From NCBI GenBank assembly GCA_000004985.1, contig GG738893.1: a DNA stretch of 64,000 bases; one strand, given 5' to 3'. Positions within the stretch are counted from its first letter, which is position 1. Every line of letters begins with the position of its first letter. Shown piece after piece: positions 1 to 64,000 of the stretch. The position numbers were made by a program, and so were the translations under genes. The notes beneath the pieces were generated by a model. It was not told the origin of the DNA, made no database searches, and worked only from the letters and a program-made list of their open reading frames with translations. This stretch comes from Naegleria gruberi. Lineage: Eukaryota.

Positions 1-450
1 AACCCAAACCCAAACCCAAACCCAAACCCAAACCCAAACCCAAACCCAAACCCAAACCCAAACCCAAAACCCAAACCCAAACCCAAACCCAAACCCAAAC
101 CCAAACCCAAACCCAAACCCAAACCCAAACCCAAACCCAAACCCAAACCCAAACCCAAACCCAACCCAAACCCAAACCCAAACCCAAACCCAAACCCAAA
201 CCCAAACCCAACCCAAACCCAAACCCAAACCCAAACCCAAACCCAAACCCAAACCCAAACCCAAACCCAAACCCAAACCCAAACCCAAACCCAAACCCAA
301 ACCCAAACCCAAACCCAAACCCAAACCCAAACCCAAACCCAAACCCAAACCCAAACCCAAACCCAAACCCAAACCCAAACCCAAACCCAAACCCAAACCC
401 AAACCCAAACCCAAACCCAAACCCAAACCCAAACCCAAACCCAAACCCAA
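1..450. repeat. Terminal telomeric repeat array, about 74 copies of AACCCA on the + strand (C-strand; G-strand unit TTTGGG/TGGGTT), with a few variant units (CCCAAAA near 61-70, CCCAA near 165 and 210)
   Basis: Seen directly: a perfect hexamer tandem array starts at base 1 and runs to about 450. The C-rich strand running 5'->3' into the chromosome is the orientation expected for a left chromosome end. Confidence 0.92.
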
Positions 451-451
451 C

Positions 452-469
452 TTTGAAATTTTCAACTTT
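452..469. repeat. Subtelomeric motif TTTGAAATTTTCAACTTT abutting the telomere array; a near-identical second copy lies at 1176-1194
   Basis: Two copies of an 18-19-mer (TTTGAAAT[A]TTTCAACTTT) about 700 bp apart, the first immediately after the last telomeric hexamer. It contains the palindromic core GAAATTTTC. Confidence 0.5.
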
Positions 470-800
470 GTCAACCCAAGGTAGGTTCAACCCATAGGGT
501 CACTTTAGGACTCAACTATCTCGGGAACGGCGAATTAAAAAAATTAGTATTTTCTATCATTTCTTTCAAAACTCATATAGATTGATATTTGAGTGAATCA
601 TAACCCGGAACGTTCTCGTCGCAGAGATAATAGATATACTAGGAATTTTTGAGTTGACCATTTTTGATTATCTCAATAACTACTGGGAGTTTTTTCACGT
701 GTATTACAGAATAGATAGATAAATGTATATAGTAATACATATATAAGAACTGGATAGCCAATATTAGCCGTTCGTTTTATGTGATTAGGTTTTCGCCATA

Positions 801-838
801 CCCAAACCCAAACCCAAACCTTCAAACCCTAGCCCAAA
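801..838. repeat. Interstitial degenerate telomere-like repeat (CCCAAA x3.5, then CCTTCAAACCCTAGCCCAAAAT)
   Basis: Seen directly about 350 bp internal to the terminal array, in the same orientation as the telomere. Confidence 0.65.
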
Positions 839-1492
839 ATTATAAACTTATTCAAATATCATTAAATTTTATATCATTCGATCGGAAATGATGAGTAGAA
901 CAACGTAGTATATTTAGTTTTTCAATTTATAAAATATTAACTTTGTAAATAATGTCAGATTAAAATTTGTAAAATGATACCATAGGAAGAAAGTTAATTT
1001 CAAAATCCTTTAATGAGATTATATAGTGTATATCACCATTAACAACATCTATAATCACTCTCATATCAAATTTCAATAGTTCATGTCTGTNNNNNNNNNN
1101 NNNNNNNNNNNNNNNNNNNNNNNNNNNNNNNNNNNNNNNNAGTTTTACAGACCGCTTCAAGATATCGACGTTTAATTTGAAATATTTCAACTTTCACCAC
1201 TATTTGTGTTAATTTAGATCTCAACTAACAAACATGAAGTTGCAAATGGGTGGATAAGATCCACCGGTTGTGTGTTAGATTGGAATCTTTTCAAAGTCCA
1301 TTGGTTTCTAGTCATTCAATTCAACCAACAATTAAAAAATGTGTCAACAACAACCTTCTCAATCTAATGATGCAAAATGGAAGACAATTATTGATGGACT
1401 AGTGAATGGAAGCTTAACGTATGTTATTGAAAAATTACAGTCAACTTATTAAATAATTAATTCACTTCATTAGATTTGAACAATTTATAGAA

Positions 1493-1828
1493 TTGACAGA
1501 ACATGTAAATAGTGCAGAGGAGAGGATGCTTCTCTTATTGGAAATTCTAAGAACATGTACAGATACTAACACGAAAGATGTTTCAAAGGATCAACAAGTT
1601 TATTCATCAATATCAACATGTTCGAAAAACGAACCTAATCTCCAATATTCTTCTGATAGATCTTCAGCAAGTGAAGGCATGACAATTCCATCTTCCAAAC
1701 GAAAACACATCTCTATATCATTTAATCGTGGAAAATTCAACATTGAAACTATTGATTCCATGAAGGATAGGTATAAAATCGTCAAGAGAAAGATTGGAAG
1801 ACCAAGAAAGAGACCTAAAAAGAAATAA
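1493..1828 (+). CDS. Small ORF ending in an AT-hook-like motif (KRKIGRPRKRPKKK). Possibly exon 2 of a gene whose 5' exon is the ATG-initiated ORF at 1339; the splice could not be resolved
   Basis: ORF track plus a GRP core flanked by basic residues at the C-terminus. There is no in-frame ATG at the ORF start (the track used TTG), and the upstream ATG ORF (MCQQQPSQSNDAKWK...) does not join cleanly. Confidence 0.2.
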   Translation: MTEHVNSAEERMLLLLEILRTCTDTNTKDVSKDQQVYSSISTCSKNEPNLQYSSDRSSASEGMTIPSSKRKHISISFNRGKFNIETIDSMKDRYKIVKRKIGRPRKRPKKK

Positions 1829-2007
1829 ACCAATACACTAACTGATACTTTCCTCATTCAACACACCAAAATTCTAATTAAAAAACGAAACTCCTTATTG
1901 ATGGTAGTTACTGTTGGAGATTGTGTTGTATTTGTGCTTGATAACATAATAACATCGTTCAGTAGGGAGGATGGGGTACACCAATAGTAAAATCAATCCA
2001 TAGTGGG

Positions 2008-5000
2008 NNNNNNNNNNNNNNNNNNNNNNNNNNNNNNNNNNNNNNNNNNNNNNNNNNNNNNNNNNNNNNNNNNNNNNNNNNNNNNNNNNNNNNNNNNNNN
2101 NNNNNNNNNNNNNNNNNNNNNNNNNNNNNNNNNNNNNNNNNNNNNNNNNNNNNNNNNNNNNNNNNNNNNNNNNNNNNNNNNNNNNNNNNNNNNNNNNNNN
2201 NNNNNNNNNNNNNNNNNNNNNNNNNNNNNNNNNNNNNNNNNNNNNNNNNNNNNNNNNNNNNNNNNNNNNNNNNNNNNNNNNNNNNNNNNNNNNNNNNNNN
2301 NNNNNNNNNNNNNNNNNNNNNNNNNNNNNNNNNNNNNNNNNNNNNNNNNNNNNNNNNNNNNNNNNNNNNNNNNNNNNNNNNNNNNNNNNNNNNNNNNNNN
2401 NNNNNNNNNNNNNNNNNNNNNNNNNNNNNNNNNNNNNNNNNNNNNNNNNNNNNNNNNNNNNNNNNNNNNNNNNNNNNNNNNNNNNNNNNNNNNNNNNNNN
2501 NNNNNNNNNNNNNNNNNNNNNNNNNNNNNNNNNNNNNNNNNNNNNNNNNNNNNNNNNNNNNNNNNNNNNNNNNNNNNNNNNNNNNNNNNNNNNNNNNNNN
2601 NNNNNNNNNNNNNNNNNNNNNNNNNNNNNNNNNNNNNNNNNNNNNNNNNNNNNNNNNNNNNNNNNNNNNNNNNNNNNNNNNNNNNNNNNNNNNNNNNNNN
2701 NNNNNNNNNNNNNNNNNNNNNNNNNNNNNNNNNNNNNNNNNNNNNNNNNNNNNNNNNNNNNNNNNNNNNNNNNNNNNNNNNNNNNNNNNNNNNNNNNNNN
2801 NNNNNNNNNNNNNNNNNNNNNNNNNNNNNNNNNNNNNNNNNNNNNNNNNNNNNNNNNNNNNNNNNNNNNNNNNNNNNNNNNNNNNNNNNNNNNNNNNNNN
2901 NNNNNNNNNNNNNNNNNNNNNNNNNNNNNNNNNNNNNNNNNNNNNNNNNNNNNNNNNNNNNNNNNNNNNNNNNNNNNNNNNNNNNNNNNNNNNNNNNNNN
3001 NNNNNNNNNNNNNNNNNNNNNNNNNNNNNNNNNNNNNNNNNNNNNNNNNNNNNNNNNNNNNNNNNNNNNNNNNNNNNNNNNNNNNNNNNNNNNNNNNNNN
3101 NNNNNNNNNNNNNNNNNNNNNNNNNNNNNNNNNNNNNNNNNNNNNNNNNNNNNNNNNNNNNNNNNNNNNNNNNNNNNNNNNNNNNNNNNNNNNNNNNNNN
3201 NNNNNNNNNNNNNNNNNNNNNNNNNNNNNNNNNNNNNNNNNNNNNNNNNNNNNNNNNNNNNNNNNNNNNNNNNNNNNNNNNNNNNNNNNNNNNNNNNNNN
3301 NNNNNNNNNNNNNNNNNNNNNNNNNNNNNNNNNNNNNNNNNNNNNNNNNNNNNNNNNNNNNNNNNNNNNNNNNNNNNNNNNNNNNNNNNNNNNNNNNNNN
3401 NNNNNNNNNNNNNNNNNNNNNNNNNNNNNNNNNNNNNNNNNNNNNNNNNNNNNNNNNNNNNNNNNNNNNNNNNNNNNNNNNNNNNNNNNNNNNNNNNNNN
3501 NNNNNNNNNNNNNNNNNNNNNNNNNNNNNNNNNNNNNNNNNNNNNNNNNNNNNNNNNNNNNNNNNNNNNNNNNNNNNNNNNNNNNNNNNNNNNNNNNNNN
3601 NNNNNNNNNNNNNNNNNNNNNNNNNNNNNNNNNNNNNNNNNNNNNNNNNNNNNNNNNNNNNNNNNNNNNNNNNNNNNNNNNNNNNNNNNNNNNNNNNNNN
3701 NNNNNNNNNNNNNNNNNNNNNNNNNNNNNNNNNNNNNNNNNNNNNNNNNNNNNNNNNNNNNNNNNNNNNNNNNNNNNNNNNNNNNNNNNNNNNNNNNNNN
3801 NNNNNNNNNNNNNNNNNNNNNNNNNNNNNNNNNNNNNNNNNNNNNNNNNNNNNNNNNNNNNNNNNNNNNNNNNNNNNNNNNNNNNNNNNNNNNNNNNNNN
3901 NNNNNNNNNNNNNNNNNNNNNNNNNNNNNNNNNNNNNNNNNNNNNNNNNNNNNNNNNNNNNNNNNNNNNNNNNNNNNNNNNNNNNNNNNNNNNNNNNNNN
4001 NNNNNNNNNNNNNNNNNNNNNNNNNNNNNNNNNNNNNNNNNNNNNNNNNNNNNNNNNNNNNNNNNNNNNNNNNNNNNNNNNNNNNNNNNNNNNNNNNNNN
4101 NNNNNNNNNNNNNNNNNNNNNNNNNNNNNNNNNNNNNNNNNNNNNNNNNNNNNNNNNNNNNNNNNNNNNNNNNNNNNNNNNNNNNNNNNNNNNNNNNNNN
4201 NNNNNNNNNNNNNNNNNNNNNNNNNNNNNNNNNNNNNNNNNNNNNNNNNNNNNNNNNNNNNNNNNNNNNNNNNNNNNNNNNNNNNNNNNNNNNNNNNNNN
4301 NNNNNNNNNNNNNNNNNNNNNNNNNNNNNNNNNNNNNNNNNNNNNNNNNNNNNNNNNNNNNNNNNNNNNNNNNNNNNNNNNNNNNNNNNNNNNNNNNNNN
4401 NNNNNNNNNNNNNNNNNNNNNNNNNNNNNNNNNNNNNNNNNNNNNNNNNNNNNNNNNNNNNNNNNNNNNNNNNNNNNNNNNNNNNNNNNNNNNNNNNNNN
4501 NNNNNNNNNNNNNNNNNNNNNNNNNNNNNNNNNNNNNNNNNNNNNNNNNNNNNNNNNNNNNNNNNNNNNNNNNNNNNNNNNNNNNNNNNNNNNNNNNNNN
4601 NNNNNNNNNNNNNNNNNNNNNNNNNNNNNNNNNNNNNNNNNNNNNNNNNNNNNNNNNNNNNNNNNNNNNNNNNNNNNNNNNNNNNNNNNNNNNNNNNNNN
4701 NNNNNNNNNNNNNNNNNNNNNNNNNNNNNNNNNNNNNNNNNNNNNNNNNNNNNNNNNNNNNNNNNNNNNNNNNNNNNNNNNNNNNNNNNNNNNNNNNNNN
4801 NNNNNNNNNNNNNNNNNNNNNNNNNNNNNNNNNNNNNNNNNNNNNNNNNNNNNNNNNNNNNNNNNNNNNNNNNNNNNNNNNNNNNNNNNNNNNNNNNNNN
4901 NNNNNNNNNNNNNNNNNNNNNNNNNNNNNNNNNNNNNNNNNNNNNNNNNNNNNNNNNNNNNNNNNNNNNNNNNNNNNNNNNNNNNNNNNNNNNNNNNNNN

Positions 5001-7109
5001 NNNNNNNNNNNNNNNNNNNNNNNNNNNNNNNNNNNNNNNNNNNNNNNNNNNNNNNNNNNNNNNNNNNNNNNNNNNNNNNNNNNNNNNNNNNNNNNNNNNN
5101 NNNNNNNNNNNNNNNNNNNNNNNNNNNNNNNNNNNNNNNNNNNNNNNNNNNNNNNNNNNNNNNNNNNNNNNNNNNNNNNNNNNNNNNNNNNNNNNNNNNN
5201 NNNNNNNNNNNNNNNNNNNNNNNNNNNNNNNNNNNNNNNNNNNNNNNNNNNNNNNNNNNNNNNNNNNNNNNNNNNNNNNNNNNNNNNNNNNNNNNNNNNN
5301 NNNNNNNNNNNNNNNNNNNNNNNNNNNNNNNNNNNNNNNNNNNNNNNNNNNNNNNNNNNNNNNNNNNNNNNNNNNNNNNNNNNNNNNNNNNNNNNNNNNN
5401 NNNNNNNNNNNNNNNNNNNNNNNNNNNNNNNNNNNNNNNNNNNNNNNNNNNNNNNNNNNNNNNNNNNNNNNNNNNNNNNNNNNNNNNNNNNNNNNNNNNN
5501 NNNNNNNNNNNNNNNNNNNNNNNNNNNNNNNNNNNNNNNNNNNNNNNNNNNNNNNNNNNNNNNNNNNNNNNNNNNNNNNNNNNNNNNNNNNNNNNNNNNN
5601 NNNNNNNNNNNNNNNNNNNNNNNNNNNNNNNNNNNNNNNNNNNNNNNNNNNNNNNNNNNNNNNNNNNNNNNNNNNNNNNNNNNNNNNNNNNNNNNNNNNN
5701 NNNNNNNNNNNNNNNNNNNNNNNNNNNNNNNNNNNNNNNNNNNNNNNNNNNNNNNNNNNNNNNNNNNNNNNNNNNNNNNNNNNNNNNNNNNNNNNNNNNN
5801 NNNNNNNNNNNNNNNNNNNNNNNNNNNNNNNNNNNNNNNNNNNNNNNNNNNNNNNNNNNNNNNNNNNNNNNNNNNNNNNNNNNNNNNNNNNNNNNNNNNN
5901 NNNNNNNNNNNNNNNNNNNNNNNNNNNNNNNNNNNNNNNNNNNNNNNNNNNNNNNNNNNNNNNNNNNNNNNNNNNNNNNNNNNNNNNNNNNNNNNNNNNN
6001 NNNNNNNNNNNNNNNNNNNNNNNNNNNNNNNNNNNNNNNNNNNNNNNNNNNNNNNNNNNNNNNNNNNNNNNNNNNNNNNNNNNNNNNNNNNNNNNNNNNN
6101 NNNNNNNNNNNNNNNNNNNNNNNNNNNNNNNNNNNNNNNNNNNNNNNNNNNNNNNNNNNNNNNNNNNNNNNNNNNNNNNNNNNNNNNNNNNNNNNNNNNN
6201 NNNNNNNNNNNNNNNNNNNNNNNNNNNNNNNNNNNNNNNNNNNNNNNNNNNNNNNNNNNNNNNNNNNNNNNNNNNNNNNNNNNNNNNNNNNNNNNNNNNN
6301 NNNNNNNNNNNNNNNNNNNNNNNNNNNNNNNNNNNNNNNNNNNNNNNNNNNNNNNNNNNNNNNNNNNNNNNNNNNNNNNNNNNNNNNNNNNNNNNNNNNN
6401 NNNNNNNNNNNNNNNNNNNNNNNNNNNNNNNNNNNNNNNNNNNNNNNNNNNNNNNNNNNNNNNNNNNNNNNNNNNNNNNNNNNNNNNNNNNNNNNNNNNN
6501 NNNNNNNNNNNNNNNNNNNNNNNNNNNNNNNNNNNNNNNNNNNNNNNNNNNNNNNNNNNNNNNNNNNNNNNNNNNNNNNNNNNNNNNNNNNNNNNNNNNN
6601 NNNNNNNNNNNNNNNNNNNNNNNNNNNNNNNNNNNNNNNNNNNNNNNNNNNNNNNNNNNNNNNNNNNNNNNNNNNNNNNNNNNNNNNNNNNNNNNNNNNN
6701 NNNNNNNNNNNNNNNNNNNNNNNNNNNNNNNNNNNNNNNNNNNNNNNNNNNNNNNNNNNNNNNNNNNNNNNNNNNNNNNNNNNNNNNNNNNNNNNNNNNN
6801 NNNNNNNNNNNNNNNNNNNNNNNNNNNNNNNNNNNNNNNNNNNNNNNNNNNNNNNNNNNNNNNNNNNNNNNNNNNNNNNNNNNNNNNNNNNNNNNNNNNN
6901 NNNNNNNNNNNNNNNNNNNNNNNNNNNNNNNNNNNNNNNNNNNNNNNNNNNNNNNNNNNNNNNNNNNNNNNNNNNNNNNNNNNNNNNNNNNNNNNNNNNN
7001 NNNNNNNNNNNNNNNNNNNNNNNNNNNNNNNNNNNNNNNNNNNNNNNNNNNNNNNNNNNNNNNNNNNNNNNNNNNNNNNNNNNNNNNNNNNNNNNNNNNN
7101 NNNNNNNNN
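2008..7109. other. Assembly gap (5102 N)
   Basis: Run of n characters. ORF-track 'proteins' made of X across it are artefacts. Confidence 1.
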
Positions 7110-8227
7110 GTACAAATGCTGGTTCTCTTACTTTAATTGATTCCAGTAATTCACTTGTTCAAGGTAATTGTGTCAATGGTATTGATGGAGCAAATGATAT
7201 TTTTGGTCAATTCGCCTCATGCAATGGAAAGCAATTTTTTGAAGCTGTCCAAACATCAATCAGTCAAATTATTAAGGAAAAGGCAACCAATGATCCTGGT
7301 TCCTTCTTTAATCCACCAGTTCCAGCACTTGGCACTGCACTTGATGGAAAATCATGTATGACTGTCAGAGATTTTGGTATTGTTGACATGGATCAATCAG
7401 ATAACGTTGTTACATCCTATATCATTAGTACAAACAAGACATTGGCAGGTAGAACTTGTCAAAATACTGCAGCTAATTTGAAAGCCCTTGGAGGAACTGC
7501 TCAAACCCAAACATTGGTAAATGGTTCTGATAATAGATTGTTAGCTGTTGCAATGGCACGTGCTCTAAATTGCACTCCATACATGGCCCCTGATTTGGCC
7601 AATAATGGTCAATTGACTCAGTCATTGGCATTGGACGAGATTCATGCTAAATTGAAACAAAAAGCACCGATTGCTCTTCTTCCAAAAGGAAATCCAATGG
7701 TAAGAAGCAATGATCAAGCAAACCTTGAAAAACTCAACTTGTACAGAGCTGCTGTTTTTCAACCACAAGTTTCCAGTGTTGCATTTGCTTCCACTCGTCT
7801 CTATTGTAAACATTACGCAGTTGTGGCACCTGCCAGAATATTCCTCGACAAGTCTATCACTTTGAAATATGCAAGTCCTGACACTGGAGTTGCCAATAAT
7901 TTATTCACATTCCTAGCTCAGAGATTTGTGAATAGTTGGGAAGGATTGAAATGTGGTTGCATTCTCGATATGCCTTGTCCAATTTCTATTGTTGTGGATA
8001 AGAATGGAGTAACTACAGATGCTAGTTTATCCACAATGATGGCTAGATCTGTAAATGTTGATTCTTTGATGGATCAAATGGTTTTGGAATTTGATGGCTA
8101 CATGGATGAAAACAATACATTGGATGTAAGAGCTCTAGTTAGTGAGTCAAATAGTGTTTTTACCAACAATGGTCCTGTGTATATTCTTCTTACCATTGTT
8201 GTGTCTATCATGTTCAATCTTTTGTAA
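7110..8227 (+). CDS. C-terminal portion (about 370 aa) of a large, probably extracellular Cys-containing protein with a C-terminal hydrophobic tail (GPVYILLTIVVSIMFNLL), GPI-anchor or TM-like. The 5' part is lost in the gap
   Basis: Long open frame emerging from the gap and ending at the TAA at 8225-8227. Composition is typical of a secreted or surface protein. No recognisable catalytic motif. Confidence 0.5.
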
Positions 8228-8324
8228 ATAAAATTCATTGTCAATACTTTCTCTCTTTTAAATAATTAAGAAATGGCTGTAAGGCCGAAATAATGATTAG
8301 TGTGACCAATTATCCTTAATAACT

Positions 8325-8397
8325 GCCCGTCTAGCTCATTCGGTAGAGCGCAAGGCTCTTAACCTTGTGGTCGTGGGTTCGACCCCCACGGTGGGCG
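8325..8397 (+). tRNA. tRNA-Lys, anticodon CTT (CUU), 73 nt
   Basis: GCCCGTCTAGCTCATTCGGTAGAGCGCAAGGCTCTTAACCTTGTGGTCGTGGGTTCGACCCCCACGGTGGGCG folds as a canonical cloverleaf. The acceptor stem is 7 bp with two G-T pairs. The anticodon stem is CAAGG/CCTTG with loop CTCTTAA. The T-arm is GTGGG-TTCGACC-CCCAC. It is near-identical to metazoan tRNA-Lys(CUU). A downstream T-run (TTTTTA, 8404-8409) serves as the Pol III terminator. Confidence 0.93.
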
Positions 8398-8425
8398 ATT
8401 CATGTTTTTATTTATTCATGGTTGA

Positions 8426-8472
8426 TGTTTATTGTTGGATCTTCAGTTTTCATTGAAGATTGACAATAAACA
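8426..8472. other. Perfect compound hairpin 28 nt downstream of the tRNA: stem TGTTTATTGT/ACAATAAACA (10 bp), internal bulge, stem TCTTCA/TGAAGA (6 bp), loop GTTTTCAT
   Basis: Seen directly. 16 of 16 stem positions pair. Function unknown; possibly a terminator-associated element, or an insertion footprint or target for tRNA-targeting retroelements. Confidence 0.6.
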
Positions 8473-9250
8473 GACGTAATTGGACTGGCTACAAGATGTG
8501 AAATAATTAGATTAATTAAAATACTTTTATCCCGAGATCTAGAACTTTGGAAACTTTTCGTCTACTTTCTCATTTTTATTGTGTTCACCTTCTTTTTTGC
8601 TAAATTCAGATTGCAAAAGTTTCAAAAATGGAATATTTACAAATGACCATCCAACAATATTTCTTCAAAATCTGAACTATTCCCACTCATTCTCTGCAAT
8701 TTCTTTCAAATATTTCATAAGGTATTGAATTCATCCTCATTGATTGACACACTGAATCAGAATGGTAAAATGAAAAGGCCTTTCGCCAAAGAAATCGACC
8801 TCCAACACTAAAAAGCACTTGAAAGCGACACAATGCAATAGTAATCCTTGCAATACGAAACCCCTAAGGTTCATTTCCCACAAGCACAACAAGGCAAATG
8901 AGAATAGTTTGCTTGGTGCTGTGTGTGAAAATCGTCATCCAAAAAAACCAAATAACACACCACTTTGCTTGAATATGAACACCCACTCAACAAACAATCA
9001 AAATTTTACACCAAATAATAGTGTAGTAGTAGTAGTTGAAGAAGATGATACTACTCACACCATTGTTGTTGATGGTTTGTGGTGTTTTTCTGTTAAAGGC
9101 AATGACCACCACGTTGCGATTCAAAAGGTAGAAAGTATAAAATTTGCTACACCAATGACAGAAAGCGATTTTGGCAACAAGTTTGATGGAGGTAATGAAC
9201 AATCGAGCGCCTCCAAGTATTGATACTGCGAGTAGATTATTGATGGACGA

Positions 9251-12200
9251 NNNNNNNNNNNNNNNNNNNNNNNNNNNNNNNNNNNNNNNNNNNNNNNNNN
9301 NNNNNNNNNNNNNNNNNNNNNNNNNNNNNNNNNNNNNNNNNNNNNNNNNNNNNNNNNNNNNNNNNNNNNNNNNNNNNNNNNNNNNNNNNNNNNNNNNNNN
9401 NNNNNNNNNNNNNNNNNNNNNNNNNNNNNNNNNNNNNNNNNNNNNNNNNNNNNNNNNNNNNNNNNNNNNNNNNNNNNNNNNNNNNNNNNNNNNNNNNNNN
9501 NNNNNNNNNNNNNNNNNNNNNNNNNNNNNNNNNNNNNNNNNNNNNNNNNNNNNNNNNNNNNNNNNNNNNNNNNNNNNNNNNNNNNNNNNNNNNNNNNNNN
9601 NNNNNNNNNNNNNNNNNNNNNNNNNNNNNNNNNNNNNNNNNNNNNNNNNNNNNNNNNNNNNNNNNNNNNNNNNNNNNNNNNNNNNNNNNNNNNNNNNNNN
9701 NNNNNNNNNNNNNNNNNNNNNNNNNNNNNNNNNNNNNNNNNNNNNNNNNNNNNNNNNNNNNNNNNNNNNNNNNNNNNNNNNNNNNNNNNNNNNNNNNNNN
9801 NNNNNNNNNNNNNNNNNNNNNNNNNNNNNNNNNNNNNNNNNNNNNNNNNNNNNNNNNNNNNNNNNNNNNNNNNNNNNNNNNNNNNNNNNNNNNNNNNNNN
9901 NNNNNNNNNNNNNNNNNNNNNNNNNNNNNNNNNNNNNNNNNNNNNNNNNNNNNNNNNNNNNNNNNNNNNNNNNNNNNNNNNNNNNNNNNNNNNNNNNNNN
10001 NNNNNNNNNNNNNNNNNNNNNNNNNNNNNNNNNNNNNNNNNNNNNNNNNNNNNNNNNNNNNNNNNNNNNNNNNNNNNNNNNNNNNNNNNNNNNNNNNNNN
10101 NNNNNNNNNNNNNNNNNNNNNNNNNNNNNNNNNNNNNNNNNNNNNNNNNNNNNNNNNNNNNNNNNNNNNNNNNNNNNNNNNNNNNNNNNNNNNNNNNNNN
10201 NNNNNNNNNNNNNNNNNNNNNNNNNNNNNNNNNNNNNNNNNNNNNNNNNNNNNNNNNNNNNNNNNNNNNNNNNNNNNNNNNNNNNNNNNNNNNNNNNNNN
10301 NNNNNNNNNNNNNNNNNNNNNNNNNNNNNNNNNNNNNNNNNNNNNNNNNNNNNNNNNNNNNNNNNNNNNNNNNNNNNNNNNNNNNNNNNNNNNNNNNNNN
10401 NNNNNNNNNNNNNNNNNNNNNNNNNNNNNNNNNNNNNNNNNNNNNNNNNNNNNNNNNNNNNNNNNNNNNNNNNNNNNNNNNNNNNNNNNNNNNNNNNNNN
10501 NNNNNNNNNNNNNNNNNNNNNNNNNNNNNNNNNNNNNNNNNNNNNNNNNNNNNNNNNNNNNNNNNNNNNNNNNNNNNNNNNNNNNNNNNNNNNNNNNNNN
10601 NNNNNNNNNNNNNNNNNNNNNNNNNNNNNNNNNNNNNNNNNNNNNNNNNNNNNNNNNNNNNNNNNNNNNNNNNNNNNNNNNNNNNNNNNNNNNNNNNNNN
10701 NNNNNNNNNNNNNNNNNNNNNNNNNNNNNNNNNNNNNNNNNNNNNNNNNNNNNNNNNNNNNNNNNNNNNNNNNNNNNNNNNNNNNNNNNNNNNNNNNNNN
10801 NNNNNNNNNNNNNNNNNNNNNNNNNNNNNNNNNNNNNNNNNNNNNNNNNNNNNNNNNNNNNNNNNNNNNNNNNNNNNNNNNNNNNNNNNNNNNNNNNNNN
10901 NNNNNNNNNNNNNNNNNNNNNNNNNNNNNNNNNNNNNNNNNNNNNNNNNNNNNNNNNNNNNNNNNNNNNNNNNNNNNNNNNNNNNNNNNNNNNNNNNNNN
11001 NNNNNNNNNNNNNNNNNNNNNNNNNNNNNNNNNNNNNNNNNNNNNNNNNNNNNNNNNNNNNNNNNNNNNNNNNNNNNNNNNNNNNNNNNNNNNNNNNNNN
11101 NNNNNNNNNNNNNNNNNNNNNNNNNNNNNNNNNNNNNNNNNNNNNNNNNNNNNNNNNNNNNNNNNNNNNNNNNNNNNNNNNNNNNNNNNNNNNNNNNNNN
11201 NNNNNNNNNNNNNNNNNNNNNNNNNNNNNNNNNNNNNNNNNNNNNNNNNNNNNNNNNNNNNNNNNNNNNNNNNNNNNNNNNNNNNNNNNNNNNNNNNNNN
11301 NNNNNNNNNNNNNNNNNNNNNNNNNNNNNNNNNNNNNNNNNNNNNNNNNNNNNNNNNNNNNNNNNNNNNNNNNNNNNNNNNNNNNNNNNNNNNNNNNNNN
11401 NNNNNNNNNNNNNNNNNNNNNNNNNNNNNNNNNNNNNNNNNNNNNNNNNNNNNNNNNNNNNNNNNNNNNNNNNNNNNNNNNNNNNNNNNNNNNNNNNNNN
11501 NNNNNNNNNNNNNNNNNNNNNNNNNNNNNNNNNNNNNNNNNNNNNNNNNNNNNNNNNNNNNNNNNNNNNNNNNNNNNNNNNNNNNNNNNNNNNNNNNNNN
11601 NNNNNNNNNNNNNNNNNNNNNNNNNNNNNNNNNNNNNNNNNNNNNNNNNNNNNNNNNNNNNNNNNNNNNNNNNNNNNNNNNNNNNNNNNNNNNNNNNNNN
11701 NNNNNNNNNNNNNNNNNNNNNNNNNNNNNNNNNNNNNNNNNNNNNNNNNNNNNNNNNNNNNNNNNNNNNNNNNNNNNNNNNNNNNNNNNNNNNNNNNNNN
11801 NNNNNNNNNNNNNNNNNNNNNNNNNNNNNNNNNNNNNNNNNNNNNNNNNNNNNNNNNNNNNNNNNNNNNNNNNNNNNNNNNNNNNNNNNNNNNNNNNNNN
11901 NNNNNNNNNNNNNNNNNNNNNNNNNNNNNNNNNNNNNNNNNNNNNNNNNNNNNNNNNNNNNNNNNNNNNNNNNNNNNNNNNNNNNNNNNNNNNNNNNNNN
12001 NNNNNNNNNNNNNNNNNNNNNNNNNNNNNNNNNNNNNNNNNNNNNNNNNNNNNNNNNNNNNNNNNNNNNNNNNNNNNNNNNNNNNNNNNNNNNNNNNNNN
12101 NNNNNNNNNNNNNNNNNNNNNNNNNNNNNNNNNNNNNNNNNNNNNNNNNNNNNNNNNNNNNNNNNNNNNNNNNNNNNNNNNNNNNNNNNNNNNNNNNNNN

Positions 12201-14085
12201 NNNNNNNNNNNNNNNNNNNNNNNNNNNNNNNNNNNNNNNNNNNNNNNNNNNNNNNNNNNNNNNNNNNNNNNNNNNNNNNNNNNNNNNNNNNNNNNNNNNN
12301 NNNNNNNNNNNNNNNNNNNNNNNNNNNNNNNNNNNNNNNNNNNNNNNNNNNNNNNNNNNNNNNNNNNNNNNNNNNNNNNNNNNNNNNNNNNNNNNNNNNN
12401 NNNNNNNNNNNNNNNNNNNNNNNNNNNNNNNNNNNNNNNNNNNNNNNNNNNNNNNNNNNNNNNNNNNNNNNNNNNNNNNNNNNNNNNNNNNNNNNNNNNN
12501 NNNNNNNNNNNNNNNNNNNNNNNNNNNNNNNNNNNNNNNNNNNNNNNNNNNNNNNNNNNNNNNNNNNNNNNNNNNNNNNNNNNNNNNNNNNNNNNNNNNN
12601 NNNNNNNNNNNNNNNNNNNNNNNNNNNNNNNNNNNNNNNNNNNNNNNNNNNNNNNNNNNNNNNNNNNNNNNNNNNNNNNNNNNNNNNNNNNNNNNNNNNN
12701 NNNNNNNNNNNNNNNNNNNNNNNNNNNNNNNNNNNNNNNNNNNNNNNNNNNNNNNNNNNNNNNNNNNNNNNNNNNNNNNNNNNNNNNNNNNNNNNNNNNN
12801 NNNNNNNNNNNNNNNNNNNNNNNNNNNNNNNNNNNNNNNNNNNNNNNNNNNNNNNNNNNNNNNNNNNNNNNNNNNNNNNNNNNNNNNNNNNNNNNNNNNN
12901 NNNNNNNNNNNNNNNNNNNNNNNNNNNNNNNNNNNNNNNNNNNNNNNNNNNNNNNNNNNNNNNNNNNNNNNNNNNNNNNNNNNNNNNNNNNNNNNNNNNN
13001 NNNNNNNNNNNNNNNNNNNNNNNNNNNNNNNNNNNNNNNNNNNNNNNNNNNNNNNNNNNNNNNNNNNNNNNNNNNNNNNNNNNNNNNNNNNNNNNNNNNN
13101 NNNNNNNNNNNNNNNNNNNNNNNNNNNNNNNNNNNNNNNNNNNNNNNNNNNNNNNNNNNNNNNNNNNNNNNNNNNNNNNNNNNNNNNNNNNNNNNNNNNN
13201 NNNNNNNNNNNNNNNNNNNNNNNNNNNNNNNNNNNNNNNNNNNNNNNNNNNNNNNNNNNNNNNNNNNNNNNNNNNNNNNNNNNNNNNNNNNNNNNNNNNN
13301 NNNNNNNNNNNNNNNNNNNNNNNNNNNNNNNNNNNNNNNNNNNNNNNNNNNNNNNNNNNNNNNNNNNNNNNNNNNNNNNNNNNNNNNNNNNNNNNNNNNN
13401 NNNNNNNNNNNNNNNNNNNNNNNNNNNNNNNNNNNNNNNNNNNNNNNNNNNNNNNNNNNNNNNNNNNNNNNNNNNNNNNNNNNNNNNNNNNNNNNNNNNN
13501 NNNNNNNNNNNNNNNNNNNNNNNNNNNNNNNNNNNNNNNNNNNNNNNNNNNNNNNNNNNNNNNNNNNNNNNNNNNNNNNNNNNNNNNNNNNNNNNNNNNN
13601 NNNNNNNNNNNNNNNNNNNNNNNNNNNNNNNNNNNNNNNNNNNNNNNNNNNNNNNNNNNNNNNNNNNNNNNNNNNNNNNNNNNNNNNNNNNNNNNNNNNN
13701 NNNNNNNNNNNNNNNNNNNNNNNNNNNNNNNNNNNNNNNNNNNNNNNNNNNNNNNNNNNNNNNNNNNNNNNNNNNNNNNNNNNNNNNNNNNNNNNNNNNN
13801 NNNNNNNNNNNNNNNNNNNNNNNNNNNNNNNNNNNNNNNNNNNNNNNNNNNNNNNNNNNNNNNNNNNNNNNNNNNNNNNNNNNNNNNNNNNNNNNNNNNN
13901 NNNNNNNNNNNNNNNNNNNNNNNNNNNNNNNNNNNNNNNNNNNNNNNNNNNNNNNNNNNNNNNNNNNNNNNNNNNNNNNNNNNNNNNNNNNNNNNNNNNN
14001 NNNNNNNNNNNNNNNNNNNNNNNNNNNNNNNNNNNNNNNNNNNNNNNNNNNNNNNNNNNNNNNNNNNNNNNNNNNNNNNNNNNNN
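9251..14085. other. Assembly gap (4835 N), beginning about 850 bp downstream of the tRNA gene
   Basis: Run of n characters. The short ORFs flanking the gap (8819-9223, 14086-14134) are not convincing coding sequence. Confidence 1.
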
Positions 14086-14851
14086 GATTTGTATCAAGAG
14101 AAAGACATGCAAGAAGTTGTAAATCATCTAGCACGTTATGTGAGAATTGATCAATAAATAATAATCATTATTTACTTAACTATTGTATCGCCCTTAAGTT
14201 GAGTATTAATAATTGATATGATTCATGTTCCAAGTTCCAATTAGATTAATGATAATATCTCAAAGGTACGGAATGAAAAAATTCATAAATTTCAAATTAA
14301 TAATTTCATTGATTATTTATTGTTATCTATTTTAAAAAAGGATATCGATAACATGGCTACAATTATTTTTACAAAATTTCCTTTCTTAAATCTCAAAAAA
14401 AATAGCACAACGTGATAACGTGGAAATTGAATGAATTTTCGGAAGAGTAAAATACTTCGTAATTTGGCGCGTAAGTTTGCTGGTTTGATGATGATGTGTG
14501 GATGATGATGTTATTATTATTATTATTTGGATAACAACATATTCCGATGGTGTGATGATGAATTTTGCATTTAATTTTTCAATAATTAATAATTTAAATG
14601 GTATTGTTATCGTATGATAATTCATTGGGTGATGATAAATAGCAAATACACCTGCTTCTTGGATGAGTTCTACTGATAGAGTAAATATTGACGTTTCTTC
14701 TTCATCTCCTACATTACAACATCAAGAAAACATTGCAAATATGGTTGATTACGTATTGACAGTTCTGAGTGGACTTTTAATTATATCTAGCTTGTATGTT
14801 GTGTTTTGAAAATGGATTTTGAGTTTAACAATAATTTGCAGATTGTTATCC

Positions 14852-15653
14852 ATGGTTGAATATAATAATGATTATGTGGATGTTTGTTTAGTGGATAGAT
14901 TTGAGAAAAAAGAACAAGTAGTTTCAAACGCAATTTATTTGAAAAAGACCTTTTTATTTCCTTCCTTCTTAGTATTAACATTATTCGGAATAGTTATAAC
15001 TTTAATTTATTCATATAAGAAACAATACTCTCCTTCTACTCATTGCAGAAATTGGAAAGAAACTTTAAGAGCAATTTTACAATTTTCATCATGGTATTAT
15101 TGCTCATATTCTGTAGTAATATTCTTGAAATTATATATTGGAGATCATACTTGTAATATTCATCCTAATTCTGTTTCTGGCCATTACAATTTTATATTAT
15201 TCTCAGTCTTTGCTTTTTATATATTACTCAAAATGGTTGGATGGAATGACTGGAAATCCACGGCGTTCTACTATTTATACGTATTGGTTGGGGTTGCTAT
15301 CATGTTGGATACCTTTGTATTTGGATATCACACATTTAGGTAAGGATTAAATAGAATATTGAAAATTTATTGAACTATTTACAAAGACAATGTATTTATG
15401 GGGCTGCTCTTGCTCTTGTTTCAGTTTATTCCATTACTAAAGTAATGATAATTGCCAGAAAACAAAACTTTAGCTTGTTGGTATTGTTGTTAAACATTAG
15501 CTTTTTAAGTTTGAGCTTTTTCACTAGATATTCATGGGAAAGTTATAGCCAAGTAGATGAAAAATCTGAAAAGAGAAGCATGTTCAACGTTTACTTACCA
15601 GGAATGGTTGCGATTGGCGTCCTTTTATTGTCAGAAACCTATGTTGGCTCTAC
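14852..15653 (+). CDS. Multi-pass membrane protein, partial (runs into the gap). Exon 1 is 14852-15339, a 47-nt intron lies at 15340-15386 (GTAAGG...AAAG), and exon 2 starts at 15387
   Basis: ATG at 14852 (MVEYNNDYVDV...). Several hydrophobic helices. The donor AG|GTAAGG and an acceptor restoring the frame (AG+A=AGA) give ...GYHTFR|QCIYGAALALVSV... Family not recognised. Confidence 0.5.
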
Positions 15654-18600
15654 NNNNNNNNNNNNNNNNNNNNNNNNNNNNNNNNNNNNNNNNNNNNNNN
15701 NNNNNNNNNNNNNNNNNNNNNNNNNNNNNNNNNNNNNNNNNNNNNNNNNNNNNNNNNNNNNNNNNNNNNNNNNNNNNNNNNNNNNNNNNNNNNNNNNNNN
15801 NNNNNNNNNNNNNNNNNNNNNNNNNNNNNNNNNNNNNNNNNNNNNNNNNNNNNNNNNNNNNNNNNNNNNNNNNNNNNNNNNNNNNNNNNNNNNNNNNNNN
15901 NNNNNNNNNNNNNNNNNNNNNNNNNNNNNNNNNNNNNNNNNNNNNNNNNNNNNNNNNNNNNNNNNNNNNNNNNNNNNNNNNNNNNNNNNNNNNNNNNNNN
16001 NNNNNNNNNNNNNNNNNNNNNNNNNNNNNNNNNNNNNNNNNNNNNNNNNNNNNNNNNNNNNNNNNNNNNNNNNNNNNNNNNNNNNNNNNNNNNNNNNNNN
16101 NNNNNNNNNNNNNNNNNNNNNNNNNNNNNNNNNNNNNNNNNNNNNNNNNNNNNNNNNNNNNNNNNNNNNNNNNNNNNNNNNNNNNNNNNNNNNNNNNNNN
16201 NNNNNNNNNNNNNNNNNNNNNNNNNNNNNNNNNNNNNNNNNNNNNNNNNNNNNNNNNNNNNNNNNNNNNNNNNNNNNNNNNNNNNNNNNNNNNNNNNNNN
16301 NNNNNNNNNNNNNNNNNNNNNNNNNNNNNNNNNNNNNNNNNNNNNNNNNNNNNNNNNNNNNNNNNNNNNNNNNNNNNNNNNNNNNNNNNNNNNNNNNNNN
16401 NNNNNNNNNNNNNNNNNNNNNNNNNNNNNNNNNNNNNNNNNNNNNNNNNNNNNNNNNNNNNNNNNNNNNNNNNNNNNNNNNNNNNNNNNNNNNNNNNNNN
16501 NNNNNNNNNNNNNNNNNNNNNNNNNNNNNNNNNNNNNNNNNNNNNNNNNNNNNNNNNNNNNNNNNNNNNNNNNNNNNNNNNNNNNNNNNNNNNNNNNNNN
16601 NNNNNNNNNNNNNNNNNNNNNNNNNNNNNNNNNNNNNNNNNNNNNNNNNNNNNNNNNNNNNNNNNNNNNNNNNNNNNNNNNNNNNNNNNNNNNNNNNNNN
16701 NNNNNNNNNNNNNNNNNNNNNNNNNNNNNNNNNNNNNNNNNNNNNNNNNNNNNNNNNNNNNNNNNNNNNNNNNNNNNNNNNNNNNNNNNNNNNNNNNNNN
16801 NNNNNNNNNNNNNNNNNNNNNNNNNNNNNNNNNNNNNNNNNNNNNNNNNNNNNNNNNNNNNNNNNNNNNNNNNNNNNNNNNNNNNNNNNNNNNNNNNNNN
16901 NNNNNNNNNNNNNNNNNNNNNNNNNNNNNNNNNNNNNNNNNNNNNNNNNNNNNNNNNNNNNNNNNNNNNNNNNNNNNNNNNNNNNNNNNNNNNNNNNNNN
17001 NNNNNNNNNNNNNNNNNNNNNNNNNNNNNNNNNNNNNNNNNNNNNNNNNNNNNNNNNNNNNNNNNNNNNNNNNNNNNNNNNNNNNNNNNNNNNNNNNNNN
17101 NNNNNNNNNNNNNNNNNNNNNNNNNNNNNNNNNNNNNNNNNNNNNNNNNNNNNNNNNNNNNNNNNNNNNNNNNNNNNNNNNNNNNNNNNNNNNNNNNNNN
17201 NNNNNNNNNNNNNNNNNNNNNNNNNNNNNNNNNNNNNNNNNNNNNNNNNNNNNNNNNNNNNNNNNNNNNNNNNNNNNNNNNNNNNNNNNNNNNNNNNNNN
17301 NNNNNNNNNNNNNNNNNNNNNNNNNNNNNNNNNNNNNNNNNNNNNNNNNNNNNNNNNNNNNNNNNNNNNNNNNNNNNNNNNNNNNNNNNNNNNNNNNNNN
17401 NNNNNNNNNNNNNNNNNNNNNNNNNNNNNNNNNNNNNNNNNNNNNNNNNNNNNNNNNNNNNNNNNNNNNNNNNNNNNNNNNNNNNNNNNNNNNNNNNNNN
17501 NNNNNNNNNNNNNNNNNNNNNNNNNNNNNNNNNNNNNNNNNNNNNNNNNNNNNNNNNNNNNNNNNNNNNNNNNNNNNNNNNNNNNNNNNNNNNNNNNNNN
17601 NNNNNNNNNNNNNNNNNNNNNNNNNNNNNNNNNNNNNNNNNNNNNNNNNNNNNNNNNNNNNNNNNNNNNNNNNNNNNNNNNNNNNNNNNNNNNNNNNNNN
17701 NNNNNNNNNNNNNNNNNNNNNNNNNNNNNNNNNNNNNNNNNNNNNNNNNNNNNNNNNNNNNNNNNNNNNNNNNNNNNNNNNNNNNNNNNNNNNNNNNNNN
17801 NNNNNNNNNNNNNNNNNNNNNNNNNNNNNNNNNNNNNNNNNNNNNNNNNNNNNNNNNNNNNNNNNNNNNNNNNNNNNNNNNNNNNNNNNNNNNNNNNNNN
17901 NNNNNNNNNNNNNNNNNNNNNNNNNNNNNNNNNNNNNNNNNNNNNNNNNNNNNNNNNNNNNNNNNNNNNNNNNNNNNNNNNNNNNNNNNNNNNNNNNNNN
18001 NNNNNNNNNNNNNNNNNNNNNNNNNNNNNNNNNNNNNNNNNNNNNNNNNNNNNNNNNNNNNNNNNNNNNNNNNNNNNNNNNNNNNNNNNNNNNNNNNNNN
18101 NNNNNNNNNNNNNNNNNNNNNNNNNNNNNNNNNNNNNNNNNNNNNNNNNNNNNNNNNNNNNNNNNNNNNNNNNNNNNNNNNNNNNNNNNNNNNNNNNNNN
18201 NNNNNNNNNNNNNNNNNNNNNNNNNNNNNNNNNNNNNNNNNNNNNNNNNNNNNNNNNNNNNNNNNNNNNNNNNNNNNNNNNNNNNNNNNNNNNNNNNNNN
18301 NNNNNNNNNNNNNNNNNNNNNNNNNNNNNNNNNNNNNNNNNNNNNNNNNNNNNNNNNNNNNNNNNNNNNNNNNNNNNNNNNNNNNNNNNNNNNNNNNNNN
18401 NNNNNNNNNNNNNNNNNNNNNNNNNNNNNNNNNNNNNNNNNNNNNNNNNNNNNNNNNNNNNNNNNNNNNNNNNNNNNNNNNNNNNNNNNNNNNNNNNNNN
18501 NNNNNNNNNNNNNNNNNNNNNNNNNNNNNNNNNNNNNNNNNNNNNNNNNNNNNNNNNNNNNNNNNNNNNNNNNNNNNNNNNNNNNNNNNNNNNNNNNNNN

Positions 18601-18860
18601 NNNNNNNNNNNNNNNNNNNNNNNNNNNNNNNNNNNNNNNNNNNNNNNNNNNNNNNNNNNNNNNNNNNNNNNNNNNNNNNNNNNNNNNNNNNNNNNNNNNN
18701 NNNNNNNNNNNNNNNNNNNNNNNNNNNNNNNNNNNNNNNNNNNNNNNNNNNNNNNNNNNNNNNNNNNNNNNNNNNNNNNNNNNNNNNNNNNNNNNNNNNN
18801 NNNNNNNNNNNNNNNNNNNNNNNNNNNNNNNNNNNNNNNNNNNNNNNNNNNNNNNNNNNN
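15654..18860. other. Assembly gap (3207 N) immediately upstream of the retrotransposon 5' region
   Basis: Run of n characters. Confidence 1.
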
Positions 18861-19169
18861 TTTGCGAAAATGCCTCAACATTACCACCCTCCGGATACGG
18901 AAGGGAGTACTCTGCTCGCTAACAGAATCTTTGTGTTGGAGAGAGCATTAGAAACCTCCCAAAAGGAAAACACATGTCTCCGGGAATCTATTCAAAATTT
19001 TGTAAATATCTAAAATGACTCTGACTATAAGCAATATTTTAATATTTTTAATGAATGTGTTGTTGATAGGAAATTTGTATTAGAATGTTTCCCATCTCCA
19101 GCAATCTTTACTCCAAAACCTCTTGCTTTATGTCATTCTACTAGTTCCAAAAATATTCATTATAGACTA

Positions 19170-19736
19170 TTGGAAAAAATTATTGAATATTATATTATTG
19201 AAAAGGGAATTAATGTTGAAGGATTATATACCAACTATTCCCATAAACAATATATTACTAGAATATCATTTGATAATGAGAAAACGTGCTCTGAACTTGC
19301 TTCAGCTCTTGATTTACAACACTATAAAACAGTAGAGCAAATCAGAAGTGAAACAAAAGAGACAACATCTCAATGCACATTCCCTATTCAATTTACTGAT
19401 AACGAGATTACAAATGGAATTGCTCGTGTTTACTCTAGAATGGATATTCAACTTGTATTGAACAATTTAAAAATATCAGATGCAACTAATCACTCTGGTA
19501 CTTCAAAATATAAATTAGTTAAATTATCACACACAGATAAGGATGAAATGGATGAATTTTGTAAGAAAAATATTTCTCTTATTGATAAGCACAAAAACCA
19601 TTTCAATTTCTATTTCAAACCTTCTATTGAGATTTTAGATCTTAAAATAGAACAGAAAAATAGATTATTTCCTTATTTACCTACTATTAATTCTACTAAT
19701 AATATTGCAACAACTAAATCAGTTGCTAAAACAACA

Positions 19737-19769
<33 letters not shown>

Positions 19770-20012
19770 AAGAATAATAATAATAATATTAATAATAATA
19801 ATAATAATGAAAATAATCTGTTAATATTACTCACCAAAGCTTTTTCAAGCCTTGTTGTAGGATTGGCAAATAATAATGTAATTCCATTAGATAATAACTT
19901 AATGGAAATTGTCAATATTACTAATAATATAAATAATGTAAATAATACTAACTCTGTAATGATAGATGATGATTTGATTTCAACATCATCTAATGAATCT
20001 ACTCAACCTTGA
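19170..20012 (+). CDS. Retrotransposon ORF1 (280 aa, Asn-rich; probably 5'-truncated or degenerate since there is no ATG before residue 90)
   Basis: ORF track. The frame is open upstream to 19014 without an ATG. The ORF ends with TGA overlapping the ORF2 start. Confidence 0.55.
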
Positions 20013-23000
20013 GTGGAACTACCACTAGTTTAAGACTTGCATGCTACAATGTTAACGGTCTATACAAGCATGCAGTCCATAAATCTGTAACTCAAGAATT
20101 GAAATCTATGTGTTTAACACATGGAGTTCATATGATGAGTATTACAGAAACACACGTTAACACTACTGAATTAGAAATTAAAGTTAGAAATTCTGGTTCA
20201 GGTTATTTATTATTTAACTCCCTTATGGGTCGATCTAAAGGCTGTAAAGGAACAGCAGTTATGCACTTTTTAAATAATCATAGAAAGCGTAACATTACCA
20301 ATAATAATTTAGTACCTGGAATCTTACAATGGACAAGATTTGAAAGCAGGGGAATTCCAATTAATTTATTTACTATTTATTTAAGTGGCAGATCAGATGA
20401 TTATGAAAATGATCAAGAAGCCATTAACAGTTTTATCAATGCTGTTTTAACATGTAAAGATGAACATATTATTTTAAGTGGGGATCTTAATATTGATACT
20501 CAAAACCCCACTACTACAAGAGAAAAGGATTGGATTTGGATTCTTGAAATGTTAAAATTGACAGAATTCAAAACACCAAATTATACATGGATTAGACGAA
20601 GTCAGGGAACTTTAATTAGATCTAGACCTGACCATATCTTTGTCTCAAAGAATATTAGAGTGGTAAAGGAAGTAATTATGACACCTTTGACCACTAATGA
20701 TCATGTCCCTTTTTATTTAGATTTAGAATTTAAATCTAATCTTACTTGGAGAACTTACTTTAGTAAGAATAAGAGGAAAAGAATGTACGAAGCAATTAAT
20801 AAGTGTAAAATTGACAATTTTCAAGAGCTGAATCAAGCAATTGAGGCTCAAATAATTAAATATGGATCCAAAGTAGATAGATTAGGAGTTGGAAGAATTT
20901 CTACAGCATTTAAAGAAGAAATTCAAGATTTAGAGGATGAAATATTATCTAAAATTAATAACCCTAATATTCCTCAATCAGAAATACAAGAACTACAAAC
21001 ACTCCTAAAAGAAACACATATTAATAATGCAAAAGAGATTAAGGAAAAACTTATAGATGAATTTAATGATAACTCTTCATCTAGAATGTATCAATTTGAT
21101 AAAATGATACACTCTAACCAAATTATGTGGAAAGACCTTAACTTTGAAGAAGAAGAAATAGTGGATTACTTTACAAACAAATTTACCTCCACTAATCAAC
21201 AACCAACATTCACACCAAGTAATTCAACTATCAAAGAAGGTCCAGATTGGAGCAATTCGATTCATATTAAAGAGCTACAAGATGCTCTCAAACGAATGAA
21301 ATCAAACACTTCTGGGCCTGATCTAATCTCACTTGATATAATTAAACATCTTACAGAAGCTAATCAAGGAATCCTCTTAGAAGAATATAATAGATGTTTA
21401 AGAGATGGTGATATTCCACAAAATTGGAAACAAGGATGGGTAAAACTCATTCCTAAAAGAGAAATTAATACCTTAAGTGATATTCGCCCAATTACTATTT
21501 TACCAATATTTTACAGAATATTATTTAATATTATAGCATTTAGATTGAGATCTTGGGCATCAACTCATATTAATGTTAGACAACAAGCATTTATTACAGA
21601 CAGAAATACTTTGAATCATGGTGTATTACTCTCTGCCTTAGCAATGAAAACAAGGAAAAGGACTTTTATTTTAGTGAATTTAGATATAGAAGGGGCGTAT
21701 GATGCAGTCGAATTACCTGTCATCAAAATGGCCCTAGACCACTGCAAATACCCTTCAGAACTTACTCAATTCATTTTAAATGCTTATGCTAACCATGAAC
21801 TTCAATTAGAAATTGATAATCATCTCTCTGATAAATTTAAGAAAACAAGAGGAATACCACAAGGCTGTCCACTGGCCCCTCTTATTTACGATTGTATTAC
21901 CCAATTAATAATTGACAAAGCAATTGATAAGTGGAAGATACCAATCAAACCAGGCAAACTATGTGCAAATGATATTGCACTCTGCTGTTTTGCTGATGAT
22001 ATGAATGTTGTATGTGACAGATATGCCAAATATAATGAGAGACTAGACAATATTCATGATTGGTTACATCAATTATTATTTAAATTGAATGCTAAGAAAT
22101 CAGTAGCAACTCTATTACCTAAAAAGAGCACAGTCTCACCTAAAATCAAAGGTACTCCAGTACCTAAACAGAAAAACCTTAGAGTACTTGGCCATTACCC
22201 TTGGGATGATACTTTGGTAACACAAGACATCCAATCCAAGATAGACAAATTCACAAAATCATTAAGATTTTTACCATTATTCAAATTACAACCAACAAAC
22301 CTTAAAATAATTATGCATGCTAAAGCAATCAGCTTATTCACCCACCTCTCAAAAATCAATATAATCCCTTTAAAGAAAGCTCAGGAAATAGATCGTGCAA
22401 TTAGAGGTGCAATCAGACGTAAATTATTAATGGACAGAGCAACTCCAACAAGTTTCTTTCACCTGCCATTAGAAGAAGGTGGATTACCATCAATTGAGGA
22501 ATTCTCTGAAAGAATGAATTTAAGAACTATGAATTTAATCGCCAATAATAAGAATAAGTTAATAAGAAAAGCTTGTGAGGAAACTAAAGATAATATTTAT
22601 GCTAAATGGTTATCTGTACTTAAAGAATATAATCTCACATTTGTGCAGAATGATACGAAATTTAGAATAGCCAAAATTAAAACAGGAAATAGTTTCGATA
22701 TCCATACAGATGGATCTAGAATTAATCAAAAGACAGGAATGGGTATTAATATTTATGATACCTCAAATAGATCAGTTCCTTGTAAAACTTTATCCCTCGA
22801 ATCAATGATCATTATTCAAATAATATAGCCGAAATATGCTCCATAATAACTTCTATTAATGTAATCCCACGAAACTCTAAAGTTACCATTCATACTGATA
22901 GTGAAGTTGCAATAGAAGTTCTCAAAGATAGATACAAAGGAGATTTTCTAACATTAAAAGAAGCCTTCTTTAGAACAATCAAAAATAGAAAAATAGAATA

Positions 23001-23667
23001 TGAAATTAAGAAAGTTGAAGCACACAAAGATAGCGAGAATATCAAGGTTGATTTAATAGCAAAGAATGCTACAACCAGAGATGATATTTTTGATATTTGT
23101 AATTTACTCAAGAATCAACACCTCCTTGTTAAGGATGGTGTTGTCATCTTCAATCATAAGAAGATGACCATAACAAGACATTTAAGTGTAAGACATAATA
23201 AGATGAATGAAAACCCTAACTTTATTCTAAACCAAAGTTGGGATTCTCTTAATGTGCAATACCTTAAAACTCGTCTTACTCCTAAAACTAAATACTTTAT
23301 ATGGAGAAATTCCATCAATGCCCATATCAATTTTGGTAAGGGTAAAAGTTTCTGTTACGATTGTGGTACAGAATCTGATTTATTCCATTACATTCATGAG
23401 TGCCCTGGCTTGGATAGTGCCAGGTATTTTTGTCAGTCAAAGATATCTGATATTCTTGAAGGGAGAGAGTGCTTACTTTCTCATTTTCAATTCAAACCAG
23501 AAAAGCATCACCATGCATTACATTTCCATCATAACGGAATCACCTCTTTCGAAGATGGATACATGCAATTCCATAAAGACATCGCTAAGAAGTGGCCAGA
23601 GATCCAAGGTGCCATTTCTAACTTCGTCGGCCGTTCCTATTCTAACTATTATATTGACTCCAAATAA
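20009..23667 (+). CDS. Retrotransposon ORF2: APE endonuclease, reverse transcriptase, RNase H and a Cys/His zinc-binding domain. One frameshift near 22800 splits it into 20009-22828 and a continuation in another frame to 23667
   Basis: The RNase H motif is interrupted: ...IHTDGSRINQKTGMGINIYD...KTLSLE sits in one frame and NDHYSNNIAEICSIITSINVIPRNSKVTIHTDSEVA... in the frame shared with ORF 23164-23667. Confidence 0.8.
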
Positions 23668-23909
23668 TTTATATAACCTATGAGAATCTGAATAGATTCG
23701 TTATTGTCGTAATAAAAGATTTTTTTACGAGCAATGGATTGGAGTTTTTACCGATTTTTTCCTGCAATGCAGGTTTTTTATAGGAGTTGTTCTACTTCAA
23801 TCTCGATTTTGTAAACAACTTTATTAACTCGGGTTCTCTTCCAATCCGTGGTGTTCCGTTTGGTTAAAACAATGTTGTGAAATTCAATCAATCTAACAAC
23901 TACAATTGT

Positions 23910-25601
23910 TTAATTCTCTAATAAGCGTTTCATTTCATTCATTAATTGACCATAATTTGTAGAAATTGTGTTGAATCTAGAATTTAAAAACTCTAGTCCA
24001 ATTAAATCCATTTTCAATACTTTATAATAGTCCACTACTGGTTCATCCTCTCTTCCTTCTTGTATGGTATTTATAATTTCATGATTCATATTGTTCATTC
24101 GCTTTCCAAGTTTAATTGATTTAACAATTTCCAAATGAATCCTAGAAGCGATGGTAAAGTATGGAATCATGATAACAGTTGAGACTCCAAAAAATTCACT
24201 CTCTGTTAATTTTGTAATGGATAGGGCAGCCTCTTCAATCAAATCTCTCCTAATCCCAAGTTTGATCAACACACCAATTCTCATTCCATTCAACAGTAGG
24301 CTATGAAAAAATTGGAGTGCTCTCGAATAAGCTTGTAAATGTCCCACGTTTGATCTTTTAGCATCTACCAGTGTAGAATTCATTAATACGTTTCCAATAA
24401 GTTCACCAATTTTCAATAAATCAAAACAATTTTCCACAGTAATGGGTTTCTCAAACACATTTAATATTTCTTGATCAAGTTTTTGACCTGTAGAGTATTC
24501 GAATAGCTTAGGAACACTACTAACTAACCCAATCAATCCAATATCTTCCATTGCTAAATGTTGAAATAAAATACAAGATTTCCATAAATTGCTTTCATGA
24601 GTGGAATTTTCAACACTTAGAGAATTTTCCATTTTTGAATTAAAGTAAAATTTTGATGAGTAAATATAGTAATTAGATAATTTTTTCCTTCCAAATCCAT
24701 ATTCATATATAGCTAAATTGTAATAAATGCATGAAACGATAAATGAAGGTTCTCTATCCATCAATAGAGCTGATAAAAATTGTTTACATTTTTGAATGGA
24801 TGCTTCTCCACCTTGTCCAACAAATTGTTCAACTAGACCTTTTGCACTTTGATAAAAACATTCCATTTCCTTACAAGTTGTTGTACTCATTAAGGAGTTA
24901 TCAACATGTTCGTTTTTTAAAATATATTTTTCCAATTCTGTTCTATCGACAAGTGTGTAAACGTCGCTTAATAATAGATAATAATTTTCAATAATCCTAC
25001 TTTTTGTAAACTTTCTACTCAAACTGTTAAATATTATGGGGTTGGCACAAGAAATTGGAGCATTTTCTTTAACTTGATCATTAGTATTATTATTTGATGC
25101 ACTGGAATCAGAAGGTGGAAGTTGTCTTCTTCTTCTTTCTACTTTCGTTTATTTCCTTTGCATTTCTAGTTCTTTTTGTTTCCATGTAGACACATTCAGT
25201 TCCAATATTTATACATCTTTCACATTTGGGTATTCTTCTATCTGATTACATGTACATGTTGTTTAATTGTCAGGAAATATTCAATATAATGGATACAAAC
25301 CACAAAAGGAATGTGCTTTTCTACACCTAAGACACGAAATAGGATGGAATGTTTCCTTCTGCTCATCACCATTATTATTTTCATCAGAAGTGATTTGCAA
25401 ATTTAATGATGATGATATTTGTTGAGTAGAATCCTCGGGATGTTCCACGTTTTTGCTCTCTTGTTCTGTTGGAGATATATTGAAAAATGTATTGGAAGTG
25501 TTGTTCAAAACTTCTTCCGATGCTGGGTTATACAATGCTGAAGGTGTCCACACTGAATCATCACCACAACCAAATAACCTCAAAATGTCCTCATCATCCA
25601 T
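23910..25601 (-). CDS. Zn(II)2Cys6 (GAL4-type) binuclear-cluster transcription factor. Exon 1 is 25301-25601, a 59-nt intron lies at 25242-25300, and exon 2 is 23910-25241 with an apparent 1-nt frameshift in the basic linker (about 25111-25150)
   Basis: Splicing GTTTGT...AATCAG joins ...ISCLRCRKAHSFC to DRRIPKCERCINIGTECVY, giving the full C-x2-C-x6-C-x6-C-x2-C-x6-C motif followed by the basic stretch KRTRNAKEINESRKKKK. The downstream 370-aa ORF continues in the +1 frame. The shift is inside an AGAAAGAAGAAGAAG purine run. Confidence 0.6.
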
Positions 25602-25825
25602 TTCATACTTTTTTTTTGAATTAGAAGCATTCGCACATCTTTATGTTTTGGCGCCAAATAATTGCATCTCCAATACGAAAGGGAATTAAATTCTACTACA
25701 GTCTTGTTCAAATTCAAAGAAACCGGACAAGTCCGGTCAATGTAGTTTGGCATAATGATTCATATCAGACACTATTTAAAACAGCAAGACCTATGGTTTT
25801 CAATAGAAATATTCAAAAAAAAACA

Positions 25826-27490
25826 ATGAATCAACGTATTGTACTCTCTCTTATTGGTTTACTGTTAGTCTTACTTGTTGCATTGAGTCAACAAGCCAGT
25901 GTTACCTTAACCCAAGGTATCTATATTGGAAATCAAACTAGTGATGGTCAATTGAATTATTGGTATGGTATTCCATATGCTCAACAACCAATTGGTTCAC
26001 TCAGATGGAAACCACCTCAACCGCTCTCTGCTTCCACCAATGTCAATATTGCCAATTATAAAGTAGTTTGTCCTCAGAATTTAAATCTTGGAATTCAACA
26101 ATCTGAAGCATGTCTCTATTTAAATGTCTATTCACCAGTCAATGCTAATAATTTACCTGTTTTTATTTGGATTCATGGTGGTGCTTTTACAATAGGATCA
26201 TCTTTACAGTTTGATCCATCTGATTGGATGTCTATTGCCTCTAATAATTCACTTCCAATTGTTATGGTAACTATTAATTATAGATTGGGTTTGTTGGGTT
26301 TCCTTGCAGATACTGAGCTATTTAATGAAAACAGTGGTGAAAATGGAAAGAAAACAACTGGCAACTATGGTTTACTTGATCAAATACATGCAATCAAGTG
26401 GGTTAAGGAAAATATTGCAAAATTTGGAGGAAATCCAAATTTAATTACAGTAGGTGGGCAAAGTGCAGGTGGTTTTACCACTAGAGCACTTTTAACAAGT
26501 CCGCTTGTGGTGGAATCGCAATTGTTTCAAAGAGCAATGGTTTCAAGTGGTTCCATTTGGTTTTCAAGCGATTTGTTCTCAATGGAAAAAGCAATCAATT
26601 CAACTGGTAATTATGTTCGTTCCAATCAATCATGTACAACTGTTCAATGTTTAAGAGATGTCTCTGTATCAACACTTCTCTTATTGACCTCTAACATTGT
26701 TCCCAAGAATATCTTGACCAATGCCGCCAATCCTATTGTTGATGGCTATGTATTAACTGATACACCTGATAACAATTTTGCAAAGGGATATTTTCTCAAA
26801 GTTCCATTGATTATTGGAACTGTTTCAAATGAAACAACCTATTTTACATGTCCACTATTCAACTATTACGCCAGTGTATCTCAGGTTGAAAATTTCCTAA
26901 CTGCTCAATACGGATCCTCTATATTCAGCAAAATAGTGCAATTCTATGGACCTGTTCCTTCCACTCAATCAATTCAATACCTCAACAATGTGTTTAATGA
27001 TGCTGCCTTTAGATGTTCATCTAGACGTGATTCAGTTCAATATGCCAACAGAGGTATTCCTTCATATCTCTACAATTTTAATCGTAATTTGATTTCTAAT
27101 CAATGTTTGGGTGTTTATCATGGATTGGATTTGGTTTTCTTGTTCCCTGCCTTTTCACCATATGGATTGTTTGGAGTGGATAAGATTTTATCAAAGCAAA
27201 TGATTCTCTATTGGACTAATTTTATTGTGAGTGGAAATCCAAATTATAACAATTCTCCTTCACAGTGGAATTCATATTCAACATTGAAGGACAATGAATT
27301 GAGTATTGATTTGACAAGTCAACAAGTAACAATCACTAGTATTGATGTATGTACTCAATTTTGGGATAAGTTGGCTGTGACTTATTCACCATCAATTAGT
27401 AATTCATCCTTTGTAAATGGAGCTACAAGAATCATTCCATACAGATTCATAGTCTTGTTGGTTGCTATCGTTATGATAGTTATTCCATGA
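25826..27490 (+). CDS. Type-B carboxylesterase/lipase family protein with a signal peptide and a C-terminal hydrophobic tail
   Basis: Signal peptide MNQRIVLSLIGLLLVLLVALSQQASV; EACLYLNVYSP (type-B signature 2); VFIWIHGGAFTIGSS (oxyanion region); GGQSAGG (G-x-S-x-G nucleophile elbow). 555 aa from the ATG at 25826. Confidence 0.85.
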   Translation: MNQRIVLSLIGLLLVLLVALSQQASVTLTQGIYIGNQTSDGQLNYWYGIPYAQQPIGSLRWKPPQPLSASTNVNIANYKVVCPQNLNLGIQQSEACLYLNVYSPVNANNLPVFIWIHGGAFTIGSSLQFDPSDWMSIASNNSLPIVMVTINYRLGLLGFLADTELFNENSGENGKKTTGNYGLLDQIHAIKWVKENIAKFGGNPNLITVGGQSAGGFTTRALLTSPLVVESQLFQRAMVSSGSIWFSSDLFSMEKAINSTGNYVRSNQSCTTVQCLRDVSVSTLLLLTSNIVPKNILTNAANPIVDGYVLTDTPDNNFAKGYFLKVPLIIGTVSNETTYFTCPLFNYYASVSQVENFLTAQYGSSIFSKIVQFYGPVPSTQSIQYLNNVFNDAAFRCSSRRDSVQYANRGIPSYLYNFNRNLISNQCLGVYHGLDLVFLFPAFSPYGLFGVDKILSKQMILYWTNFIVSGNPNYNNSPSQWNSYSTLKDNELSIDLTSQQVTITSIDVCTQFWDKLAVTYSPSISNSSFVNGATRIIPYRFIVLLVAIVMIVIP

Positions 27491-28319
27491 ATTGAGCAAT
27501 AAAAGATACAATTTGCTATATTATTAATCTTATTAATATATTTGACGTTGATATTCAATGTACATCATCTTTGGATATCCATCAATAGTAGAATAGTAAT
27601 TTTATTGTTTGAAATTTTAATCATCAAGAAATTTAATAGCATCATCGCTTGGGAAATTTCAAATCAATAAATACATATCGGATGTTGTTCGAACAGGTTG
27701 CTTTGCTGTTCCAATAGTATTTAAATAGTATTCCACAAGTTTACTCTTTGAAATTATTTTTAATTAGGCTCAAAGTCGATTTTTCATCAAAATCATCAAA
27801 TTCGGCACATCTACTTGGTCATTGCAAAAACCATAAATTGTAGATTGTCAATAGTATGTGTGGGGTGAATCTTGGAGATTGGATTTTTGTCTTCGTTTGA
27901 ATCGGTACAAGATTATTTTCAACCCGCACATGTACCATACCTCATCATCTACTTGACCAAATCAAAAACTTTCTTCTAGTAGTACTATTTATTTTCACAA
28001 TATATAACATCTTCATCATTACTTTCTTCAATAGTATTGTCATTGTCATGGTGGAGGTTTCATCATCAATAACCAAAGTACAATATCGGAACATCATACC
28101 AGAGAGATATGCTTTATTAGGTGTGGAGAATCATCACACCAAGTTTTATATCTTTGATAAAAGAATCTCTTGTTTTTCACAAATTTTGTATTTTCATAGG
28201 CCGTCTGCTTCACCATCAATGGTTTCTGCACATGGAATTTATAATTTCGATAAAATTGTATTAATCATGTTTCTACTAGCAGAAATAATAACAAAAAAAA
28301 CCAAAAATATTCATTAGAA

Positions 28320-30964
28320 TTATATTGAATCCATGTAATCCTCTACAAAAAATTGATCAATCCTTGTATGATAATGTGATAGGATATTGACCATGGTTTC
28401 AACATTTGACACTCGGGATTGAATATAGCAAATAATATCTAGTATCTTCTTGGAGGGATAATCATCAGGATTTTCTGTCAAGTAGTCTTTGAGTTGAATC
28501 TTCTTTTCATTGAGAGTATCTGGATCGGAACTGGTAAATATTTCAAATATTGAACGATATTGTTTGTAATTGAATATTTCCTTCTCAAATTCACACATCC
28601 ACTCTAAAATAATTATTATTAATATATATTTTGTAATATTAGTTTGATGGAAAATTCATTAATACATCTTTGGGACTTGAAAACAACCTACCTTCTCCTT
28701 CTTCTTCTATTTGATTATCCACTTCCTTGATTACTTCATAGACATTTTTAATAACTTCTTCAGATGGTCCACTTGCACGAACATAACATTGGAAGAGGAA
28801 TCTATCAATTGGTCTCGAAATGAATTGATCACACAAAGTTGTTTGCTCATCAGCAACTATGTGAACACCATTATGAGAAGCCAAATAACTTAAACTTTCT
28901 GCCACTTTACAGGCATTGGAAATGATGGACAAGACCTTGTGATGTTTGGTTCCTAAATTTCCAACATATGAATCTGCATTTGTGGAAACTCCAATACCAA
29001 ATTCAATCTTTACATCAAAATCCTCTTTGAATTGCTTGTTAAAATATTCGAGACCTTTCTGCAGTTTTAAGGCCAATTCGAGAGCTACAATATTGGATTT
29101 GATTACTCTTGGCTCTACAATGACTCTAAAATCTTCAAGTGACAGAACTTGAAGATCACAATGTAATAGTCTTGTACAATCAGTCATGACACTCAAAATT
29201 TTTGGAAATGATGCAGAAATGAAGTGAGGAGTATTATACTTTAAATAGTTATGCAATCTCACATGAATAACAGAGCATTCCTTCTGATTAAGACCTGTTT
29301 GAAATGGATGGCATGCATCATTAGTTTTCTCATACTTGGCATAGCTTGGATTATGATTGATGGTTTGAGTCTTTTTTGGATTTTTCTTTGGATTGGAGCT
29401 ATAACGAATATCTTGAATGACAGATGGAGGAACGAATGACCTGATTTCTCTCAACCATCTCACTGTTAATGATAAACTTGTATAGACTTGGCTCAACTCA
29501 TCAAACATTGAGTCAGGGATAATCATACCTTCCAAATTCAAAACCTTAATTTTTTGGAATTGTTCTTGGAGGAAGGTTATTGGTCTAATAATAATCAGAG
29601 AAAGAGTAATTCCAAACAAGACTCCGATGAATGTTACCACTACAGCTACGGAAACAGACACAGCAATACTAATATGGATACTTTTCATGACATCAGACTC
29701 TACAACCACTGTGTACATATCCCATTTTACATTGTGATATTCATAGATTTGATGTCTAACAAAGTAATTTACACCCAAACTGGTAACTGTGACACTTTCA
29801 GGCAAATTTTCAATATCTCCATACGTATCTTTCAGTTTTTGCATTAGTTGACCTGCATTCCTTTCAGTAATTGCGTAAATACTAAGTCGTTCCTTTTCAT
29901 CAGGAGAGCTACAACGAACGCTTCCAGCTAAAGCAAAATCACTACCATTCTCTTTGATAATTACGTAGCCATGCTCGAAAACTTTGACTTTTTTTGAGAG
30001 GAAATTACTAAAACCAGCTAGTGGCCTCACTATACGAGCTATTCCTTTGAATAATTTCACACCCTGAGAAAATAATTCTTGATCGAAAACTTTAGCTCCG
30101 AAAGAAATTGATAAGGTTCCATTAGTGACAATGTATGGCTTACTAAATGCTCCCTCTTCTCCCATTCTTTCAGCTTCTGCCAATGGAAACCAATAATAAT
30201 CCTTAATTGATACATTATACGGTGTAAAGTCAATAGTATCATTCAACTTGAGCAAAGTTCCATTATTATCGTATGTATCTCTGAGAGATCCTATGAAAAA
30301 TGTTGTCTCAAATAATATTAATTTCAAAATAATTACCTATGAATCCTGGAGGTTGATAAGAGTAGACGATTCTTTCATCATCTTGCTTTCCAACAATCGT
30401 ATAGGAATATCTTTCTGATGGATTACCAAATGCATAACCAACACTCAATCCACTCACTTTATAGGGTGTGTAAAAGTATTTTCGAAAGACACTCGGCTCT
30501 GTTAGTCCATAATTGTAATGGTCTGCCATTATAAATCCAGTATCTTTCATATTCTTCAGAACTGAATCAATATACAATGTGATTTTATCCTGAACCAAAT
30601 CTTGAACATTCCCAGTTAGTTGATTCACTGAATTATACATTGCCACAAACACGGAAACATAAATACTACCCGAGCACACCACAATCAATAATGTCATTAA
30701 TATTATAATAAAAGCCTTTAAGGAACAAGGGCCTCGTAAATCGCTCAAATAGTATTCATCCAAGTAGAATAAATTCAGAGAGCCATCATCATTCCTTCGG
30801 TGTTCTTGTTGTTTCTGAAGCTCTTCCTTAATAATTATATCTCCAACAGAATAGGAAGAAATATTTACACATGATGGTGCATTTTCTGAGGAATTTCCCT
30901 CGCCACCTTCATTCATATCAAGAAACGGAGGTGCTAGCATATTTGTTGCATTATTCATCATCAT
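28320..30964 (-). CDS. Two-TM sensor-domain membrane protein with a C-terminal divergent cyclase-like domain (ACG-like architecture), 836 aa. Exons are 30337-30964, 28692-30290 and 28320-28603. Introns are 30291-30336 (46 nt) and 28604-28691 (88 nt)
   Basis: Architecture: N-terminal cytoplasmic segment, TM1 (AFIIILMTLLIVVCSGSIYVSVFVAMY), an extracellular domain of about 330 aa, TM2 (IAVSVSVAVVVTFIGVLFGITLSLIII), then a domain resembling class III cyclases (KIEFGIGVSTNADSYVGNLG...LSIISNACKVAESL; ...LSLEDFRVIV). Both splice junctions were checked for frame: PGFIG|SLRDTY and EEGE|EWMCEFEK. A first-metal Asp looks substituted (His) at the position tried, but the alignment is tentative and done by eye. 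Confidence 0.6.
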
Positions 30965-31527
30965 TATTTTGCTGTGATGATGAATGTTAAGGCAATTTTT
31001 CTTTGTGAATATTTTGCCCGAGATGCACCTTAAAAAGTGGCGATGCTATTCAATTCGGGAAAGAGATATAAAAGTATACTTCTCTGTGAACCACCCCATC
31101 TTTGTCTCGTCTTAACAAAATGTATTTGCCTTGAAGATTCGATACTTCAATATCCCAAAAATTGGTCAATGAAATGGAATGTTTGAATCATCATGTAATG
31201 AGAAGAATTTTGTTGATTGCCAGTGTTTGTTATTAAATAACTTTATTACTTGTTAACAAAAGATTCGACATGAAATTCCTTAATTTTCGTATGATAATTG
31301 GAGACTATTGTTAAGAGAAATTCTTCATTACATGATGATCACTTAAATGCTCAATAAAGTCTAATTGCTTTCTAGAGAATATATCATTCGATCGTTCTGA
31401 TAAAAATTCTTCAAATTGATGTTTGATTCTTCCATTCAAAAACTATTAACTTTCGAGTGTAAAAAAAGTTAAGTTTTTAATTTTTTCTTTATTTGTTTTT
31501 GAAATTAAATAAACAAATTAAAACAAA

Positions 31528-32142
31528 TTAAAACAAGGAAGCAACTGCAATTAATCCAACAATCATCAAAACAACCAATGAAACAATTGATTGAGAATGT
31601 CTCATTGAATTTCCAGCATTAGTTGTGCTATTACTTGACAAGAGACATTTGTTAATTTTTCCAGAAGCACAACTATTCAAAGTAATTGGTGCAGAGGTGG
31701 AAACAGTTTGACAATTCTCATCAGAATAAGTAACAACCTTTTCACAATTGACATATTGTCCAGATTTAGCACTAGGTCCAAAGAGAATTCCAGATTTAAT
31801 ACAGACATTAGTTTTGTAAACGTCATATCTATTGAGAGTGGTTGAATCACATGTGGTTGTGTTAGAATAGGCATAGATGGAAATTTCTCCACTCTTCAAG
31901 GTTGGATTTTGTGGATAGGAAGTTGGACATTCGAAACTTTGGGAAAGTACAGTTGGCTCATTGCTGTACGGAGTGCAGGAAGTTACATTGCAACCAGCTG
32001 CGTTATCACGAATGGTCATGAGGAAGGAGGTTCCAGAGCATGTAGTTCCTTGGTACCAGTAGGTTGCTCTCAAGGCACTTTCGGCTCTGTATACGAAACA
32101 AGCAAGGAGAAGAGTGGCAATGAGGAAAATGATTGATTTCAT
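31528..32142 (-). CDS. Small Cys-rich secreted or GPI-anchored protein (204 aa from the ATG at 32142)
   Basis: Signal peptide MKSIIFLIATLLLACFVYRAES; about 14 Cys; a Ser/Thr/Asn-rich stalk; a C-terminal hydrophobic tail IVSLVVLMIVGLIAVASLF. No recognised family. Confidence 0.5.
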   Translation of the reverse strand: MKSIIFLIATLLLACFVYRAESALRATYWYQGTTCSGTSFLMTIRDNAAGCNVTSCTPYSNEPTVLSQSFECPTSYPQNPTLKSGEISIYAYSNTTTCDSTTLNRYDVYKTNVCIKSGILFGPSAKSGQYVNCEKVVTYSDENCQTVSTSAPITLNSCASGKINKCLLSSNSTTNAGNSMRHSQSIVSLVVLMIVGLIAVASLF

Positions 32143-32585
32143 GTTGTGTTGTGTGATTGTTTTTTTCAGGTTGAAAGCAATCAAGTAATTTCGCAGCAAT
32201 TTATCAACAAGTGACTTTCGAATAACAATTTTCAAGGAGTAACGATGGGTAGATTTGTGCCTCTTTCTAAAAAAGTTTAATAGTGCGTGCAATATGTGAG
32301 CTCGTTACTCCTTGAATTTGGTGCGCTGACTTAGGAATGCAAGACGCATTTCTGCAGTTTCAAGAGAAGGGTACCTTTCGAATAGAATCCCTCCATATAA
32401 TTGATCAAATTGATTGAATACAATGAACATCTTCCTAAATCCCGAACATGTTTGATGAATCATCAAGGATTTTGAATATTACAGAATTTTGGCTAAATTC
32501 CAACTACAGTTTTTCACATATTTTGCTTTAAACTAAACTTACAAAACTTATCACGTTTGAAACAACTCAGTTTCCAATAAAAAAA

Positions 32586-33671
32586 ATGGGTCAACTCCTT
32601 GTTTCTTCATCGATAGCTCCTTCTCCTCAATTCTTCACTTCCACTTCCGATCAAAAAATATTTCCAAATGATGTTTGCTTGGAAATTTTAAAATTTTTAG
32701 AAAATGGAAATTTCATTATTCGGAATTGTTCTCTAATTTCTAAACAATTTTACAATTTGATTGGAGAATATTTGAAATTTGCAATTGTATTTAAAAAGGA
32801 GATTAATTTGAAGAGTTTGGCAAAGAGTCAATATTTGAATCGAATTGTATCTTTGAAAACAGTCAATTCCTTTGATGGATCGATAATTGATAATGTGGAA
32901 TTATGTGAAATTTTGCAAGGAATGAAAGATTTGAAAGAAGTTTGGATTTATAAACAATTGAAGGGAGTTAAAGGAATTAAAAAGATTGGTAGTCTGAAAC
33001 AATTGACGATATTGGATGTTAGTTATAATGATATAGGATATGGTGGTGTGAAATGGTTGACTCAATTGAGTCAATTGACTGAATTGAGAATTGGAAATAA
33101 TTCAATTTTTGATGATGATATTAAAATGATTTCTGAAATGAAACAATTGACTAAACTTGATCTTTCTAATTGTAGAATCATGGATGGAGTTCAATATTTG
33201 AGTAAATTGGAAAATTTGACATCTTTGAGACTTTGTGGAAATCGATTAACCGATGAGAGAGTTGAATCGATTAGTAATTTGAAACAACTAACTGAACTTT
33301 ATATTGGAGAAAATCAGTTAGGAACAGAAGGAGCTAAATCCATTGGAAATATGACTCAATTGACACGTCTCAATATCCAACAGAATAGAATATCCCAAGG
33401 TGTTAAATATTTAGAAAAATTGGATCGATTGACTGATCTCAATATTAGTAAGAACAAAATTGGTGATACTGGTGTAATAATAATTAGTGAAATGAACCAA
33501 TTGACTAAACTAACAATTAGGGATAATAAGATATCAGAAGAAGGTGCCAAAACTCTAGGCCTGCTACAAAAATTGACCTACCTCGATATTAGTGATAATT
33601 CAGTCAGCAACGTAACGGCCAACTCCATGCAAAAGAACATGAAAAGCCTTAAATACAAAATTCTGTTCTAA
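32586..33671 (+). CDS. F-box-like N-terminus plus leucine-rich repeat (ribonuclease-inhibitor-like LRR) protein, 361 aa
   Basis: ATG at 32586. N-terminal VCLEILKFL...ISKQFYNLI (F-box-like), followed by about 12 repeats of the form LT.L.I..N.I...G... Confidence 0.75.
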   Translation: MGQLLVSSSIAPSPQFFTSTSDQKIFPNDVCLEILKFLENGNFIIRNCSLISKQFYNLIGEYLKFAIVFKKEINLKSLAKSQYLNRIVSLKTVNSFDGSIIDNVELCEILQGMKDLKEVWIYKQLKGVKGIKKIGSLKQLTILDVSYNDIGYGGVKWLTQLSQLTELRIGNNSIFDDDIKMISEMKQLTKLDLSNCRIMDGVQYLSKLENLTSLRLCGNRLTDERVESISNLKQLTELYIGENQLGTEGAKSIGNMTQLTRLNIQQNRISQGVKYLEKLDRLTDLNISKNKIGDTGVIIISEMNQLTKLTIRDNKISEEGAKTLGLLQKLTYLDISDNSVSNVTANSMQKNMKSLKYKILF

Positions 33672-33714
33672 CATTATTTCAGTTGTTTTTGTTGAAATAT
33701 TAAAATGTTAAAAA

Positions 33715-33832
33715 GACTACAGCACCACAGGTTCCCAAGTTGTCTCCAACCTCAGTACTGATGTGGCTCGACGATGCTTAACTTCTCAAATCGGACGGGA
33801 TGAGGTGCATTCATCGTGATATGGCCGTAGCC
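33715..33832 (-). rRNA. 5S ribosomal RNA gene, 118 nt, with a TTTTT Pol III terminator immediately 3'
   Basis: Minus-strand sequence GGCTACGGCCATATCACGATGAATGCACCTCATCCCGTCCGATTTGAGAAGTTAAGCATCGTCGAGCCACATCAGTACTGAGGTTGGAGACAACTTGGGAACCTGTGGTGCTGTAGTC. It carries the universal 5S blocks ACGGCCATA, CCCGTCCGAT.TGAGAAGTTAAGC, AGTACT..GGTTGGAGACAAC, TGGGAA and GGTGCTGTAG. Helix I 5'/3' complementarity is present. The GGTTGGAGACAAC block matches the Dictyostelium-type 5S. Confidence 0.9.
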
Positions 33833-34201
33833 ATTCATTAACTAAGGTTTTTCAAAATGTTCAAAAAATTGCGAGTTAATTCATTGCAAAAATGTTTGAC
33901 GGCCATGAAGGAATGAAAAATAGGGATGGCTCGCCAACTTTTATCTTTCCATCATAATGAAAAATAAATTCCAATTTCATGATAATCCACCAATAAAAAT
34001 TACTATTATTACTATAAAGATGATGTTGAGATGATGATGCGAAAGTTTGGTGCTTTCATGATGTGAAACCACTCGGAAAATCAGCAATGGTCACAAAGTA
34101 TCATTTGTTGAATATTTTTTCAATATTGTGTTTAATAAATTAATTTATTATTATTAAAAATTACAAATGTTGCCTAACACAACAACATTCATCACACCAT
34201 C

Positions 34202-35125
34202 ATGACAATAACCATTTTCAACAAGCCAATCAACACAAATTCACTCATCAAGAATCTGATCTTCCTCCTCATCCGAGCACTTTTCAATGGCCTTCAATGG
34301 GTAGGCTGGAGTTTGGCCGTTCTAATTTCTCAACAAATTATTCTTTCAGTACTCACAGGATGGCAAGAGCTACGAAATATTATAGTGCCCATTGCAATTG
34401 CCATCAATGAAATTGTATGCTCACAATGTTTTGGTAGAATTTTGTGTAGGCTTGAAATTAAATTTAATTTAATATTTAATATTAGTGATGATGATGAAGA
34501 GGAAAGGAACATGAATCGGAATACTAATAATAATAATGATAATAATAATAATAATATTAATGAAAGTGGTAATACTAGTAATAATCAAACAAATAGGAAT
34601 GAAAATGTGGAAGGAAATACATCAAAGGCTATCACTGCTGTCCATAAGAGCATGATTGGATGTGTGGCTTCGGGAATTGTTTTTGATTTTGTGGATAGAG
34701 CTATAGGAAATATCTATTCAGAATCGGGAATGTATGAAATTACCCTACTGATGAGATGTATTTGTGTGTTTGTGGCTGATAGATTTGTGTTTCATATTGT
34801 AATGGAGATTTTGGATAGGATTGAAGAACAACAATGGACCTTTTCTAATGAAATTTCGAATATTGAGGGTGCCTCATGTGCAGGAATGTCAGCAATTGCT
34901 TATAATTTAGCAACAGAGTTGGGAATTTACATTTGCAAAGAGCACATTGGTACTGATAATGATTGGTTTATTGGATTGTTTTGCATTCCATTTATTGCAG
35001 TTGCTACAGGAATAGGTCTAATAATTGGCGTATTGGAGGGAAAACTCTGGCAGATTTTGGATAGTGCTATGTATTCAAAAGTCCGTAACATAATGACGAG
35101 CAAGAGACATAACATTACTAATTAA
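34202..35125 (+). CDS. Hypothetical membrane protein with an Asn-rich insert, 307 aa
   Basis: ATG-initiated ORF with several hydrophobic segments and a central poly-N/D low-complexity region. No recognised domain. Confidence 0.45.
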   Translation: MTITIFNKPINTNSLIKNLIFLLIRALFNGLQWVGWSLAVLISQQIILSVLTGWQELRNIIVPIAIAINEIVCSQCFGRILCRLEIKFNLIFNISDDDEEERNMNRNTNNNNDNNNNNINESGNTSNNQTNRNENVEGNTSKAITAVHKSMIGCVASGIVFDFVDRAIGNIYSESGMYEITLLMRCICVFVADRFVFHIVMEILDRIEEQQWTFSNEISNIEGASCAGMSAIAYNLATELGIYICKEHIGTDNDWFIGLFCIPFIAVATGIGLIIGVLEGKLWQILDSAMYSKVRNIMTSKRHNITN

Positions 35126-35348
35126 TTTCTCCACTACAAATTATCAAAGCAAATAAAGCAATTCAATTTTGGAAGTCCCAACAATTCTTAAACGTAAATT
35201 GATAGCTTTACTGGTAGGCGGGGAGATACCACAACCTCTCAAATAACATCAAACACGAGATATTTACAAATGTGCATCACGTAACTGACACAGTTTGTAA
35301 TCATGCGAGCAATTACCTCAAATCTTGTCAATCCAAACATTTAAAAAA

Positions 35349-38300
35349 ATGAATATGAGCGAAGTAGGTGGCTCTGTAATAGCAGAGTCTGCTATTGAGT
35401 CTCAAATTAATAGAAATTCAGTTGTCAAGCAGGCCAACAACAAATTTACCTCAATGGTGCTATCTCTTCAGGTCAATACACCAAGAATTGGATGGAAATG
35501 GTACTTGATTTCATTGGCATGTATGATTATACAGTTGTGGAGCACCATTTTGCTTCCAACCTTGAATCAAACTTGGGGTTCGACTTCTAAACTGATTTTT
35601 GACATTCTGAATGTGCCTAATACATTCTTTGTACATTATTTAACTCATGACCAAGCAATAATAATTGCATACATTTGCGTTGGTTTTGTATTCCTTTGCA
35701 TAGCCATTGCATGTGCTTGTATTTGGTCCATCACAAATGCCACTAAGCACATCACCAAATTCAAATATCTATTATTTGTATTCGCCTCAATAGCTCAAAC
35801 GTTTTCCATATTTCTCCTTTTCAATTTTGTTGGTTTCTATGATTGCAGTATTACCAATATCAATGAAGATACATTAGAGAGGACGCTTTCTAGATTTCCC
35901 TCCAATTCATGTTTTAGTGATACAATTATTATTGCACTTTGCATAGCTGGTTCATGTGCTTTATTTGTATTGGTAATTCTCTCTCGATTGATTTCTCATG
36001 ATTTGCATCCTTTGAGCAATACTCCATTTGTTTCAATGACTCCAAAATTGATGGTCATGATGGATTTCGTTAATTTGTTTACAATGATTTTGTTATTTGT
36101 CATACCTCAACCTTATCTTTTCGTGACAAATGCCATTAATATGATCGCTTCATTAGCCATGATGATTGTTCATGGTAAATCTTGTCATTTTTTCAAACGA
36201 ATGGACAATTCATTATTTATGGGAGTATTGGCAGCAAGATTTGGAACTAGTTTGGGAAGTTTTGTAAATTCCTTAATTACCACACCCCTAATCAATATGC
36301 CAAATTCTGAGTCTTTCTCCCTTTATATTGGTTTTTCTACTACTATTGGTTTGGCTCTGATGTTTGCACTTATTGGATTTGTTGCTATTGAAATTTATAC
36401 AAGAATTGTTGTTAAATTAATTAGAGACATGACATTGACTGATTTCCTAGGTTTAATTCATTCTAATCAACCTCTAAATATTCACAAATCAAAGAAAGCA
36501 ATTATGAACTATATGGAAACCAAAGCGCAAATCTACATTCAAACATTCAAGTTGAAAAATACTCTACATCAATTGACAATGTTTTTCAGATTTGCCAACA
36601 AGTCAACTTATGAAATTTATAGTGGAGTTCAAGGTGATGATGGGTTGGATATTTATTTGAGTGATAAAGATCTCTCTCTAATTTATTTGAAAACTCTGTA
36701 CAATAGAAAATCAAGAGAAATTGACTTGTTGTACAATTTATCAACTCTAATGGCTTACGACCATTTTGGAGACGACGAATGTCATACACCGAAAGCTTTG
36801 CAAGTAATGAACAGAGTGTGCAAAAAATCAAGTTTTTGGAATCACTTGGATTATCATTATAGAGCTAAGGAAATTCAACAGTATGCAACTGACACTGGTA
36901 CAGCAGATGCAAGTCAAGAGAATGATGCAAAAATGTTACTACTCAAGGAGAATCAAGATAAGTTGTTATGCTTACACAGAGACTTCTGGAAAGAAATGAT
37001 CAATGAACCAGTCAAGCTGTCAAGTGTTCAGAAAATTTGTGAAAAGATATCCGATATTTCAGAAGAATGCGAAGAAACATTTATGGAAGCACTTTCAGAT
37101 CGTAAAAACAAAGCCTATCTAAGAATGTATGCAACCTATGTTGAATTATTCCATTTTGATAAGGATCTAGCTCAAGCAATTCACATGGAAGCTAATCAAC
37201 TCGACCAAGAAATGAAAGTTACTCAAAGCATTAACAAAATCAAAAAGAAGCAAGTAGTACCTAGTGCTTCTAGATCTTCTTTAAAATCCCTGTTCAGATC
37301 AAGAACCAGAATTAGAGAATCAATGACTGACCAAATGAGCGACGCAGGATCAGACGTTTCAAATCAAATTCCAAATGGGTTTACTGAACATTTTGACCAA
37401 TTTGATGATAGTGCAAGTGTTGCAGGTGATAATAATGCTCCTGAAGCTGCGGAACAAAAGAAGGATTACTTATTTAGAAATGCTTTGAAAGCTAGACGTC
37501 CAGAAGGTGTCAAGTATTTATTGTATTTCTTATTTTTGTTTTGTTGCGTTGCCATTATGACAGGTGGTTTGGTCATGTCAATAATCAATAGTTCCAAAAT
37601 TAAGCAAAATATCATTAATTTGAAAGATGTCTGTATTCCACAAACAGCTCCTCTTTCAATTATTAGAAATGTAAGAAATATGCAAAATTGGATTTATGTA
37701 TTCTTTGTGAAAAAGTATGGATGGCCTTCGAGCTTTGGAACCACAGCCACTGTTTCAAAAACCGTAAGTATCTCTTAAAGAATTCTGAATATTAAATGAA
37801 ATAGGAGTTCATGTCATACTTTAAGGAAAGGCTAGATAAAGACAAAGATGGTCTGTTAAGTTTGCTTGTATTGGGACAGGATATTCAATTTGATTTTGAA
37901 ACTTATACTCAATATGGTAAATCAATGTACCAAACCTACATTCCTAGCTCTTCTACGACTGGTACAAACTTAACATTTAATACCAAAGTATATATAGGAG
38001 AACCAGAATTGAGAAATGTCTCAGTTGTTGAAATTACCAACTCTATCATCAAATATCTCGATCTTATCAAAGACGATGATTTTCCACAAGCAGAATTAGA
38101 AAAGTTGCAAGAAATGGACCTAAACTCTGCTGCTGCCCAACAAGTTATTGATTCTATTCTTTCAAAACCGTTCATGTTTCCAATTTCCAATTACAATTTC
38201 ATGTATTTATGGTTGAACAAGTTTGGAATTACACACATCTATGAAGATTTTTGTAATGCCTACGTTGAAAGAAGCAAGAAATCTACTGTTACATTGATGG

Positions 38301-40715
38301 CTGGTTCAGAATACTATTTTTATGCAACTATTGGTTTGATGATCGTAATTGGATTGCTTCTTATCGCTTATATTCAATACGATTTATTATTCTTTAAAAG
38401 ATTAGTCAAATTAATTGAAAAGGAGCTGAACAAGGATGGTATTGGAAAAATTTATCAACAATTGAATAAGAAAACTTCTATGGAAGCTTCCTTAGATTCT
38501 AATATTGTTAGCAAATCACTTCATGCAAATGCTAGTTTAGTAATTGCAATTGCATTGCTTGCTGTGTTTATTCCATTATGTATTGGAATGTTATACTTGG
38601 AAACATACAAGAACGCAAAGAGTGCTCTATTTACTTTCACCAATGTTGGATTATCTTCAAATGTAATTGAACATTTACAGTTTGCTTCATTTTATTTGGG
38701 AGAAATTCTTACACTTTTTGGTGTAGCTCACTTATCCAATAACGATGCCAGATTGTTCAATAGCAAATTGTCAAGTGGAAATTTTGAACAAATTTACAAA
38801 TCATTGAGATATGAAACTGATTTTACTGCAGCAAATTAGTAAGTAGTTTTGGAATTTTAACAATTTACTAGAATCAATGTTCAGCCAAGAATTGATATAC
38901 GGAGATGTTACTAAACCTGATGATGATCCAGTAATTGGTTTGTATCCATCTTTGGATAAGCTACTCAAACAAGGAGTTGATAATTGTACTCTTTATTTAG
39001 AACAGCATAATTTAACTCTCACACTCAAAACGAAAATTCAGTACTGTACAGGAATTGATAAAGTAATGACTGATTTCCTAACTACCATTACACAGACCAG
39101 TGAGAATACTCGAGATTTCTATACAAAACAAAATGCTGTATTTGCTGCTAATGGAACAATTTTAGATCCAACTGAAATATTTATGGAACATTACAAGTTA
39201 AATGTAATGTCTCATCCTCTGAATGACAAACTATTGATATTCATGAATGAATTTGTTAGAGTCTCTTCAGAACTATCACTAATATTACTTTTAATATTTA
39301 CTTGTTTAGGATTTTTACTCACAGCAGTCATTGGAAGACTCATATTGGCAATGATCAAGAACAAATCAAATCAACTCTACCACACCAGAATGCTAATGAA
39401 CTATATTCCAGTAGAAATGTTAGATAGAAATGAAAAACTCAAAAATGTTGCATTATTTAACTCTTTCCCTAATGCACTAGTTGAAAAGTTGAATAGAAAA
39501 GGAAAAGAGGGTTCATCTGAAAGTGGATTTAATGGCGTTGCGAATATTATCAATTCTTCAGTTGATGGATCTGCTTTGTTAAATGAAAGTGGAGATATTG
39601 AGATTTTCAACCCAGCAGCACATCGAATGTTTAATTCAACTTCAGTCGATGTATTGGGTACAAAGCTTTGTTCTTTATTTGAGGAATCGATTCAGGAAAC
39701 TATTAGAAAGACATTTGAATCCATAATAGAGCAATCTAAGAAATCTTATAATTCTGGAGGAAATGGACTCGCTCAGGAAACATTAGAAGCTGAATGTATG
39801 AGAAGAAATCAAACTAAATTCCCTGCCAAGATTAGTCTATTCACTACTCATCTTTCAGATCGTGGAACTATTGTTGTTTGTACCATTAAGGATGTGACCT
39901 CAGAGAAGAAACAACAAGCTCTCCTTGCGGACGAAAAGAAACACTCTGATAATCTACTCAAAAACATTCTTCCAGAAAATGTCGCTTCAAGACTAAAGAA
40001 GGGAGAAACATTCATTGCTGAAAAACTTTCTGATATTACATGTTTCTTCTCAGATATGGTTGGTTTCACAAAAATCAGCTCAACCATGCAAGCTACTGAA
40101 TTGGTGAAAATGTTAAATGCAGTAGTTAATGGATTTGACAATTTGACAGAGCTTTATGACCTGGAAAAGATTAAAACCATTGGAGATGCTTACTTTTGTG
40201 TAGGTGGTCTTCATGGTTCTTCAGATCACCCAGAAAGAATGTTAAAATTTGCCATGTCAACCTTCCAAGTCATTAACGATTTTAATTCTGGAAAATTTGG
40301 AGTCATTCTAGAAAATGATAATCAACTCGATATCAGAATTGGTATCAACACAGGTTCTGCTCTTGCAGGTGTGATTGGAACCAAGAAATTTGCCTACGAT
40401 TTGTGGGGTGATACCATCAATACTGCCTCAAGAATGGAATCAACTGGTCAACCAGGAAGAGTTCAAATAAGCAGATCAACCTACGAAAGAGTTTATGATA
40501 TGGGATTGGAATTTGAGGAGAAACGAGTGGAAGTAAAAGGAAAGGGAATTATGCAAAGTTATTTATTGAGTGCACGTCATCACATAAGCACCAAGGTTGA
40601 CTTGATTATTCCAATCGAACAGAAAACACTCCAAGATTATGAAATTGACAATGAACCTTTAGAACAATTAAAACTAGATAATAACACATCGTCAAGTCAA
40701 AACTCAATGGAATAA
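35349..40715 (+). CDS. Large polytopic membrane receptor with a PAS-like domain and a C-terminal class III nucleotidyl (adenylyl/guanylyl) cyclase catalytic domain, about 1760 aa. Exons are 35349-37763, (37805 or 37826)-38838 and 38885-40715
   Basis: Intron 1 has donor GTAAGT at 37764 and an acceptor at 37804 (41-nt intron) or 37825 (62-nt intron); both preserve the frame. Intron 2 is 38839-38884 (46 nt): TA|GTAAGT...TTCAG|C restores the TAC codon. The N-terminus has many TM helices, and further TM helices occur in exons 2 and 3. The PAS-like stretch is GDIEIFNPAAHRMFNS.... The cyclase motifs are FFSDMVGFT, KTIGDAYFCVGG and GINTGSALAGVIGTKKFAYDLWGDTINTASRMESTG. Confidence 0.75.
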
Positions 40716-40951
40716 CTTGTTCTAAAGAATAAAATCAATAACATTTTTACAACACAATTTTGCATTTCTGCTTTGATCTGAAAAATCCAACCCAAATTTG
40801 TCCAAATGATTGCCTTGCTTAATTACGCGCCATTATTTCACCACAAAAAATACCTCAACTGCTCAGAGTTTCATTTCTCGCTCTTCATCACGTTTTTCAT
40901 ATCGGAGGATTTTTATTGTTGTTACTCTATTGTTGAAGGCACATCATCACG

Positions 40952-42007
40952 ATGAAGAAGTATATTTCTGTATTATTATATTGTTATTGTTGGCTTGTTT
41001 GCAAATTGTTGATGCGCTTTCTATTCAAGTGAAAAACAACAAGGAAGATCCACTAATTCATGATGATGAATTTATTAGACAGTTAATCAGGCACAAAAGT
41101 ATTGGACTGCTGGAAGAAATGGCAAATTTAATGGAAAGAAGAAGTCGGATCTTGTCAGAATGTTGGGAAAGTACAATGTCAAGATGATGACTTCATCACA
41201 AAATATTGTTGAACAACCGACAAGACCAGCAATATCATCATTGGATATTCCAACAAATTATACACTCACAACTGATCCAAAATATATGAATTGTACTCAA
41301 CTTCACAAGATTAGAGATCAAAGCCAATGTGCAGCTTGCTATGCGTTTGGAGTTGCTGAAATGGTTGCTGACAGATATTGCATTTCATCTCAAGGGAAGG
41401 TCAATACCATTCTTTCACCACAATTTATTTTGAGTTGTGATGAATATGAAGGAAATTGCTATGGTGGAGATATTGGAAATACTCTTCTCTATGTTAAAAA
41501 TTATGGAATTGTTACTGATAGTTGTCTTCCATTCCTTGCTAGAAATGGCTCCAATCTCAGTTGTCCGAACAAGTGTCTCGATGGATCTAATTGGAAATTG
41601 AGATACAAGGTAAAGAATCCAAATCAAATTGCTCAAGATGATATTCAAGGAATGCAACAAAGCATTTTACAAGGTGGATCAATCATTGCTGCCTTTCAAG
41701 TTTATGAAGATTTTGCTCACTACAAGGGAGGAATATATGTTCATACAGGTGGTGCTTACATTGGTGGACATGTTGTAAAGATTGTTGGATTTGGTGAAAC
41801 TCCAAGTGGAATTCCATATTGGGTTGTTGCCAATAGGTAAGTTTATTTGTTGCTTAATATAATAATATAATATTTATTGTACCCTTTCCTGTTAATCTTG
41901 CTAGTTGGGGAGTTGACTGGGGATTATCTGGTTACTTTTATATAATTAGAGGAAAGAATGAGTGTGGATTTGAAAGTTATATTTGGCAAGCTACTCCATC
42001 TCTTTAA
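40952..42007 (+). CDS. Cathepsin B-like papain-family (C1) cysteine protease. Intron at 41837-41904 (68 nt). The 5' signal/propeptide region carries one or two apparent 1-nt frameshifts (about 40955-41085)
   Basis: The mature domain has catalytic Cys (RDQSQCAACYAFG), His (GGHVVKIVGFG) and Asn (WVVANSWGVDWG). The splice AG|GTAAGT...CTAG|T joins ...VVANR to SWGVDWGLSGYFYIIRGKNECGFESY.... Propeptide-like DPLIHDDEFIRQL (frame 1) and NQAQKYWTAGRN (frame 0) lie in different frames. Signal-peptide-like sequences follow the ATG at 40952 in yet another frame. Confidence 0.7.
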
Positions 42008-42394
42008 TTCATTTCAACTTGCTAATAAACTTTGAGAAATATTAAGGCCACCTAACCATGTAGCATTTTATGATCAATGCAATTCAATAGAGATAATTAT
42101 CATCATTGTAAACGAAAGTCAACTGTCAATATGTCAATTATTGACACTTCTCAAAGCTCATAGCCCAAACCACATTAATACTAAACGAAGATACCAACAG
42201 TGTTACAATGATTTCAATAATCCATTACAAAATCCAAAAAGCATATGACCATTATAATCAACCTCATCCAAAAATAATTTACCAAATATTTTCATCGCGC
42301 AACAACGAAGATTCAAACCAAAGCACAAAAAGCTTCTTCGCATAAAACGGCGCGAACTCTTCCAAGCCTAAAAAATCATCCTTAAAAAAAAAAG

Positions 42395-43365
42395 ATGAAA
42401 CTCTTCCTCGCTGTTTTTTGCTTGTTGAGCGTTGTCGCTTCTGCCTATTGTTCCTTGATTGCCAGTGGTGCTAGTTTGCGTTCAACCACTGCTTTGAATA
42501 TCAGATCAGGCCCATGTACATCAAATGGTATTGTTACTAGTGTTGGTGCTGGTACTACTTTGAAGTTTACTGGTAGCGTCCAATCTGGATGTGGTTATAC
42601 ATGGTATGGTGTTGAAGTTAATGGTAAAAGAGGACATGCTGCTTCTAATTTCTTGACTGAAGTTAATAATGGAGGTGGTGGTGGTTCTAACACTGGTGCT
42701 TCTATCAGTGTTGATGCCTTGAGAAGAATTATGCCAAACTTGTCATCATCAAAGGCTAACCAATATATTGGATATTTGAACAGTGCTTTGGCTGCTGGTA
42801 ATATTAATACTTGTTGCAGAAAGAGTGCTTTCCTTGCTCAACTTGCTCACGAATCTGGTGATTTGAATTGGTTTGTTGAATTTGCTTCAGGTGCTGCTTA
42901 TGAAGGTAGAAAGGATTTGGGTAACATTTATCCTGGTGATGGTGTTAGAGTAAGTTATCTTTGACATTTTGACTTTTGACACTTTTTGACATTTTCAATT
43001 ATTATTAATTTATTAATTATATTATAGTACAAGGGTAGAGGTCCAATTCAAATTACTGGTCGTGCTAATTATCGTGCTGCTGGTCAAGCCCTCGGAATTG
43101 ATTTGGAAAATAATCCAACCAGAGCTGCTGATCCAGATGTTGGATTCCGTACTGGTAAGTAGTTAGTTGAAAACTGTTAATAATGTTTATACTAATCAAC
43201 ACAATAGCTGTTTGGTTCTGGAACTCAAGAAGTTTGAATCAATATGCTGATCAATGTAACCAATCTGGTTTTGATATCACTACCAGAAGAATTAACGGTG
43301 GTTACAATGGTAAGGCTGACAGAGATGCTCACTGGACCAGAGGTAAGAGCGTTTTGGGATGTTAA
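42395..43365 (+). CDS. Secreted bacterial-type SH3b domain plus glycoside hydrolase family 19 (chitinase/lysozyme-like) protein. Exons are 42395-42949, 43028-43154 and 43208-43365
   Basis: Signal peptide MKLFLAVFCLLSVVASAYC. SH3b-like ALNIRSGPCTSNGIVTSVGAGTTLKF...WYGVEVNGKRGHAASNFL, then a Gly-rich linker. GH19 blocks: FLAQLAHESGDLNWFVE, YKGRGPIQITGRANY, AVWFWN and ITTRRINGGYNGKADRDAHWTRGKSVLGC. Two GTAAGT...AG introns (78 nt and 53 nt) have verified phases. Intron 1 contains (TTTTGACA)x4. Confidence 0.8.
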
Positions 43366-43503
43366 TAAATATCAAAGATTTATTCCAAATTATCTTTCTA
43401 TTTTTGAGTTTTACAAAAGTTTACAATGGCGTTAGTGAAATGGAGGTCGGCGACCTCGTCGTAATTGAATGATCCAAGCAATTAACGATTTGAAACTCGG
43501 TTG

Positions 43504-44399
43504 TTACTGGATATTTTTCTTGGGCATTACAAAATCATAAGAAAAGAACAGATTATAATTTGATTTGGGAGCAAAATAATATCCACTCACATTCTTAAAC
43601 GACATGACAGTGTAGGTTCTATGATCTCTATCTCGAAATTCATTCAATGAATAGCCACTTCCACCAAATAAAAATACATTCTTATTTAATCCTAAATAAA
43701 CATCATTCTCAGCATGGGAAATAATTTCATATTCTGATATTCGGTCATAATCTGCAGGTGATTCATACTCTTGAGTTTCTAATTCGGTATGGGAATAGGT
43801 AAATGCATTAAATTTCTGCCTCAGAAATGCTCTCTTCTTTGTAAGACAATAATTTTTCAATTCATAATCGTATGTAAAATCTTCATTCAATGGAGAAATC
43901 GATTTTGTAATCCTCTTCCAAATATTTTTCAAGTTATTGTACCAATTTGAGCAAACTGTATCAGGTCTCTGTATTAGAATATCAATAGGAGGCAAGAATT
44001 CAAATATTTCTTCCACAATTTCTGATGGCAGTAATGTAAACTGATATCCACTGACCAATGATGACAATTTAAGGGAAAATTCATCTGTGGAATCAATTGA
44101 GGTTTCAAATTTATATTTTACAATTTCTTTCAGCAATGAATTAAAAAGAAACCATACGAAATATTATCCTTTTTAAATACATTATATTGTTCCGAACAAT
44201 AATTTGCCAAATTCGTAATACATTCCGTTTGGTCGAAAGATAATTCTAGATGCTCATTTAATTTACATTTCTTTGAAATTGACTCAGAATCTTCTTGGCT
44301 TGATTCCGAATTTTCTTGTTCTTCTGCTTCTTCATCCTCTTCTTCGCTCTGCGGGGAACGATTGAGTAGTTGATCAGCCACAGTTCGATCTCTTTTCAT
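43504..44399 (-). CDS. F-box domain protein with an acidic N-terminus. There is an apparent 1-nt frameshift in a T5 homopolymer near 44140, between ORFs 44130-44399 and 43504-44136
   Basis: N-terminus MKRDRTVADQLL...EEEDEEAEEQENSE. The F-box is LLPSEIVEEIFEFLPPIDILIQRPDTVCSNWYNNL. The frames differ by 1 with no plausible intron; the candidate (26 nt) is too short. Confidence 0.5.
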
Positions 44400-44423
44400 T
44401 TTTTTTTTAAATTTTAAATTACT

Positions 44424-44432
44424 TTTCCCGCC
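44424..44432. promoter_or_regulatory. E2F-like motif TTTCCCGCC in a 200-bp divergent promoter between the F-box gene (-) and a membrane protein gene (+)
   Basis: Matches the E2F consensus TTTSSCGC. It is embedded in the palindromic TTTTCCCGCCAAAA. A single occurrence, so it could be chance. Confidence 0.25.
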
Positions 44433-44597
44433 AAAATTGGATTTAAAACTTTAAAAAAATTAACAAATTTGCCTTAACGAATTTCTCAAACCAAATTTTA
44501 ACGATTTTTTCTCGTTCTTATTCTTCAGCATCAACTGAATACAAACGCTGCCTCGAGACGACAACAACAAGCCTCCGATAAAAGGAGTGTTCTCTCG

Positions 44598-45386
44598 ATG
44601 GGTATTCCCAGTGTTTTGATCACTTGTTTAATTTGGTTTCTTGCTTACCAATCTCCTCTTCTCAACAATATGATGATGAAGAATAATAATTATAGTAATT
44701 TAATGAATAATAATAACAACAATATCAATCATGGTCATCCGATGATGATGCAACATCAGAAGAATCCAAATATTCATCCCGAACATTACAATATTAAGAA
44801 GAGCAATAATAATGGAGTTCCGGATGATGGTGGTGCTCAATATTCATCAGGAATGGAAACATTGAATGGTAATATTAGTAACGCTGATCGATTGGCCTTT
44901 GGTCTCAAATGTATCTTTGTGGCATCCCTTCTCTTTCCATTTATTATTCAACGAATCGCTTCAAAGAGATTGAATTCCGAAGCAATTAATCCATTGTTAT
45001 TGGAGGAAAGAGCACTTTCTATTTCTTCATCAGGCTCATCTACTGTTTCATCATCCTCAACAATGGTACTTGATCAACAAGTCAAGTTGGATTTCATGTT
45101 TATTCAAACCATGCAAAGAATTTTACAGAACACTATTGAGCAGTTTATTATCTTTTCAATGAATGTATTGATATTGAGCTTGTATTTACACCCAAAGGAT
45201 TTTAAGATTATCATATTTGCTACCATTACTTTCATTGTTATGAGAATTGCTTTTTGGATTGGATATTTGAGACACTATGTAATGAGAGCAATAGGATTCT
45301 CAGTTGGTATGATAATGAATATTGTGTTGGCAATTAGTGGGTTGTATTTACTGATAACAAATGATGTTCTACCACATGTTTTATAG
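44598..45386 (+). CDS. Multi-pass membrane protein (262 aa) with an Asn-rich N-terminal region. Family not recognised
   Basis: ATG ORF. A poly-N/M low-complexity region is followed by 3-4 hydrophobic helices (FGLKCIFVASLLFPFII, FIIFSMNVLILSLYL, IIIFATITFIVMRIAFWIGYL, IMNIVLAISGLYLLI). Confidence 0.5.
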   Translation: MGIPSVLITCLIWFLAYQSPLLNNMMMKNNNYSNLMNNNNNNINHGHPMMMQHQKNPNIHPEHYNIKKSNNNGVPDDGGAQYSSGMETLNGNISNADRLAFGLKCIFVASLLFPFIIQRIASKRLNSEAINPLLLEERALSISSSGSSTVSSSSTMVLDQQVKLDFMFIQTMQRILQNTIEQFIIFSMNVLILSLYLHPKDFKIIIFATITFIVMRIAFWIGYLRHYVMRAIGFSVGMIMNIVLAISGLYLLITNDVLPHVL

Positions 45387-45926
45387 AGAGATGATATCTT
45401 CAGACGGGAAGAATGGTCTACCATCAACAGCATTATACGATACCGTATTGGATCAAATATTCAAATATGCAAAGACAACGAGATATGTACATATTGAGCT
45501 CTCAACTCAACCAAAATTTTCATGCGCATAACTTCAACTTTGCCATTTATGATCATTTTTCAGATTACCATATTTACTCACTCTTCATTTGTAACTTTTT
45601 GTTTCAATTAACAAATTTCATTTCCTTTTATGATGAATTTGTACCGCTCTAAAATGCTCGTGCAATTAGTTTGTCATGAAAAATAGGAAAGTTTCTAACT
45701 ACGATACCATCTCCTTTCAGCATATTTCATTGATTTTTACGTTATCGCTGACCTGATTATCATATTTTTCACTAATCAAACTACAAACAAGTGATGACTG
45801 ACTCGAATAAGGCTTCCCCTATAGAGTATCGAATCTTTGTAGTAGCGTATTGGATTGACAACGCAATTATAAAATGTTTCAGACTGAAGTTAACTGAGAA
45901 AGTATCATTAAACAACCAAAAACAAA

Positions 45927-46376
45927 ATGTCAAACACCAACCAAACAAAAAGTAATAGGTCGAAAGCCCAAAGTAACTGGAACCAAGCCATGCTAGAGAG
46001 CTCGATAAATTCCAGCCGGCTGATAATATGGAAAGTGGCCAAAGATAAAACTATCAAATCCACACAGGAGAGAAAATCCATCAAGAAACAAAAGACGAAA
46101 GTGACTGTCGATGGAATTGTGAGGAATCGAATGATTTCTGATAGAGAGATTATGCAAGTTTTACATTTACCACAAATGCAAGCATGTAAAATATTGAATT
46201 GTAGTTTATCCACTTTGAAAAGAAGATTTTACGAATTGAAAGATGGTTTTGGATTAGACAGATGGCCCAATAATTTGCTTGTTGCCAGACATTTGCCAAT
46301 TTTCAAAAAGATTTATCCAATGTCTTTGGACTTTATTCTGAATCATGACGACGAAACATCTACCACTTCTCAATAA
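45927..46376 (+). CDS. Small RWP-RK-like domain protein, copy 1 (149 aa)
   Basis: C-terminal ISDREIMQVLHLPQMQACKILNCSLSTLKRRFYELKDGFGLDRWPNN...HLPIFKKIYPMSLDFILN. It aligns to the RWP-RK core (AAK.LGV..TTLKR.CR..GI.RWP) with the RK dipeptide replaced. Confidence 0.75.
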   Translation: MSNTNQTKSNRSKAQSNWNQAMLESSINSSRLIIWKVAKDKTIKSTQERKSIKKQKTKVTVDGIVRNRMISDREIMQVLHLPQMQACKILNCSLSTLKRRFYELKDGFGLDRWPNNLLVARHLPIFKKIYPMSLDFILNHDDETSTTSQ

Positions 46377-46468
46377 AATCATCTACTAATTTCTAACTGA
46401 ATTTCGAACTAGAATACATGTTTATTTTCAAACAAATATTAGAAAGTCAAATGGATGACAGAGAATCT

Positions 46469-47680
46469 CTAACTAAGAATATCACCAACAGCTTTATAAC
46501 AATAAAATTCATATTTCAAAAACTCAAACGAGCCATCTCTTATTCCCAACGCCAAACAACTCGAATTAATTTCCTCTCCATCAGTCACTCCTCTATAATG
46601 CAACTCTTCCTTCATGAAACAAGTATAAACATGATTGAATTGTTGATTCTTGAGCAACTTTTCAAATTCCACTTCAACGCCATCGTGAGCTGTTTGATGT
46701 GGACAGCAATCAGCAATATTTGAATGGAATGATAATTGATGAGGAGCAGAATATTCAGAATGCAAATAGATCAGTAAATTGAAAAGTGCTTCCTTTGCAA
46801 AATTAACTTTCAAAACTCCAGATTTGTGACAATTAACTACAAAATCATTAATCCATTGATTGAAATTTTGAGTAATTTCGTTTGGAACTTGTTTTTCAAT
46901 TTCAACATCAACTTCATTGTAATCAAAATCATCAAAACCTGTAACAATGTGTGAGGAATCAATGAAATCTAACTTGAAAGAAGTTATCTTTCTGATATTT
47001 CTAACAATATCATGTTGATAAGTTCCAAAAAAATCATTCGATTCTACATAAACTCTACAACTTTCATTGTAATAAATCTTTTCCAAATCCTTTACAATTT
47101 TTTCATCAATTTTTTCAACAATTCCATTGATTAAGAAATGATTCTTGAAAGAGGTTGGACTTTCTTCTTTCTTTTCATTCGAAACATGACTAATCAGAAG
47201 TGGAAAGAATAAGAAATCTTCATAACTAAACCGAAAACGTTTCTGACACCAAATCAGCTCCATATCCATTCCAATTAATTTAGCCAACTCGTAAATTACA
47301 CCTTTGGCCTTCAATTGCTTTGGAACTTGATCAAAATTTTGTGGTTTTTCAAGTAAAATTTTGCCAAATGTCAAAACATTTTTCTTCATTGGACGTCCTA
47401 CTTCAAACTCGAATAACTTCTCAGTTAGACAAGATTCAATAGAATAATAAGCTTTTGATAGATAGTATAGCATGGAAACCTCATGAATATTGATAGGTTT
47501 CGGAAAATCTTGTTCGAAATCTTTCACAATTGGCTGAAGGAAAATATTTAAATTTTGTTCGATCAGGAATTTCCATTCCTTGTTCACGAGAGTGAATTTT
47601 AGGATATCTTTCAGGGTGGAATAGTCGAATAGGATGGAGAGGAAGGTGTCGATGTGGTGTGTGAGCGGATGTTGTGTCAT
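46469..47680 (-). CDS. Hypothetical protein with an F-box-like N-terminus (403 aa)
   Basis: ATG at 47680. N-terminal FLSILFDYSTLKDILKFTLVNKEWKFLI. No other recognised domain. Confidence 0.45.
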   Translation of the reverse strand: MTQHPLTHHIDTFLSILFDYSTLKDILKFTLVNKEWKFLIEQNLNIFLQPIVKDFEQDFPKPINIHEVSMLYYLSKAYYSIESCLTEKLFEFEVGRPMKKNVLTFGKILLEKPQNFDQVPKQLKAKGVIYELAKLIGMDMELIWCQKRFRFSYEDFLFFPLLISHVSNEKKEESPTSFKNHFLINGIVEKIDEKIVKDLEKIYYNESCRVYVESNDFFGTYQHDIVRNIRKITSFKLDFIDSSHIVTGFDDFDYNEVDVEIEKQVPNEITQNFNQWINDFVVNCHKSGVLKVNFAKEALFNLLIYLHSEYSAPHQLSFHSNIADCCPHQTAHDGVEVEFEKLLKNQQFNHVYTCFMKEELHYRGVTDGEEINSSCLALGIRDGSFEFLKYEFYCYKAVGDILS

Positions 47681-47761
47681 TTGCTATTTTTTTAGTTTCG
47701 AATAAAGTTTTATTTTTAATGAAAGTGTGAAACAGTGTTACATTCGGCTAAATTGAAAAGT

Positions 47762-49066
47762 TTACAATTTGATAATATCAGATTCTAAAATTTTCTTATA
47801 TCCTCCAACAGTTTGTTGTGAACTTTCACTATTCGAATCTTTTGATAATTGTGAAATTGGATTTTCCGTCTTTTCAAAAACAAATGTCGTGTACAACTTG
47901 ACAACTGTCCAAAAATCCTCATTCATATCTCGAACATTTAATCTTGGACGACTATTCTCAGTTTCTCTATTATTTCTGTATTTTTCATAAAAATCATAAA
48001 AATTCAAATTCTCAACCAATGAAAGATTGAATTCCTTGGCCATTTCTATAAATATTTGAGGGTTGACTAGATATTCAGGACATGGATCGACGGCATCTTC
48101 CAATTGGAATGTATAGCAATTTCCAAATGGTTCCTCAAATGATTTGTCATCAGAACATTGAAAATTAGCTTGAAATACTGAATTTTTCAATGTCTTTCCC
48201 TCAACTTTCTTTAACATGCTTTGTAAAACGTTGGAATCAAGTGTGGTGACGATGAATTTGCCTCCCTTCTTCAATCTACTGGTGGCATTTTGCAATGCAG
48301 TTTTAACATGTTCCTTACTTTGAAAAAAGTAGTGGAAGGCAAATTGACATGAAACTGTATCAAATTCCACATTGGAATCAAGTGCACTTTCAATTGACAC
48401 TTTCCCAACATCTGCATGAATTAATTTGGCAGGAAACTTCAAATCTCTTCCTCCATTATATCTTTCACTCAAACTCACCAATGAATTGAATGAAATATCA
48501 ACTCCTACATAATTCTTAATATTTCTAAAACTGAATTTGAATAAATCACCTCCCTTTCCACAACACAAATCCAAAACAGTGCACTCATTCGGAACATATT
48601 TGTAAATCAAAACTCCTTTCAGCCAATTATTAAAATCCTTAATTGGTTTAATTGGTGAATTGTTTCTTTCTTCCCTCGATTGATTCTTCCTCTGATCATA
48701 CATCTCCTCCGGTGTAAATGTTCTATTATTGTAATTCCTATTATTACTATCACGATGATGATAATTACGATTATTGTTGTTATTATTATTGTAATATCTA
48801 TTATTATTATTATTATTTGAATGATAACGTTCTTGTTGTTTATATTGTTTTTGAATTCCTCTTGATTCTCTATTATATGATGATGATGATGAATTATCAT
48901 CTCTATCATTCATTCTCCTATTATTATTATTGTTATTATTATTTTGATGATGATGAGAATTGGAAACATGATCATTCCGATATTCTCTTCTCCTCTCTGT
49001 ATTGTTATTGTTGTTGTTGTTGTTGTTATTACTGTGATGATGAGAGGCTGAGTCTTGTGCTGGCAT
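47762..49066 (-). CDS. mRNA cap guanine-N7 methyltransferase (ABD1/RNMT family) with an Asn/Arg-rich low-complexity N-terminus
   Basis: SAM-binding motif VLDLCCGKGGDLFKF, followed by YVGVDIS, FDTVSCQFAFHYFF and GGKFIVTTLDSNVL. The N-terminal 120 aa are encoded by AAT/AAC microsatellite-like repeats. Confidence 0.8.
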   Translation of the reverse strand: MPAQDSASHHHSNNNNNNNNNNTERRREYRNDHVSNSHHHQNNNNNNNNRRMNDRDDNSSSSSYNRESRGIQKQYKQQERYHSNNNNNNRYYNNNNNNNRNYHHRDSNNRNYNNRTFTPEEMYDQRKNQSREERNNSPIKPIKDFNNWLKGVLIYKYVPNECTVLDLCCGKGGDLFKFSFRNIKNYVGVDISFNSLVSLSERYNGGRDLKFPAKLIHADVGKVSIESALDSNVEFDTVSCQFAFHYFFQSKEHVKTALQNATSRLKKGGKFIVTTLDSNVLQSMLKKVEGKTLKNSVFQANFQCSDDKSFEEPFGNCYTFQLEDAVDPCPEYLVNPQIFIEMAKEFNLSLVENLNFYDFYEKYRNNRETENSRPRLNVRDMNEDFWTVVKLYTTFVFEKTENPISQLSKDSNSESSQQTVGGYKKILESDIIKL

Positions 49067-49160
49067 TTTTTTTTAAATTGTTTGAACAAATATTATAAAG
49101 ATATTTAGGATAATTTTAAATCATGTAATATCATGTAATAACAACACTACAAAATATTAA

Positions 49161-50039
49161 AATTAAGGTGGCACTGTAGCTGACAATAAAAGGAAATTCG
49201 GTAAAAATTTTTGGTTAATTATTTTTTACAATTCTTGCTGAATGACGAAGTAATTTATTAAAGTTTGAGAGGTTCTCCTACACTCTCCTACAAATTTGGA
49301 GACTTGGTTAGAAGACAGCATCTTCTCTTATATGTGAATAGTTTATCCCTACTTTACTTTGCTTTACTTTTCACTCTCTTTAGAATAAATAATGAAATCC
49401 CAACATGATCCGATTGTTCTTCATCATCGTAACGGTAAAAAAATTAAAGTTTTAACCTTCTCCTACACTCCAGTAACAAAATTAAACATTGCAAAAAACA
49501 AGATATGGTCTAGATGTGTTGTTATGTTTGTACCAACTTTACTTTGCCTTCTTATTGTGTTTCCGTATTGAAAATAAGCAACTAAAAGTACTATCAAAAC
49601 CAATTAATTTTATTTTCGGATGTTCTACAAATTTTAAATGAAATTGCATCACGAAGTTCTCAACCATCAGATAGGATTCAACTGTTTCTGTAGCATGCAA
49701 AAGAGAATATTCTAAGAACAATACTGAATGTGTATGTAGATCACTGGTGTGGAAATTATGACAAGTGCTATGGAGAAAAAACAAGATGCTTGTTGTAAAA
49801 TTGACGAAAGAAGTGCATAGTTTCAGAAACACAATCAACAGAAATTAATTTCCGAAAAAGAAAGAAGAAGAAAATAGATCATGGTGTTTCATGTTCATGT
49901 ACTGCAAAAGTTGTCCTTGTAAATCAGCTCGTGTGTTGTGTGGCAATGATTGTCACAAAGGACAAACAAGATGTAAACTGTTTCGACTTGTTATTTTTTT
50001 TAAAATTTTGGTGAACAATGAACAATAGTGCCACCTTAA
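49161..50039. repeat. Pair of 13-nt inverted repeats (TTAAGGTGGCACT ... AGTGCCACCTTAA) about 860 bp apart, MITE/TIR-like
   Basis: Seen directly. The outer TA or TTAA could be a target-site duplication. The interior has only a short non-conserved ORF. Chance occurrence is not excluded. Confidence 0.3.
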
Positions 50040-50312
50040 GACATTATTCTTGGATAATTTTTCGAAACACACGAAAGAAAAGAATAAATGTTGAATGGAT
50101 TACCTGAAGCAGCCAATAATTTTATTGTTCATATTTGTTAGGTTGCATTTCCTTTTAGAGCGAATTGAGCTGAAAAAACGTGTTGTGGGTTCCTGGTTCA
50201 AGAAACCGTTTTGACGGCTGTGGCAGCTGACACGCGTTATTTTGATGTTGGCGTTTAAATCGTCATCAACAACATGCTGATTATTAAATAATAATAATTA
50301 TTGTTAATAATA

Positions 50313-50789
50313 TTAGTCTTCGTTGAGAATGAATTGAAGGCTCATTGGATAAAGTTTGTTAAATATTGGCAAGTGACGTATTTCAAAAAAGTATTGTGGC
50401 CATCTCTCTAATCCAAATCCATCCTTCAATTCGTAAAATCTTCGTTTCAGAGTAGATAAACTACAATCTAATTGTTTACATGCTTGAATTTGGGACAAGT
50501 GCAATACCTGTAACATTTCCTTCTCAGAAATTATTCTATTTCGTCTTGGTTTTGAAATTTTAGTTTCAACAAAATGTGAAGAACCATTAGAGGATATCTT
50601 TCTCCAACATGTAGTCATGAATTGAGCAGAACCAGAGCCATTAGTATTTGTCTTTCTTGTATCAACTTGAAAGGATGAAGAATTCAATTTCTTGTTTTTG
50701 TCTGAAGATGACCCAGAAGATGAACTTGACAAGTCAGAACTCTTGAAATTTGCCGTGCTAGTTGACTGACATGGGGTGGTTGAATGCAT
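50313..50789 (-). CDS. Small RWP-RK-like domain protein, copy 2 (158 aa)
   Basis: ISEKEMLQVLHLSQIQACKQLDCSLSTLKRRFYELKDGFGLERWPQYFFEIRHLPIFNKLYPMSLQFILNED. The N-terminus is Ser-rich. Confidence 0.75.
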   Translation of the reverse strand: MHSTTPCQSTSTANFKSSDLSSSSSGSSSDKNKKLNSSSFQVDTRKTNTNGSGSAQFMTTCWRKISSNGSSHFVETKISKPRRNRIISEKEMLQVLHLSQIQACKQLDCSLSTLKRRFYELKDGFGLERWPQYFFEIRHLPIFNKLYPMSLQFILNED

Positions 50790-51894
50790 TTTGATTTTGT
50801 GTTGTTGGTTTTTTTTGTGTTTTGATAATTTCTTCTTCTACACACAGCGTGTCTTTCCAAATTATGAAGCAGGAAGGCAACAATGAAGTGTCACACAAAT
50901 AACTGTCACATCTTCTACAACAGTAGAGCCTTCCTTTTAGAGAACCTATCCATGAAATTTGGAATTTTAACAAAGGCAACGAAATGAGATAAGCATGTTC
51001 GTGTGGTTTTCTTTGGGTAAGTGTTGAATTTAAACTCTCCTTTTAGGCCAACCAATCACTTGTGTTGACACTATTTGGGTTTTGATACGTTTTGATTTGG
51101 GCCTTGCTTGGCCACAAGTCCCTTATGGACCAATAACACTCATCTATTCTAGTACATTTAGGTAAATGTTAATATATTTAATGTTCAGAGCTGTTGTGAG
51201 AAGTTTTCTTCTTGTTTTTGTCGTTACCAAATGTACTCGGTAAATCATGATAGTGCCAAAATTACTCTGTAGAGAGGTGTTATTTCAACTGTTGAGATGA
51301 TTGTGTATTAGCAATATCAATTGTTCTTATCACTGATGAGAGTTCGGATGCATCTCCCGCATCAACAGAACTCCCTTTTCTCCCAACAAAATAGATTTAG
51401 CCATGGTAAATAAGAATCAGAATGTAATCAGGCTAAAAAACACTATTCTCACACCTTCGGCAATGAACTTTGCTCTTCTTGCCTTTTAAATTTGCTCTCA
51501 AAATCTTTACTATTTTCAAGCCTTCATAATGATCAAGACAACAACACGAAACCGTTCTCTATGCAATAATACATATATGTGTTCAAGAGAGAAATCAATA
51601 CAAAGGTTTTGAGGCTTTTTTATTAAGAATTTACAGTTTTCTTGGCGCCAAAAATTTTACTTTTAAATTAAACGTTTGAAAAAAATGGTGCGATGAATGA
51701 GAAGGAATTTTTGATCAAAATTCACGAAGGAGAAGTGCCATAGAGTTTGGTGTGAGATGATTGAATATGGGAGGTTTTATTTGATTTGATGCATTAATTT
51801 GAATAGCTGATCTATGATAATTATTTACAAGTGTATTAATAATTATTAGTAATTATTAATAATCAAAACATGAGTAAACATCATGATAATTTTT

Positions 51895-52473
51895 CTAATT
51901 GTTGAGAAGTTGTGGTTTTACATTTTCATCAGTTTGAATATTTGTGCTTTTGCTTCTGTACTCTGGATCGGCATATTTGAGCAAATTTAAAGTGGAACTA
52001 TTCAACTTTCTTGCTGGCTTTGAAATCCTATTGTTTGGTTTCAAGCTTTTCAGAACAAGTTGATGAGGACTGGAAGATTTCTTGATGAGGATTGGCTGGG
52101 TATTTAGTCTTGTGCTTATTAGAATTGGATTGGCTCTGTTAATGATTGTCCCATCATTAACATTATGTGTATTATTACTATTATTAAAGAAATCAATATG
52201 GCCCATCAACAGGTTCGTTTCATCTTGGAGAGGAGTTTGAATTGGATAATGCATTGCTAAATTATCGGAATGATGATATTGATCTCCTTCTTGTCCAAAT
52301 ACTTCATGTGCTTGTGGTGTTTGTTCTTGTGGAAAATATTCAACAACAATTTCTTCAACCTCTGATGAAGACAATGAATCTCTCGACCTGTTCATCACTA
52401 AAACACGTGTTGTATTTTTCTTTGGAAATGAAAACGATTGTTGACGGGCGCTAAAATACCAACAATCTTTCAA
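51895..52473 (-). CDS. Hypothetical Asn/Ser-rich protein (ORF only)
   Basis: ORF track only, with no motif recognised. It sits between two RWP-RK copies. Confidence 0.25.
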   Translation of the reverse strand: MKDCWYFSARQQSFSFPKKNTTRVLVMNRSRDSLSSSEVEEIVVEYFPQEQTPQAHEVFGQEGDQYHHSDNLAMHYPIQTPLQDETNLLMGHIDFFNNSNNTHNVNDGTIINRANPILISTRLNTQPILIKKSSSPHQLVLKSLKPNNRISKPARKLNSSTLNLLKYADPEYRSKSTNIQTDENVKPQLLNN

Positions 52474-52573
52474 TATGATTTAAAATAACAATATTTTTTG
52501 TTCCTACCCAAAAAAAGGTAAATTTGCTGTTGTCATAGAATGGAATGGAAATGGATTAATAGGTCGAATCTAT

Positions 52574-53206
52574 CTATTCCTCATCACTGTTGAGAATGAA
52601 TTGTAAATTCATTGGATAAATCTTTTTGAAAATTGGCAAGTGACGAATTTCAAAGAAATATTGAGGCCATCTTTCCAATCCAAAACCATCCTTCAATTCA
52701 TAGAATCTTCTCTTGAGTGTGGAAAGACTGCAATTAAGTTGTTTGCATGCCTTTTGTTGTGATAAATGCAAAACTCCAAGAATTTCCTTTTCAGAGATGA
52801 CTCTCTTCTTTTCCACTGAATTGAATGAATTCGTTTCCACAATATAATTAGCAAAAGTTGATGATGTGCATCTCCATTTGGTGATGGTAGGTGTTGTATT
52901 ATTAGATGAACCAACAGTAGGTAAGTTTCTATTACTGACATGTTGCCAAACATTTGCACTTAGATTCGATGCAGAGCTGCTGCTCTTAGGAGATCCACTG
53001 CTAACACTGCTCATACATGCATTATTGCTTCTAACACATTGTTGTGAATGAGAAGGATATTGAAATGTCTGATCTACCACATGCATGCCTTTCTGAACTA
53101 TCACATGTTTAGATATGCTCATTGCTGGCTGTTGTTCCAGCACAATGGTCAGCTTGTTTCCTGACATTTTCTTACTCTTTCCAATCTTGTTATTATTGCT
53201 ATTCAT
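52574..53206 (-). CDS. Small RWP-RK-like domain protein, copy 3 (210 aa)
   Basis: VISEKEILGVLHLSQQKACKQLNCSLSTLKRRFYELKDGFGLERWPQYFFEIRHLPIFKKIYPMNLQFILNSDEE. ATG at 53206. Confidence 0.75.
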   Translation of the reverse strand: MNSNNNKIGKSKKMSGNKLTIVLEQQPAMSISKHVIVQKGMHVVDQTFQYPSHSQQCVRSNNACMSSVSSGSPKSSSSASNLSANVWQHVSNRNLPTVGSSNNTTPTITKWRCTSSTFANYIVETNSFNSVEKKRVISEKEILGVLHLSQQKACKQLNCSLSTLKRRFYELKDGFGLERWPQYFFEIRHLPIFKKIYPMNLQFILNSDEE

Positions 53207-53924
53207 CTTGTTGCTATTTTTTTTTGAAAATTATTGAAAGAATTGATATTTGGATTTGTGTCATTTATATACGAATTAAGAAGCAAGAATCATCTCTGGT
53301 TTGATGTTTTTTTCTCTTTTTGCTCGAATGTCACTGAGAATCATGATCATAGTTTGTTCGAGATGAAACGAATAGAATGGACGAAAGAGATACGTAAGGA
53401 GATGGTGTTTCTAGTTTTGATATTCTTGATGAAACAGGAGAACTTTTCTGTCCCTTTCATGTAATACGTGTTCTTTTTGAAGAGTACGGTAACATGTCAA
53501 ACACAAGTGTTAAGGAGATTGTTTAATCTTTGGATTACATGTGATTAATGGCATTTCTAATCTAGTTGAGCATGTTCAGAAACAACTCATCTATCTTTGA
53601 AATCAAGCCCTAAATACTTCAGAGATGATGAAACATGATTTCAACCATATTGATCATTATTCAAGTCGTTTGACTTTTGACAATTATTGAATACTTTAAA
53701 AGGAATCATCAAGTTGACATTATGATGATTTAATCGATGGTGAACCTTTAGCTTATCCTTCAAAACAAACTTCAATAATAATCGAGTCCAGTAGTTTAGA
53801 AATTGAAAACACAGTTTGTATTTTTTTACTGATGAGATTACTTCAACACGACAAACTAATTCATTCCACATTAGTCAACCAAGGCAACCTCAATCAAATA
53901 AGACAAATATTTTGACATCTTTCT

Positions 53925-54308
53925 TCAATCATTCAAAATGAATTGCAAACTCATTGGGTAAATCTGTTGGAAAATTGGCAAATGTCGAATTTCATGAAAA
54001 TATGTCGGCCAACAATTTAATCCCAAGCCATCCTTCAGTTCGTAGAATCTTCTTTTCAAGGTGGATAAACTACAGCCGAGTTGTTTGGATGCTTGTTGTT
54101 GGGAGAGATGCAAAACCTTGATCATTTCTTTATTGGATATGATTCGATTTTTTGTTTTCTTTCGTTTATTTCCTTCAATGAATTTGTTACCAATAGAAAC
54201 TCGTTTGAGGACGAAAGAGAACTCATTTGAAGAATGAGTTGTCGATTTGGTTGGAGAAGGTTTCTTTTTCACTATTGAAGTAATTTCAGATGTTTCAATT
54301 CTTGACAT
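53925..54308 (-). CDS. Small RWP-RK-like domain protein, copy 4 (127 aa; variant CWP in place of RWP)
   Basis: IISNKEMIKVLHLSQQQASKQLGCSLSTLKRRFYELKDGLGLNCWPTYFHEIRHLPIFQQIYPMSLQFILND. Confidence 0.7.
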   Translation of the reverse strand: MSRIETSEITSIVKKKPSPTKSTTHSSNEFSFVLKRVSIGNKFIEGNKRKKTKNRIISNKEMIKVLHLSQQQASKQLGCSLSTLKRRFYELKDGLGLNCWPTYFHEIRHLPIFQQIYPMSLQFILND

Positions 54309-54424
54309 TTTGTTTGTTTTGCTTTCGTATACTTACTGTTAACATTTATATAGTACTGGATTGGTTGTAATCATGGGAGATTGAATATCATAATCAGGTG
54401 AGATAGTCTCGTCTCAATCCCAAA

Positions 54425-54600
54425 ATGGATATTTTTATTTTGATTAGTCTTGACAATTTTTGAGAATGAATTGAAAACTCATTCAATGATTTCTTCAAAT
54501 ATTGGAAAATTATGATAAGGGAGTTTCCAATTACCATTGATTTTATATACCATGATGATTGATGGTAACTTTTCAAGATAAAAACCTGCAACTTCTACAA
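54425..54600 (-). pseudogene. Degenerate remnant of an RWP-RK-like gene (C-terminal block only)
   Basis: The minus-strand translation gives ...NFPIFEEIIE*VFNSFSKIVK, recalling HLPIFKKIYPMSLQFILN, with a stop and a frame change. There is no upstream domain. Confidence 0.35.
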
Positions 54601-54653
54601 CAGAAATTGATCAAAGACAATAACTAATACATTTATTAGCACCAGCCTCGAAT

Positions 54654-55157
54654 TTATCTGTTATTCATCTTGTTTACCTCTTTATTTAAGTTGTTAATCT
54701 GATTTATAAGCACAGCGTTCTCATTCTTTAAGAGTTTAACTTCCTTTCTAAGACTAGTACATTCACCACAACAAACTGGCGAGATTGGAGTTTCCTTTTT
54801 CTTTGATTTGCCTGCTTTTTTATCACTACGTTTCTCTGCCAACAGAATTCCTTCTAAACTCCTTGCTTGTTCTTCCAAGGCCTGATTTTTAGTGATAATA
54901 TCTGAAAAGGAAGAATTGGTAGGAAGGAAAATCAATGGTGCATTCTCAGTACTAAGAGAAGAATTCACAAAGAAAGTTGGAATTGGTTTAGCCAAATCTT
55001 CATCAACTACATTCTCAAAAATTACCATATCACCAATGCAAACTGGTTTTTGCAACGGGTTATTAAATGGTGGCTCCAAATGAGAAGTTTCAGATAGGCT
55101 TTTAGGAGTGCAATCTAACAACTTTCCCTTCTGCAGGTCTTTGCTAACAATAAGCAT
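54654..55157 (-). CDS. Putative leucine-zipper (bZIP-like) protein, 167 aa from the ATG at 55157
   Basis: C-terminal heptad leucines LRKEVKL-LKNENAV-LINQINN-LNKEV are preceded by a basic stretch EKRSDKKAGKSKKK. The basic-region consensus is not canonical. Confidence 0.4.
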   Translation of the reverse strand: MLIVSKDLQKGKLLDCTPKSLSETSHLEPPFNNPLQKPVCIGDMVIFENVVDEDLAKPIPTFFVNSSLSTENAPLIFLPTNSSFSDIITKNQALEEQARSLEGILLAEKRSDKKAGKSKKKETPISPVCCGECTSLRKEVKLLKNENAVLINQINNLNKEVNKMNNR

Positions 55158-55437
55158 TTTCAGAAGTGAGGGATTTTTTTTTAATTTATTTTTCAAGGTG
55201 ATTACGGTTTGCGCGGGAAATGTTGGTCATGTGATAAAGCAACATTGGTGGAATCATTAAGCTTGAATTGTTGCTTGTGAAAGTAAGATTGCAAACATGA
55301 GTATTAAGGAAACTTCTTTTGATCTATTCCAATTCAATTTTTTCAACAAGTTTCCAATAAATCTATCCGAAATCAGCACTTGGAAATCAAATTAATGTTA
55401 AAATTGTTTAAAATACAATAATTTCGAATAGATTTTA

Positions 55438-56622
55438 TTACACAATTTGGTCATTTATACAATTCTTCCAATTTCCATTAAAGAAAAATGAAAAACTCTT
55501 TCTAAAACTCTTCTTGATATGTTTTCCAGTTGACTTGACTCCCTTATGATATTTCCAAATATATTCTTTCAAAGTTACCAAAATTGTACAAATAATAAAA
55601 AAGGCAAGAACTGAAGCCACAACCATCGAACAAGCAGCAATGATTGGATCATTTCTCTGTTGATCATAAATAGCATAAGTTGCCCATGAAAGAACTGCTG
55701 TATACGGAGCATCTCTTCTCCACCACAAAAAGATCATTCCAATAATCAAGACGATTGCCAAGAGTAAACAAGCCCAATTCGAATAGGACATTCCAAGGAG
55801 AATCTTATCAGTAGAAGGCCATGTGTAAGTAATGGCAATGGTAATATTCAAAGTTGTGGCAACAGTCAACCAACCCATATAAATACTAATCATTGGTTGA
55901 ATAATCCAATATTCCCACAAATTACATTCGGCATGATTCCACAACTTTCCCTTCGTATATAATTCACTCTTTTGAGGTTCCAAATAATTTACATTGACAC
56001 GTACGTACATGATTGCCAAGGTCAGTAACATTAAGGCAATGAACACAACTGCAGCCCATTGAGATCCATAATTTCCTCTCGCACTAAAATGAAATGGAAA
56101 GAACCAAATAATATTCAATAAAAAATTCAAAGGAAGGAAAATTGTCATTTTGTGGTTGATTAAAATATTATCTCGACCGAAAAGTAAACTTTGGATAAAG
56201 TTAATGACGACTACGGCTGCTACGAAGGTGTAGATGAGACCCCAGATGGAGAATGCCCATCCTTTTGGTGTGAATGGTGTGAAATATTCAGTAGAAATGT
56301 CAGATGTCTTGATGCCATTAATGATATTTCCAGCACTTGACAGAATATTCATAATTACCAAACCAATAAAGAAGATTGTGTTCAGAATTGGAATTAATCT
56401 CACTCTGACCTTCTTATAAATTGGTGAATGTTTTTCTGAATGTGTTTCTTTCAGTAAGAATGTTGGAGTTTCGTAATAAATATTCGATTCCTTATATTGT
56501 TTCTCGTCAGTCTTTGAAGAGCCAGAAGTTGTCGACCTTTCACTATTCACTTCTGCATTCACTGTCTTTTCGTTGGCTTCAGAATTTTGCACTGCTTGTG
56601 GTGGTGAAATCTTTTGAGTCAT
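55438..56622 (-). CDS. TspO/MBR (translocator protein)-domain membrane protein with an N-terminal extension (394 aa)
   Basis: TPKGWAFSIWGLIYTF matches the TSPO motif P.W.F..VW..LY. WEYWIIQPMISIYMGWLTVATTLNITIAI matches TSPO TM5 (Y..WL.FATTLN). There are several additional TM helices. Confidence 0.55.
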   Translation of the reverse strand: MTQKISPPQAVQNSEANEKTVNAEVNSERSTTSGSSKTDEKQYKESNIYYETPTFLLKETHSEKHSPIYKKVRVRLIPILNTIFFIGLVIMNILSSAGNIINGIKTSDISTEYFTPFTPKGWAFSIWGLIYTFVAAVVVINFIQSLLFGRDNILINHKMTIFLPLNFLLNIIWFFPFHFSARGNYGSQWAAVVFIALMLLTLAIMYVRVNVNYLEPQKSELYTKGKLWNHAECNLWEYWIIQPMISIYMGWLTVATTLNITIAITYTWPSTDKILLGMSYSNWACLLLAIVLIIGMIFLWWRRDAPYTAVLSWATYAIYDQQRNDPIIAACSMVVASVLAFFIICTILVTLKEYIWKYHKGVKSTGKHIKKSFRKSFSFFFNGNWKNCINDQIV

Positions 56623-56952
56623 TTCTTACAATATACACTATTTTAAAGAGATATTAATTTGTTATAAGGTGAATTTCAAAATGTTGTTGAGATTTTGATG
56701 TTTGCTTATTTTTTTCTAACTGGTTTTTAAGGATCTCCATTGAAATAACAATTGTGTTCAGTAAAAATCAGCGAAATCTCAAGATTCGAGATTATACTTG
56801 AAGTTGTACTTGAGGTTGAAGAGATTTTTCTTATACTTGAAGAGATTTACATATTCATCTTTGGTTTGGTCATGGATAAGATGTTGTTTTCAAGTGCTTT
56901 ATTGTGAGTATCAAGTGCGAATTGTAGCGTTTCCTCTTCCATTGTAATATTC

Positions 56953-58024
56953 TTATTGATCTTGATAGAGAATTACATTTTGTAATAATTCAAAATTGGA
57001 AAGTGAGTTTTGAATGAATCTGTTGAAACATGCTTGAATTGCTGCTAATTCTTGTTGATTTTTGAATGATTGATCTTCTGTTGCATCTAATTGTGCAATA
57101 ATTTCATAATTGGTCAATTTGGAATTCTTTACAATTTTCACAAGTTTTTCCTTTACAAAATTTAAATTTTCCAGCAATAAATTGTCTTCCAATTCAGTTT
57201 CATAAGTATGAATGTAGATAATTAATGGAAAATCTGGAGTATCTTTGATCATGTGAATGGATTCAATGAAAGATTCAATTCTTTGATAATCCTTCTTCAA
57301 TGGCCATGAGGGAATCAACAATATGAAAGCATTTCCATTTCTATAATGATCACAGTGGTATCTATCCTCCTTCTCATGCGCAATTTCAGCTGTATAATGT
57401 CGATAAATAATCAAAATTCTGATAAAACTTACCAATGTCAATAAGTTTAGTTTCACATTTCAAATATTCAAGATATAAACTTTTTAATCCAATGTGATTG
57501 TAATTCACTGAAACATTAACAGTATTTTGTCTTGAACGATACTTTGAATATTTGTAATTTTTTAACGTTTCATATGAAGTGTATGGATCTAATTTCTTAT
57601 GGAATTCACTTCTTCCAGTTTTTTTATCTGAAAGTAGAATTATTGACAATTCTTTGGATTTCAATAATTCTTTCATCATCTTTTGTTTCCATGTCAATAA
57701 TTTACAAATAGAACTATTTAATTGCTTTCTTTCCAATAGAGATTGACATAAATTATTAGCAAGTAATGATCGGCTAGTATTTACCAATTTACCAAATACT
57801 AGGCTCCATATTTTGTTAAAGTAATCCTCCATCAATTCATTCAATTCGGGAGAAATCAATGAAAGATTATTCACTTGTTGGAACAGTGTTGCTGATTCCG
57901 TATTGGTACTGCCAATATTTTCAAATACAAGAAGATAATCGAAAATAATTGCGAATATTTCTGAAGGTAGCTTGTGAATAATTGTTCTTTCTTGTTCTTG
58001 TTGATGAGGAGATGATGCTAACAT
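56953..58024 (-). CDS. F-box domain protein. Exons are 57433-58024 and 56953-57389; the intron is 57390-57432 (43 nt)
   Basis: The F-box is LPSEIFAIIFDYLLVF. The donor G|GTAAGT and acceptor TTATACAG|CT join ...KLIDI to AEIAHEKEDRYHCDHY... in frame. Confidence 0.6.
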
Positions 58025-58076
58025 TTTTTTTTGTTACAGCACATAATAGAACTTCCTATTTTGAATCAAATTCTAT

Positions 58077-59525
58077 TTATTCCATGGCATCACCTGGTGA
58101 TTTAACTCCTGGAGACTTTTTGACTACTTTTGTTGTTACGGTGGCCTTTCTTATTATTCCTTTTTGTACAATTTGTGGTCGAGAAATAGGTGAAGAGGAA
58201 TAATCAGATCCATTATCTGATAGGGCAGGAGAATTGATTGGAGTTATTGGTGACATTGGAGATGTACCAAGAGAGTTTACAGTTGGAACTTTACGAATAA
58301 TCTTTCTGATTATTTTAACTGGTTCTGATGGAGAAGGATTTTGGTGGAGTGGAATGGAATCTATTGTATTTGGTGAATCACTGACCTCGTCATCCATAAC
58401 TGAGGAAGCATTGGAGAGCATTGAAAGAGTTCTATCGGTAGAGCATGACGATATCGATGATACTGAGCTCACAGATGAAGAGTAGAGAGAGTTATTTCTA
58501 TTGTTACTTCCGTTTTGTGAAATGATCGAACCATGATCTGGTTGTTTTGTTGTTGTCACTATAATCGATCCATTTGTGGTTGATGATGAAGATGGTGCAG
58601 TAGAGGAGTTCTTATTAGAATTTCTTCTCTTAAACGAGTGTCCTGTTGACAATGAATTTTGGTTTTCACCACCTGTTGCTGATTTGTGTGAATTTGAATT
58701 CTTTCTTCTTGATGTTACACTAGGAGGAGGCACATGTGAGCTTGCAAGCCAAATTAAATGATGCAAAACCTCATCAATCGACACATCATTCAGTGAAGCC
58801 TTTACTGTGGCCATCTGGAAAAGCCACCTCTTATTTGTATCAGCCGAATATCTAATCAACATTTCAGCAACCTCACAAGCTACTTGACTATTCTTTACAT
58901 TCATCGTAAGCCAAGATTGTTCCGTATTACTATTGTTAGCATTCAAATTTAATCGCAAGCCATCATCATTGCTGTTATTATTTGGCTTATTAAGAATTTG
59001 ATGATGATCGCGTGAGGAAGAGACAATAGAACGTGGCGAGGTTGATGTTGAGGCTTTTTTTCCCTCCAACATGATCTGTAAAAGATTGGCGCGCTTTGAT
59101 TCTTCCATAAAATGATAGAAAAGAACATGATCAAAGGCTACGGGTGAAGCATTGGAAGCAGCAGAGGACAGAAAGATTGGAAGTTGGCTCGATGAATTAT
59201 TATAGGAGGTAGATTGAATTCGGGAGGAGGTGGCTGGCTGTGGATGTTGTTGTTGTTCATTAGAAAAATTTAAAGATTGATTATTATTGTTATGATTTGA
59301 ATTTTGAATTGTTGTTGTAGTAGTAGCCGAAGATGATGAAGATAGAGTGATGGTATTAGAGGAGGAGAGAACGGAAGTTGGTGAAGGTGGAGTTTGGTGA
59401 AGGAAATGTGCTGAAGTCGATGATGTCGACATGTAACTACCGCTCATCATCATCATGTTGTTATTATTATTATTGGGAGGTGATGATTCAGGTAGTTGTT
59501 GATGAGGAGAACCATGATGAATCAT
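58077..59525 (-). CDS. Ser/Thr/Asn-rich hypothetical protein (482 aa) with a conserved-looking central segment
   Basis: ATG at 59525. The central FDHVLFYHFMEESKRANLLQIMLE...VACEVAEMLIRYSADTNKRWLFQMATVKASLNDVSIDEVLHHLIWLASSH is flanked by low complexity. Family not recognised. Confidence 0.5.
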   Translation of the reverse strand: MIHHGSPHQQLPESSPPNNNNNNMMMMSGSYMSTSSTSAHFLHQTPPSPTSVLSSSNTITLSSSSSATTTTTIQNSNHNNNNQSLNFSNEQQQHPQPATSSRIQSTSYNNSSSQLPIFLSSAASNASPVAFDHVLFYHFMEESKRANLLQIMLEGKKASTSTSPRSIVSSSRDHHQILNKPNNNSNDDGLRLNLNANNSNTEQSWLTMNVKNSQVACEVAEMLIRYSADTNKRWLFQMATVKASLNDVSIDEVLHHLIWLASSHVPPPSVTSRRKNSNSHKSATGGENQNSLSTGHSFKRRNSNKNSSTAPSSSSTTNGSIIVTTTKQPDHGSIISQNGSNNRNNSLYSSSVSSVSSISSCSTDRTLSMLSNASSVMDDEVSDSPNTIDSIPLHQNPSPSEPVKIIRKIIRKVPTVNSLGTSPMSPITPINSPALSDNGSDYSSSPISRPQIVQKGIIRKATVTTKVVKKSPGVKSPGDAME

Positions 59526-60092
59526 CTTTTTCGTTATTTAATTAATTTAATTATAATATCGTCTTCTTTAGGATCAATGGATAATAGGAGAGAAAAAGTC
59601 TGCCTTTCACCCTCTGCTGATAATAATAATTTAGAATTTAAAGATTTGATGATGATCGAAAGTTAAAGTAGATATCTAATAATTATTGGAAGAATATAGT
59701 CTCACAATCTCATCACCACAAAAAGACAAGGTTAATGATTCGGTCACTTTGTTTTTTTTGTTGGCGTAAAGCAAATCGTTTGATTCTTGACATGGAAACG
59801 AAGGAAGATTCGGCTGACACCATGACATGCCATATTTTGTTCAAGAAAGTTTACAAATTCTCTTTGTAAATGTAATGACCTTTTTTCAAAGGCTTTAACC
59901 CTTCCAGATATGAACAGTCATTAAGCAACACAAGGTTCACAAATGTCACCATAGCATACAACTGTCAAACATATTTCTGTAAATGCCATTAAGAAAAGCA
60001 TTCCCAAAAAGATCCTCATCATCTCAGAAAAGAGTTTCAAAAAAATAGTATTGGTCAATAACAGTTCTTTTACTATTATTATTATTATTGGC

Positions 60093-60485
60093 ATGAAAAT
60101 AGAAATGAGCTGCTACATGAGAGCCATTGTAGTATGGTTTGTTATCATGTTGAGTGAGACAGTCCATGGAATATTGAGAGGATTACTATTGGTGCCACTG
60201 GTTGGTGATTTCCGAGCTCGACAAGTTTGTGTCTTTACAGGAATGTTATTAATTTATTCAATTGTTAAAAGGTTTAAGAGGTGGATTAATGTTCGGAATG
60301 ATGATCATGTTCAAAAATTTGGAATTGGACTGATGTGGGCCTTACTCACAATTTTCTTTGAGATTGGACTTGGAAGATTGGCTGGCTTTTCATGGGAACG
60401 AATCATGGAGGATTATAATCTACTTCAGGGAGGTTTCATGATCATTGGATTGGTGTTCATGTCTCTTGTGTTGAGAATTGTATGA
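60093..60485 (+). CDS. Small polytopic membrane protein (130 aa)
   Basis: ATG at 60093 (MKIEMSCYMRAIVVWFVIML...), with 3-4 hydrophobic helices. No recognised family. Confidence 0.4.
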   Translation: MKIEMSCYMRAIVVWFVIMLSETVHGILRGLLLVPLVGDFRARQVCVFTGMLLIYSIVKRFKRWINVRNDDHVQKFGIGLMWALLTIFFEIGLGRLAGFSWERIMEDYNLLQGGFMIIGLVFMSLVLRIV

Positions 60486-60651
60486 ATTACAATTATCAAA
60501 AAATTTAATTGGTTGATTCTTCCTATTGGCAATATTTGTTGTTACATGTACAATTATTAATTACATAATATATTAATAATATTAAATTATTATTATTAAT
60601 TCATAATTCATGTTGAATTTCTTCATGCCAAATCAAATAATAATAATAATA

Positions 60652-61477
60652 TTAAATTGTTTCAATCACTCCTCCACTCGAAATATTCGGAATTGAATTA
60701 TTAAACAATTCATTATATGAAGAAATATGATCCGAATGGAATGACGATGAATTTTCATCTTGTTGTTTTTCTTCATTCAATATGAATTGCAAAGACATGG
60801 GATATAATTTGTTAAATATTGGTAAATGTCTAATATCATGGAAATATTGTGGCCAACGTTTCAATCCGAGTACATCCTTCAATTCGTAAAATCTTCTTTT
60901 AAGAGTTGAAAGACTACATATAATTTACATGCCTGTTGTTGGGAAAGATGTAAAACCTGAATCATTTCCTTCTCGGATATCACTCGATGTTTCCTCACTT
61001 TGGCCATTTCGAGATAACTTTGAATCTTCTTCTCCTTGAATGAGGAAGAACCTTGTGGAGAGAGAACCTTCTTCCAACACACTGTGAGCTGATTGCAACT
61101 GGAATTCAGATGAGGTTGGGATGTTGATGATGAACCTGCTACTGATGATGAGACACATGTATGACAAGTGTTGGAACTTGTATTAAGGAGTTGGATGGAA
61201 CTACTTGAGAGAGATGTGGTAACTGTAGTGGTGTTAGTATTATTGGAGGGAGAAGTGGATGGATTAGTTAATATTACATTGGAAAAACGACCACTATTAA
61301 TGTCTGCCTTAACATGTGTTATGGTATGTTGTCTCTGCCTTAACATATTGCGAGGTTTTGGAATACCGTTGACGTACTGTAGATAGTGTTGTTGTGAGTT
61401 GAAAGATGTGGAAGAAGAACTACTAGAGCAACAAGAAGAACTGGATGATGTATTTGCAATGCACAAAAAACTCATTA
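60652..61477 (-). pseudogene. RWP-RK-like gene, copy 5. It is frame-disrupted inside the domain by a net 4-nt deletion relative to the paralogs, which merges ORFs 60879-61658 and 60652-60882
   Basis: ...VISEKEMIQVLHLSQQQACKL then shifts frame to CSLSTLKRRFYELKDVLGLKRWPQYFHDIRHLPIFNKLYPMSLQFILNEE. The paralogs read ACKQLNCSLS; here it is ACKL(+2 nt)CSLS. The N-terminus begins MSFLCIANTSSSSS at about 61477. Confidence 0.5.
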
Positions 61478-61900
61478 TGAATTCAGTTGATTGGTATCGA
61501 TAGTTGATTGGAATGTTTGGTAGTTTTTTTGGATTCACCAACCAACTGAATGCACAACAAGGTGTGGGATTCAAAATTGGTGGTGTGAAAGATGGAGTTG
61601 TGTTTAATCTCCTATGGACATATATAGTGGTTGTGAAAAATGGAAAAGCACCCCTCAAATTAGTTGTGGACTTTTTTCAAGTTCTTCGTTATGTTGGTTG
61701 AGGCAGACGATTAAGGATGTGAGGACTGTGCTTGCTTTAGAAATATGATATACTTCATCTTAACATGGCTTTATCGGCGAAAAATAGTTCGTATTAGCCA
61801 TATGTCCTCAATATGAAAAGAATCATTTTTCCTTTATGGACTGCTCAACTATTTATTTGCTTGTTCTAAATGACAAAACTTGATTCTTCCACATTTGAAA

Positions 61901-62815
61901 TCATTTCTTGGCGAGCCTCCTCAGTGGTAATGATACTTCTTCCTCTATACCGTCTACTTGTTTTCTCTTCCATTGTTGTGGAACTGGCTCTGACATCTCA
62001 GCTAGGTCTTCAATCTCCTCTGGAGTTGGTAATGGCTTTGTGTGGTGCTTGTCATTGAGGAGGTAACAAGTGGTCATTCCCTTTCCTTTAACTTCAATGT
62101 AACGTTCCTCAAATTCAAATCCCAAATCATGAACACGTTCATAGGTCGATCTGCTGATTTGAATTCTTCCTGAGAGTGATGTTGATTCGATTCGAGAAGC
62201 TGTATTCACTGCATCACCCCACAAATCATAAGCAAACTTTTTAGTTCCAATCACTCCTGCAATTACTGAACCAGTGTTAATTCCTGCTCTAATATTAATT
62301 TGTGTTGTTGGATTTTTAACATTAAAGTCATGAATCGCATCAAATGTTCCCATTGCAAATCTCAGGATGCAGATTGAGTATATCCAATTCCACTAACACA
62401 GAAATAAGCATCTCCAATGGTCTTGATCTTTTCCAAACTATACTCATCTGTCAAGGCATCACTGTAAAGTTAGCTCTGTGAACCACTCTCAAAACAGATG
62501 TTCCATGTTTGATATTCAACATTGTATAATAGGAAGAGTTTACATTAGTTTCAGATTCTAACAGAATCAATCCACAACACTAGGTCACAAAAACCACACA
62601 ATCACAATTCCATATATGAAGAACAAATTTCTAGATTGATTGAAACTATTCTTTGGCAAGTGAATGGCCACACCATCATCATTCTTTATACCAATTTGGT
62701 GATATATTTTACCAACTACATTCTTGGATAAGGAAGTATTCATCAGATTCAGCACTTGTTTAAATTGAGACATTTCTCTTCTAGTTATCATGAGATAGAC
62801 AAGGAATGCAACCAA
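61901..62815 (-). pseudogene. Compressed and frame-disrupted paralog fragment of the PAS-cyclase receptor gene (cyclase catalytic core plus a piece of the membrane region)
   Basis: 61901-62353 encodes ...ILRFAMGTFDAIHDFN...GINTGSVIAGVIGTKKFAYDLWGDAVNTASRIESTSLSGRIQISRSTYERVHDLGFEFEE, about 70% identical to the same region at 40.2-40.6 kb. Upstream, DALTDEYSLEKIKTIGDAYFCVSG sits in a frame offset by 1, with a stop between. 62585-62815 encodes ...VGKIYHQ..., resembling IGKIYQQ in exon 2 of the intact gene. About 1.5 kb of intervening coding sequence is missing. Confidence 0.5.
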
Positions 62816-63257
62816 AAAGCTACCTAGAATGTGATTGTGACTTGATTGAATATTCTTTTCACAAAAGTGGTATTAGGTATTATTATTATCTGGGGAATTT
62901 TAGCAATTTCCATTTGATGAATCTCTCACCAATTGATGCTAGTACATTAGAAACTTCTACCAATGATGTGTTCTTCTTACCATACTCATGAGTTGTTTAT
63001 TGTCAATTTTGATTGCTTCAAACAGTCATCCTCTTCACAATGGAAACATCAACTTGTCAAGCCATGATGTTATTTTTCAATTGTTTTGGAATATTTGCAA
63101 ATGTAATCATTTCCAATGCATATGTATGAGATTTTTAGTAGTAAGAAATTGTAAAGGATAACAGATTACACTGTAATTCTATTACTGCGCTCCTTTAAGG
63201 CAGATTTTCTTAATCGCCCCTAACGCTCAATTATTTTTAAAAAATCTTAAAAAAAAT

Positions 63258-63824
63258 ATGAAACACTTCTTCCTTATTGCTGGCGTCTTGTTGGTCGTCT
63301 TGATGATCAATGCCGTTAGCGCTTCCACTGAAAATGTTGTCGTCGGTTCAGCAGCAATCAGCAAGATTGACGCCGAAGAACAACAAGCTATGAATCTTAT
63401 TGATAGATTGCGTGGTAATGTTAGAGGTTCTGGTGCTAATTGTAGATTTGAAAATACTGATGCTACTATTAAGACCTTTATTTGTGATATTACATTTGAA
63501 AAGAAGGTTTTGGTTAAAAAGGTTAAGGCTTCTGCCACTGTCTCTATTGTTGCTAATTTGGCTTCTTCTAGAGTCACTGTTAAGATTCAATCTCATGGTG
63601 CCACTCTTTACAATAAGGATTATCCAATTGGTCAAGTTAACCTTGATCCTATCTGTGTCAATGTTATTCCTGAAGTTGGTTTCTGTCTCCAACTCAGAAA
63701 TCTCAGATTTAACACCAATCCACCAGGTTGTGTTTCCATTGATTTGACTGGTTACTTTAATGCATTTGGTTTGCATGAAAATGTTCTCAAGCAACCAATA
63801 GGATGGAATGCCAACAAGTGTTAA
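63258..63824 (+). CDS. Secreted Cys-containing protein (188 aa) with an N-terminal signal peptide
   Basis: ATG at 63258. MKHFFLIAGVLLVVLMINAVSAS is followed by a mostly hydrophilic domain with 6 Cys. No recognised family. Confidence 0.55.
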   Translation: MKHFFLIAGVLLVVLMINAVSASTENVVVGSAAISKIDAEEQQAMNLIDRLRGNVRGSGANCRFENTDATIKTFICDITFEKKVLVKKVKASATVSIVANLASSRVTVKIQSHGATLYNKDYPIGQVNLDPICVNVIPEVGFCLQLRNLRFNTNPPGCVSIDLTGYFNAFGLHENVLKQPIGWNANKC

Positions 63825-64000
63825 TAAAACTCTATTAACACAAAGATTCGTTCCTTCTTTGTAGTAGAAGCTTAAAACTTCGCTGTTAAACTTCCTGTTA
63901 GAACGTTTTCTTCAATTTTCACCAAGTTATCCAAGCCGAAAGGTTCGTTGTCTCGTTACTGTCACGTGTCATCAAAAAACATAATTAAAAAAAATGACGC

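Follow-up and report, generated by a model that had tools for sequence, protein, structure and literature searches.

Interstitial telomere tracts are found at the boundaries of subtelomeric blocks, as at the X/Y′ junctions of yeast and in the human subtelomeric duplicons. A counterpart to the chromosome end described here is known from the ciliate Paramecium, whose telomeres, made by telomerase, are a mixture of TTGGGG and TTTGGG; the TTTGGG units, interspersed with TTGGGG, arise there by misincorporation or stuttering on a TTGGGG-type template (PMC13085455; PMC5855555). The closest described system is Naegleria gruberi itself. In a search for telomere-type minisatellites in 143 genome assemblies (Fulneckova et al, 2013, Genome Biol Evol; PMC3622300), TTTGGG was proposed as a convincing candidate for the N. 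gruberi telomere on the basis of its terminal position on scaffolds and its orientation. That proposal was made in silico only, and its authors stated that the terminal position still requires experimental confirmation. Searching the later literature on Naegleria telomeres, TERT, telomerase RNA and subtelomeres, we found nothing beyond this 2013 in silico report.

Here, we analysed a stretch of 64,000 nucleotides from one end of a scaffold of the N. gruberi assembly (hereafter the window), that is, the same species, the same repeat and the same public assembly as in the 2013 report. A preliminary description, made from the letters alone, had implied a dictyostelid context for this end and had taken TTTGGG as a clue to lineage. 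The dictyostelid context is contradicted by the encoded proteins, which are 100% identical to predicted proteins of N. gruberi (Heterolobosea); for instance, a 612-aa ORF at 38.9–40.7 Kbp is 100% identical to an N. gruberi predicted protein encoded on a 337,165-bp scaffold, the next matches being from Naegleria fowleri and Acrasis kona. Nor does the repeat provide fresh information, since it had already been reported as the candidate telomere of this species (PMC3622300). The main outcome of our analysis is thus a correction of lineage: TTTGGG fits the N. gruberi reference genome, for which it has been a published candidate since 2013.

The window shares the TTTGGG hexamer with the macronuclear and micronuclear telomeres of Paramecium, but CCCCAA has 0 occurrences in the whole window and the host, which uses the standard genetic code, belongs to the Heterolobosea and not to the ciliates. 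As the array contains no TTGGGG, it is not a mixed telomere of the Paramecium type. Dictyostelium discoideum is, like N. gruberi, an amoeba with an AT-rich genome (the GC content of the window is about 0.31–0.36 outside gaps), but it belongs to a different supergroup and, unlike its rDNA-derived caps, the end described here carries a simple telomerase-type repeat. Rfam searches detected no rRNA near the chromosome end, the sole rRNA match in the window being a 5S gene at 33.7 Kbp.

While the TTTGGG telomere of N. gruberi is already known, the subtelomeric details given below are new, as small annotations: the main text of the 2013 report (PMC3622300) does not give the anatomy of individual ends, to which a telomere-like tract at 801–838 and a duplicated block of genes are small additions. 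An interstitial tract 349 bp inside the array, a scaffold gap that is probably larger than it is written and the duplicated block with its two orphan genes may be useful for finishing the N. gruberi genome and for the study of heterolobosean chromosome ends.

The terminal array and the sequence that adjoins it

Positions 1–451 of the window form a period-6 array of 75.2 copies with 98% matches (TRF score 877). Parsed as A+C+ units, the array consists of 71 perfect AAACCC units together with one AAAACCC (at 66) and two AACCC (at 163 and 210); its first unit is truncated, and it finishes with a terminal AAC at the inner end. It thus reads as C-rich (CCCAAA)n on the plus strand, and the minus strand, which is the G-strand, bears one T4G3 and two T2G3 variants. 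Because CCCAAA runs inward on the plus strand from base 1, TTTGGG runs 5′ to 3′ outward on the minus strand, toward the terminus. The array therefore has the attributes of a telomerase-type repeat, a short G/T-rich tandem unit located at the sequence end with its G-strand pointing 5′ to 3′ to the terminus. The preliminary description had reported a chromosome end capped by a telomere of the TTTGGG type, opening with about 74 perfect AACCCA units. The array reaches base 1 in the orientation of a left-end telomere. The end, of a chromosome or at least of the scaffold, and its repeat are confirmed, with a slightly lower count of 71 perfect units and three length variants. Note that 451 bp is a lower bound fixed by the assembly and not the true telomere length. 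A vector or phage origin of positions 1–1090 was also considered, and no such similarity was found.

The array is homogeneous, and its junction with unique sequence at 451/452 is abrupt. It is directly adjoined by an 18-mer on the plus strand, TTTGAAATTTTCAACTTT (452–469), which recurs on the same strand as a 19-mer, TTTGAAATATTTCAACTTT, at 1176–1194; as previously noted, the two copies differ by one inserted A. The 18-mer contains a near-palindrome, TTGAAA/TTTCAA, and the palindrome of the pair can be written TTTGAAAT(A)TTTCAA. The pair is the best local match between 452–1090 and 1141–2007, with a score that was reached in 16 of 300 shuffles (5%). For this specific 18-mer taken alone, a recurrence with at most one edit within the following 1.5 Kbp is an event seen for 0.1–0.2% of the real 18-mers of the window. 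The 18/19-mer pair is thus marginally beyond chance. We found no case for an extended homology around it, the next-best block, the 15-mer TTTAGGACTCAACTA, being equalled by 8% of real-sequence controls. A junction-specific pattern, telomere followed by the 18-mer, gave 0 matches in metagenome contigs. Just inside the junction, two TCAACCCA octamers are present on the plus strand at 472–479 and 488–495 (472–495 overall), 16 bp apart. The same octamer occurs once in the other 45 Kbp, counting both strands, and we read these two copies as putative telomere-like vestiges.

A second telomere-like tract lies further inside. It is detected by TRF at 796–838 (6.8 copies, 76% matches) and was delimited to 801–838 on the minus strand, oriented like the terminal array. 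It is composed of three perfect CCCAAA units in its distal part (801–818), followed by a degenerate proximal part, CCTTCAAACCCTAGCCCAAA (819–838). By arithmetic from base composition, the chance expectation of (CCCAAA)3 in the window is ~5e-7, and no run of two or more telomere units was found in the remaining window sequence outside 1–451 and 801–838. Both the terminal array and the 801–838 tract are clearly beyond chance. The preliminary description had indicated a degenerate tract of the same orientation ~350 bp inside the array; this is correct, the spacer (452–800) measuring 349 bp. The polarity of the tract, perfect distally and decayed proximally, may be read as that expected for the base of a former terminal array.

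The 349-bp spacer is an AT-rich, non-telomeric segment bracketed by these two telomere tracts, and the sequences that follow the two tracts are not alike. We detected no ORF with a family match in 452–800 and no second copy of this segment in the window or in the 138 compared loci, among the matches listed. The larger interval 452–1090 likewise gave no copy in the rest of the window or among the compared loci, and its short ORFs have no match on record. Self-comparison of the window gave no repeats touching the first 20 Kbp. The arrangement resembles the X/Y′ junctions of yeast and the human duplicons in that a degenerate tract in telomere orientation parts a distal segment from duplicated proximal sequence (see below). 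Unlike yeast Y′, the 349-bp segment carries no ORF or helicase and is single copy among the sequences compared.

The scaffold gap and the duplicated genes beyond it

Proximal to these features, the scaffold is interrupted by a gap of 50 N (1091–1140), unmentioned in the preliminary description, which parts the two copies of the 18/19-mer onto different contigs. A further 13.1 Kbp of N lies within 2–19 Kbp, including a 5.1-Kbp gap that starts at 2008, and the first 19 Kbp comprise 13.2 Kbp of N in all. Through a 100-aa ENA metagenome protein belonging to the cluster of the first gene's product, we found a 1546-bp ENA metagenome contig of N. gruberi-like DNA (L138; ERZ929261, run ERR1078381), which matches 1141–2007 of the window with 98.4% identity, a block that also includes the second copy of the 18/19-mer. 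L138 extends this block on either side with sequence that the reference scaffold lacks. Its positions 1454–1546 reach 93 bp into the 5.1-Kbp gap, and its positions 1–585, which lie immediately distal of window position 1141, have no match in 452–1090 or in the rest of the window. These data suggest either that the gap at 1091–1140 hides at least 585 bp or that the telomere contig was joined by scaffolding alone. In both cases, the 1.3-Kbp layout and the 725-bp spacing between the two motif copies do not represent physical distances. The "1.3-kb" subtelomere of the preliminary description is thus not retained as a unit, its 452/1176 spacing being unreliable with the copies on different contigs across the gap.

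The first gene, NAEGRDRAFT_71758 (EFC40257.1), encodes 144 aa on the plus strand at 1339–1828. Our hand-spliced model has two exons, 1339–1418 and 1474–1828, separated by a 55-nt GT-AG intron, and gives a product 100% identical to EFC40257.1 over its full length. No Pfam match was obtained for this protein, which is an orphan: among 5.8 billion clusters, it was found in N. gruberi only. Its C-terminus, KRKIGRPRKRPKKK, looks like an AT-hook DNA-binding motif. A scaffold of 695,587 bp carries a paralog with 93% identity, NAEGRDRAFT_64160 (EFC47836).

The second gene, NAEGRDRAFT_71759 (EFC40258.1, modelled at 7358–8227), is represented by its 3′ part on the plus strand at 7112–8227, its 5′ end being lost in the gap. 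Over the shared region, it is ~99% identical to both NAEGRDRAFT_46878 (EFC47834), on the same 695,587-bp scaffold, and NAEGRDRAFT_76143 (EFC36166), on a 79,899-bp scaffold. This family, without a Pfam match, has three near-identical (~99%) copies in N. gruberi of about 490–500 aa. A hydrophobic N-terminus is seen in both full-length paralogs (EFC47834 and EFC36166), and a hydrophobic C-terminal tail in the window copy EFC40258 and in EFC36166; the family may represent secreted or surface proteins encoded in duplicated, probably subtelomeric DNA.

The duplication is not restricted to single genes. Further along the plus strand, the last ~40 residues of an ORF at 8975–9223 match the spliced C-terminus of EFC47834, which indicates that the duplicated block extends to at least 9.2 Kbp. 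From the chromosome end, the accessions follow in the order EFC40257 (1339–1828), EFC40258 (7358–8227) and EFC40259 (19440–20012); on the 695,587-bp scaffold, the accession numbers of the paralogs, EFC47836 and EFC47834, differ by two, and the two genes follow in the reverse order. The block is thus duplicated from at least 1.3 to 9.2 Kbp (about 8 Kbp or more) and is near-identical and multi-gene. No paralog with at least 90% identity was found for the product of EFC40259 (19.4–20.0 Kbp). It had been anticipated that the subtelomere would recur elsewhere; this holds for the block of about 8 Kbp or more that contains the first two genes, while 452–1090 gave no copy in the sequences compared. 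The other copies of the block, on the 695,587-bp and 79,899-bp scaffolds, are probably subtelomeric as well, and a duplicated block of this sort is what recombining subtelomeres ordinarily show in eukaryotes. The presence of near-identical copies would also explain the large assembly gaps in the first 19 Kbp. We also observed a tRNA-Lys(CTT) gene on the plus strand (8324–8398) inside the block, between the main ORF of the second gene and the downstream exon of the paralog's model.

Origin of the chromosome end

The explanation that we favor, with high confidence, is that the window begins with a true nuclear chromosome end of N. gruberi, made up of a telomerase-type telomere, an interstitial tract that would be the remaining base of an older telomere and, further in, a subtelomere that is duplicated. 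Telomerase would add TTTGGG to the 3′ end of the window's minus strand, and the occasional TTGGG and TTTTGGG units would come from slippage on the T run, or from read errors. The abrupt 451/452 junction is what would be expected from de novo telomere addition or from continual homogenisation; truncation followed by healing, which the preliminary description had put forward, may offer a reasonable account of this sharp terminal junction. The 801–838 tract would be an earlier telomere base, internalised by the arrival, on its distal side, of ~350 bp of non-telomeric DNA and of a new telomere. This could have occurred by capture of a fragment at a critically short end and subsequent healing, or through break-induced copying with another end as the source.

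A first alternative concerns the 50-N gap: contig 1–1090 may not be native next to 1141 onward, and could instead terminate a different copy of the block or be a chimeric assembly of reads. With block copies that are 93–99% identical, mate-pair placement is ambiguous and the telomere could have been attached to the wrong copy, and the distal 585 bp of L138 are unlike anything in 452–1090. A gap simply longer than 50 bp accounts for L138 equally well, however, and L138, a metagenome contig, might be a chimera or represent another strain. Moreover, a misplaced contig would still be a telomere-bearing N. gruberi contig, given that its repeat matches the published candidate. We thus consider an assembly artefact unlikely, while keeping it seriously in mind. 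Another doubt bears on the array itself, which could belong to a CCCAAA satellite inside the chromosome, the assembly having ended there by chance. We scanned other sequence collections for (CCCAAA)6 or longer and compared 136 contigs, at least 120 from metagenomes and 16 from IMG/VR. Such arrays are internal in 101 of the 136 loci, among the matches listed, as the satellite reading would have it, and the caution of the 2013 authors about terminal position also speaks for it (PMC3622300). Nevertheless, those arrays that lie ≤30 bases from a contig end are biased 27:8, among the matches listed, toward the telomeric orientation; 13 of these 27 share a single project of origin, JAESGV01, and do not count as independent. 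This bias suggests that TTTGGG acts as a telomere in other organisms too. In the window, the array reaches the first base in telomeric orientation, stays homogeneous up to an abrupt inner junction and has a degenerate tract of the same orientation nearby, and the 2013 report judged the N. gruberi pattern convincing on both position and orientation. An internal satellite appears to us extremely improbable.

The remaining alternatives keep the chromosome end and ascribe a different nature to the sequence just inside it. The 349-bp segment and its tract could form a telomere-associated module, mobile or recombining, that would resemble yeast Y′, be present at several N. gruberi ends and have spread by recombination between telomere tracts, with the 18/19-mer serving as a functional junction or binding motif. 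Such a module would account for the two telomere tracts of the same orientation that bound 452–800, for the recurrence at 1176, with one indel, of the very 18-mer that adjoins the array (nominally a 0.1–0.2% event), and for the duplication elsewhere in the genome of the sequence next to this end. It would also predict further copies, but no second copy of 452–800 was found in the window or the 138 loci, among the matches listed, which leaves the module unsupported, and the junction-specific pattern had 0 matches in metagenome contigs. In addition, the sequences after the two tracts are dissimilar and, when any match between the segments is allowed, 5% of shuffles do as well as the 18/19-mer; the flanking 15-mer is equalled in 8% of real-sequence controls. 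A module of this kind is therefore quite improbable, and the earlier proposal of a modular 1.3-Kbp repeat carrying its own telomere seed is not borne out, the sequences beyond the tracts being unlike and 452–1090 uncopied in the window and the compared loci. More speculatively still, the 349-bp segment, its flanking tract and the palindromic 18/19-mer might constitute a Naegleria-specific module spread by recombination between telomere tracts and perhaps bound by the AT-hook-like protein of the duplicated first gene. We regard this as a long shot; if true, the N. gruberi module would be a Y′-like system for end maintenance or end marking in a deep-branching eukaryote. By comparison, a former telomere base at 801–838, next to an ordinary duplicated subtelomere, remains our preferred reading of this end.

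CCCAAA arrays in other collections and further features of the window

None of the 136 contigs from the scan, among the matches listed, has non-telomeric similarity to 452–2007 or contains the 19-mer within 2 edits. In the JAESGV01 project, 13 contigs (L006, L028, L030, L041, L053, L076, L077, L081, L082, L083, L101, L114 and L119) end in TTTGGG arrays of 26–106 bp in telomeric orientation, with sharp and mutually unrelated junctions. In one of them, L083, a Ty3-like LTR element directly adjoins the array, and the contig also contains two PPR-DYW genes that lack introns. A homology search for the JAESGV01 contigs returned only the query itself and distant plant PPRs, and ORF lengths were ambiguous between the standard and the ciliate genetic code. 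From their sequences, the JAESGV01 contigs appear to come from one or several eukaryotes with TTTGGG telomeres. Two other contigs start with 10–17 CCCAAA units, L063 (LUMJ01000369.1; array at 5–64) and L094 (Ga0181533_1016788; array at 1–108). They look prokaryote-like by eye, from their ORF translations only (tRNA-synthetase-like and NFACT-like for L063, integrase-like for L094), and could be chimeric assemblies or something else. Five giant-virus GVMAG contigs from IMG/VR (L122, L126, L131, L135 and L136) contain at least 6 CCCAAA units each; that of L136, situated 30 bases from a contig end, has the non-telomeric orientation.

Immediately beyond the last large gap, the window contains the frameshifted remnant of a non-LTR, LINE-like retrotransposon on the plus strand (19170–23700). 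It comprises an ORF1-like protein of 190 aa (EFC40259.1), then an ORF of 906–939 aa with endonuclease and RVT_1 domains and an RNase H-like stretch out of frame; the element is oriented with its 3′ end on the side opposite to the telomere. The 5S rRNA gene is located on the minus strand at 33714–33832 (105 bits). A cluster of at least four small paralogous RWP-RK ORFs extends over 45927–54308 and about 60770–60992; these ORFs have in common a segment of ~220 bp, found in five copies (46.1, 50.3, 52.6, 53.9 and 60.8 Kbp) with 72–78% DNA identity. Finally, a PAS/adenylate-guanylate cyclase gene is present on the plus strand at 35325–40715 (1061 aa in the NCBI model), and a second cyclase-domain ORF on the minus strand at 61901–62353, in which 220 bp (62076–62295) are 77% identical to 40330–40549.

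Follow-up and report, generated by a model that had tools for sequence, protein, structure and literature searches.

Six loci near a chromosome end of Naegleria gruberi, each with a break in the frame of a gene, are a mixed bag of more than one phenomenon in a fast-turnover region. Our best explanation, to which we give a probability of about 0.5, is that most of the single-base breaks are genuine, very young indels and that a minority share are consensus errors. The initial annotation had listed six loci, as a minimum number, needing a frame change to restore a conserved domain. Frame changes are indeed present at all six, where it had located them, but they do not form one class, as a cyclase copy carries many lesions and an F-box gene has an intron as an alternative.

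The window, the whole stretch of 64,000 nucleotides that was analyzed, belongs to N. gruberi NEG-M by exact protein matches and forms the telomere-bearing end of a 337-kb scaffold in the JGI draft, a roughly 8x Sanger whole-genome assembly; its GC content is 33.0%. It opens with a telomere array of 75 (CCCAAA)n copies (positions 1-450), bearing out the subtelomeric setting proposed earlier. This chromosome end contains a retroelement, five copies of a tandem RWP-RK family, the cyclase relic, strain-polymorphic indels and a transposon insertion, and an inverted-repeat element of ~870 nt flanked by TTAA is found in NEG-M only, being missing from a sister strain. The 13 kb of gaps that had been held to favor assembly errors are real (13,194 N in four gaps), yet all of them lie before 18,860, and every break falls within one gap-free 45-kb contig.

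Lesions at the individual loci

The features considered here, in window positions, are:
19170-20012: retroelement ORF1, overlapping the start of ORF2 (20009) by a few bases in a different frame
20009-23667, plus strand: non-LTR retroelement ORF2 (endonuclease, reverse transcriptase, RNase H), from profile matches
23910-25601, minus strand: Zn2Cys6 transcription-factor gene, exon 1 at 25301-25601
35325-40715, plus strand: intact full-length PAS-cyclase (reference), three exons, with GTAAGT introns at 37764-37804 and 38839-38884
40952-42009, plus strand: cathepsin B-like gene with two breaks and a true 68-nt intron at 41837-41904
43504-44399, minus strand: F-box gene, two ORFs overlapping in different frames
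44189-49167: stretch matched at 98.1% identity by the sister-strain metagenome contig L001 (ENA ERZ929261)
46104-54308: four intact RWP-RK references, at 46104-46355 (plus), 50316-50789 (minus), 52577-53206 (minus) and 53928-54308 (minus)
60652-61658, minus strand: RWP-RK copy 5, with a frame break inside the RWP-RK domain
61901-62830, minus strand: membrane PAS-cyclase relic, with the flagged break at 62355-62395, where one added nucleotide restores the frame

The retroelement has a single frame break inside its RNase H domain, within 22786-22825, and after one added base the PF00075 match runs across it (profile positions 6-139 of 141, E 1.9e-11). With that base, ORF2 shows the domains of a non-LTR element, namely PF14529, PF00078 and PF00075, the PF14529 match scoring 22.8 bits, under its cut-off of 27.4 bits.

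In the Zn2Cys6 gene, the break lies within 25108-25152, in a AGAAAGAAGAAGAAGA run, a purine (AAG)n repeat in the linker that follows the DNA-binding domain, and either two added bases or one removed base would be required. The pattern CX2CX6CX5-12CX2CX6-8C is present, as CX2CX6CX6CX2CX6C, thanks to a true 59-nt intron (25242-25300) and not to a frame correction. Neither Zn_clus (aa 89-124) nor the F-box domain of the F-box gene (aa 122-165) is split by the break in its gene, each being entirely to one side, so the expectation that a conserved domain is restored at every locus does not hold for these two. Colinearity with the homolog P0006 begins at the zinc cluster and extends over the downstream ORF of 370 codons; read as assembled, the protein would be without its regulatory domain.

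The cathepsin gene has one break at about 40966 (40965-40967), in a T3 run of the signal peptide, and another at 41079-41085, in the propeptide, 116 nt apart and each needing one added base. After both additions, PF00112 (E 2.3e-48) and PF08127 (E 1.7e-6; 28.3 bits, under the Pfam cut-off of 32.7 bits) are matched, with Propeptide_C1 positions 3-35 of 40 spanning the second break. Q124, C130, H274 and N295 sit in invariant columns, as in a papain-family, cathepsin B-like enzyme. The context of the catalytic cysteine is unusual (CAACY vs CGSCW). A relative-rate test revealed no acceleration, with three unique changes at conserved columns vs two in the nearest homolog. As assembled, the product would have neither signal peptide nor propeptide.

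RWP-RK copy 5 has a 4-nt deficit at 60912-60926 compared with all four intact copies, and one added base restores the frame; downstream of the break its protein is 88% identical to copy 1. In the F-box gene, both frames are open over 44133-44163, a stretch with a T5 run (44143-44147), and one added base joins them. At the single-lesion loci, every break is of the one-base kind, and exactly one added base is required in six cases out of seven.

An old cyclase relic

The cyclase paralog had been presented as otherwise conserved with a single break, which is not what we find: it is truncated at the 5′ end and internally deleted, and there are also an in-frame stop and three or more frame changes. 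The piece at 62830-62460 is homologous to aa ~630-743 of paralogs of ~1400 aa and has an in-frame TAG at 62580-62582; within it, the ORF at 62585-62815 matches P0010 aa 630-706 (E 1.5e-9). This piece runs straight on into the final three-quarters of the catalytic domain, so that in the alignment paralog aa ~743 is followed by aa ~1177 onward, with a stop and frame changes between. The losses amount to ~615 N-terminal codons, ~430 internal codons and catalytic-domain positions 1-40.

The Guanylate_cyc match covers only profile positions 41-182 of 183. Remnants of the missing half were sought with tblastn, blastn and Pfam (all frames), and no upstream frame matches positions 1-40. The relic thus lacks the complete catalytic domain, including the segment with the first metal-binding Asp, that a functional class III adenylate/guanylate cyclase needs. 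Its amino-acid identity is 55-76% with the intact cyclase of the window; for the best-matching N. gruberi paralogs the range is 56-67%. These results show that the copy is an old relic, a pseudogene with several independent disabling lesions.

Introns and recoding as explanations

The initial annotation did not consider an intron for the F-box gene, and Naegleria is rich in introns of 41-78 nt. At least eight true introns of that length lie in the window and give the same picture of adjacent ORFs in different frames; ordinary introns explain other frame switches at 30291-30336, 37764-37804, 38839-38884, 42950-43027, 43155-43207 and 57390-57432. The eight confirmed introns all have YAG acceptors and a GC content of 0.17-0.27, and their donors are GTAAGT in six cases, GTAATT and GTTTGT also occurring. 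We enumerated intron rescue at every break and calibrated it by simulation, taking as the local class in-phase GT..YAG introns of 41-78 nt with GC of at most 0.27. Among the breaks, the F-box candidate alone fits this class.

That candidate is 68 nt long (44085-44152, GTTTCT..CCACAG), joins both ORFs in phase, and resembles the local introns in length, GC (0.25) and CAG acceptor; only 5.6% of simulated one-base coding deletions obtain a rescue intron as AT-rich. Against it, the donor GTTTCT is off-consensus and 19-21 codons of the putative interior stay open in the downstream frame, which we estimate would happen by chance in an AT-rich intron with a probability of roughly 0.15. The F-box break is either a T5-run lesion like those at other loci or simply a 68-nt intron.

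No other break has a credible candidate. In-phase GT..AG candidates are lacking altogether at RNase H, the first cathepsin break, RWP-RK copy 5 and the flagged cyclase break. At the second cathepsin break, candidates were rejected, as they would cut out conserved propeptide that aligns to the homolog P0128 (FIRE-I-NQKAKTWVAG). Likewise rejected were the Zn2Cys6 candidates that keep cysteine 6 (70 and 76 nt), which have poor GTAGAA donors, AAG acceptors and a GC of 0.33-0.34, coding-like when compared with the confirmed introns. We thus find it very improbable that the breaks as a set are unrecognized short spliceosomal introns in genes that are intact and merely un- or mis-annotated. As features of the assembled sequence, five breaks are shown to be real: those of RNase H, the Zn2Cys6 linker, cathepsin (both) and RWP-RK copy 5. 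No acceptable intron would remove these lesions, which disable the ORFs.

Programmed ribosomal frameshifting or transcript-level correction, which would leave the genes functional as they are, has in its favor only a recurrent shift direction (-1 at six sites). The break positions are arbitrary (signal peptide, propeptide, linker, inside domains), and no XXXYYYZ slippery heptamer was found at any homology-defined break point, nor any motif common to the sites. The few-base overlap of ORF1 and ORF2 in different frames is usual for retroelements, some of which use programmed -1 frameshifting, but the flagged break is inside RNase H, off the ORF junction and without a slippery site. No RNA editing other than the mitochondrial C-to-U kind is known to us from Naegleria, which counts against transcript correction. 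We consider decoding of this kind scarcely credible. Hardly better is the chance that one-base breaks real in the genome are bypassed at expression, by -1 frameshifting or base insertion into the transcript, which would mean that Naegleria tolerates broken frames in its nuclear genes and decodes them.

Young mutations, consensus errors and the chromosome end

For the single-break loci, we lean slightly toward null mutations or alleles that are real and young, and away from errors of the consensus. On this reading, most of the breaks would be very young inactivating indels that struck a transposon copy or dispensable members of gene families; in some cases, the collapsed consensus of a heterozygous diploid may have picked a null allele by chance, and a minority would be errors of the draft consensus. 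Translation as read would stop soon after each break. To judge from their sequences, the RNase H, Zn2Cys6, cathepsin and RWP-RK copy 5 genes show purifying selection until recently. Signs of relaxed constraint were not seen in cathepsin (by the rate test above) or in RWP-RK copy 5 (by its similarity to copy 1), and neither nonsense substitutions nor a second, distant lesion were found in the single-lesion genes. If the lesions of the disrupted genes other than the cyclase are real, these lesions are very young. It seems doubtful to us that the breaks represent null alleles which, sheltered by heterozygosity, are building up in a mostly asexual diploid.

A metagenome assembly of a 98%-identical strain provides independent sequence for 6.8 kb of the window, with all break sites outside it. 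Contig L001 has an 11-nt frameshifting deletion between TTCAA repeats inside the neighboring MAPEG gene, for which a base-calling error is unlikely. One frameshift in 3.7 kb of coding sequence, at a divergence of 0.74%, would lead one to expect a handful of lesions over ~32 kb, although the figure comes from a single event. Outside coding sequence, indels of frameshift size separate the strains about as often as substitutions do, so indel-only lesions are to be expected. The 5′ ORF of the F-box gene differs at 5 of 211 nt from the sister strain (four nonsynonymous and one synonymous; overall coding difference 0.66%) and looks, from this comparison, to be under relaxed constraint; L001 stops 37 nt before the candidate donor. 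The Logan copy of the plus-strand RWP-RK protein was traced to the same metagenome run and not to an isolate.

Searches and exact look-ups returned no independent sequence over any break site, and none of ten ORF fragments flanking the breaks was present in the collection by exact look-up. A chimeric query of the cathepsin N-terminus, Zn2Cys6 and F-box proteins gave one distant homolog only; it missed the JGI cathepsin fragment despite a 47-residue identical overlap, and its null result therefore excludes only long, near-identical proteins. The JGI metagenomes scanned with cathepsin gave at most 46% identity over extended matches, the top value of 62% spanning 34 residues only. The contig of the closest cathepsin homolog is not syntenic with the window and thus is of no help for the adjoining F-box gene.

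It is a serious, though somewhat less probable, possibility that most of the single-base breaks (RNase H, Zn2Cys6, both in cathepsin, RWP-RK copy 5 and perhaps F-box) are indel errors of the Sanger-draft consensus, in which case the genes are intact in the organism and the cyclase relic is the sole true pseudogene. All these lesions are one-base in type, mostly missing bases, compared with ~60% of 1 nt among natural frameshift-size indels between the two strains, and this counts against young null mutations. So do the lack of nonsense substitutions and of a second, distant lesion, the continued conservation of cathepsin and RWP-RK copy 5 and the location in an unfinished draft near a scaffold end, with gaps nearby. 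Apart from the break, the ORFs are open for 76-370 codons and downstream domains are conserved; the two neighboring cathepsin breaks would fit a single low-quality read patch, and the annotators' models avoid or bridge the breaks. Short homopolymers or purine repeats touch most candidate sites, but this argument, put forward initially, is weak, because in sequence of 33% GC nearly every site touches a run of 3-5 nt. Seven indel errors in a gap-free 45-kb contig, with ~32 kb of coding sequence, would be several-fold above the general, unmeasured expectation for such a consensus. No one-base coding discrepancy with independent contigs was found in 5.2 kb, weak evidence given that ~1 was expected (P roughly 0.33). 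The deficit in RWP-RK copy 5 is 4 nt and not 1, and the same region has real frameshift alleles and real relics.

Gene decay in this region is demonstrably real, as the multi-lesion cyclase relic and the 11-nt frameshift of the sister strain attest, and the suggestion of subtelomeric decay has gained ground accordingly. The choice posed earlier between assembly indels and decay still applies to four loci, with the cyclase and the F-box gene set apart. Pseudogenes and gene-family relics are known from the chromosome ends of yeasts, Plasmodium and trypanosomes. The window resembles them in its adjoining telomere, retroelement, tandem families, relic and strain-polymorphic indels and insertion. 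It differs in that its disrupted genes, the cyclase relic aside, bear no more than one or two minimal lesions and seem to be under constraint even now, and in having no family of the antigenic-variation type.

The main consequence is for annotation, as the JGI models omit these loci, cut them short or gloss over their breaks. Among the six, one has an artificial intron (retroelement model D2VRZ9, which joins ..NRSVP to FTIHTDSEV.. across the RNase H break and surfaced in a second chimeric protein query otherwise swamped by cyclases) and two are ORF-only fragments (cathepsin, D2VS07, 218 aa; cyclase relic, D2VS19, a 150-aa terminal ORF). No model was found for the Zn2Cys6 gene or for the F-box gene, which has no slot in the UniProt accession order. 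Three candidate genes, RWP-RK copy 5 among them, compete for one free slot, which means that no more than one of them is annotated. Even the model of the intact 1,770-codon cyclase gene is wrong, as it skips one whole exon. These findings are ordinary and do not imply new biology. The status of the breaks decides whether N. gruberi gains one cathepsin B, one Zn2Cys6 factor, one F-box protein and one RWP-RK protein, and, if the breaks are real, they would offer a small direct view of the pace of gene loss at Naegleria chromosome ends.

Frame breaks at a telomeric scaffold end

The window (33.0% GC, with 13,194 N in four gaps, each before position 18,860) begins with a telomere array, AACCCA x75 at 1-450 (G-strand (TTTGGG)n), and three of its ORFs are identical to N. 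gruberi EFC40337, EFC40342 and EFC40269, all of which are carried by one 337,165-nt scaffold. Taken together, the identical proteins and the array place the window at the telomere-bearing end of a strain NEG-M scaffold from the JGI Sanger draft. An interstitial CCCAAA x3 lies at ~805-825, ~350 nt inward of the array. A Pfam scan of 20 ORFs between 19000 and 64000 left 14 without a domain, including ORFs of 562, 482, 403 and 394 codons, and lineage-specific genes are abundant at this chromosome end.

All flagged breaks fall within the gap-free stretch 18,861-64,000. Using three-frame translations and reconstructions with inserted bases, we recovered the frame change at each of the six loci singled out by the initial annotation, which had described single-site disruptions of conserved genes whose repair restores a conserved domain. 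Such a repair does restore the RNase H domain of the retroelement, the cathepsin propeptide and the RWP-RK domain of copy 5; the Zn2Cys6 and F-box domains are not split by their breaks, and in the cyclase copy the flagged break is one of many lesions. The earlier observation is largely correct, but the loci differ in kind: one is certainly a relic pseudogene, one may owe its break to an intron, one is a transposon copy, and the other three are genes broken only minimally.

A cyclase relic, a retroelement and three minimally broken genes

The cyclase copy, with its break at 62355-62395, aligns to the intact cyclase of the window at residues 421-597 only. Its Pfam catalytic domain covers positions 41-182 of 183, and positions 1-40 were not found by Pfam in any frame upstream. 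Compared with full-length N. gruberi paralogs of ~1,400 aa, its ORF at 62585-62815 corresponds to residues ~630-706 (paralog P0010, E 1.5e-9); the stretch after it, with an in-frame TAG inside, continues in a different frame as far as paralog residue ~743, and the alignment then skips directly to residue ~1177. The extent and jumps of these alignments imply the loss of ~615 N-terminal and ~430 internal codons, and with at least three frame changes this copy is certainly a true pseudogene, whose final 150-codon ORF is the JGI protein D2VS19. The intact PAS-cyclase at 35325-40715 has three exons, ~1,770 codons and two GTAAGT introns (41 and 46 nt), and is colinear with two further paralogs (P0009 and P0019); its JGI model, D2VS06, is wrong, omitting the 1-kb middle exon at 37805-38838.

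In the retroelement, whose break falls within 22786-22825, one added base yields an ORF2 of 1,219 codons, and the RNase H profile (PF00075, positions 6-139 of 141, E 1.9e-11) then spans the break. The JGI model D2VRZ9 places an artificial intron over this break (..NRSVP / FTIHTDSEV..) and also omits the reverse-transcriptase domain. ORF1 (19170-20012) and ORF2 (20009 onwards) lie in different frames and share 4 nt, with no ATG ahead of the ORF2 endonuclease domain, an arrangement that is usual for such elements and could hide a further lesion. The copy is either defective or mis-read.

The cathepsin B gene has two breaks. At the first, a T3 run at 40965-40967, inserting one base produces the textbook signal peptide MKKYIFCIIILLLLACLQIVDA; the second, at 41079-41085, interrupts the C1 propeptide, which matches PF08127 at positions 3-35 of 40. 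The nearest homolog, P0128 (57% identity), covers signal peptide, propeptide and mature enzyme in a single frame, and aligns over the second break as FIRE-I-NQKAKTWVAG. In JGI model D2VS07 the gene is cut down to an ORF-only fragment of 218 aa that lacks the signal peptide, the propeptide and the last exon. Around the catalytic cysteine, residues 126-131 (41328-41345) read QCAACY in place of the near-universal CGSCW, and among 40 homologs G128A and W131Y are each found in this copy alone.

In the Zn2Cys6 gene, the canonical CX2CX6CX6CX2CX6C is recovered once a 59-nt GT..AG intron at 25242-25300 is taken out, and the frame break (25108-25152) lies downstream of the domain, within AGAAAGAAGAAGAAGA, where the fix is +2 or -1 nt. 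The homolog search found no long near-identical protein for this ORF; a homolog of 1,367 aa in a public assembly aligns colinearly from the zinc cluster through the end of the 370-codon downstream ORF, which justifies joining the ORFs across the break.

The break of RWP-RK copy 5 (60912-60926) falls within the RWP-RK domain, and when its DNA is aligned to that of the four intact copies it proves 4 nt shorter. The UniProt accession order D2VRZ9 to D2VS20 leaves one free slot for three candidates, this copy among them. RWP-RK copy 3 (53928-55226, minus strand) probably forms the final exon of a gene with three exons: a weak bZIP match falls in the first ORF, 54657-55196, the 62- and 64-nt gaps are intron-sized, and a single JGI accession slot covers the interval.

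The F-box gene and the intron question

The F-box domain lies entirely downstream of its break, the two F-box ORFs overlap at 44133-44163 in a stretch that includes the T5 run, and the JGI accession order has no slot for this gene. For every break, we enumerated all in-phase, stop-free GT..AG pairs, and for reference used the eight window introns from homology-supported gene structures, which are 41-78 nt long with GC 0.17-0.27, donors GTAAGT (six), GTAATT (one) and GTTTGT (one), and YAG acceptors throughout. The enumeration gave zero candidates at RNase H, the first cathepsin break, RWP-RK copy 5 and the cyclase break. Candidates at the second cathepsin break were rejected, as they would remove propeptide sequence alignable to P0128, and so were the Zn2Cys6 introns of 70 and 76 nt that spare the sixth cysteine of the zinc cluster (GTAGAA donors, AAG acceptors, GC 0.33-0.34).

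The only credible candidate among all breaks is at the F-box break, a 68-nt interval at 44085-44152 that starts with the donor GTTTCT, ends with a CAG acceptor and has GC 0.25. When random one-base deletions were simulated in window coding sequence, 50% gained some 40-80-nt GT..YAG rescue but just 5.6% gained one with GC <=0.27, and so AT-rich a rescue argues for an intron. Against it, the donor is off-consensus, and 19-21 codons within the candidate are open in the downstream frame, for which we estimate a chance of ~0.15 in an AT-rich intron. We regard the odds that this break is an intron as about even.

Real lesions or consensus errors

Sister-strain contigs came from a metagenome assembly (ENA ERZ929261, run ERR1078381). 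Contig L001 covers 44189-49167 at 98.1% identity and ends 37 nt before the F-box candidate donor. It differs from the window by 17 indels, of which the coding ones measure 3, 6 and 6 nt, with a deletion of 11 nt (window 44954-44964) as the fourth. This deletion lies between TTCAA direct repeats in a MAPEG-family gene (44598-45386, PF01124), which it cuts to 138 codons in the sister strain; it is a natural frameshift allele near the flagged loci, and a base-calling error is unlikely. In 1 kb of non-coding sequence, we counted 11 substitutions alongside 9 indels of a size that would shift a reading frame, 1 nt in six cases. The F-box 5' ORF differs at 5/211 nt (4 nonsynonymous, 1 synonymous), and coding sequence overall at 0.66%. 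A second contig, L021, covers 51760-53624 at 94.7% identity, with coding indels that sum to multiples of three throughout. Further searches brought up no independent sequence at any break site. An ~870-nt element at 49163-50039 is present in NEG-M and missing from L001; its ends are perfect 13-nt inverted repeats including TTAA (TTAAGGTGGCACT / AGTGCCACCTTAA), and it resembles a non-autonomous, piggyBac-like transposon that duplicates TTAA and whose presence varies between strains.

For the single-break loci, we put the probability of a real lesion at about 55% per site, which is not a firm call. The breaks would be young indel lesions, some of them perhaps sheltered null alleles taken into a collapsed consensus, which is plausible since Naegleria has been described as being largely a heterozygous diploid (PMC9928731). 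Indels are almost as common as substitutions in neutral sequence of the region, so that a pseudogene of less than ~0.5% divergence is expected to have one or two indels as its sole lesions. If the frameshift rate of the sister strain, known from one event alone, is applied to 32 kb of coding sequence, a handful of lesions is expected.

That these breaks are instead consensus errors of the draft assembly is only slightly less probable at each site. All are one-base in type, six of seven being fixed by one added base, whereas just ~60% of natural frameshift-size indels between strains are 1 nt. The single-break loci are free of nonsense mutations and distant second lesions, the cathepsin mature domain has three unique changes at conserved columns versus two in the nearest homolog, RWP-RK copy 5 past its break is still 88% identical in protein to copy 1, and the cathepsin breaks, 116 nt apart, are consistent with one poor read patch. 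However, seven indel errors in a 45-kb contig free of gaps would exceed our own, unmeasured expectation several-fold, RWP-RK copy 5 is short by 4 nt rather than one, and decay in the region is demonstrated by the cyclase relic, by the frameshift in the sister strain and by the transposon that differs between strains. Between the window and the sister-strain contigs, no one-base coding discrepancy was found in 5.2 kb where a pure error model expects ~1, so this comparison does not discriminate. Decoding by programmed frameshifting has no support, as a slippery heptamer is absent at every homology-defined break and the breaks share no motif.

Illumina reads of NEG-M are public, and Nanopore reads, an assembly and RNA-seq of the strain are described in PMC12695648. 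All of the findings at this chromosome end fit known kinds of things, and we saw no departure from them.

Follow-up and report, generated by a model that had tools for sequence, protein, structure and literature searches.

The window analysed, a 64,000-nucleotide stretch of DNA from the amoeba Naegleria gruberi, carries two genes, here called G1 and G2, which lie 4.4 kb apart on opposite strands, are transcribed divergently and have three unrelated open reading frames (ORFs) between them. Both are real genes (Table 1). The spliced translation of G1 is identical, letter for letter, to N. gruberi XP_002673078.1 (D2VS02) and has the length and the order TM1, sensor, TM2 and C-terminal domain given in a preliminary description of this DNA, and G2 encodes a polytopic protein of the size estimated there (∼1760 aa). 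The same description counted three introns in each gene, whereas we found two in each. An ORF at 34202-35125 was tried as an N-terminal exon of G2 and rejected, since in the alignment with the N. fowleri homologue G2 residue 1 is already matched to residue 21.

Table 1. Features of the two genes and of a third, related locus (positions are those of the window)
Feature	Position	Strand	Evidence
G1 gene (NAEGRDRAFT_71765), 836 aa	28320..30964	-	splice sites read, spliced translation
G1 exons (last with stop)	30964-30337, 30290-28692, 28603-28320	-	spliced translation
G1 introns, GT-AG	30336-30291 (46 nt), 28691-28604 (88 nt)	-	splice sites read
G1 TM1, aa 85-103	30656..30712	-	hydropathy scan
G1 extracellular sensor, aa 104-425, split by intron 1, double-Cache-like in model	29644..30655	-	
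G1 TM2, aa 426-444	29587..29643	-	hydropathy scan
G1 HAMP-like segment, aa 445-497, RPITFLQEQFQKIKVLNLEG...FDELSQVYTSLSLTVRWL	29428..29586	-	motif read by eye
G1 degenerate class III cyclase homology domain (putative), aa 549-742	28693..29274	-	
G1 C-terminal helical tail, aa 743-836, conserved EW.xE.E motif	28323..28603	-	alignment; helices in model
G2 gene, 1759 aa, ∼12 predicted TM segments	35349..40715	+	spliced translation
G2 exons	35349-37763, 37805-38838, 38885-40715	+	
G2 introns, GT-AG	37764-37804 (41 nt), 38839-38884 (46 nt)	+	
G2 TmcB-type TPR domain (PF25474)	36918..37217	+	Pfam E=7.8e-11, 42.4 bits vs cut-off 27
G2 PAS domain	39543..39899	+	PAS_9 E=2e-13, PAS E=2.2e-5, TIGR00229 E=7e-5
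G2 class III cyclase catalytic domain	40017..40571	+	PF00211 E=6.5e-53
G2 motif FFSDMVGFT	40044-40070	+	
G2 motif KTIGDAYF	40173-40196	+	
G2 motif GDTINTASRMES	40407-40442	+	
Decayed remnant of a G2-type gene	61977..62831	-	tblastn, six-frame translation

A third, degenerate cyclase-domain paralogue had been placed at 61.9-62.8 kb. A G2-like locus does lie there, but it is not merely a degenerate domain: tblastn matches its pieces to G2 residues 986-1028, 1058-1101 (with an in-frame stop), 1568-1592 and 1602-1744 in three reading frames, six-frame translation shows a frameshift between 62387 and 62369, and no counterpart of G2 residues 1102-1567 was found. A spliced functional gene was rejected at this locus because the frame changes within 0-20 nt and because of the stop.

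In G2, the PAS domain and the intact class III cyclase domain reported before are both well above threshold, with PAS_9 scoring 50.9 bits against a cut-off of 27 and Guanylate_cyc (PF00211) 179.5 bits against 21.9, the latter over profile positions 3-182 of 183. The flavin-binding NCRFLQ motif was not seen in the PAS domain. All three motifs quoted for the catalytic domain are present, and motifs and alignment together locate the six canonical catalytic residues: the metal-binding D1540 and D1584, the transition-state residues N1662 and R1666, and the specificity pair K1580/D1655. The Lys1580/Asp1655 signature suggests an adenylate cyclase, and the domain is 45-52% identical to those of cyanobacterial cyclases. 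With all six residues in one chain, G2 should act as a homodimer, as had been suggested. We propose a homodimeric membrane adenylate cyclase in which a polytopic N-terminal part, predicted to expose two large loops outside the cell and a TmcB-type TPR domain to the cytosol, would be followed by a cytosolic PAS domain, a coiled-coil or transducer helix, and one complete catalytic domain. Two symmetric ATP sites would arise from two G2 chains, their activity presumably being set by the PAS domain and the membrane module through the helix preceding the catalytic domain.

The public N. gruberi model P0005, to which G2 is 99% identical, has 1061 aa and is a truncated version of it; the gene model needs correction to about 1759 aa. 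G2 is colinear from end to end with N. fowleri FDP41_006627 (1827 aa), at 42% identity over 1817 columns that cross both splice junctions. In a word-indexed homologue search the N-terminal 1357 aa retrieved nothing but the N. gruberi protein; the family emerged with an exhaustive HMMER search, which picked 77 relatives out of 1.84 billion representatives. All those that we looked up were from Heterolobosea. TPR_TmcB was found in 31 of the 34 long relatives, PAS_9 in 26, and Guanylate_cyc in 24. By these matches G2 is a typical member of a family so far known only from Heterolobosea. It does not differ in kind from the TmcB-like/PAS/cyclase proteins of N. fowleri (FDP41_006627, FDP41_009091), N. 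lovaniensis (C9374_003576) and Acrasis kona ('adenylate cyclase'), whose length class and domain order it shares and to which it adds one more paralogue. To call the locus previously undescribed was therefore too strong, as both proteins are in public databases and the G2 architecture occurs in dozens of heterolobosean proteins. The TPR_TmcB domain is shared with Dictyostelium TmcB/TmcC ('tiny macrocysts'), although TmcB itself has no cyclase domain to our knowledge, whereas G2 joins a TmcB-type module to PAS and cyclase domains. The TmcB family is reported to have a role in cAMP signalling, in Dictyostelium sexual development (PMC8516963).

G1 is a far more divergent protein, and Pfam and NCBIfam gave no significant match in its sensor, HAMP-like or cyclase-like parts. 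AlphaFold models were made of the full-length N. lovaniensis homologue (39% identical to G1, not G1 itself) and of the exon-2-encoded part of G1, both with low confidence (mean pLDDT 48.8). The ∼322 aa between the two hydrophobic segments would form an extracellular sensor whose low-confidence model matches dCache domains by fold. The segment after TM2 is modelled, again with low confidence, as helix-connector-helix; Pfam found no HAMP domain in G1, and NCBIfam gave weak, non-significant matches (E 0.008-0.4) to the TM2-HAMP regions of MCP, PmrB and AdeS. Dictyostelium ACG, to which G1 had been likened, is an active cyclase with a CHASE sensor. Like G1, it is a single polypeptide of TM, extracellular sensor, TM and one cyclase-type domain, and it is of similar size, so that the likeness stands for the general layout. 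It does not extend to the sensor, as CHASE (PF03924) had no match in four members of the G1 family even at E≤10. The missing CHASE match and the double-Cache-like sensor model indicate that G1 is not ACG-like, and G1 differs further in its HAMP-like segment and degenerate cyclase domain.

Profile searches with PF00211, CHASE and PAS had been proposed; Guanylate_cyc and PAS were found in G2, but PF00211 had no hit at E≤10 in G1 and three homologues. A custom cyclase-domain HMM scored 2.5 bits on G1 and 2.5-11 bits on single family members, and hhalign matched the G1 family to a 25-sequence cyclase alignment with a probability of only 48% and found nothing against the G2 domain as a single sequence (probability 1.6%). 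The sequence evidence for cyclase homology is thus marginal. Even so, matches to class III cyclase domains came from family-profile searches and from both AlphaFold models, the models at low confidence and with only the first half of the domain at pLDDT 58-77, the second half having no confident model. An alignment of the catalytic residues, also suggested earlier, gave all six canonical residues in G2 and five of the six substituted in G1: Arg554 and E595 stand for the first and second metal-binding Asp, V591 and S664 for the substrate-specifying Lys and Asp/Cys, and K671 and S675 for the transition-state Asn and Arg. Only the second metal position stays acidic (E595, then D596). The substitutions are consistent in three alignments and in all four family members, with variation at the first Asp (Arg, or Cys in P0004), the Asn (Lys or His) and the Arg (Ser, Gln or Lys). 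Profile and fold evidence thus support the description's reading of the C-terminal domain as cyclase-like, with a metal-binding position substituted, and probably as a pseudo-cyclase: a divergent class III homology domain stripped of catalytic residues. The domain is preceded by a variable, poorly conserved insert of ∼45 aa and followed by the conserved tail, which has no Pfam or PDB match and belongs to no known family.

Purifying selection acts on G1. Compared with a second N. gruberi-like contig that is 99.1% identical, the gene has 10 synonymous and 3 non-synonymous differences and no coding indels (pN/pS = 0.08, binomial P = 2.7e-5), which argues for a working pseudo-cyclase receptor. The family appears to be small and has so far been found only in Naegleria, its members being transmembrane receptors with a conserved but apparently dead cyclase domain.

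The predicted order of parts in G1 is that of bacterial Cache/HAMP-linked class III adenylate cyclases such as M. tuberculosis Rv2435c (TM, double-Cache-like sensor, TM, HAMP-like linker, cyclase homology domain), and also that of the single 'bacterial-type' Cache adenylate cyclase reported from Naegleria (PMC4822843). Unlike the Cache/HAMP cyclases, G1 lacks five of the six catalytic residues, the Pfam models fail to recognise its diverged sensor and HAMP-like segments, and it has the variable insert before the domain and the extra helical tail. Other non-catalytic cyclase-like domains, those of the P. aeruginosa 'Class III adenylyl cyclase-like ATP-binding protein' (PDB 6yii) and of the degenerate second site of mammalian adenylate cyclases and soluble guanylate cyclase, are found in soluble regulators or paired with an active half, whereas G1 is a transmembrane receptor that keeps neither half of the active site. 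A literature search on inactive cyclase homology domains gave nothing useful.

We propose that G1 would be a bacterial-type receptor, running from TM1 through a double-Cache-like sensor, TM2 and a HAMP-like segment to a cyclase homology domain with a helical tail behind it. This domain would retain its fold, and with five of the six catalytic residues gone it could produce neither cAMP nor cGMP. Since the gene is conserved and purifying selection acts on it, the dead domain would most likely serve as an output or as a binding platform, dimeric and under ligand control, and might bind nucleotides or a partner, possibly via the tail; the acidic second metal position may still allow some metal or nucleotide binding. 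The same acidic pair, E595 and D596, kept in 4/4 members, is what favours continued catalysis with non-canonical residues, a reading that is hardly credible with the other five positions changed to different chemistry in 4/4. It is very improbable that the domain is some other palm-like beta-alpha-beta fold (GGDEF-like) or unrelated, the cyclase matches then being artefacts of low-confidence models. Distinctly unlikely, too, is that G1 acts as a dominant negative under ligand control, drawing monomers of any active paralogue, and not especially of G2, into dead heterodimers. Its fold and dimer-forming core seem to be kept, the gene is constrained, and possible partner cyclases are many (PMC9928731), but the identity between the G1 and G2 cyclase-type domains (<20%) makes a compatible interface doubtful, and the second half of the domain is not confidently modelled.

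The preliminary description had joined the two genes into a receptor-cyclase module, in which the G1 cyclase-like domain pairs with the G2 catalytic domain and the G1 sensor controls cAMP synthesis. The genes are close, both proteins have class III-type domains, and heterodimers in which one site is degenerate are known from mammalian adenylate cyclases and soluble guanylate cyclase. Class III active sites are, however, assembled across the dimer interface, and since both the metal-binding set and the set for substrate and transition state are missing from G1, no complete site could form in a G1:G2 dimer, while G2, with all six residues, needs no partner. The poorly conserved insert parts the transducer-like motif of G1 from its cyclase-like domain, which is not so in G2, and the intervening ORFs and divergent transcription also speak against a module. 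The neighbourhoods of homologues lack such a pair: neither a cyclase nor a G2-like sequence was found in the flanks read at the closest G1 homologue of N. lovaniensis (10 kb on both sides) or N. fowleri (∼10 kb downstream flank only), and no G1-like sequence within 10 kb of the closest G2 homologue of N. fowleri. This synteny comparison is weakened by the different genomic neighbourhood of the G1 homologues in these species, which are possibly paralogues and not positional orthologues. Cyclase genes number at least 81 in Naegleria (PMC9928731), a number at which chance neighbours are expected and the pair is not remarkable. Nothing points to cooperation of G1 with G2; the module is unsupported and, in our view, highly improbable.

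The best explanation, to which we give a probability of about 0.7, is that G1 and G2 are independently acting signalling genes, both descended from class III nucleotide cyclases and neighbours by chance. With the module idea failing, nothing fundamentally new is required to explain the locus. The fusion of a TmcB-type membrane/TPR part with PAS and adenylate cyclase domains, which recurs across Heterolobosea, connects the TmcB family physically with cAMP synthesis. The G1 family offers a natural system in which the role of pseudo-cyclase domains can conveniently be studied. Tentatively, and against the odds as we see them, G1 and its few Naegleria relatives may form a eukaryotic family of ligand-gated pseudo-cyclase receptors, in which a Cache-HAMP sensor drives a dead domain that binds nucleotides or captures monomers of active cyclases; if so, such receptors would put a brake on cAMP synthesis that is controlled from outside the cell.

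The spliced product of G1, the minus-strand gene for a putative receptor with a cyclase-like C-terminal domain, is letter-for-letter identical to XP_002673078.1/EFC40334.1 (NAEGRDRAFT_71765, UniProt D2VS02, "predicted protein"). The preliminary description gave three introns both to G1 and to its neighbor G2; reading the junctions directly, we found two in each, those of G1 measuring 46 and 88 nt, with GT-AG borders, and those of G2 measuring 41 and 46 nt. Hydrophobic segments at residues 85 to 103 and 426 to 444 of G1 enclose ∼322 residues. A word-indexed search returned only three relatives, two from Naegleria lovaniensis and one from Naegleria fowleri, at 29 to 39% identity. No part of these four proteins was recognized by Pfam or NCBIfam, and the CHASE and Guanylate_cyc profiles suggested in the preliminary description gave no match to spliced G1 or to its relatives, nor did dCache and HAMP, even at E ≤ 10.

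Several lines of evidence, each modest, nevertheless agree that the C-terminal domain of G1 is a cyclase homology domain. A profile of the four-member family, searched against all PDB sequences, ranked the Cya2 guanylate cyclase (2w01) at the top (E = 5.8e-4) and a phytochrome-cyclase fusion (6fht) second (E = 2.3e-3), both aligned in the canonical register, and hhalign gave the same register when the C-terminal part of the family was compared with 25 true cyclase domains (E = 1.8e-4, probability 48%, 131 columns). The structure model of G1's own domain reaches a pLDDT of 58 to 77 for its first 111 residues only; the first half of the modelled domain superimposes on CyaB, CyaC, Cya2, and VC1 at 2.1 to 2.6 Å over ∼105 columns, and its top fold matches are almost all cyclases. 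Ahead of the domain lies SFVPPSVIQDI, similar to the LPENVASRL element that precedes the G2 domain. Between this transducer-like motif, conserved in its SFVPPSV part, and the domain, the family alignment places a low-complexity, poorly conserved insert of ∼45 residues in G1, whereas the corresponding stretch of active cyclases, G2 included, is only ∼20 residues long. The insert may disconnect the signal path that usually leads from the helix to the domain.

Three alignments and the family alignment were concordant in the assignment of the G1 catalytic positions. The first metal-binding Asp is replaced by Arg554 (Arg in three family members and Cys in the fourth) and the second by Glu595, followed by Asp596 in an acidic pair conserved in the family. 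The substrate-specifying Lys/Glu and Asp/Cys positions hold Val591 and Ser664, and the transition-state Asn and Arg correspond to Lys671 and Ser675. Class III active sites span the dimer interface, with the Asp pair coming from one chain and the Lys/Asp and Asn/Arg residues from the other. Since G1 lacks both sets, it is predicted to be able neither to catalyze as a homodimer nor to complete the site of an active partner, and these substitutions support its earlier description as a possible pseudo-cyclase.

G1 is not a dying gene. Compared with one metagenomic contig 99.1% identical in DNA, its coding sequence shows 10 synonymous and 3 nonsynonymous differences (pN/pS = 0.08; binomial P against neutrality = 2.7e-5) and no indels, with four indels in the upstream noncoding stretch. 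In addition, the family alignment shows many positions of the dead domain that do not vary between species, including GxSxxxSxVGNxG, DExT, and PxxR.

G2, on the plus strand, encodes a protein with about a dozen hydrophobic segments. It matches the Pfam profiles TPR_TmcB (7.8e-11), PAS_9 (2e-13), and Guanylate_cyc (6.5e-53), the last two bearing out the PAS and cyclase domains noted before. The canonical catalytic residues are complete (D1540, D1584, N1662, and R1666), the specificity pair K1580/D1655 is of the adenylate type, and the protein would thus be equipped to act as a homodimer, one of the two arrangements proposed before. Its public N. gruberi counterpart, the 1061-residue "predicted protein" P0005, is 99% identical but begins at residue 271 of our model and omits residues ∼726 to 1121, so that the first 270 residues and an internal block of ∼395 are missing. 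The public model is truncated, since our 1759-residue product can be aligned over its whole length with the 1827-residue FDP41_006627 of N. fowleri (42% identity, 1817 columns, 5% gaps), in an alignment spanning both splice junctions and the region skipped in P0005.

An exhaustive HMMER search of 1.84 billion representatives with G2 exon 1 found only 77 relatives, many of them 1400 to 1830 residues long and several already annotated as cyclase-domain proteins. All those looked up belong to Heterolobosea (N. fowleri, N. lovaniensis, N. gruberi, Willaertia magna, and Acrasis kona), and most of the long ones share the domains of G2 (TPR_TmcB in 31/34, PAS_9 in 26/34, and Guanylate_cyc in 24/34). 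G2 is thus an ordinary paralogue within a lineage-specific family. Outside Heterolobosea, the catalytic domain has its best matches among cyanobacterial response-regulator cyclases, at 45 to 52% identity, which is high for a eukaryote-bacterium pair.

For sexual development in Dictyostelium, a role of the tmcB family in cAMP signalling has been described (PMC8516963), and the recurrent TmcB-cyclase fusion is therefore a suggestive link between this family and cAMP. We found no discussion of this fusion in the searchable literature. The N. gruberi protein P0197, named FM179 in its source, is a relative of the TmcB-type TPR region of G2, and the cilia methylome of Chlamydomonas includes a "Tiny macrocysts protein B-related" entry (PMC11244166). 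There may be a link between TmcB-type proteins and cilia.

The evidence is against G1 and G2 forming the receptor-cyclase module proposed in the preliminary description. The two genes are transcribed away from each other, with three unrelated ORFs between them (a Cys-rich membrane or secreted protein, an LRR protein, and a small membrane protein). By tblastn, no G2-like sequence was present within 10 kb on each side of the N. lovaniensis G1 homologues or ∼10 kb downstream of the N. fowleri one, which lies near a contig end and was examined on that flank only, although the homologues compared are possibly paralogues and not positional orthologues. Their neighbors include IFT20, Med7, LSM, and an ABC transporter, and no G1-like sequence was found within 10 kb of the N. 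fowleri G2 homologue. Naegleria has at least 81 cyclases (PMC9928731); we estimate that a few per cent of cyclase-type genes would have another one within ∼10 kb by chance, and several such pairs per genome would then be expected. A G1:G2 dimer would also lack a complete active site, and G2 would need no partner. With neither conserved pairing nor such a site, the module is not supported.

The degenerate third paralogue reported earlier holds as a G2-like locus with a partial catalytic domain, but it is what is left of a decayed G2-type gene. Its pieces occupy three different frames, with gaps between them too short to be introns, and no counterpart of G2 residues 1102 to 1567, a stretch that contains the PAS domain and the first metal-binding Asp, is present. 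Of the catalytic domain, only the 3' half remains, in an ORF of 150 residues.

The window is AT-rich eukaryotic DNA (∼33% GC) with three long N runs, and the homologue searches assign it to N. gruberi. A LINE-like element adjoins these gaps, so this stretch is probably repeat-rich and poorly assembled. Three small RWP-RK ORFs within 7 kb may form a local group of paralogous RWP-RK transcription factors, and an ORF whose SH3_3 domain is of bacterial type, here in a eukaryotic genome, is possibly of bacterial origin. A 307-residue ORF upstream of G2 matched no family; its inclusion in G2 was ruled out by the alignment to FDP41_006627.

Coordinates of the features in the window
Feature	Position	Strand	Remarks
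G1 exons	30964-30337, 30290-28692, 28603-28320	-	junctions read directly; product 836 aa
G1 variable insert, aa 498-548	29275-29427	-	up to ∼90 aa in relatives
G2 exons	35349-37763, 37805-38838, 38885-40715	+	junctions read; product 1759 aa
G2 catalytic domain	40017-40571	+	
Third-locus piece	62831-62685	-	matches G2 aa 986-1028
Third-locus piece	62598-62467	-	matches G2 aa 1058-1101; in-frame stop
Third-locus piece	62461-62387	-	matches G2 aa 1568-1592
Third-locus piece	62369-61977	-	matches G2 aa 1602-1744
N runs (assembly gaps)	2008-7109, 9251-14085, 15654-18860		
LINE-like non-LTR retrotransposon	19170-23700	+	ORF 20009-22828: Exo_endo_phos_2 endonuclease and RVT_1 reverse transcriptase
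RWP-RK small ORFs	45927-46376 (+), 50313-50789 (-), 52574-53206 (-)		E ∼1e-6 to 1e-7, close to Pfam cut-off
SH3_3 ORF	42395-42964	+	E = 4.3e-8
307-aa ORF	34202-35125	+	hydrophobic stretches and Asn-rich low-complexity stretch; 3' end 224 nt upstream of G2 start

The preliminary description was largely right in what it observed, and its readings of G1 as a possible pseudo-cyclase and of G2 as a homodimer are supported, but the module is not. Of remaining interest are a small Naegleria family of predicted Cache-HAMP pseudo-cyclase receptors and the TmcB-PAS-cyclase fusion family with its corrected G2 gene model.

Follow-up and report, generated by a model that had tools for sequence, protein, structure and literature searches.

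At positions 42,395–43,365 of the 64,000-nucleotide window analysed here, on the plus strand, lies a three-exon gene, its coordinates exact, whose 279-aa product is built, in order, of a signal-peptide-like N-terminus, an SH3b module, a Gly-rich linker and a GH19 domain. The source is Naegleria gruberi NEG-M, where the gene sits ~42 kb from the telomere on a 337-kb scaffold, with a papain-type protease gene on one side and an F-box gene on the other. By its length of 279 aa and its mass of 29.47 kDa (the computed value equals that listed), the product matches the UniProt entry D2VS08_NAEGR, an accession in sequential order with those of its neighbours, D2VS12 and D2VS17.

Exon 1 (42,395–42,949; aa 1–185) opens at the first ATG following an in-frame stop and carries the start codon, the signal-peptide-like segment, the SH3b module, the Gly-rich linker and the N-terminal half of the GH19 domain, including the catalytic E153 (42,851–42,853) and E162 (42,878–42,880). 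The N-terminal segment (42,395–42,445; aa 1–17, MKLFLAVFCLLSVVASA) is signal-peptide-like as judged from its hydropathy profile only: it begins M-K, runs through a hydrophobic stretch from L3 to V14 and ends in A-S-A, an A-x-A before Y18. An N-terminus of the same kind is found in all eukaryote-type homologues, whereas the bacterial ones begin with LysM or PG_binding modules. The SH3b module (42,491–42,655; aa 33–87; Pfam SH3_3) bears a eukaryote-specific cysteine pair, C41/C66, and is followed by a Gly/Ser-rich linker delimited from sequence (42,668–42,703; aa 92–103, NNGGGGGSNTGA). Intron 1 (42,950–43,027) is a 78-nt, phase 0 intron of the form GTAAGT..TAG between R185 and Y186. Exon 2 (43,028–43,154; aa 186–227 and the first base of codon 228) encodes the motif YKGRGPIQITG, with Q193 and T195 (43,055–43,057), and is separated from exon 3 by intron 2 (43,155–43,207), of 53 nt and phase 1, again GTAAGT..TAG, within the codon for A228. 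Exon 3 (43,208–43,365; aa 228–279 and the TAA stop) contributes the C-terminal lobe of GH19 with I256, N257 and R266, as well as the eukaryote-specific C244 and the C-terminal C279. All of these features, like the gene itself, are on the plus strand.

The spliced exons sum to 840 nt, that is, 279 codons and a stop, and every motif quoted for this protein in an earlier note, written from the sequence, is found in the spliced product. That note had also described two GTAAGT...AG introns in phase; both are present, in phase 0 and phase 1, and the corresponding exon junctions (aa 185/186 and 227/228) are gap-free in alignments to intronless bacterial and phage GH19 proteins. Retention of either intron brings in a stop within a few codons, the unspliced exon-1 reading frame ending at 42,964 (..VRVSYL and stop), and both introns have a GC content of 18–25%, as against 41% for the coding sequence. 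A scan of JGI metagenome and metatranscriptome contigs for both spliced exon-exon junctions gave 0 matches.

The catalytic domain is of the endolysin/lysozyme type of GH19, not of the plant-chitinase type. Pfam Glyco_hydro_19 (PF00182) matches aa 135–236 with 56.3 bits against a cutoff of 25.5, while two PHROG endolysin families score 175 and 138 bits to the 56 bits of this Pfam chitinase model. A sequence search of the PDB returned 41 GH19-type chains at E < 0.01, the best of which are the GH19 endolysins 9eoi (2.7e-29) and 9ms7 (1.2e-28), with the best chitinase at 1.9e-18. Among phages, 1666 records match, headed by the endolysin of Myxococcus phage Mx1 at 54.5% identity; the GH19 homologue of phiPSA1 adjoins a spanin gene. 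E153 and E162, the catalytic Glu pair, align to E51 and E60 of 9eoi, and together with T195, the presumed water-positioning Ser/Thr, they form an E/E/T set seen in 121 of 122 aligned homologues. Against the published active-site list of PaGH19Lys (9eoi), which comprises H50, E51, E60, Y103, Q127, T129, I187, N188 and R197, all nine residues are identical here (H152, E153, E162, Y169, Q193, T195, I256, N257 and R266). PaGH19Lys is a proven muramidase with no activity on chitin, chitohexaose or chitosan.

Structural comparison leads to the same group of enzymes. With the 69%-identical N. lovaniensis orthologue used as a stand-in for the spliced N. gruberi protein, the AF2 model (pLDDT 92) is helical over residues 111–282, and its top 13 Foldseek matches in the PDB are all GH19 structures; it fits endolysins best, 9ms7 first (TM 0.91, rmsd 1.6 Å), then 9eoi and 4ok7. 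The GH19ED database treats endolysins (ELYS) and chitinases as separate GH19 subfamilies, and in the published GH19 classification the endolysin subfamily is described as confined to phages and bacteria. The gene has a chromosomal location in N. gruberi, N. lovaniensis and W. magna, and the enzyme is thus endolysin-type by sequence and fold, but no endolysin by genomic role.

At least 7438 homologues were returned by a protein database search, with bacterial proteins among the named ones and few eukaryotic lineages; the best E value, 5e-122, places the homology far beyond chance, and at least 584 stretches of prokaryotic genomes match as well. The nearest bacterial relatives among the matches listed are LysM/PG_binding-GH19 proteins of Myxococcota, 60–71% identical over the GH19 domain. 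The bacterial affinity claimed in the earlier note holds for both domains, that of GH19 appearing in this 60–71% identity to proteins of Myxococcota and Acidobacteriota, beside 45–55% to phage endolysins and only weak, partial matches to plant chitinases. The same SH3b-GH19 fusion occurs in N. lovaniensis (as two tandem copies), in Willaertia magna and in uncultured eukaryotes, and the GC3 of these orthologues and paralogues follows each host; N. fowleri appears to have no copy. A transfer specific to this amoeba is accordingly to be given up: the transfer is an old acquisition common to related amoebae, not a new one. The earlier note had held that transfer would be contradicted by a gene nested among widespread eukaryotic GH19 sequences such as plant chitinases, with the fusion common in related amoebae; of this, the half that concerns related amoebae is borne out, an observation that dates the event as old without refuting the transfer itself.

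Two further sets of characters vary among these relatives. The position and phase of intron 1 are common to N. lovaniensis C9374_005244, while intron 2 is not in N. lovaniensis, Willaertia or the L004 orthologue; the Willaertia and L004 genes are intronless, and intron positions vary by lineage. C140 and C279 are present together in 34 of 34 eukaryote-type sequences and in 0 bacterial or phage sequences, and C141 and C244 co-occur in 9 of 9 sequences of a subset that includes Naegleria and Willaertia. From this covariation we infer two putative disulfides, C140-C279 and C141-C244.

The N-terminal module is recognized by Pfam SH3_3 (PF08239) over aa 33–87, with 32.6 bits against a cutoff of 27. 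An exhaustive HMMER search brought up 1934 relatives; the best of them are bacterial wall hydrolases with multiple SH3b modules, headed by Amidase_2 plus multi-SH3b proteins such as one (P0125) with Amidase_2 and seven SH3_3 repeats. In the N. lovaniensis orthologue model the module is a β-barrel, its strands lying over residues 33–96 with pLDDT > 94, and the linker-equivalent segment has low pLDDT. Given the catalytic partners of its relatives, the SH3b module may be a peptidoglycan- or wall-binding one.

It was once supposed, in the earlier note, that SH3b joined to GH19 is characteristic of bacterial and phage proteins. This does not hold up: among the best 120 homologues the SH3_3-plus-GH19 proteins are all eukaryote-type, and a search of 185,579 prokaryotic species shows no SH3b beside GH19 at the 80 nearest loci, where only the GH19 part matches and LysM or PG_binding modules stand in place of SH3b. 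One candidate for a full-length bacterial match, covering query residues 8–277, turned out to be an Archangium protein of PG_binding-repeat-GH19 build at a locus (L042) of 67% GC, with no SH3b fusion. In GH19ED, too, LysM and PG_binding_1 are the sole accessory modules found in at least 10 endolysin-type sequences. With no SH3b in the nearest bacterial relatives found, the SH3b-GH19 fusion looks like a eukaryotic assembly.

The alternative is that SH3b-GH19 was transferred ready-made from an unsampled bacterium or phage. Both modules are of bacterial type, bacteria and phages commonly combine SH3b with a hydrolase in modular proteins, donor sampling is incomplete, and Trichomonas acquired an SH3b-NlpC/P60 gene whose domain composition is also bacterial (B. 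cereus YkfC) (PMC6299479). We nonetheless regard such a single-unit transfer as unlikely, if a serious contender, in view of the 0 of 80 best prokaryotic loci with SH3b beside this type of GH19, of the eukaryote-type characters of every SH3_3-plus-GH19 protein in the best 120, and of the GH19ED record, in which only LysM and PG_binding_1 recur on endolysin-type GH19. Against it stand also the varied partners of the two modules: the SH3b that accompanies eukaryote-type GH19 belongs to either of two subtypes, is sometimes doubled and is sometimes missing altogether, and the same Cys-bearing SH3b is joined to a Peptidase_C39-like domain in Willaertia ABK040_006473, pairings that point to shuffling within eukaryotes. 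A broader proposal, which we put forward tentatively and with somewhat less than even confidence in its parts taken jointly, is that heteroloboseans (and possibly other Discoba) own a clade of endolysin-type GH19 muramidases rebuilt as a modular lytic toolkit, with disulfides added, introns gained lineage by lineage, the Cys-bearing SH3b recombined with both GH19 and C39-like domains, and the fusion itself a eukaryotic invention from separately acquired bacterial parts.

What such an enzyme would cleave is a separate matter. By analogy with its characterized relatives, the protein would most likely be a muramidase, secreted or phagolysosomal, for the digestion of bacterial walls. The earlier note had guessed at a bacterivorous amoeba, as the organism, N. 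gruberi, turns out to be, and had left the enzyme as either bacteriolytic or chitinolytic; of the two, the bacteriolytic role appears the more likely and the chitinolytic the less so, the domain being closer to endolysins. A true chitinase, directed at fungal or other chitinous prey or at remodelling of the amoeba's own cyst wall, with SH3b binding a glycan other than peptidoglycan, is the main rival, and chitinase is the name given in print. In the sole publication found that names D2VS08, a survey of 2026, the protein appears as a "GH19 chitinase"; its catalytic and substrate-binding residues are described there as conserved, and lateral transfer is raised as a possibility. Furthermore, GH19 holds many chitinases, the matched Pfam model is named "Chitinase class I", the lysozyme superfamily, of which GH19 is part, includes enzymes active on peptidoglycan and chitin alike, and the LysM modules of the bacterial relatives can bind chitin too.

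We judge a chitinase improbable all the same. Sequence, profile and fold (the last in the orthologue model) are all nearer endolysins than any chitinase, and the nearest characterized relatives are lysozymes, among them PaGH19Lys, which has the same nine residues and is inactive on chitin. C25GH19B of Corallococcus silvisoli, a clade II lysozyme and thus of the nearest bacterial clade, has a pH optimum of 4.5–5.0, binds peptidoglycan and is not chitin-induced (PMC9098779, PMC10875029). The domain is short, at ~176 aa, and without the extra loops of the chitinase-type myxobacterial clade I; the encoded protein is strongly basic (computed pI 9.3), as described for the peptidoglycan-directed clade; and the relatives of its SH3b are partnered with wall-acting amidases and peptidases. 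On chitin in the Naegleria cyst wall, a literature search found no usable statement.

As to the direction of transfer, a bacterial origin is favoured by the taxonomic distribution, and the argument rests on that distribution and on derived characters (the cysteine pairs and a 3-residue insertion), together with the identity rankings. The phylogeny asked for in the earlier note comes out in two parts: identities and distribution favour bacteria, but the neighbour-joining tree (121 sequences, 172 columns) does not separate the bacterial and eukaryotic relationships, for although 33 of 34 eukaryote-type sequences group together opposite Myxococcota, with phages outside, bootstrap is < 0.2, and 0.15 or less at the deep nodes. 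Mean identity is 0.668 within the eukaryote-type sequences and 0.674 between these and the Archangium group, values so nearly equal that the phylogeny does not give the number and direction of transfers. Comparison of the N. gruberi locus with those of N. lovaniensis, Willaertia, L003 and L004 revealed no flanking-gene synteny within ~6–8 kb, so that synteny offers no argument for orthology of the loci.

An ancestral eukaryotic GH19, inherited vertically along with plant, fungal and animal chitinases and with no gene transfer, might be suggested by the GH19 chitinases known in several eukaryotic groups, by the presence of the family in several Heterolobosea and by a published tree that puts the Naegleria GH19 with that of Diplonema. 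This is very improbable. Plant and other eukaryotic chitinases match at E 1e-15 or weaker over ~55–120 residues, whereas the identity to bacterial proteins extends across the whole domain, and on this ground descent from plant-like chitinases is rejected; the narrow eukaryotic distribution found, beside bacterial homologues in the thousands and 1666 from phages, and intron positions unconserved even within Naegleria, with some orthologues intronless, speak against it as well.

The gene is, finally, a genuine, stably integrated eukaryotic chromosomal gene, as is confirmed by an independently assembled metagenome contig (L002, ENA) that is 98.6% identical over the gene and both flanking genes in the same arrangement. 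Between this contig and N. gruberi the coding sequences differ by 3 substitutions, which leave the protein unchanged, and by one 3-nt indel, a length polymorphism of one Gly that falls in the Gly/Ser-rich linker; intron 1 has an 8-nt and intron 2 a 2-nt indel, as expected of non-coding sequence. The GC3 of the gene, 0.25, lies within the 0.22–0.34 of neighbouring genes, the outcome of a comparison that the earlier note had proposed, and RSCU is likewise host-like. With its eukaryotic neighbours, its introns and the matching independent assembly, these values uphold the view taken in that note that this is no contaminant. Bacterial contamination or an assembly chimera in the scaffold, which the very high similarity to bacterial proteins and several assembly gaps in the window might bring to mind, is ruled out for practical purposes by the two spliceosomal-type introns, a GC3 like that of the neighbours as opposed to the ~67% GC at the Myxococcota homologue locus, eukaryotic flanks with no assembly gap within 23 kb, the same three genes in an independent metagenome assembly, and orthologues in chromosome-scale contigs of N. 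lovaniensis and W. magna.

The explanation that best accommodates these results, and one that as a whole we think probable, is a bacterial-derived, endolysin-type GH19 with an added SH3b that acts as a bacterial-wall muramidase in the amoeba. The catalytic domain would descend from bacterial or phage GH19 lysozymes, the closest being the LysM/PG_binding-GH19 proteins of predatory Myxococcota, and it would have entered an ancestor of Naegleria and Willaertia. Since then its codon usage would have come to match the host's, spliceosomal introns would have been gained at positions that differ by lineage, the extra cysteine pairs (C140-C279 in all eukaryote-type proteins, C141-C244 in a subset) would have arisen, and SH3b would have been joined on. 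As the characterized relatives suggest, the protein, with its putative signal peptide, would go to the phagolysosome or the medium, where SH3b would dock it on the peptidoglycan of ingested or nearby bacteria, the Gly-rich linker giving flexibility between the modules. The GH19 cleft would then cut the β-1,4 MurNAc-GlcNAc bond by an inverting mechanism, with E153 and E162 as the catalytic pair and T195 as the presumed holder of the water, and breakage of the sacculus would make the bacteria digestible.

Several known systems resemble this protein in part. The myxobacterial clade II enzymes are likewise endolysin-like GH19 proteins secreted by organisms that prey on bacteria; the 60–71% identity is to LysM/PG_binding-GH19 proteins of Archangium, Cystobacter, Hyalangium, Vitiosangium, Corallococcus and Myxococcus, and the likeness to C25GH19B and to LlpM of M. 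xanthus, another characterized myxobacterial GH19 lysozyme (PMC9098779, PMC10875029), is by clade and description. These myxobacterial proteins differ in having LysM, PG_binding_1 or no module where the Naegleria protein has SH3b, and in being without C140, C141, C244 and C279 and, in most cases, without the 3-residue insertion near position 243; their genes have no introns and a high GC content. Phage and prophage endolysins (PaGH19Lys/9eoi, PWe2/9ms7, SPN1S/4ok7 and Mx1) have the same fold (TM up to 0.91, for the orthologue model), 41–55% identity over the full catalytic domain and the nine PaGH19Lys residues in common with it, but they work from within the bacterium, encoded beside holin and spanin genes in a lysis cassette, whereas the Naegleria protein, with a putative signal peptide, would attack from outside or within a phagosome. 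SH3b and the cysteine pairs are further additions in the Naegleria protein, which is without the three-helix peptidoglycan-binding insertion of the SPN1S type, its domain being short and best matched by the 180-residue 9ms7. The GH19 chitinases (plant classes I, II and IV; Streptomyces ChiC and ChiG) share the CAZy/Pfam family, the lysozyme-like helical fold and the same catalytic Glu pair and Ser/Thr, but match at E 1e-18 to 1e-9, with 22–30% identity in structural alignments and different loops.

The closest functional and evolutionary analogue is found in Trichomonas vaginalis, whose NlpC/P60 plus SH3b enzymes were laterally acquired, degrade peptidoglycan and help the protist to outcompete bacteria (PMC6299479). 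Here, too, a protist gene of bacterial origin encodes a signal peptide, SH3 (PF08239) and a peptidoglycan hydrolase. The Trichomonas enzymes, however, are papain-like DL-endopeptidases that act on the peptide stem, as opposed to a GH19 glycosidase on the glycan strand, and they have two SH3b in a domain composition also seen in bacteria (B. cereus YkfC), whereas the Naegleria SH3b-GH19 has no bacterial counterpart among its nearest relatives.

Part of this was already known: the gene is annotated, and its bacterial origin has been suggested in print. Literature searches on the locus tag or the UniProt accession found nothing, and papers on the Naegleria pangenome and on Willaertia omics speak of "chitinase" and "lysozymes" only in generic terms. 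What is new here is the endolysin-type assignment, the old shared transfer, the derived eukaryotic cysteines and a fusion without a bacterial counterpart among the nearest relatives. With annotation and suggested origin in place, no long-standing question is opened. Bacterivorous protists must nevertheless break peptidoglycan, and Naegleria's enzymes for this are poorly defined. If the protein is a muramidase, it would have to be re-annotated and the four "GH19 chitinases" of N. gruberi re-examined as possible lysozymes, and the endolysin branch of GH19 would come to include eukaryotes. The eukaryote-specific putative disulfides, together with relatives that are acid-active and lytic to Gram-negative bacteria, suggest that stable lytic enzymes might be sought in this family. 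A muramidase would also mean that a eukaryotic predator had gained an antibacterial weapon from bacterial predators or phages, in parallel to the laterally acquired NlpC/P60 enzymes of Trichomonas.

The N. gruberi gene lies on the + strand, where translation of an unspliced ATG-initiated reading frame from 42395 runs into a stop at 42964, and joining three exons (42395-42949, 43028-43154 and 43208-43365) gives an 840-nt frame encoding 279 amino acids. The two introns, of 78 nt in phase 0 between exons 1 and 2 and of 53 nt in phase 1 between exons 2 and 3, both start with GTAAGT and end with AG. They are AT-rich (18% and 25% GC vs 41% for the exons), and retention of either brings in a stop within a few codons. 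The protein matches Pfam SH3_3 at residues 33-87 (32.6 bits, cutoff 27) and Glyco_hydro_19 at 135-236 (56.3 bits, cutoff 25.5), and both exon junctions are crossed gap-free in alignments to intronless bacterial and phage GH19 proteins. The coordinates, motifs and intron phases of the earlier note all proved correct. The N-terminus is typical of a signal peptide in its sequence, a Lys being followed by a hydrophobic core of 12 residues and then by Ala-Ser-Ala.

The predicted protein (279 aa, 29.47 kDa, computed pI 9.3) equals exactly in length and mass the entry UniProt D2VS08_NAEGR, which a 2026 survey of chitinases in protists lists in a supplementary table, with an extracellular location predicted. 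The gene model had thus been released before, and transfer has been raised in print too, if only briefly and with the protein labeled a “chitinase”; a literature search by locus tags or UniProt accession found no citing paper. What appears to be new is modest: an endolysin-type GH19 in eukaryotes, Cys pairs specific to eukaryotes, and a fusion apparently assembled there.

Over its full length the protein finds its best homologues in N. lovaniensis C9374_005244 (69% identity, 97% coverage), the tandem neighbor C9374_005243, and Willaertia magna ABK040_009045 (67% identity). The N. lovaniensis pair lies at 6001-7084 and 7576-8677 of contig PYSW02000023.1, with intron positions that partly differ, and both species also have GH19-only paralogues. 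In the N. gruberi window the gene is single-copy, tblastn having given no second hit there. N. fowleri is absent from the best 120 homologues, to which N. lovaniensis contributes four proteins and W. magna three; this may reflect loss in the pathogenic species or only database content. Since N. gruberi's own proteins are missing from the same list, such an absence is weak evidence. The architecture recurs in many unnamed proteins from metagenomes, and two of these could be placed on long contigs whose gene content is eukaryotic (F-box/LRR, diacylglycerol kinase, leishmanolysin, RWP-RK and split HSP70 genes). Because the leishmanolysin of one such contig finds its best named match in Willaertia, at 35% identity, its host is probably a divergent heterolobosean. 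Two Naegleria-like SH3b(-SH3b)-GH19 reading frames on ENA contigs (P0110, P0226) both end just past the motif AHESGDLNW, which hints at a further intron position in those organisms.

The earlier note took the SH3b-GH19 combination to be characteristically bacterial, which the searches do not bear out. Every SH3_3+GH19 protein among the best 120 homologues bears the characters of the eukaryote-type set, that is, homologues sharing the derived Cys residues, and none of the 80 nearest prokaryotic loci has an SH3b beside GH19, their matches being confined to residues ~94-279. One apparent exception, an Archangium locus (L042), encodes PG_binding repeats instead, and in the published GH19ED classification LysM and PG_binding_1 are the sole modules found on at least 10 endolysin-type sequences. 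With the SH3b segment as query, exhaustive HMMER searching returned 1934 relatives, the strongest being bacterial proteins with 4-12 SH3b repeats (e.g., Amidase_2 plus seven SH3_3). The Cys-bearing SH3b (GACT/GPCT..GCGYTW) is also joined, in place of GH19, to a Peptidase_C39_2-like domain in W. magna ABK040_006473 (P0210; 19 bits, below the Pfam threshold of 24) and in a JGI-contig protein (P0148; 26.4 bits, above it), which suggests that Heterolobosea have a modular family of lytic enzymes targeted to the wall. Eukaryote-type GH19 can also lack SH3b, carry two copies of it or carry SH3b of a second, classical subtype, and paralogues with and without SH3b group by genus in the neighbor-joining (NJ) tree. 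It is possible that a ready-made fusion came from an unsampled donor; the simplest reading of these sequences is that SH3b and GH19 modules were shuffled within eukaryotes.

Taken alone, the GH19 domain shares 60-73% identity with LysM- or PG_binding-GH19 proteins from Myxococcota (Archangium, Cystobacter, Stigmatella, Hyalangium, Vitiosangium, Corallococcus, Myxococcus and Pyxidicoccus) and a few Acidobacteriota; the protein database and a scan of prokaryotic genomes, one for each species, agree on this. Phage matches number 1666 records, the best being the endolysin of Myxococcus phage Mx1 (54.5% identity), and in Pseudomonas phage phiPSA1 a spanin gene adjoins the homologue.

That the protein is a chitinase rather than a muramidase, as its printed label has it, we consider rather unlikely. 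The best chitinase in the PDB is Streptomyces 2cjl (1.9e-18), and plant chitinases there align only in a core of 55-120 residues, with E values no better than 1e-15; the top matches are endolysins, of a P. aeruginosa prophage (9eoi, 2.7e-29) and a soil phage (9ms7, 1.2e-28), and matches to PHROG endolysin families reach 175 and 138 bits. For the N. lovaniensis orthologue, AlphaFold2 (mean pLDDT 92) predicts a β-barrel at 33-96 that a disordered linker joins to a helical domain at 111-282; the modeled fold is most similar to 9ms7 (TM 0.91 on target, rmsd 1.6 Å), then 9eoi and the SPN1S endolysin 4ok7, with all chitinases behind. PaGH19Lys, the muramidase of 9eoi, cleaves the MurNAc-GlcNAc bond and is inactive on chitin, chitohexaose and chitosan, and its nine active-site residues, catalytic and cleft alike, are all identical here (H152, E153, E162, Y169, Q193, T195, I256, N257 and R266). 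By sequence, and by the predicted structure of the orthologue, the catalytic domain is of the endolysin type, not the chitinase type. What a 2024 analysis calls “clade II” matches the LysM-GH19 group of Myxococcaceae. The clade includes the lysozyme C25GH19B, which works best at pH 4.5-5.0, lyses Gram-negative as well as Gram-positive bacteria and attaches to peptidoglycan, and which chitin does not induce; a further myxobacterial GH19 lysozyme that has been characterized is LlpM of M. xanthus (PMC9098779, PMC10875029). A greater share of basic residues is described for clade II, with which the basic pI of the N. gruberi protein may be compared.

Cys at 140 and 279 is present in 34/34 eukaryote-type sequences, and neither occurs in any bacterial or phage sequence. 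C141 and C244 appear together in nine sequences, including Naegleria and Willaertia, and never singly. The SH3b pair C41/C66 stands where the bacterial repeat consensus has Ser (GPST to GPCT, GSGYTW to GCGYTW). Putative added disulfides are the best reading of such covarying pairs. A 3-residue insertion near position 243 marks all eukaryote-type sequences and a few others. Four proteins from short JGI contigs (P0038, P0041, P0048 and P0103) group at bootstrap 0.99, have this 3-residue insertion, lack C140 and C279, and in two cases carry the Cys-type SH3b; they come either from a second lineage of eukaryotes or from bacteria close to the donor. The NJ tree places 33/34 eukaryote-type sequences on one side, Myxococcota and Mx1 on the other and remoter phage proteins outside. 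Because its deep nodes are weak (bootstrap ≤0.15) and mean identity is about equal within the eukaryote-type set (0.668) and between it and the nearest Archangium group (0.674), the bacteria-to-eukaryote direction rests on distribution and derived characters.

Intron 1 (R185|Y186, phase 0) also occurs in one N. lovaniensis copy, and intron 2 is found in no other species compared (N. lovaniensis, Willaertia and the uncultured-eukaryote locus L004). The N. lovaniensis copies share one intron missing in N. gruberi and one copy has an additional intron; the Willaertia and L004 genes have none. In another uncultured eukaryote (L003, JGI 3300062347, P0014), a prokaryote-style gene call at 8001-8993 retains a 57-nt in-frame insert (IGMLYNYYSCIFSTNQLIF) that splits NNPT|xAA, a conserved motif; the insert is probably an intron left unspliced, in a place where no Naegleria gene has one. 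Since intron positions are not conserved and some genes are intronless, the pattern fits a gene intronless at arrival that gained introns later. Orthologue GC3 follows the host (Willaertia 0.14, N. gruberi 0.25, two uncultured eukaryotes 0.27 and 0.45); GC at L042, the Myxococcota locus examined, is ~67%.

A bacterial contaminant, which the earlier note had also discounted, proposing a codon-usage check, is ruled out by host-like GC3 (0.254; 0.22-0.34 in 15 neighboring ORFs) and RSCU correlation with neighbors (0.76; 0.72-0.95 among themselves), and by an independent ENA metagenome assembly (L002) in which the protease, GH19 and F-box genes follow one another as they do here, at 98-99% identity. 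The gene is integrated in, and ameliorated to, its host genome. Between the two strains the coding sequence (837-840 nt) differs by three protein-silent substitutions and one 3-nt indel in the Gly linker, and the introns by three substitutions plus 8-nt and 2-nt indels, small numbers that fit purifying selection on exons and non-coding introns.

Two ORFs in the window are identical to proteins of N. gruberi NEG-M, EFC40337/D2VS12 and EFC40342/D2VS17, whose scaffold measures 337 kb. Because positions 1-450 hold a telomere-type array of 75 tandem AACCCA copies (98% matches), the window appears to open at a chromosome or scaffold end, with the GH19 gene subtelomeric, ~42 kb in; a short degenerate AACCCA-type copy lies near 801-830. 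Of the first 19 kb, ~13 kb is taken up by four N runs (1091-1140, 2008-7109, 9251-14085 and 15654-18860), and long “ORFs” spanning these assembly gaps are artefacts. A tRNA-Lys(CTT) at 8324-8398 (+) is flanked by two gaps. The GH19 gene stands among ordinary genes of eukaryotic kind, which include a PAS-domain adenylate/guanylate cyclase (38877-40715, +; Guanylate_cyc, 179 bits), MAPEG and mRNA cap methyltransferase genes, an F-box protein gene downstream and, directly upstream, a papain-family cysteine protease (41160-41840, +; Peptidase_C1, 126 bits). Two probable digestive hydrolases thus stand side by side, a pair kept in L002.

In the mechanism we propose, the putative signal peptide would direct secretion or phagolysosomal delivery, the SH3b domain would dock on peptidoglycan, and the MurNAc-GlcNAc bond would be hydrolyzed by an E153/E162 catalytic pair with T195 positioning water, in a protein that disulfides may stabilize. 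For a bacterivore, the role may be digestive or antibacterial. Transfers of GH25 lysozymes and of Tae/Dae amidases into eukaryotes are further precedents. The closest, both evolutionarily and functionally, is that of the SH3b-NlpC/P60 peptidoglycan hydrolases laterally acquired by Trichomonas vaginalis (PMC6299479), and by this analogy the N. gruberi gene would belong with the laterally acquired peptidoglycan hydrolases of protists.
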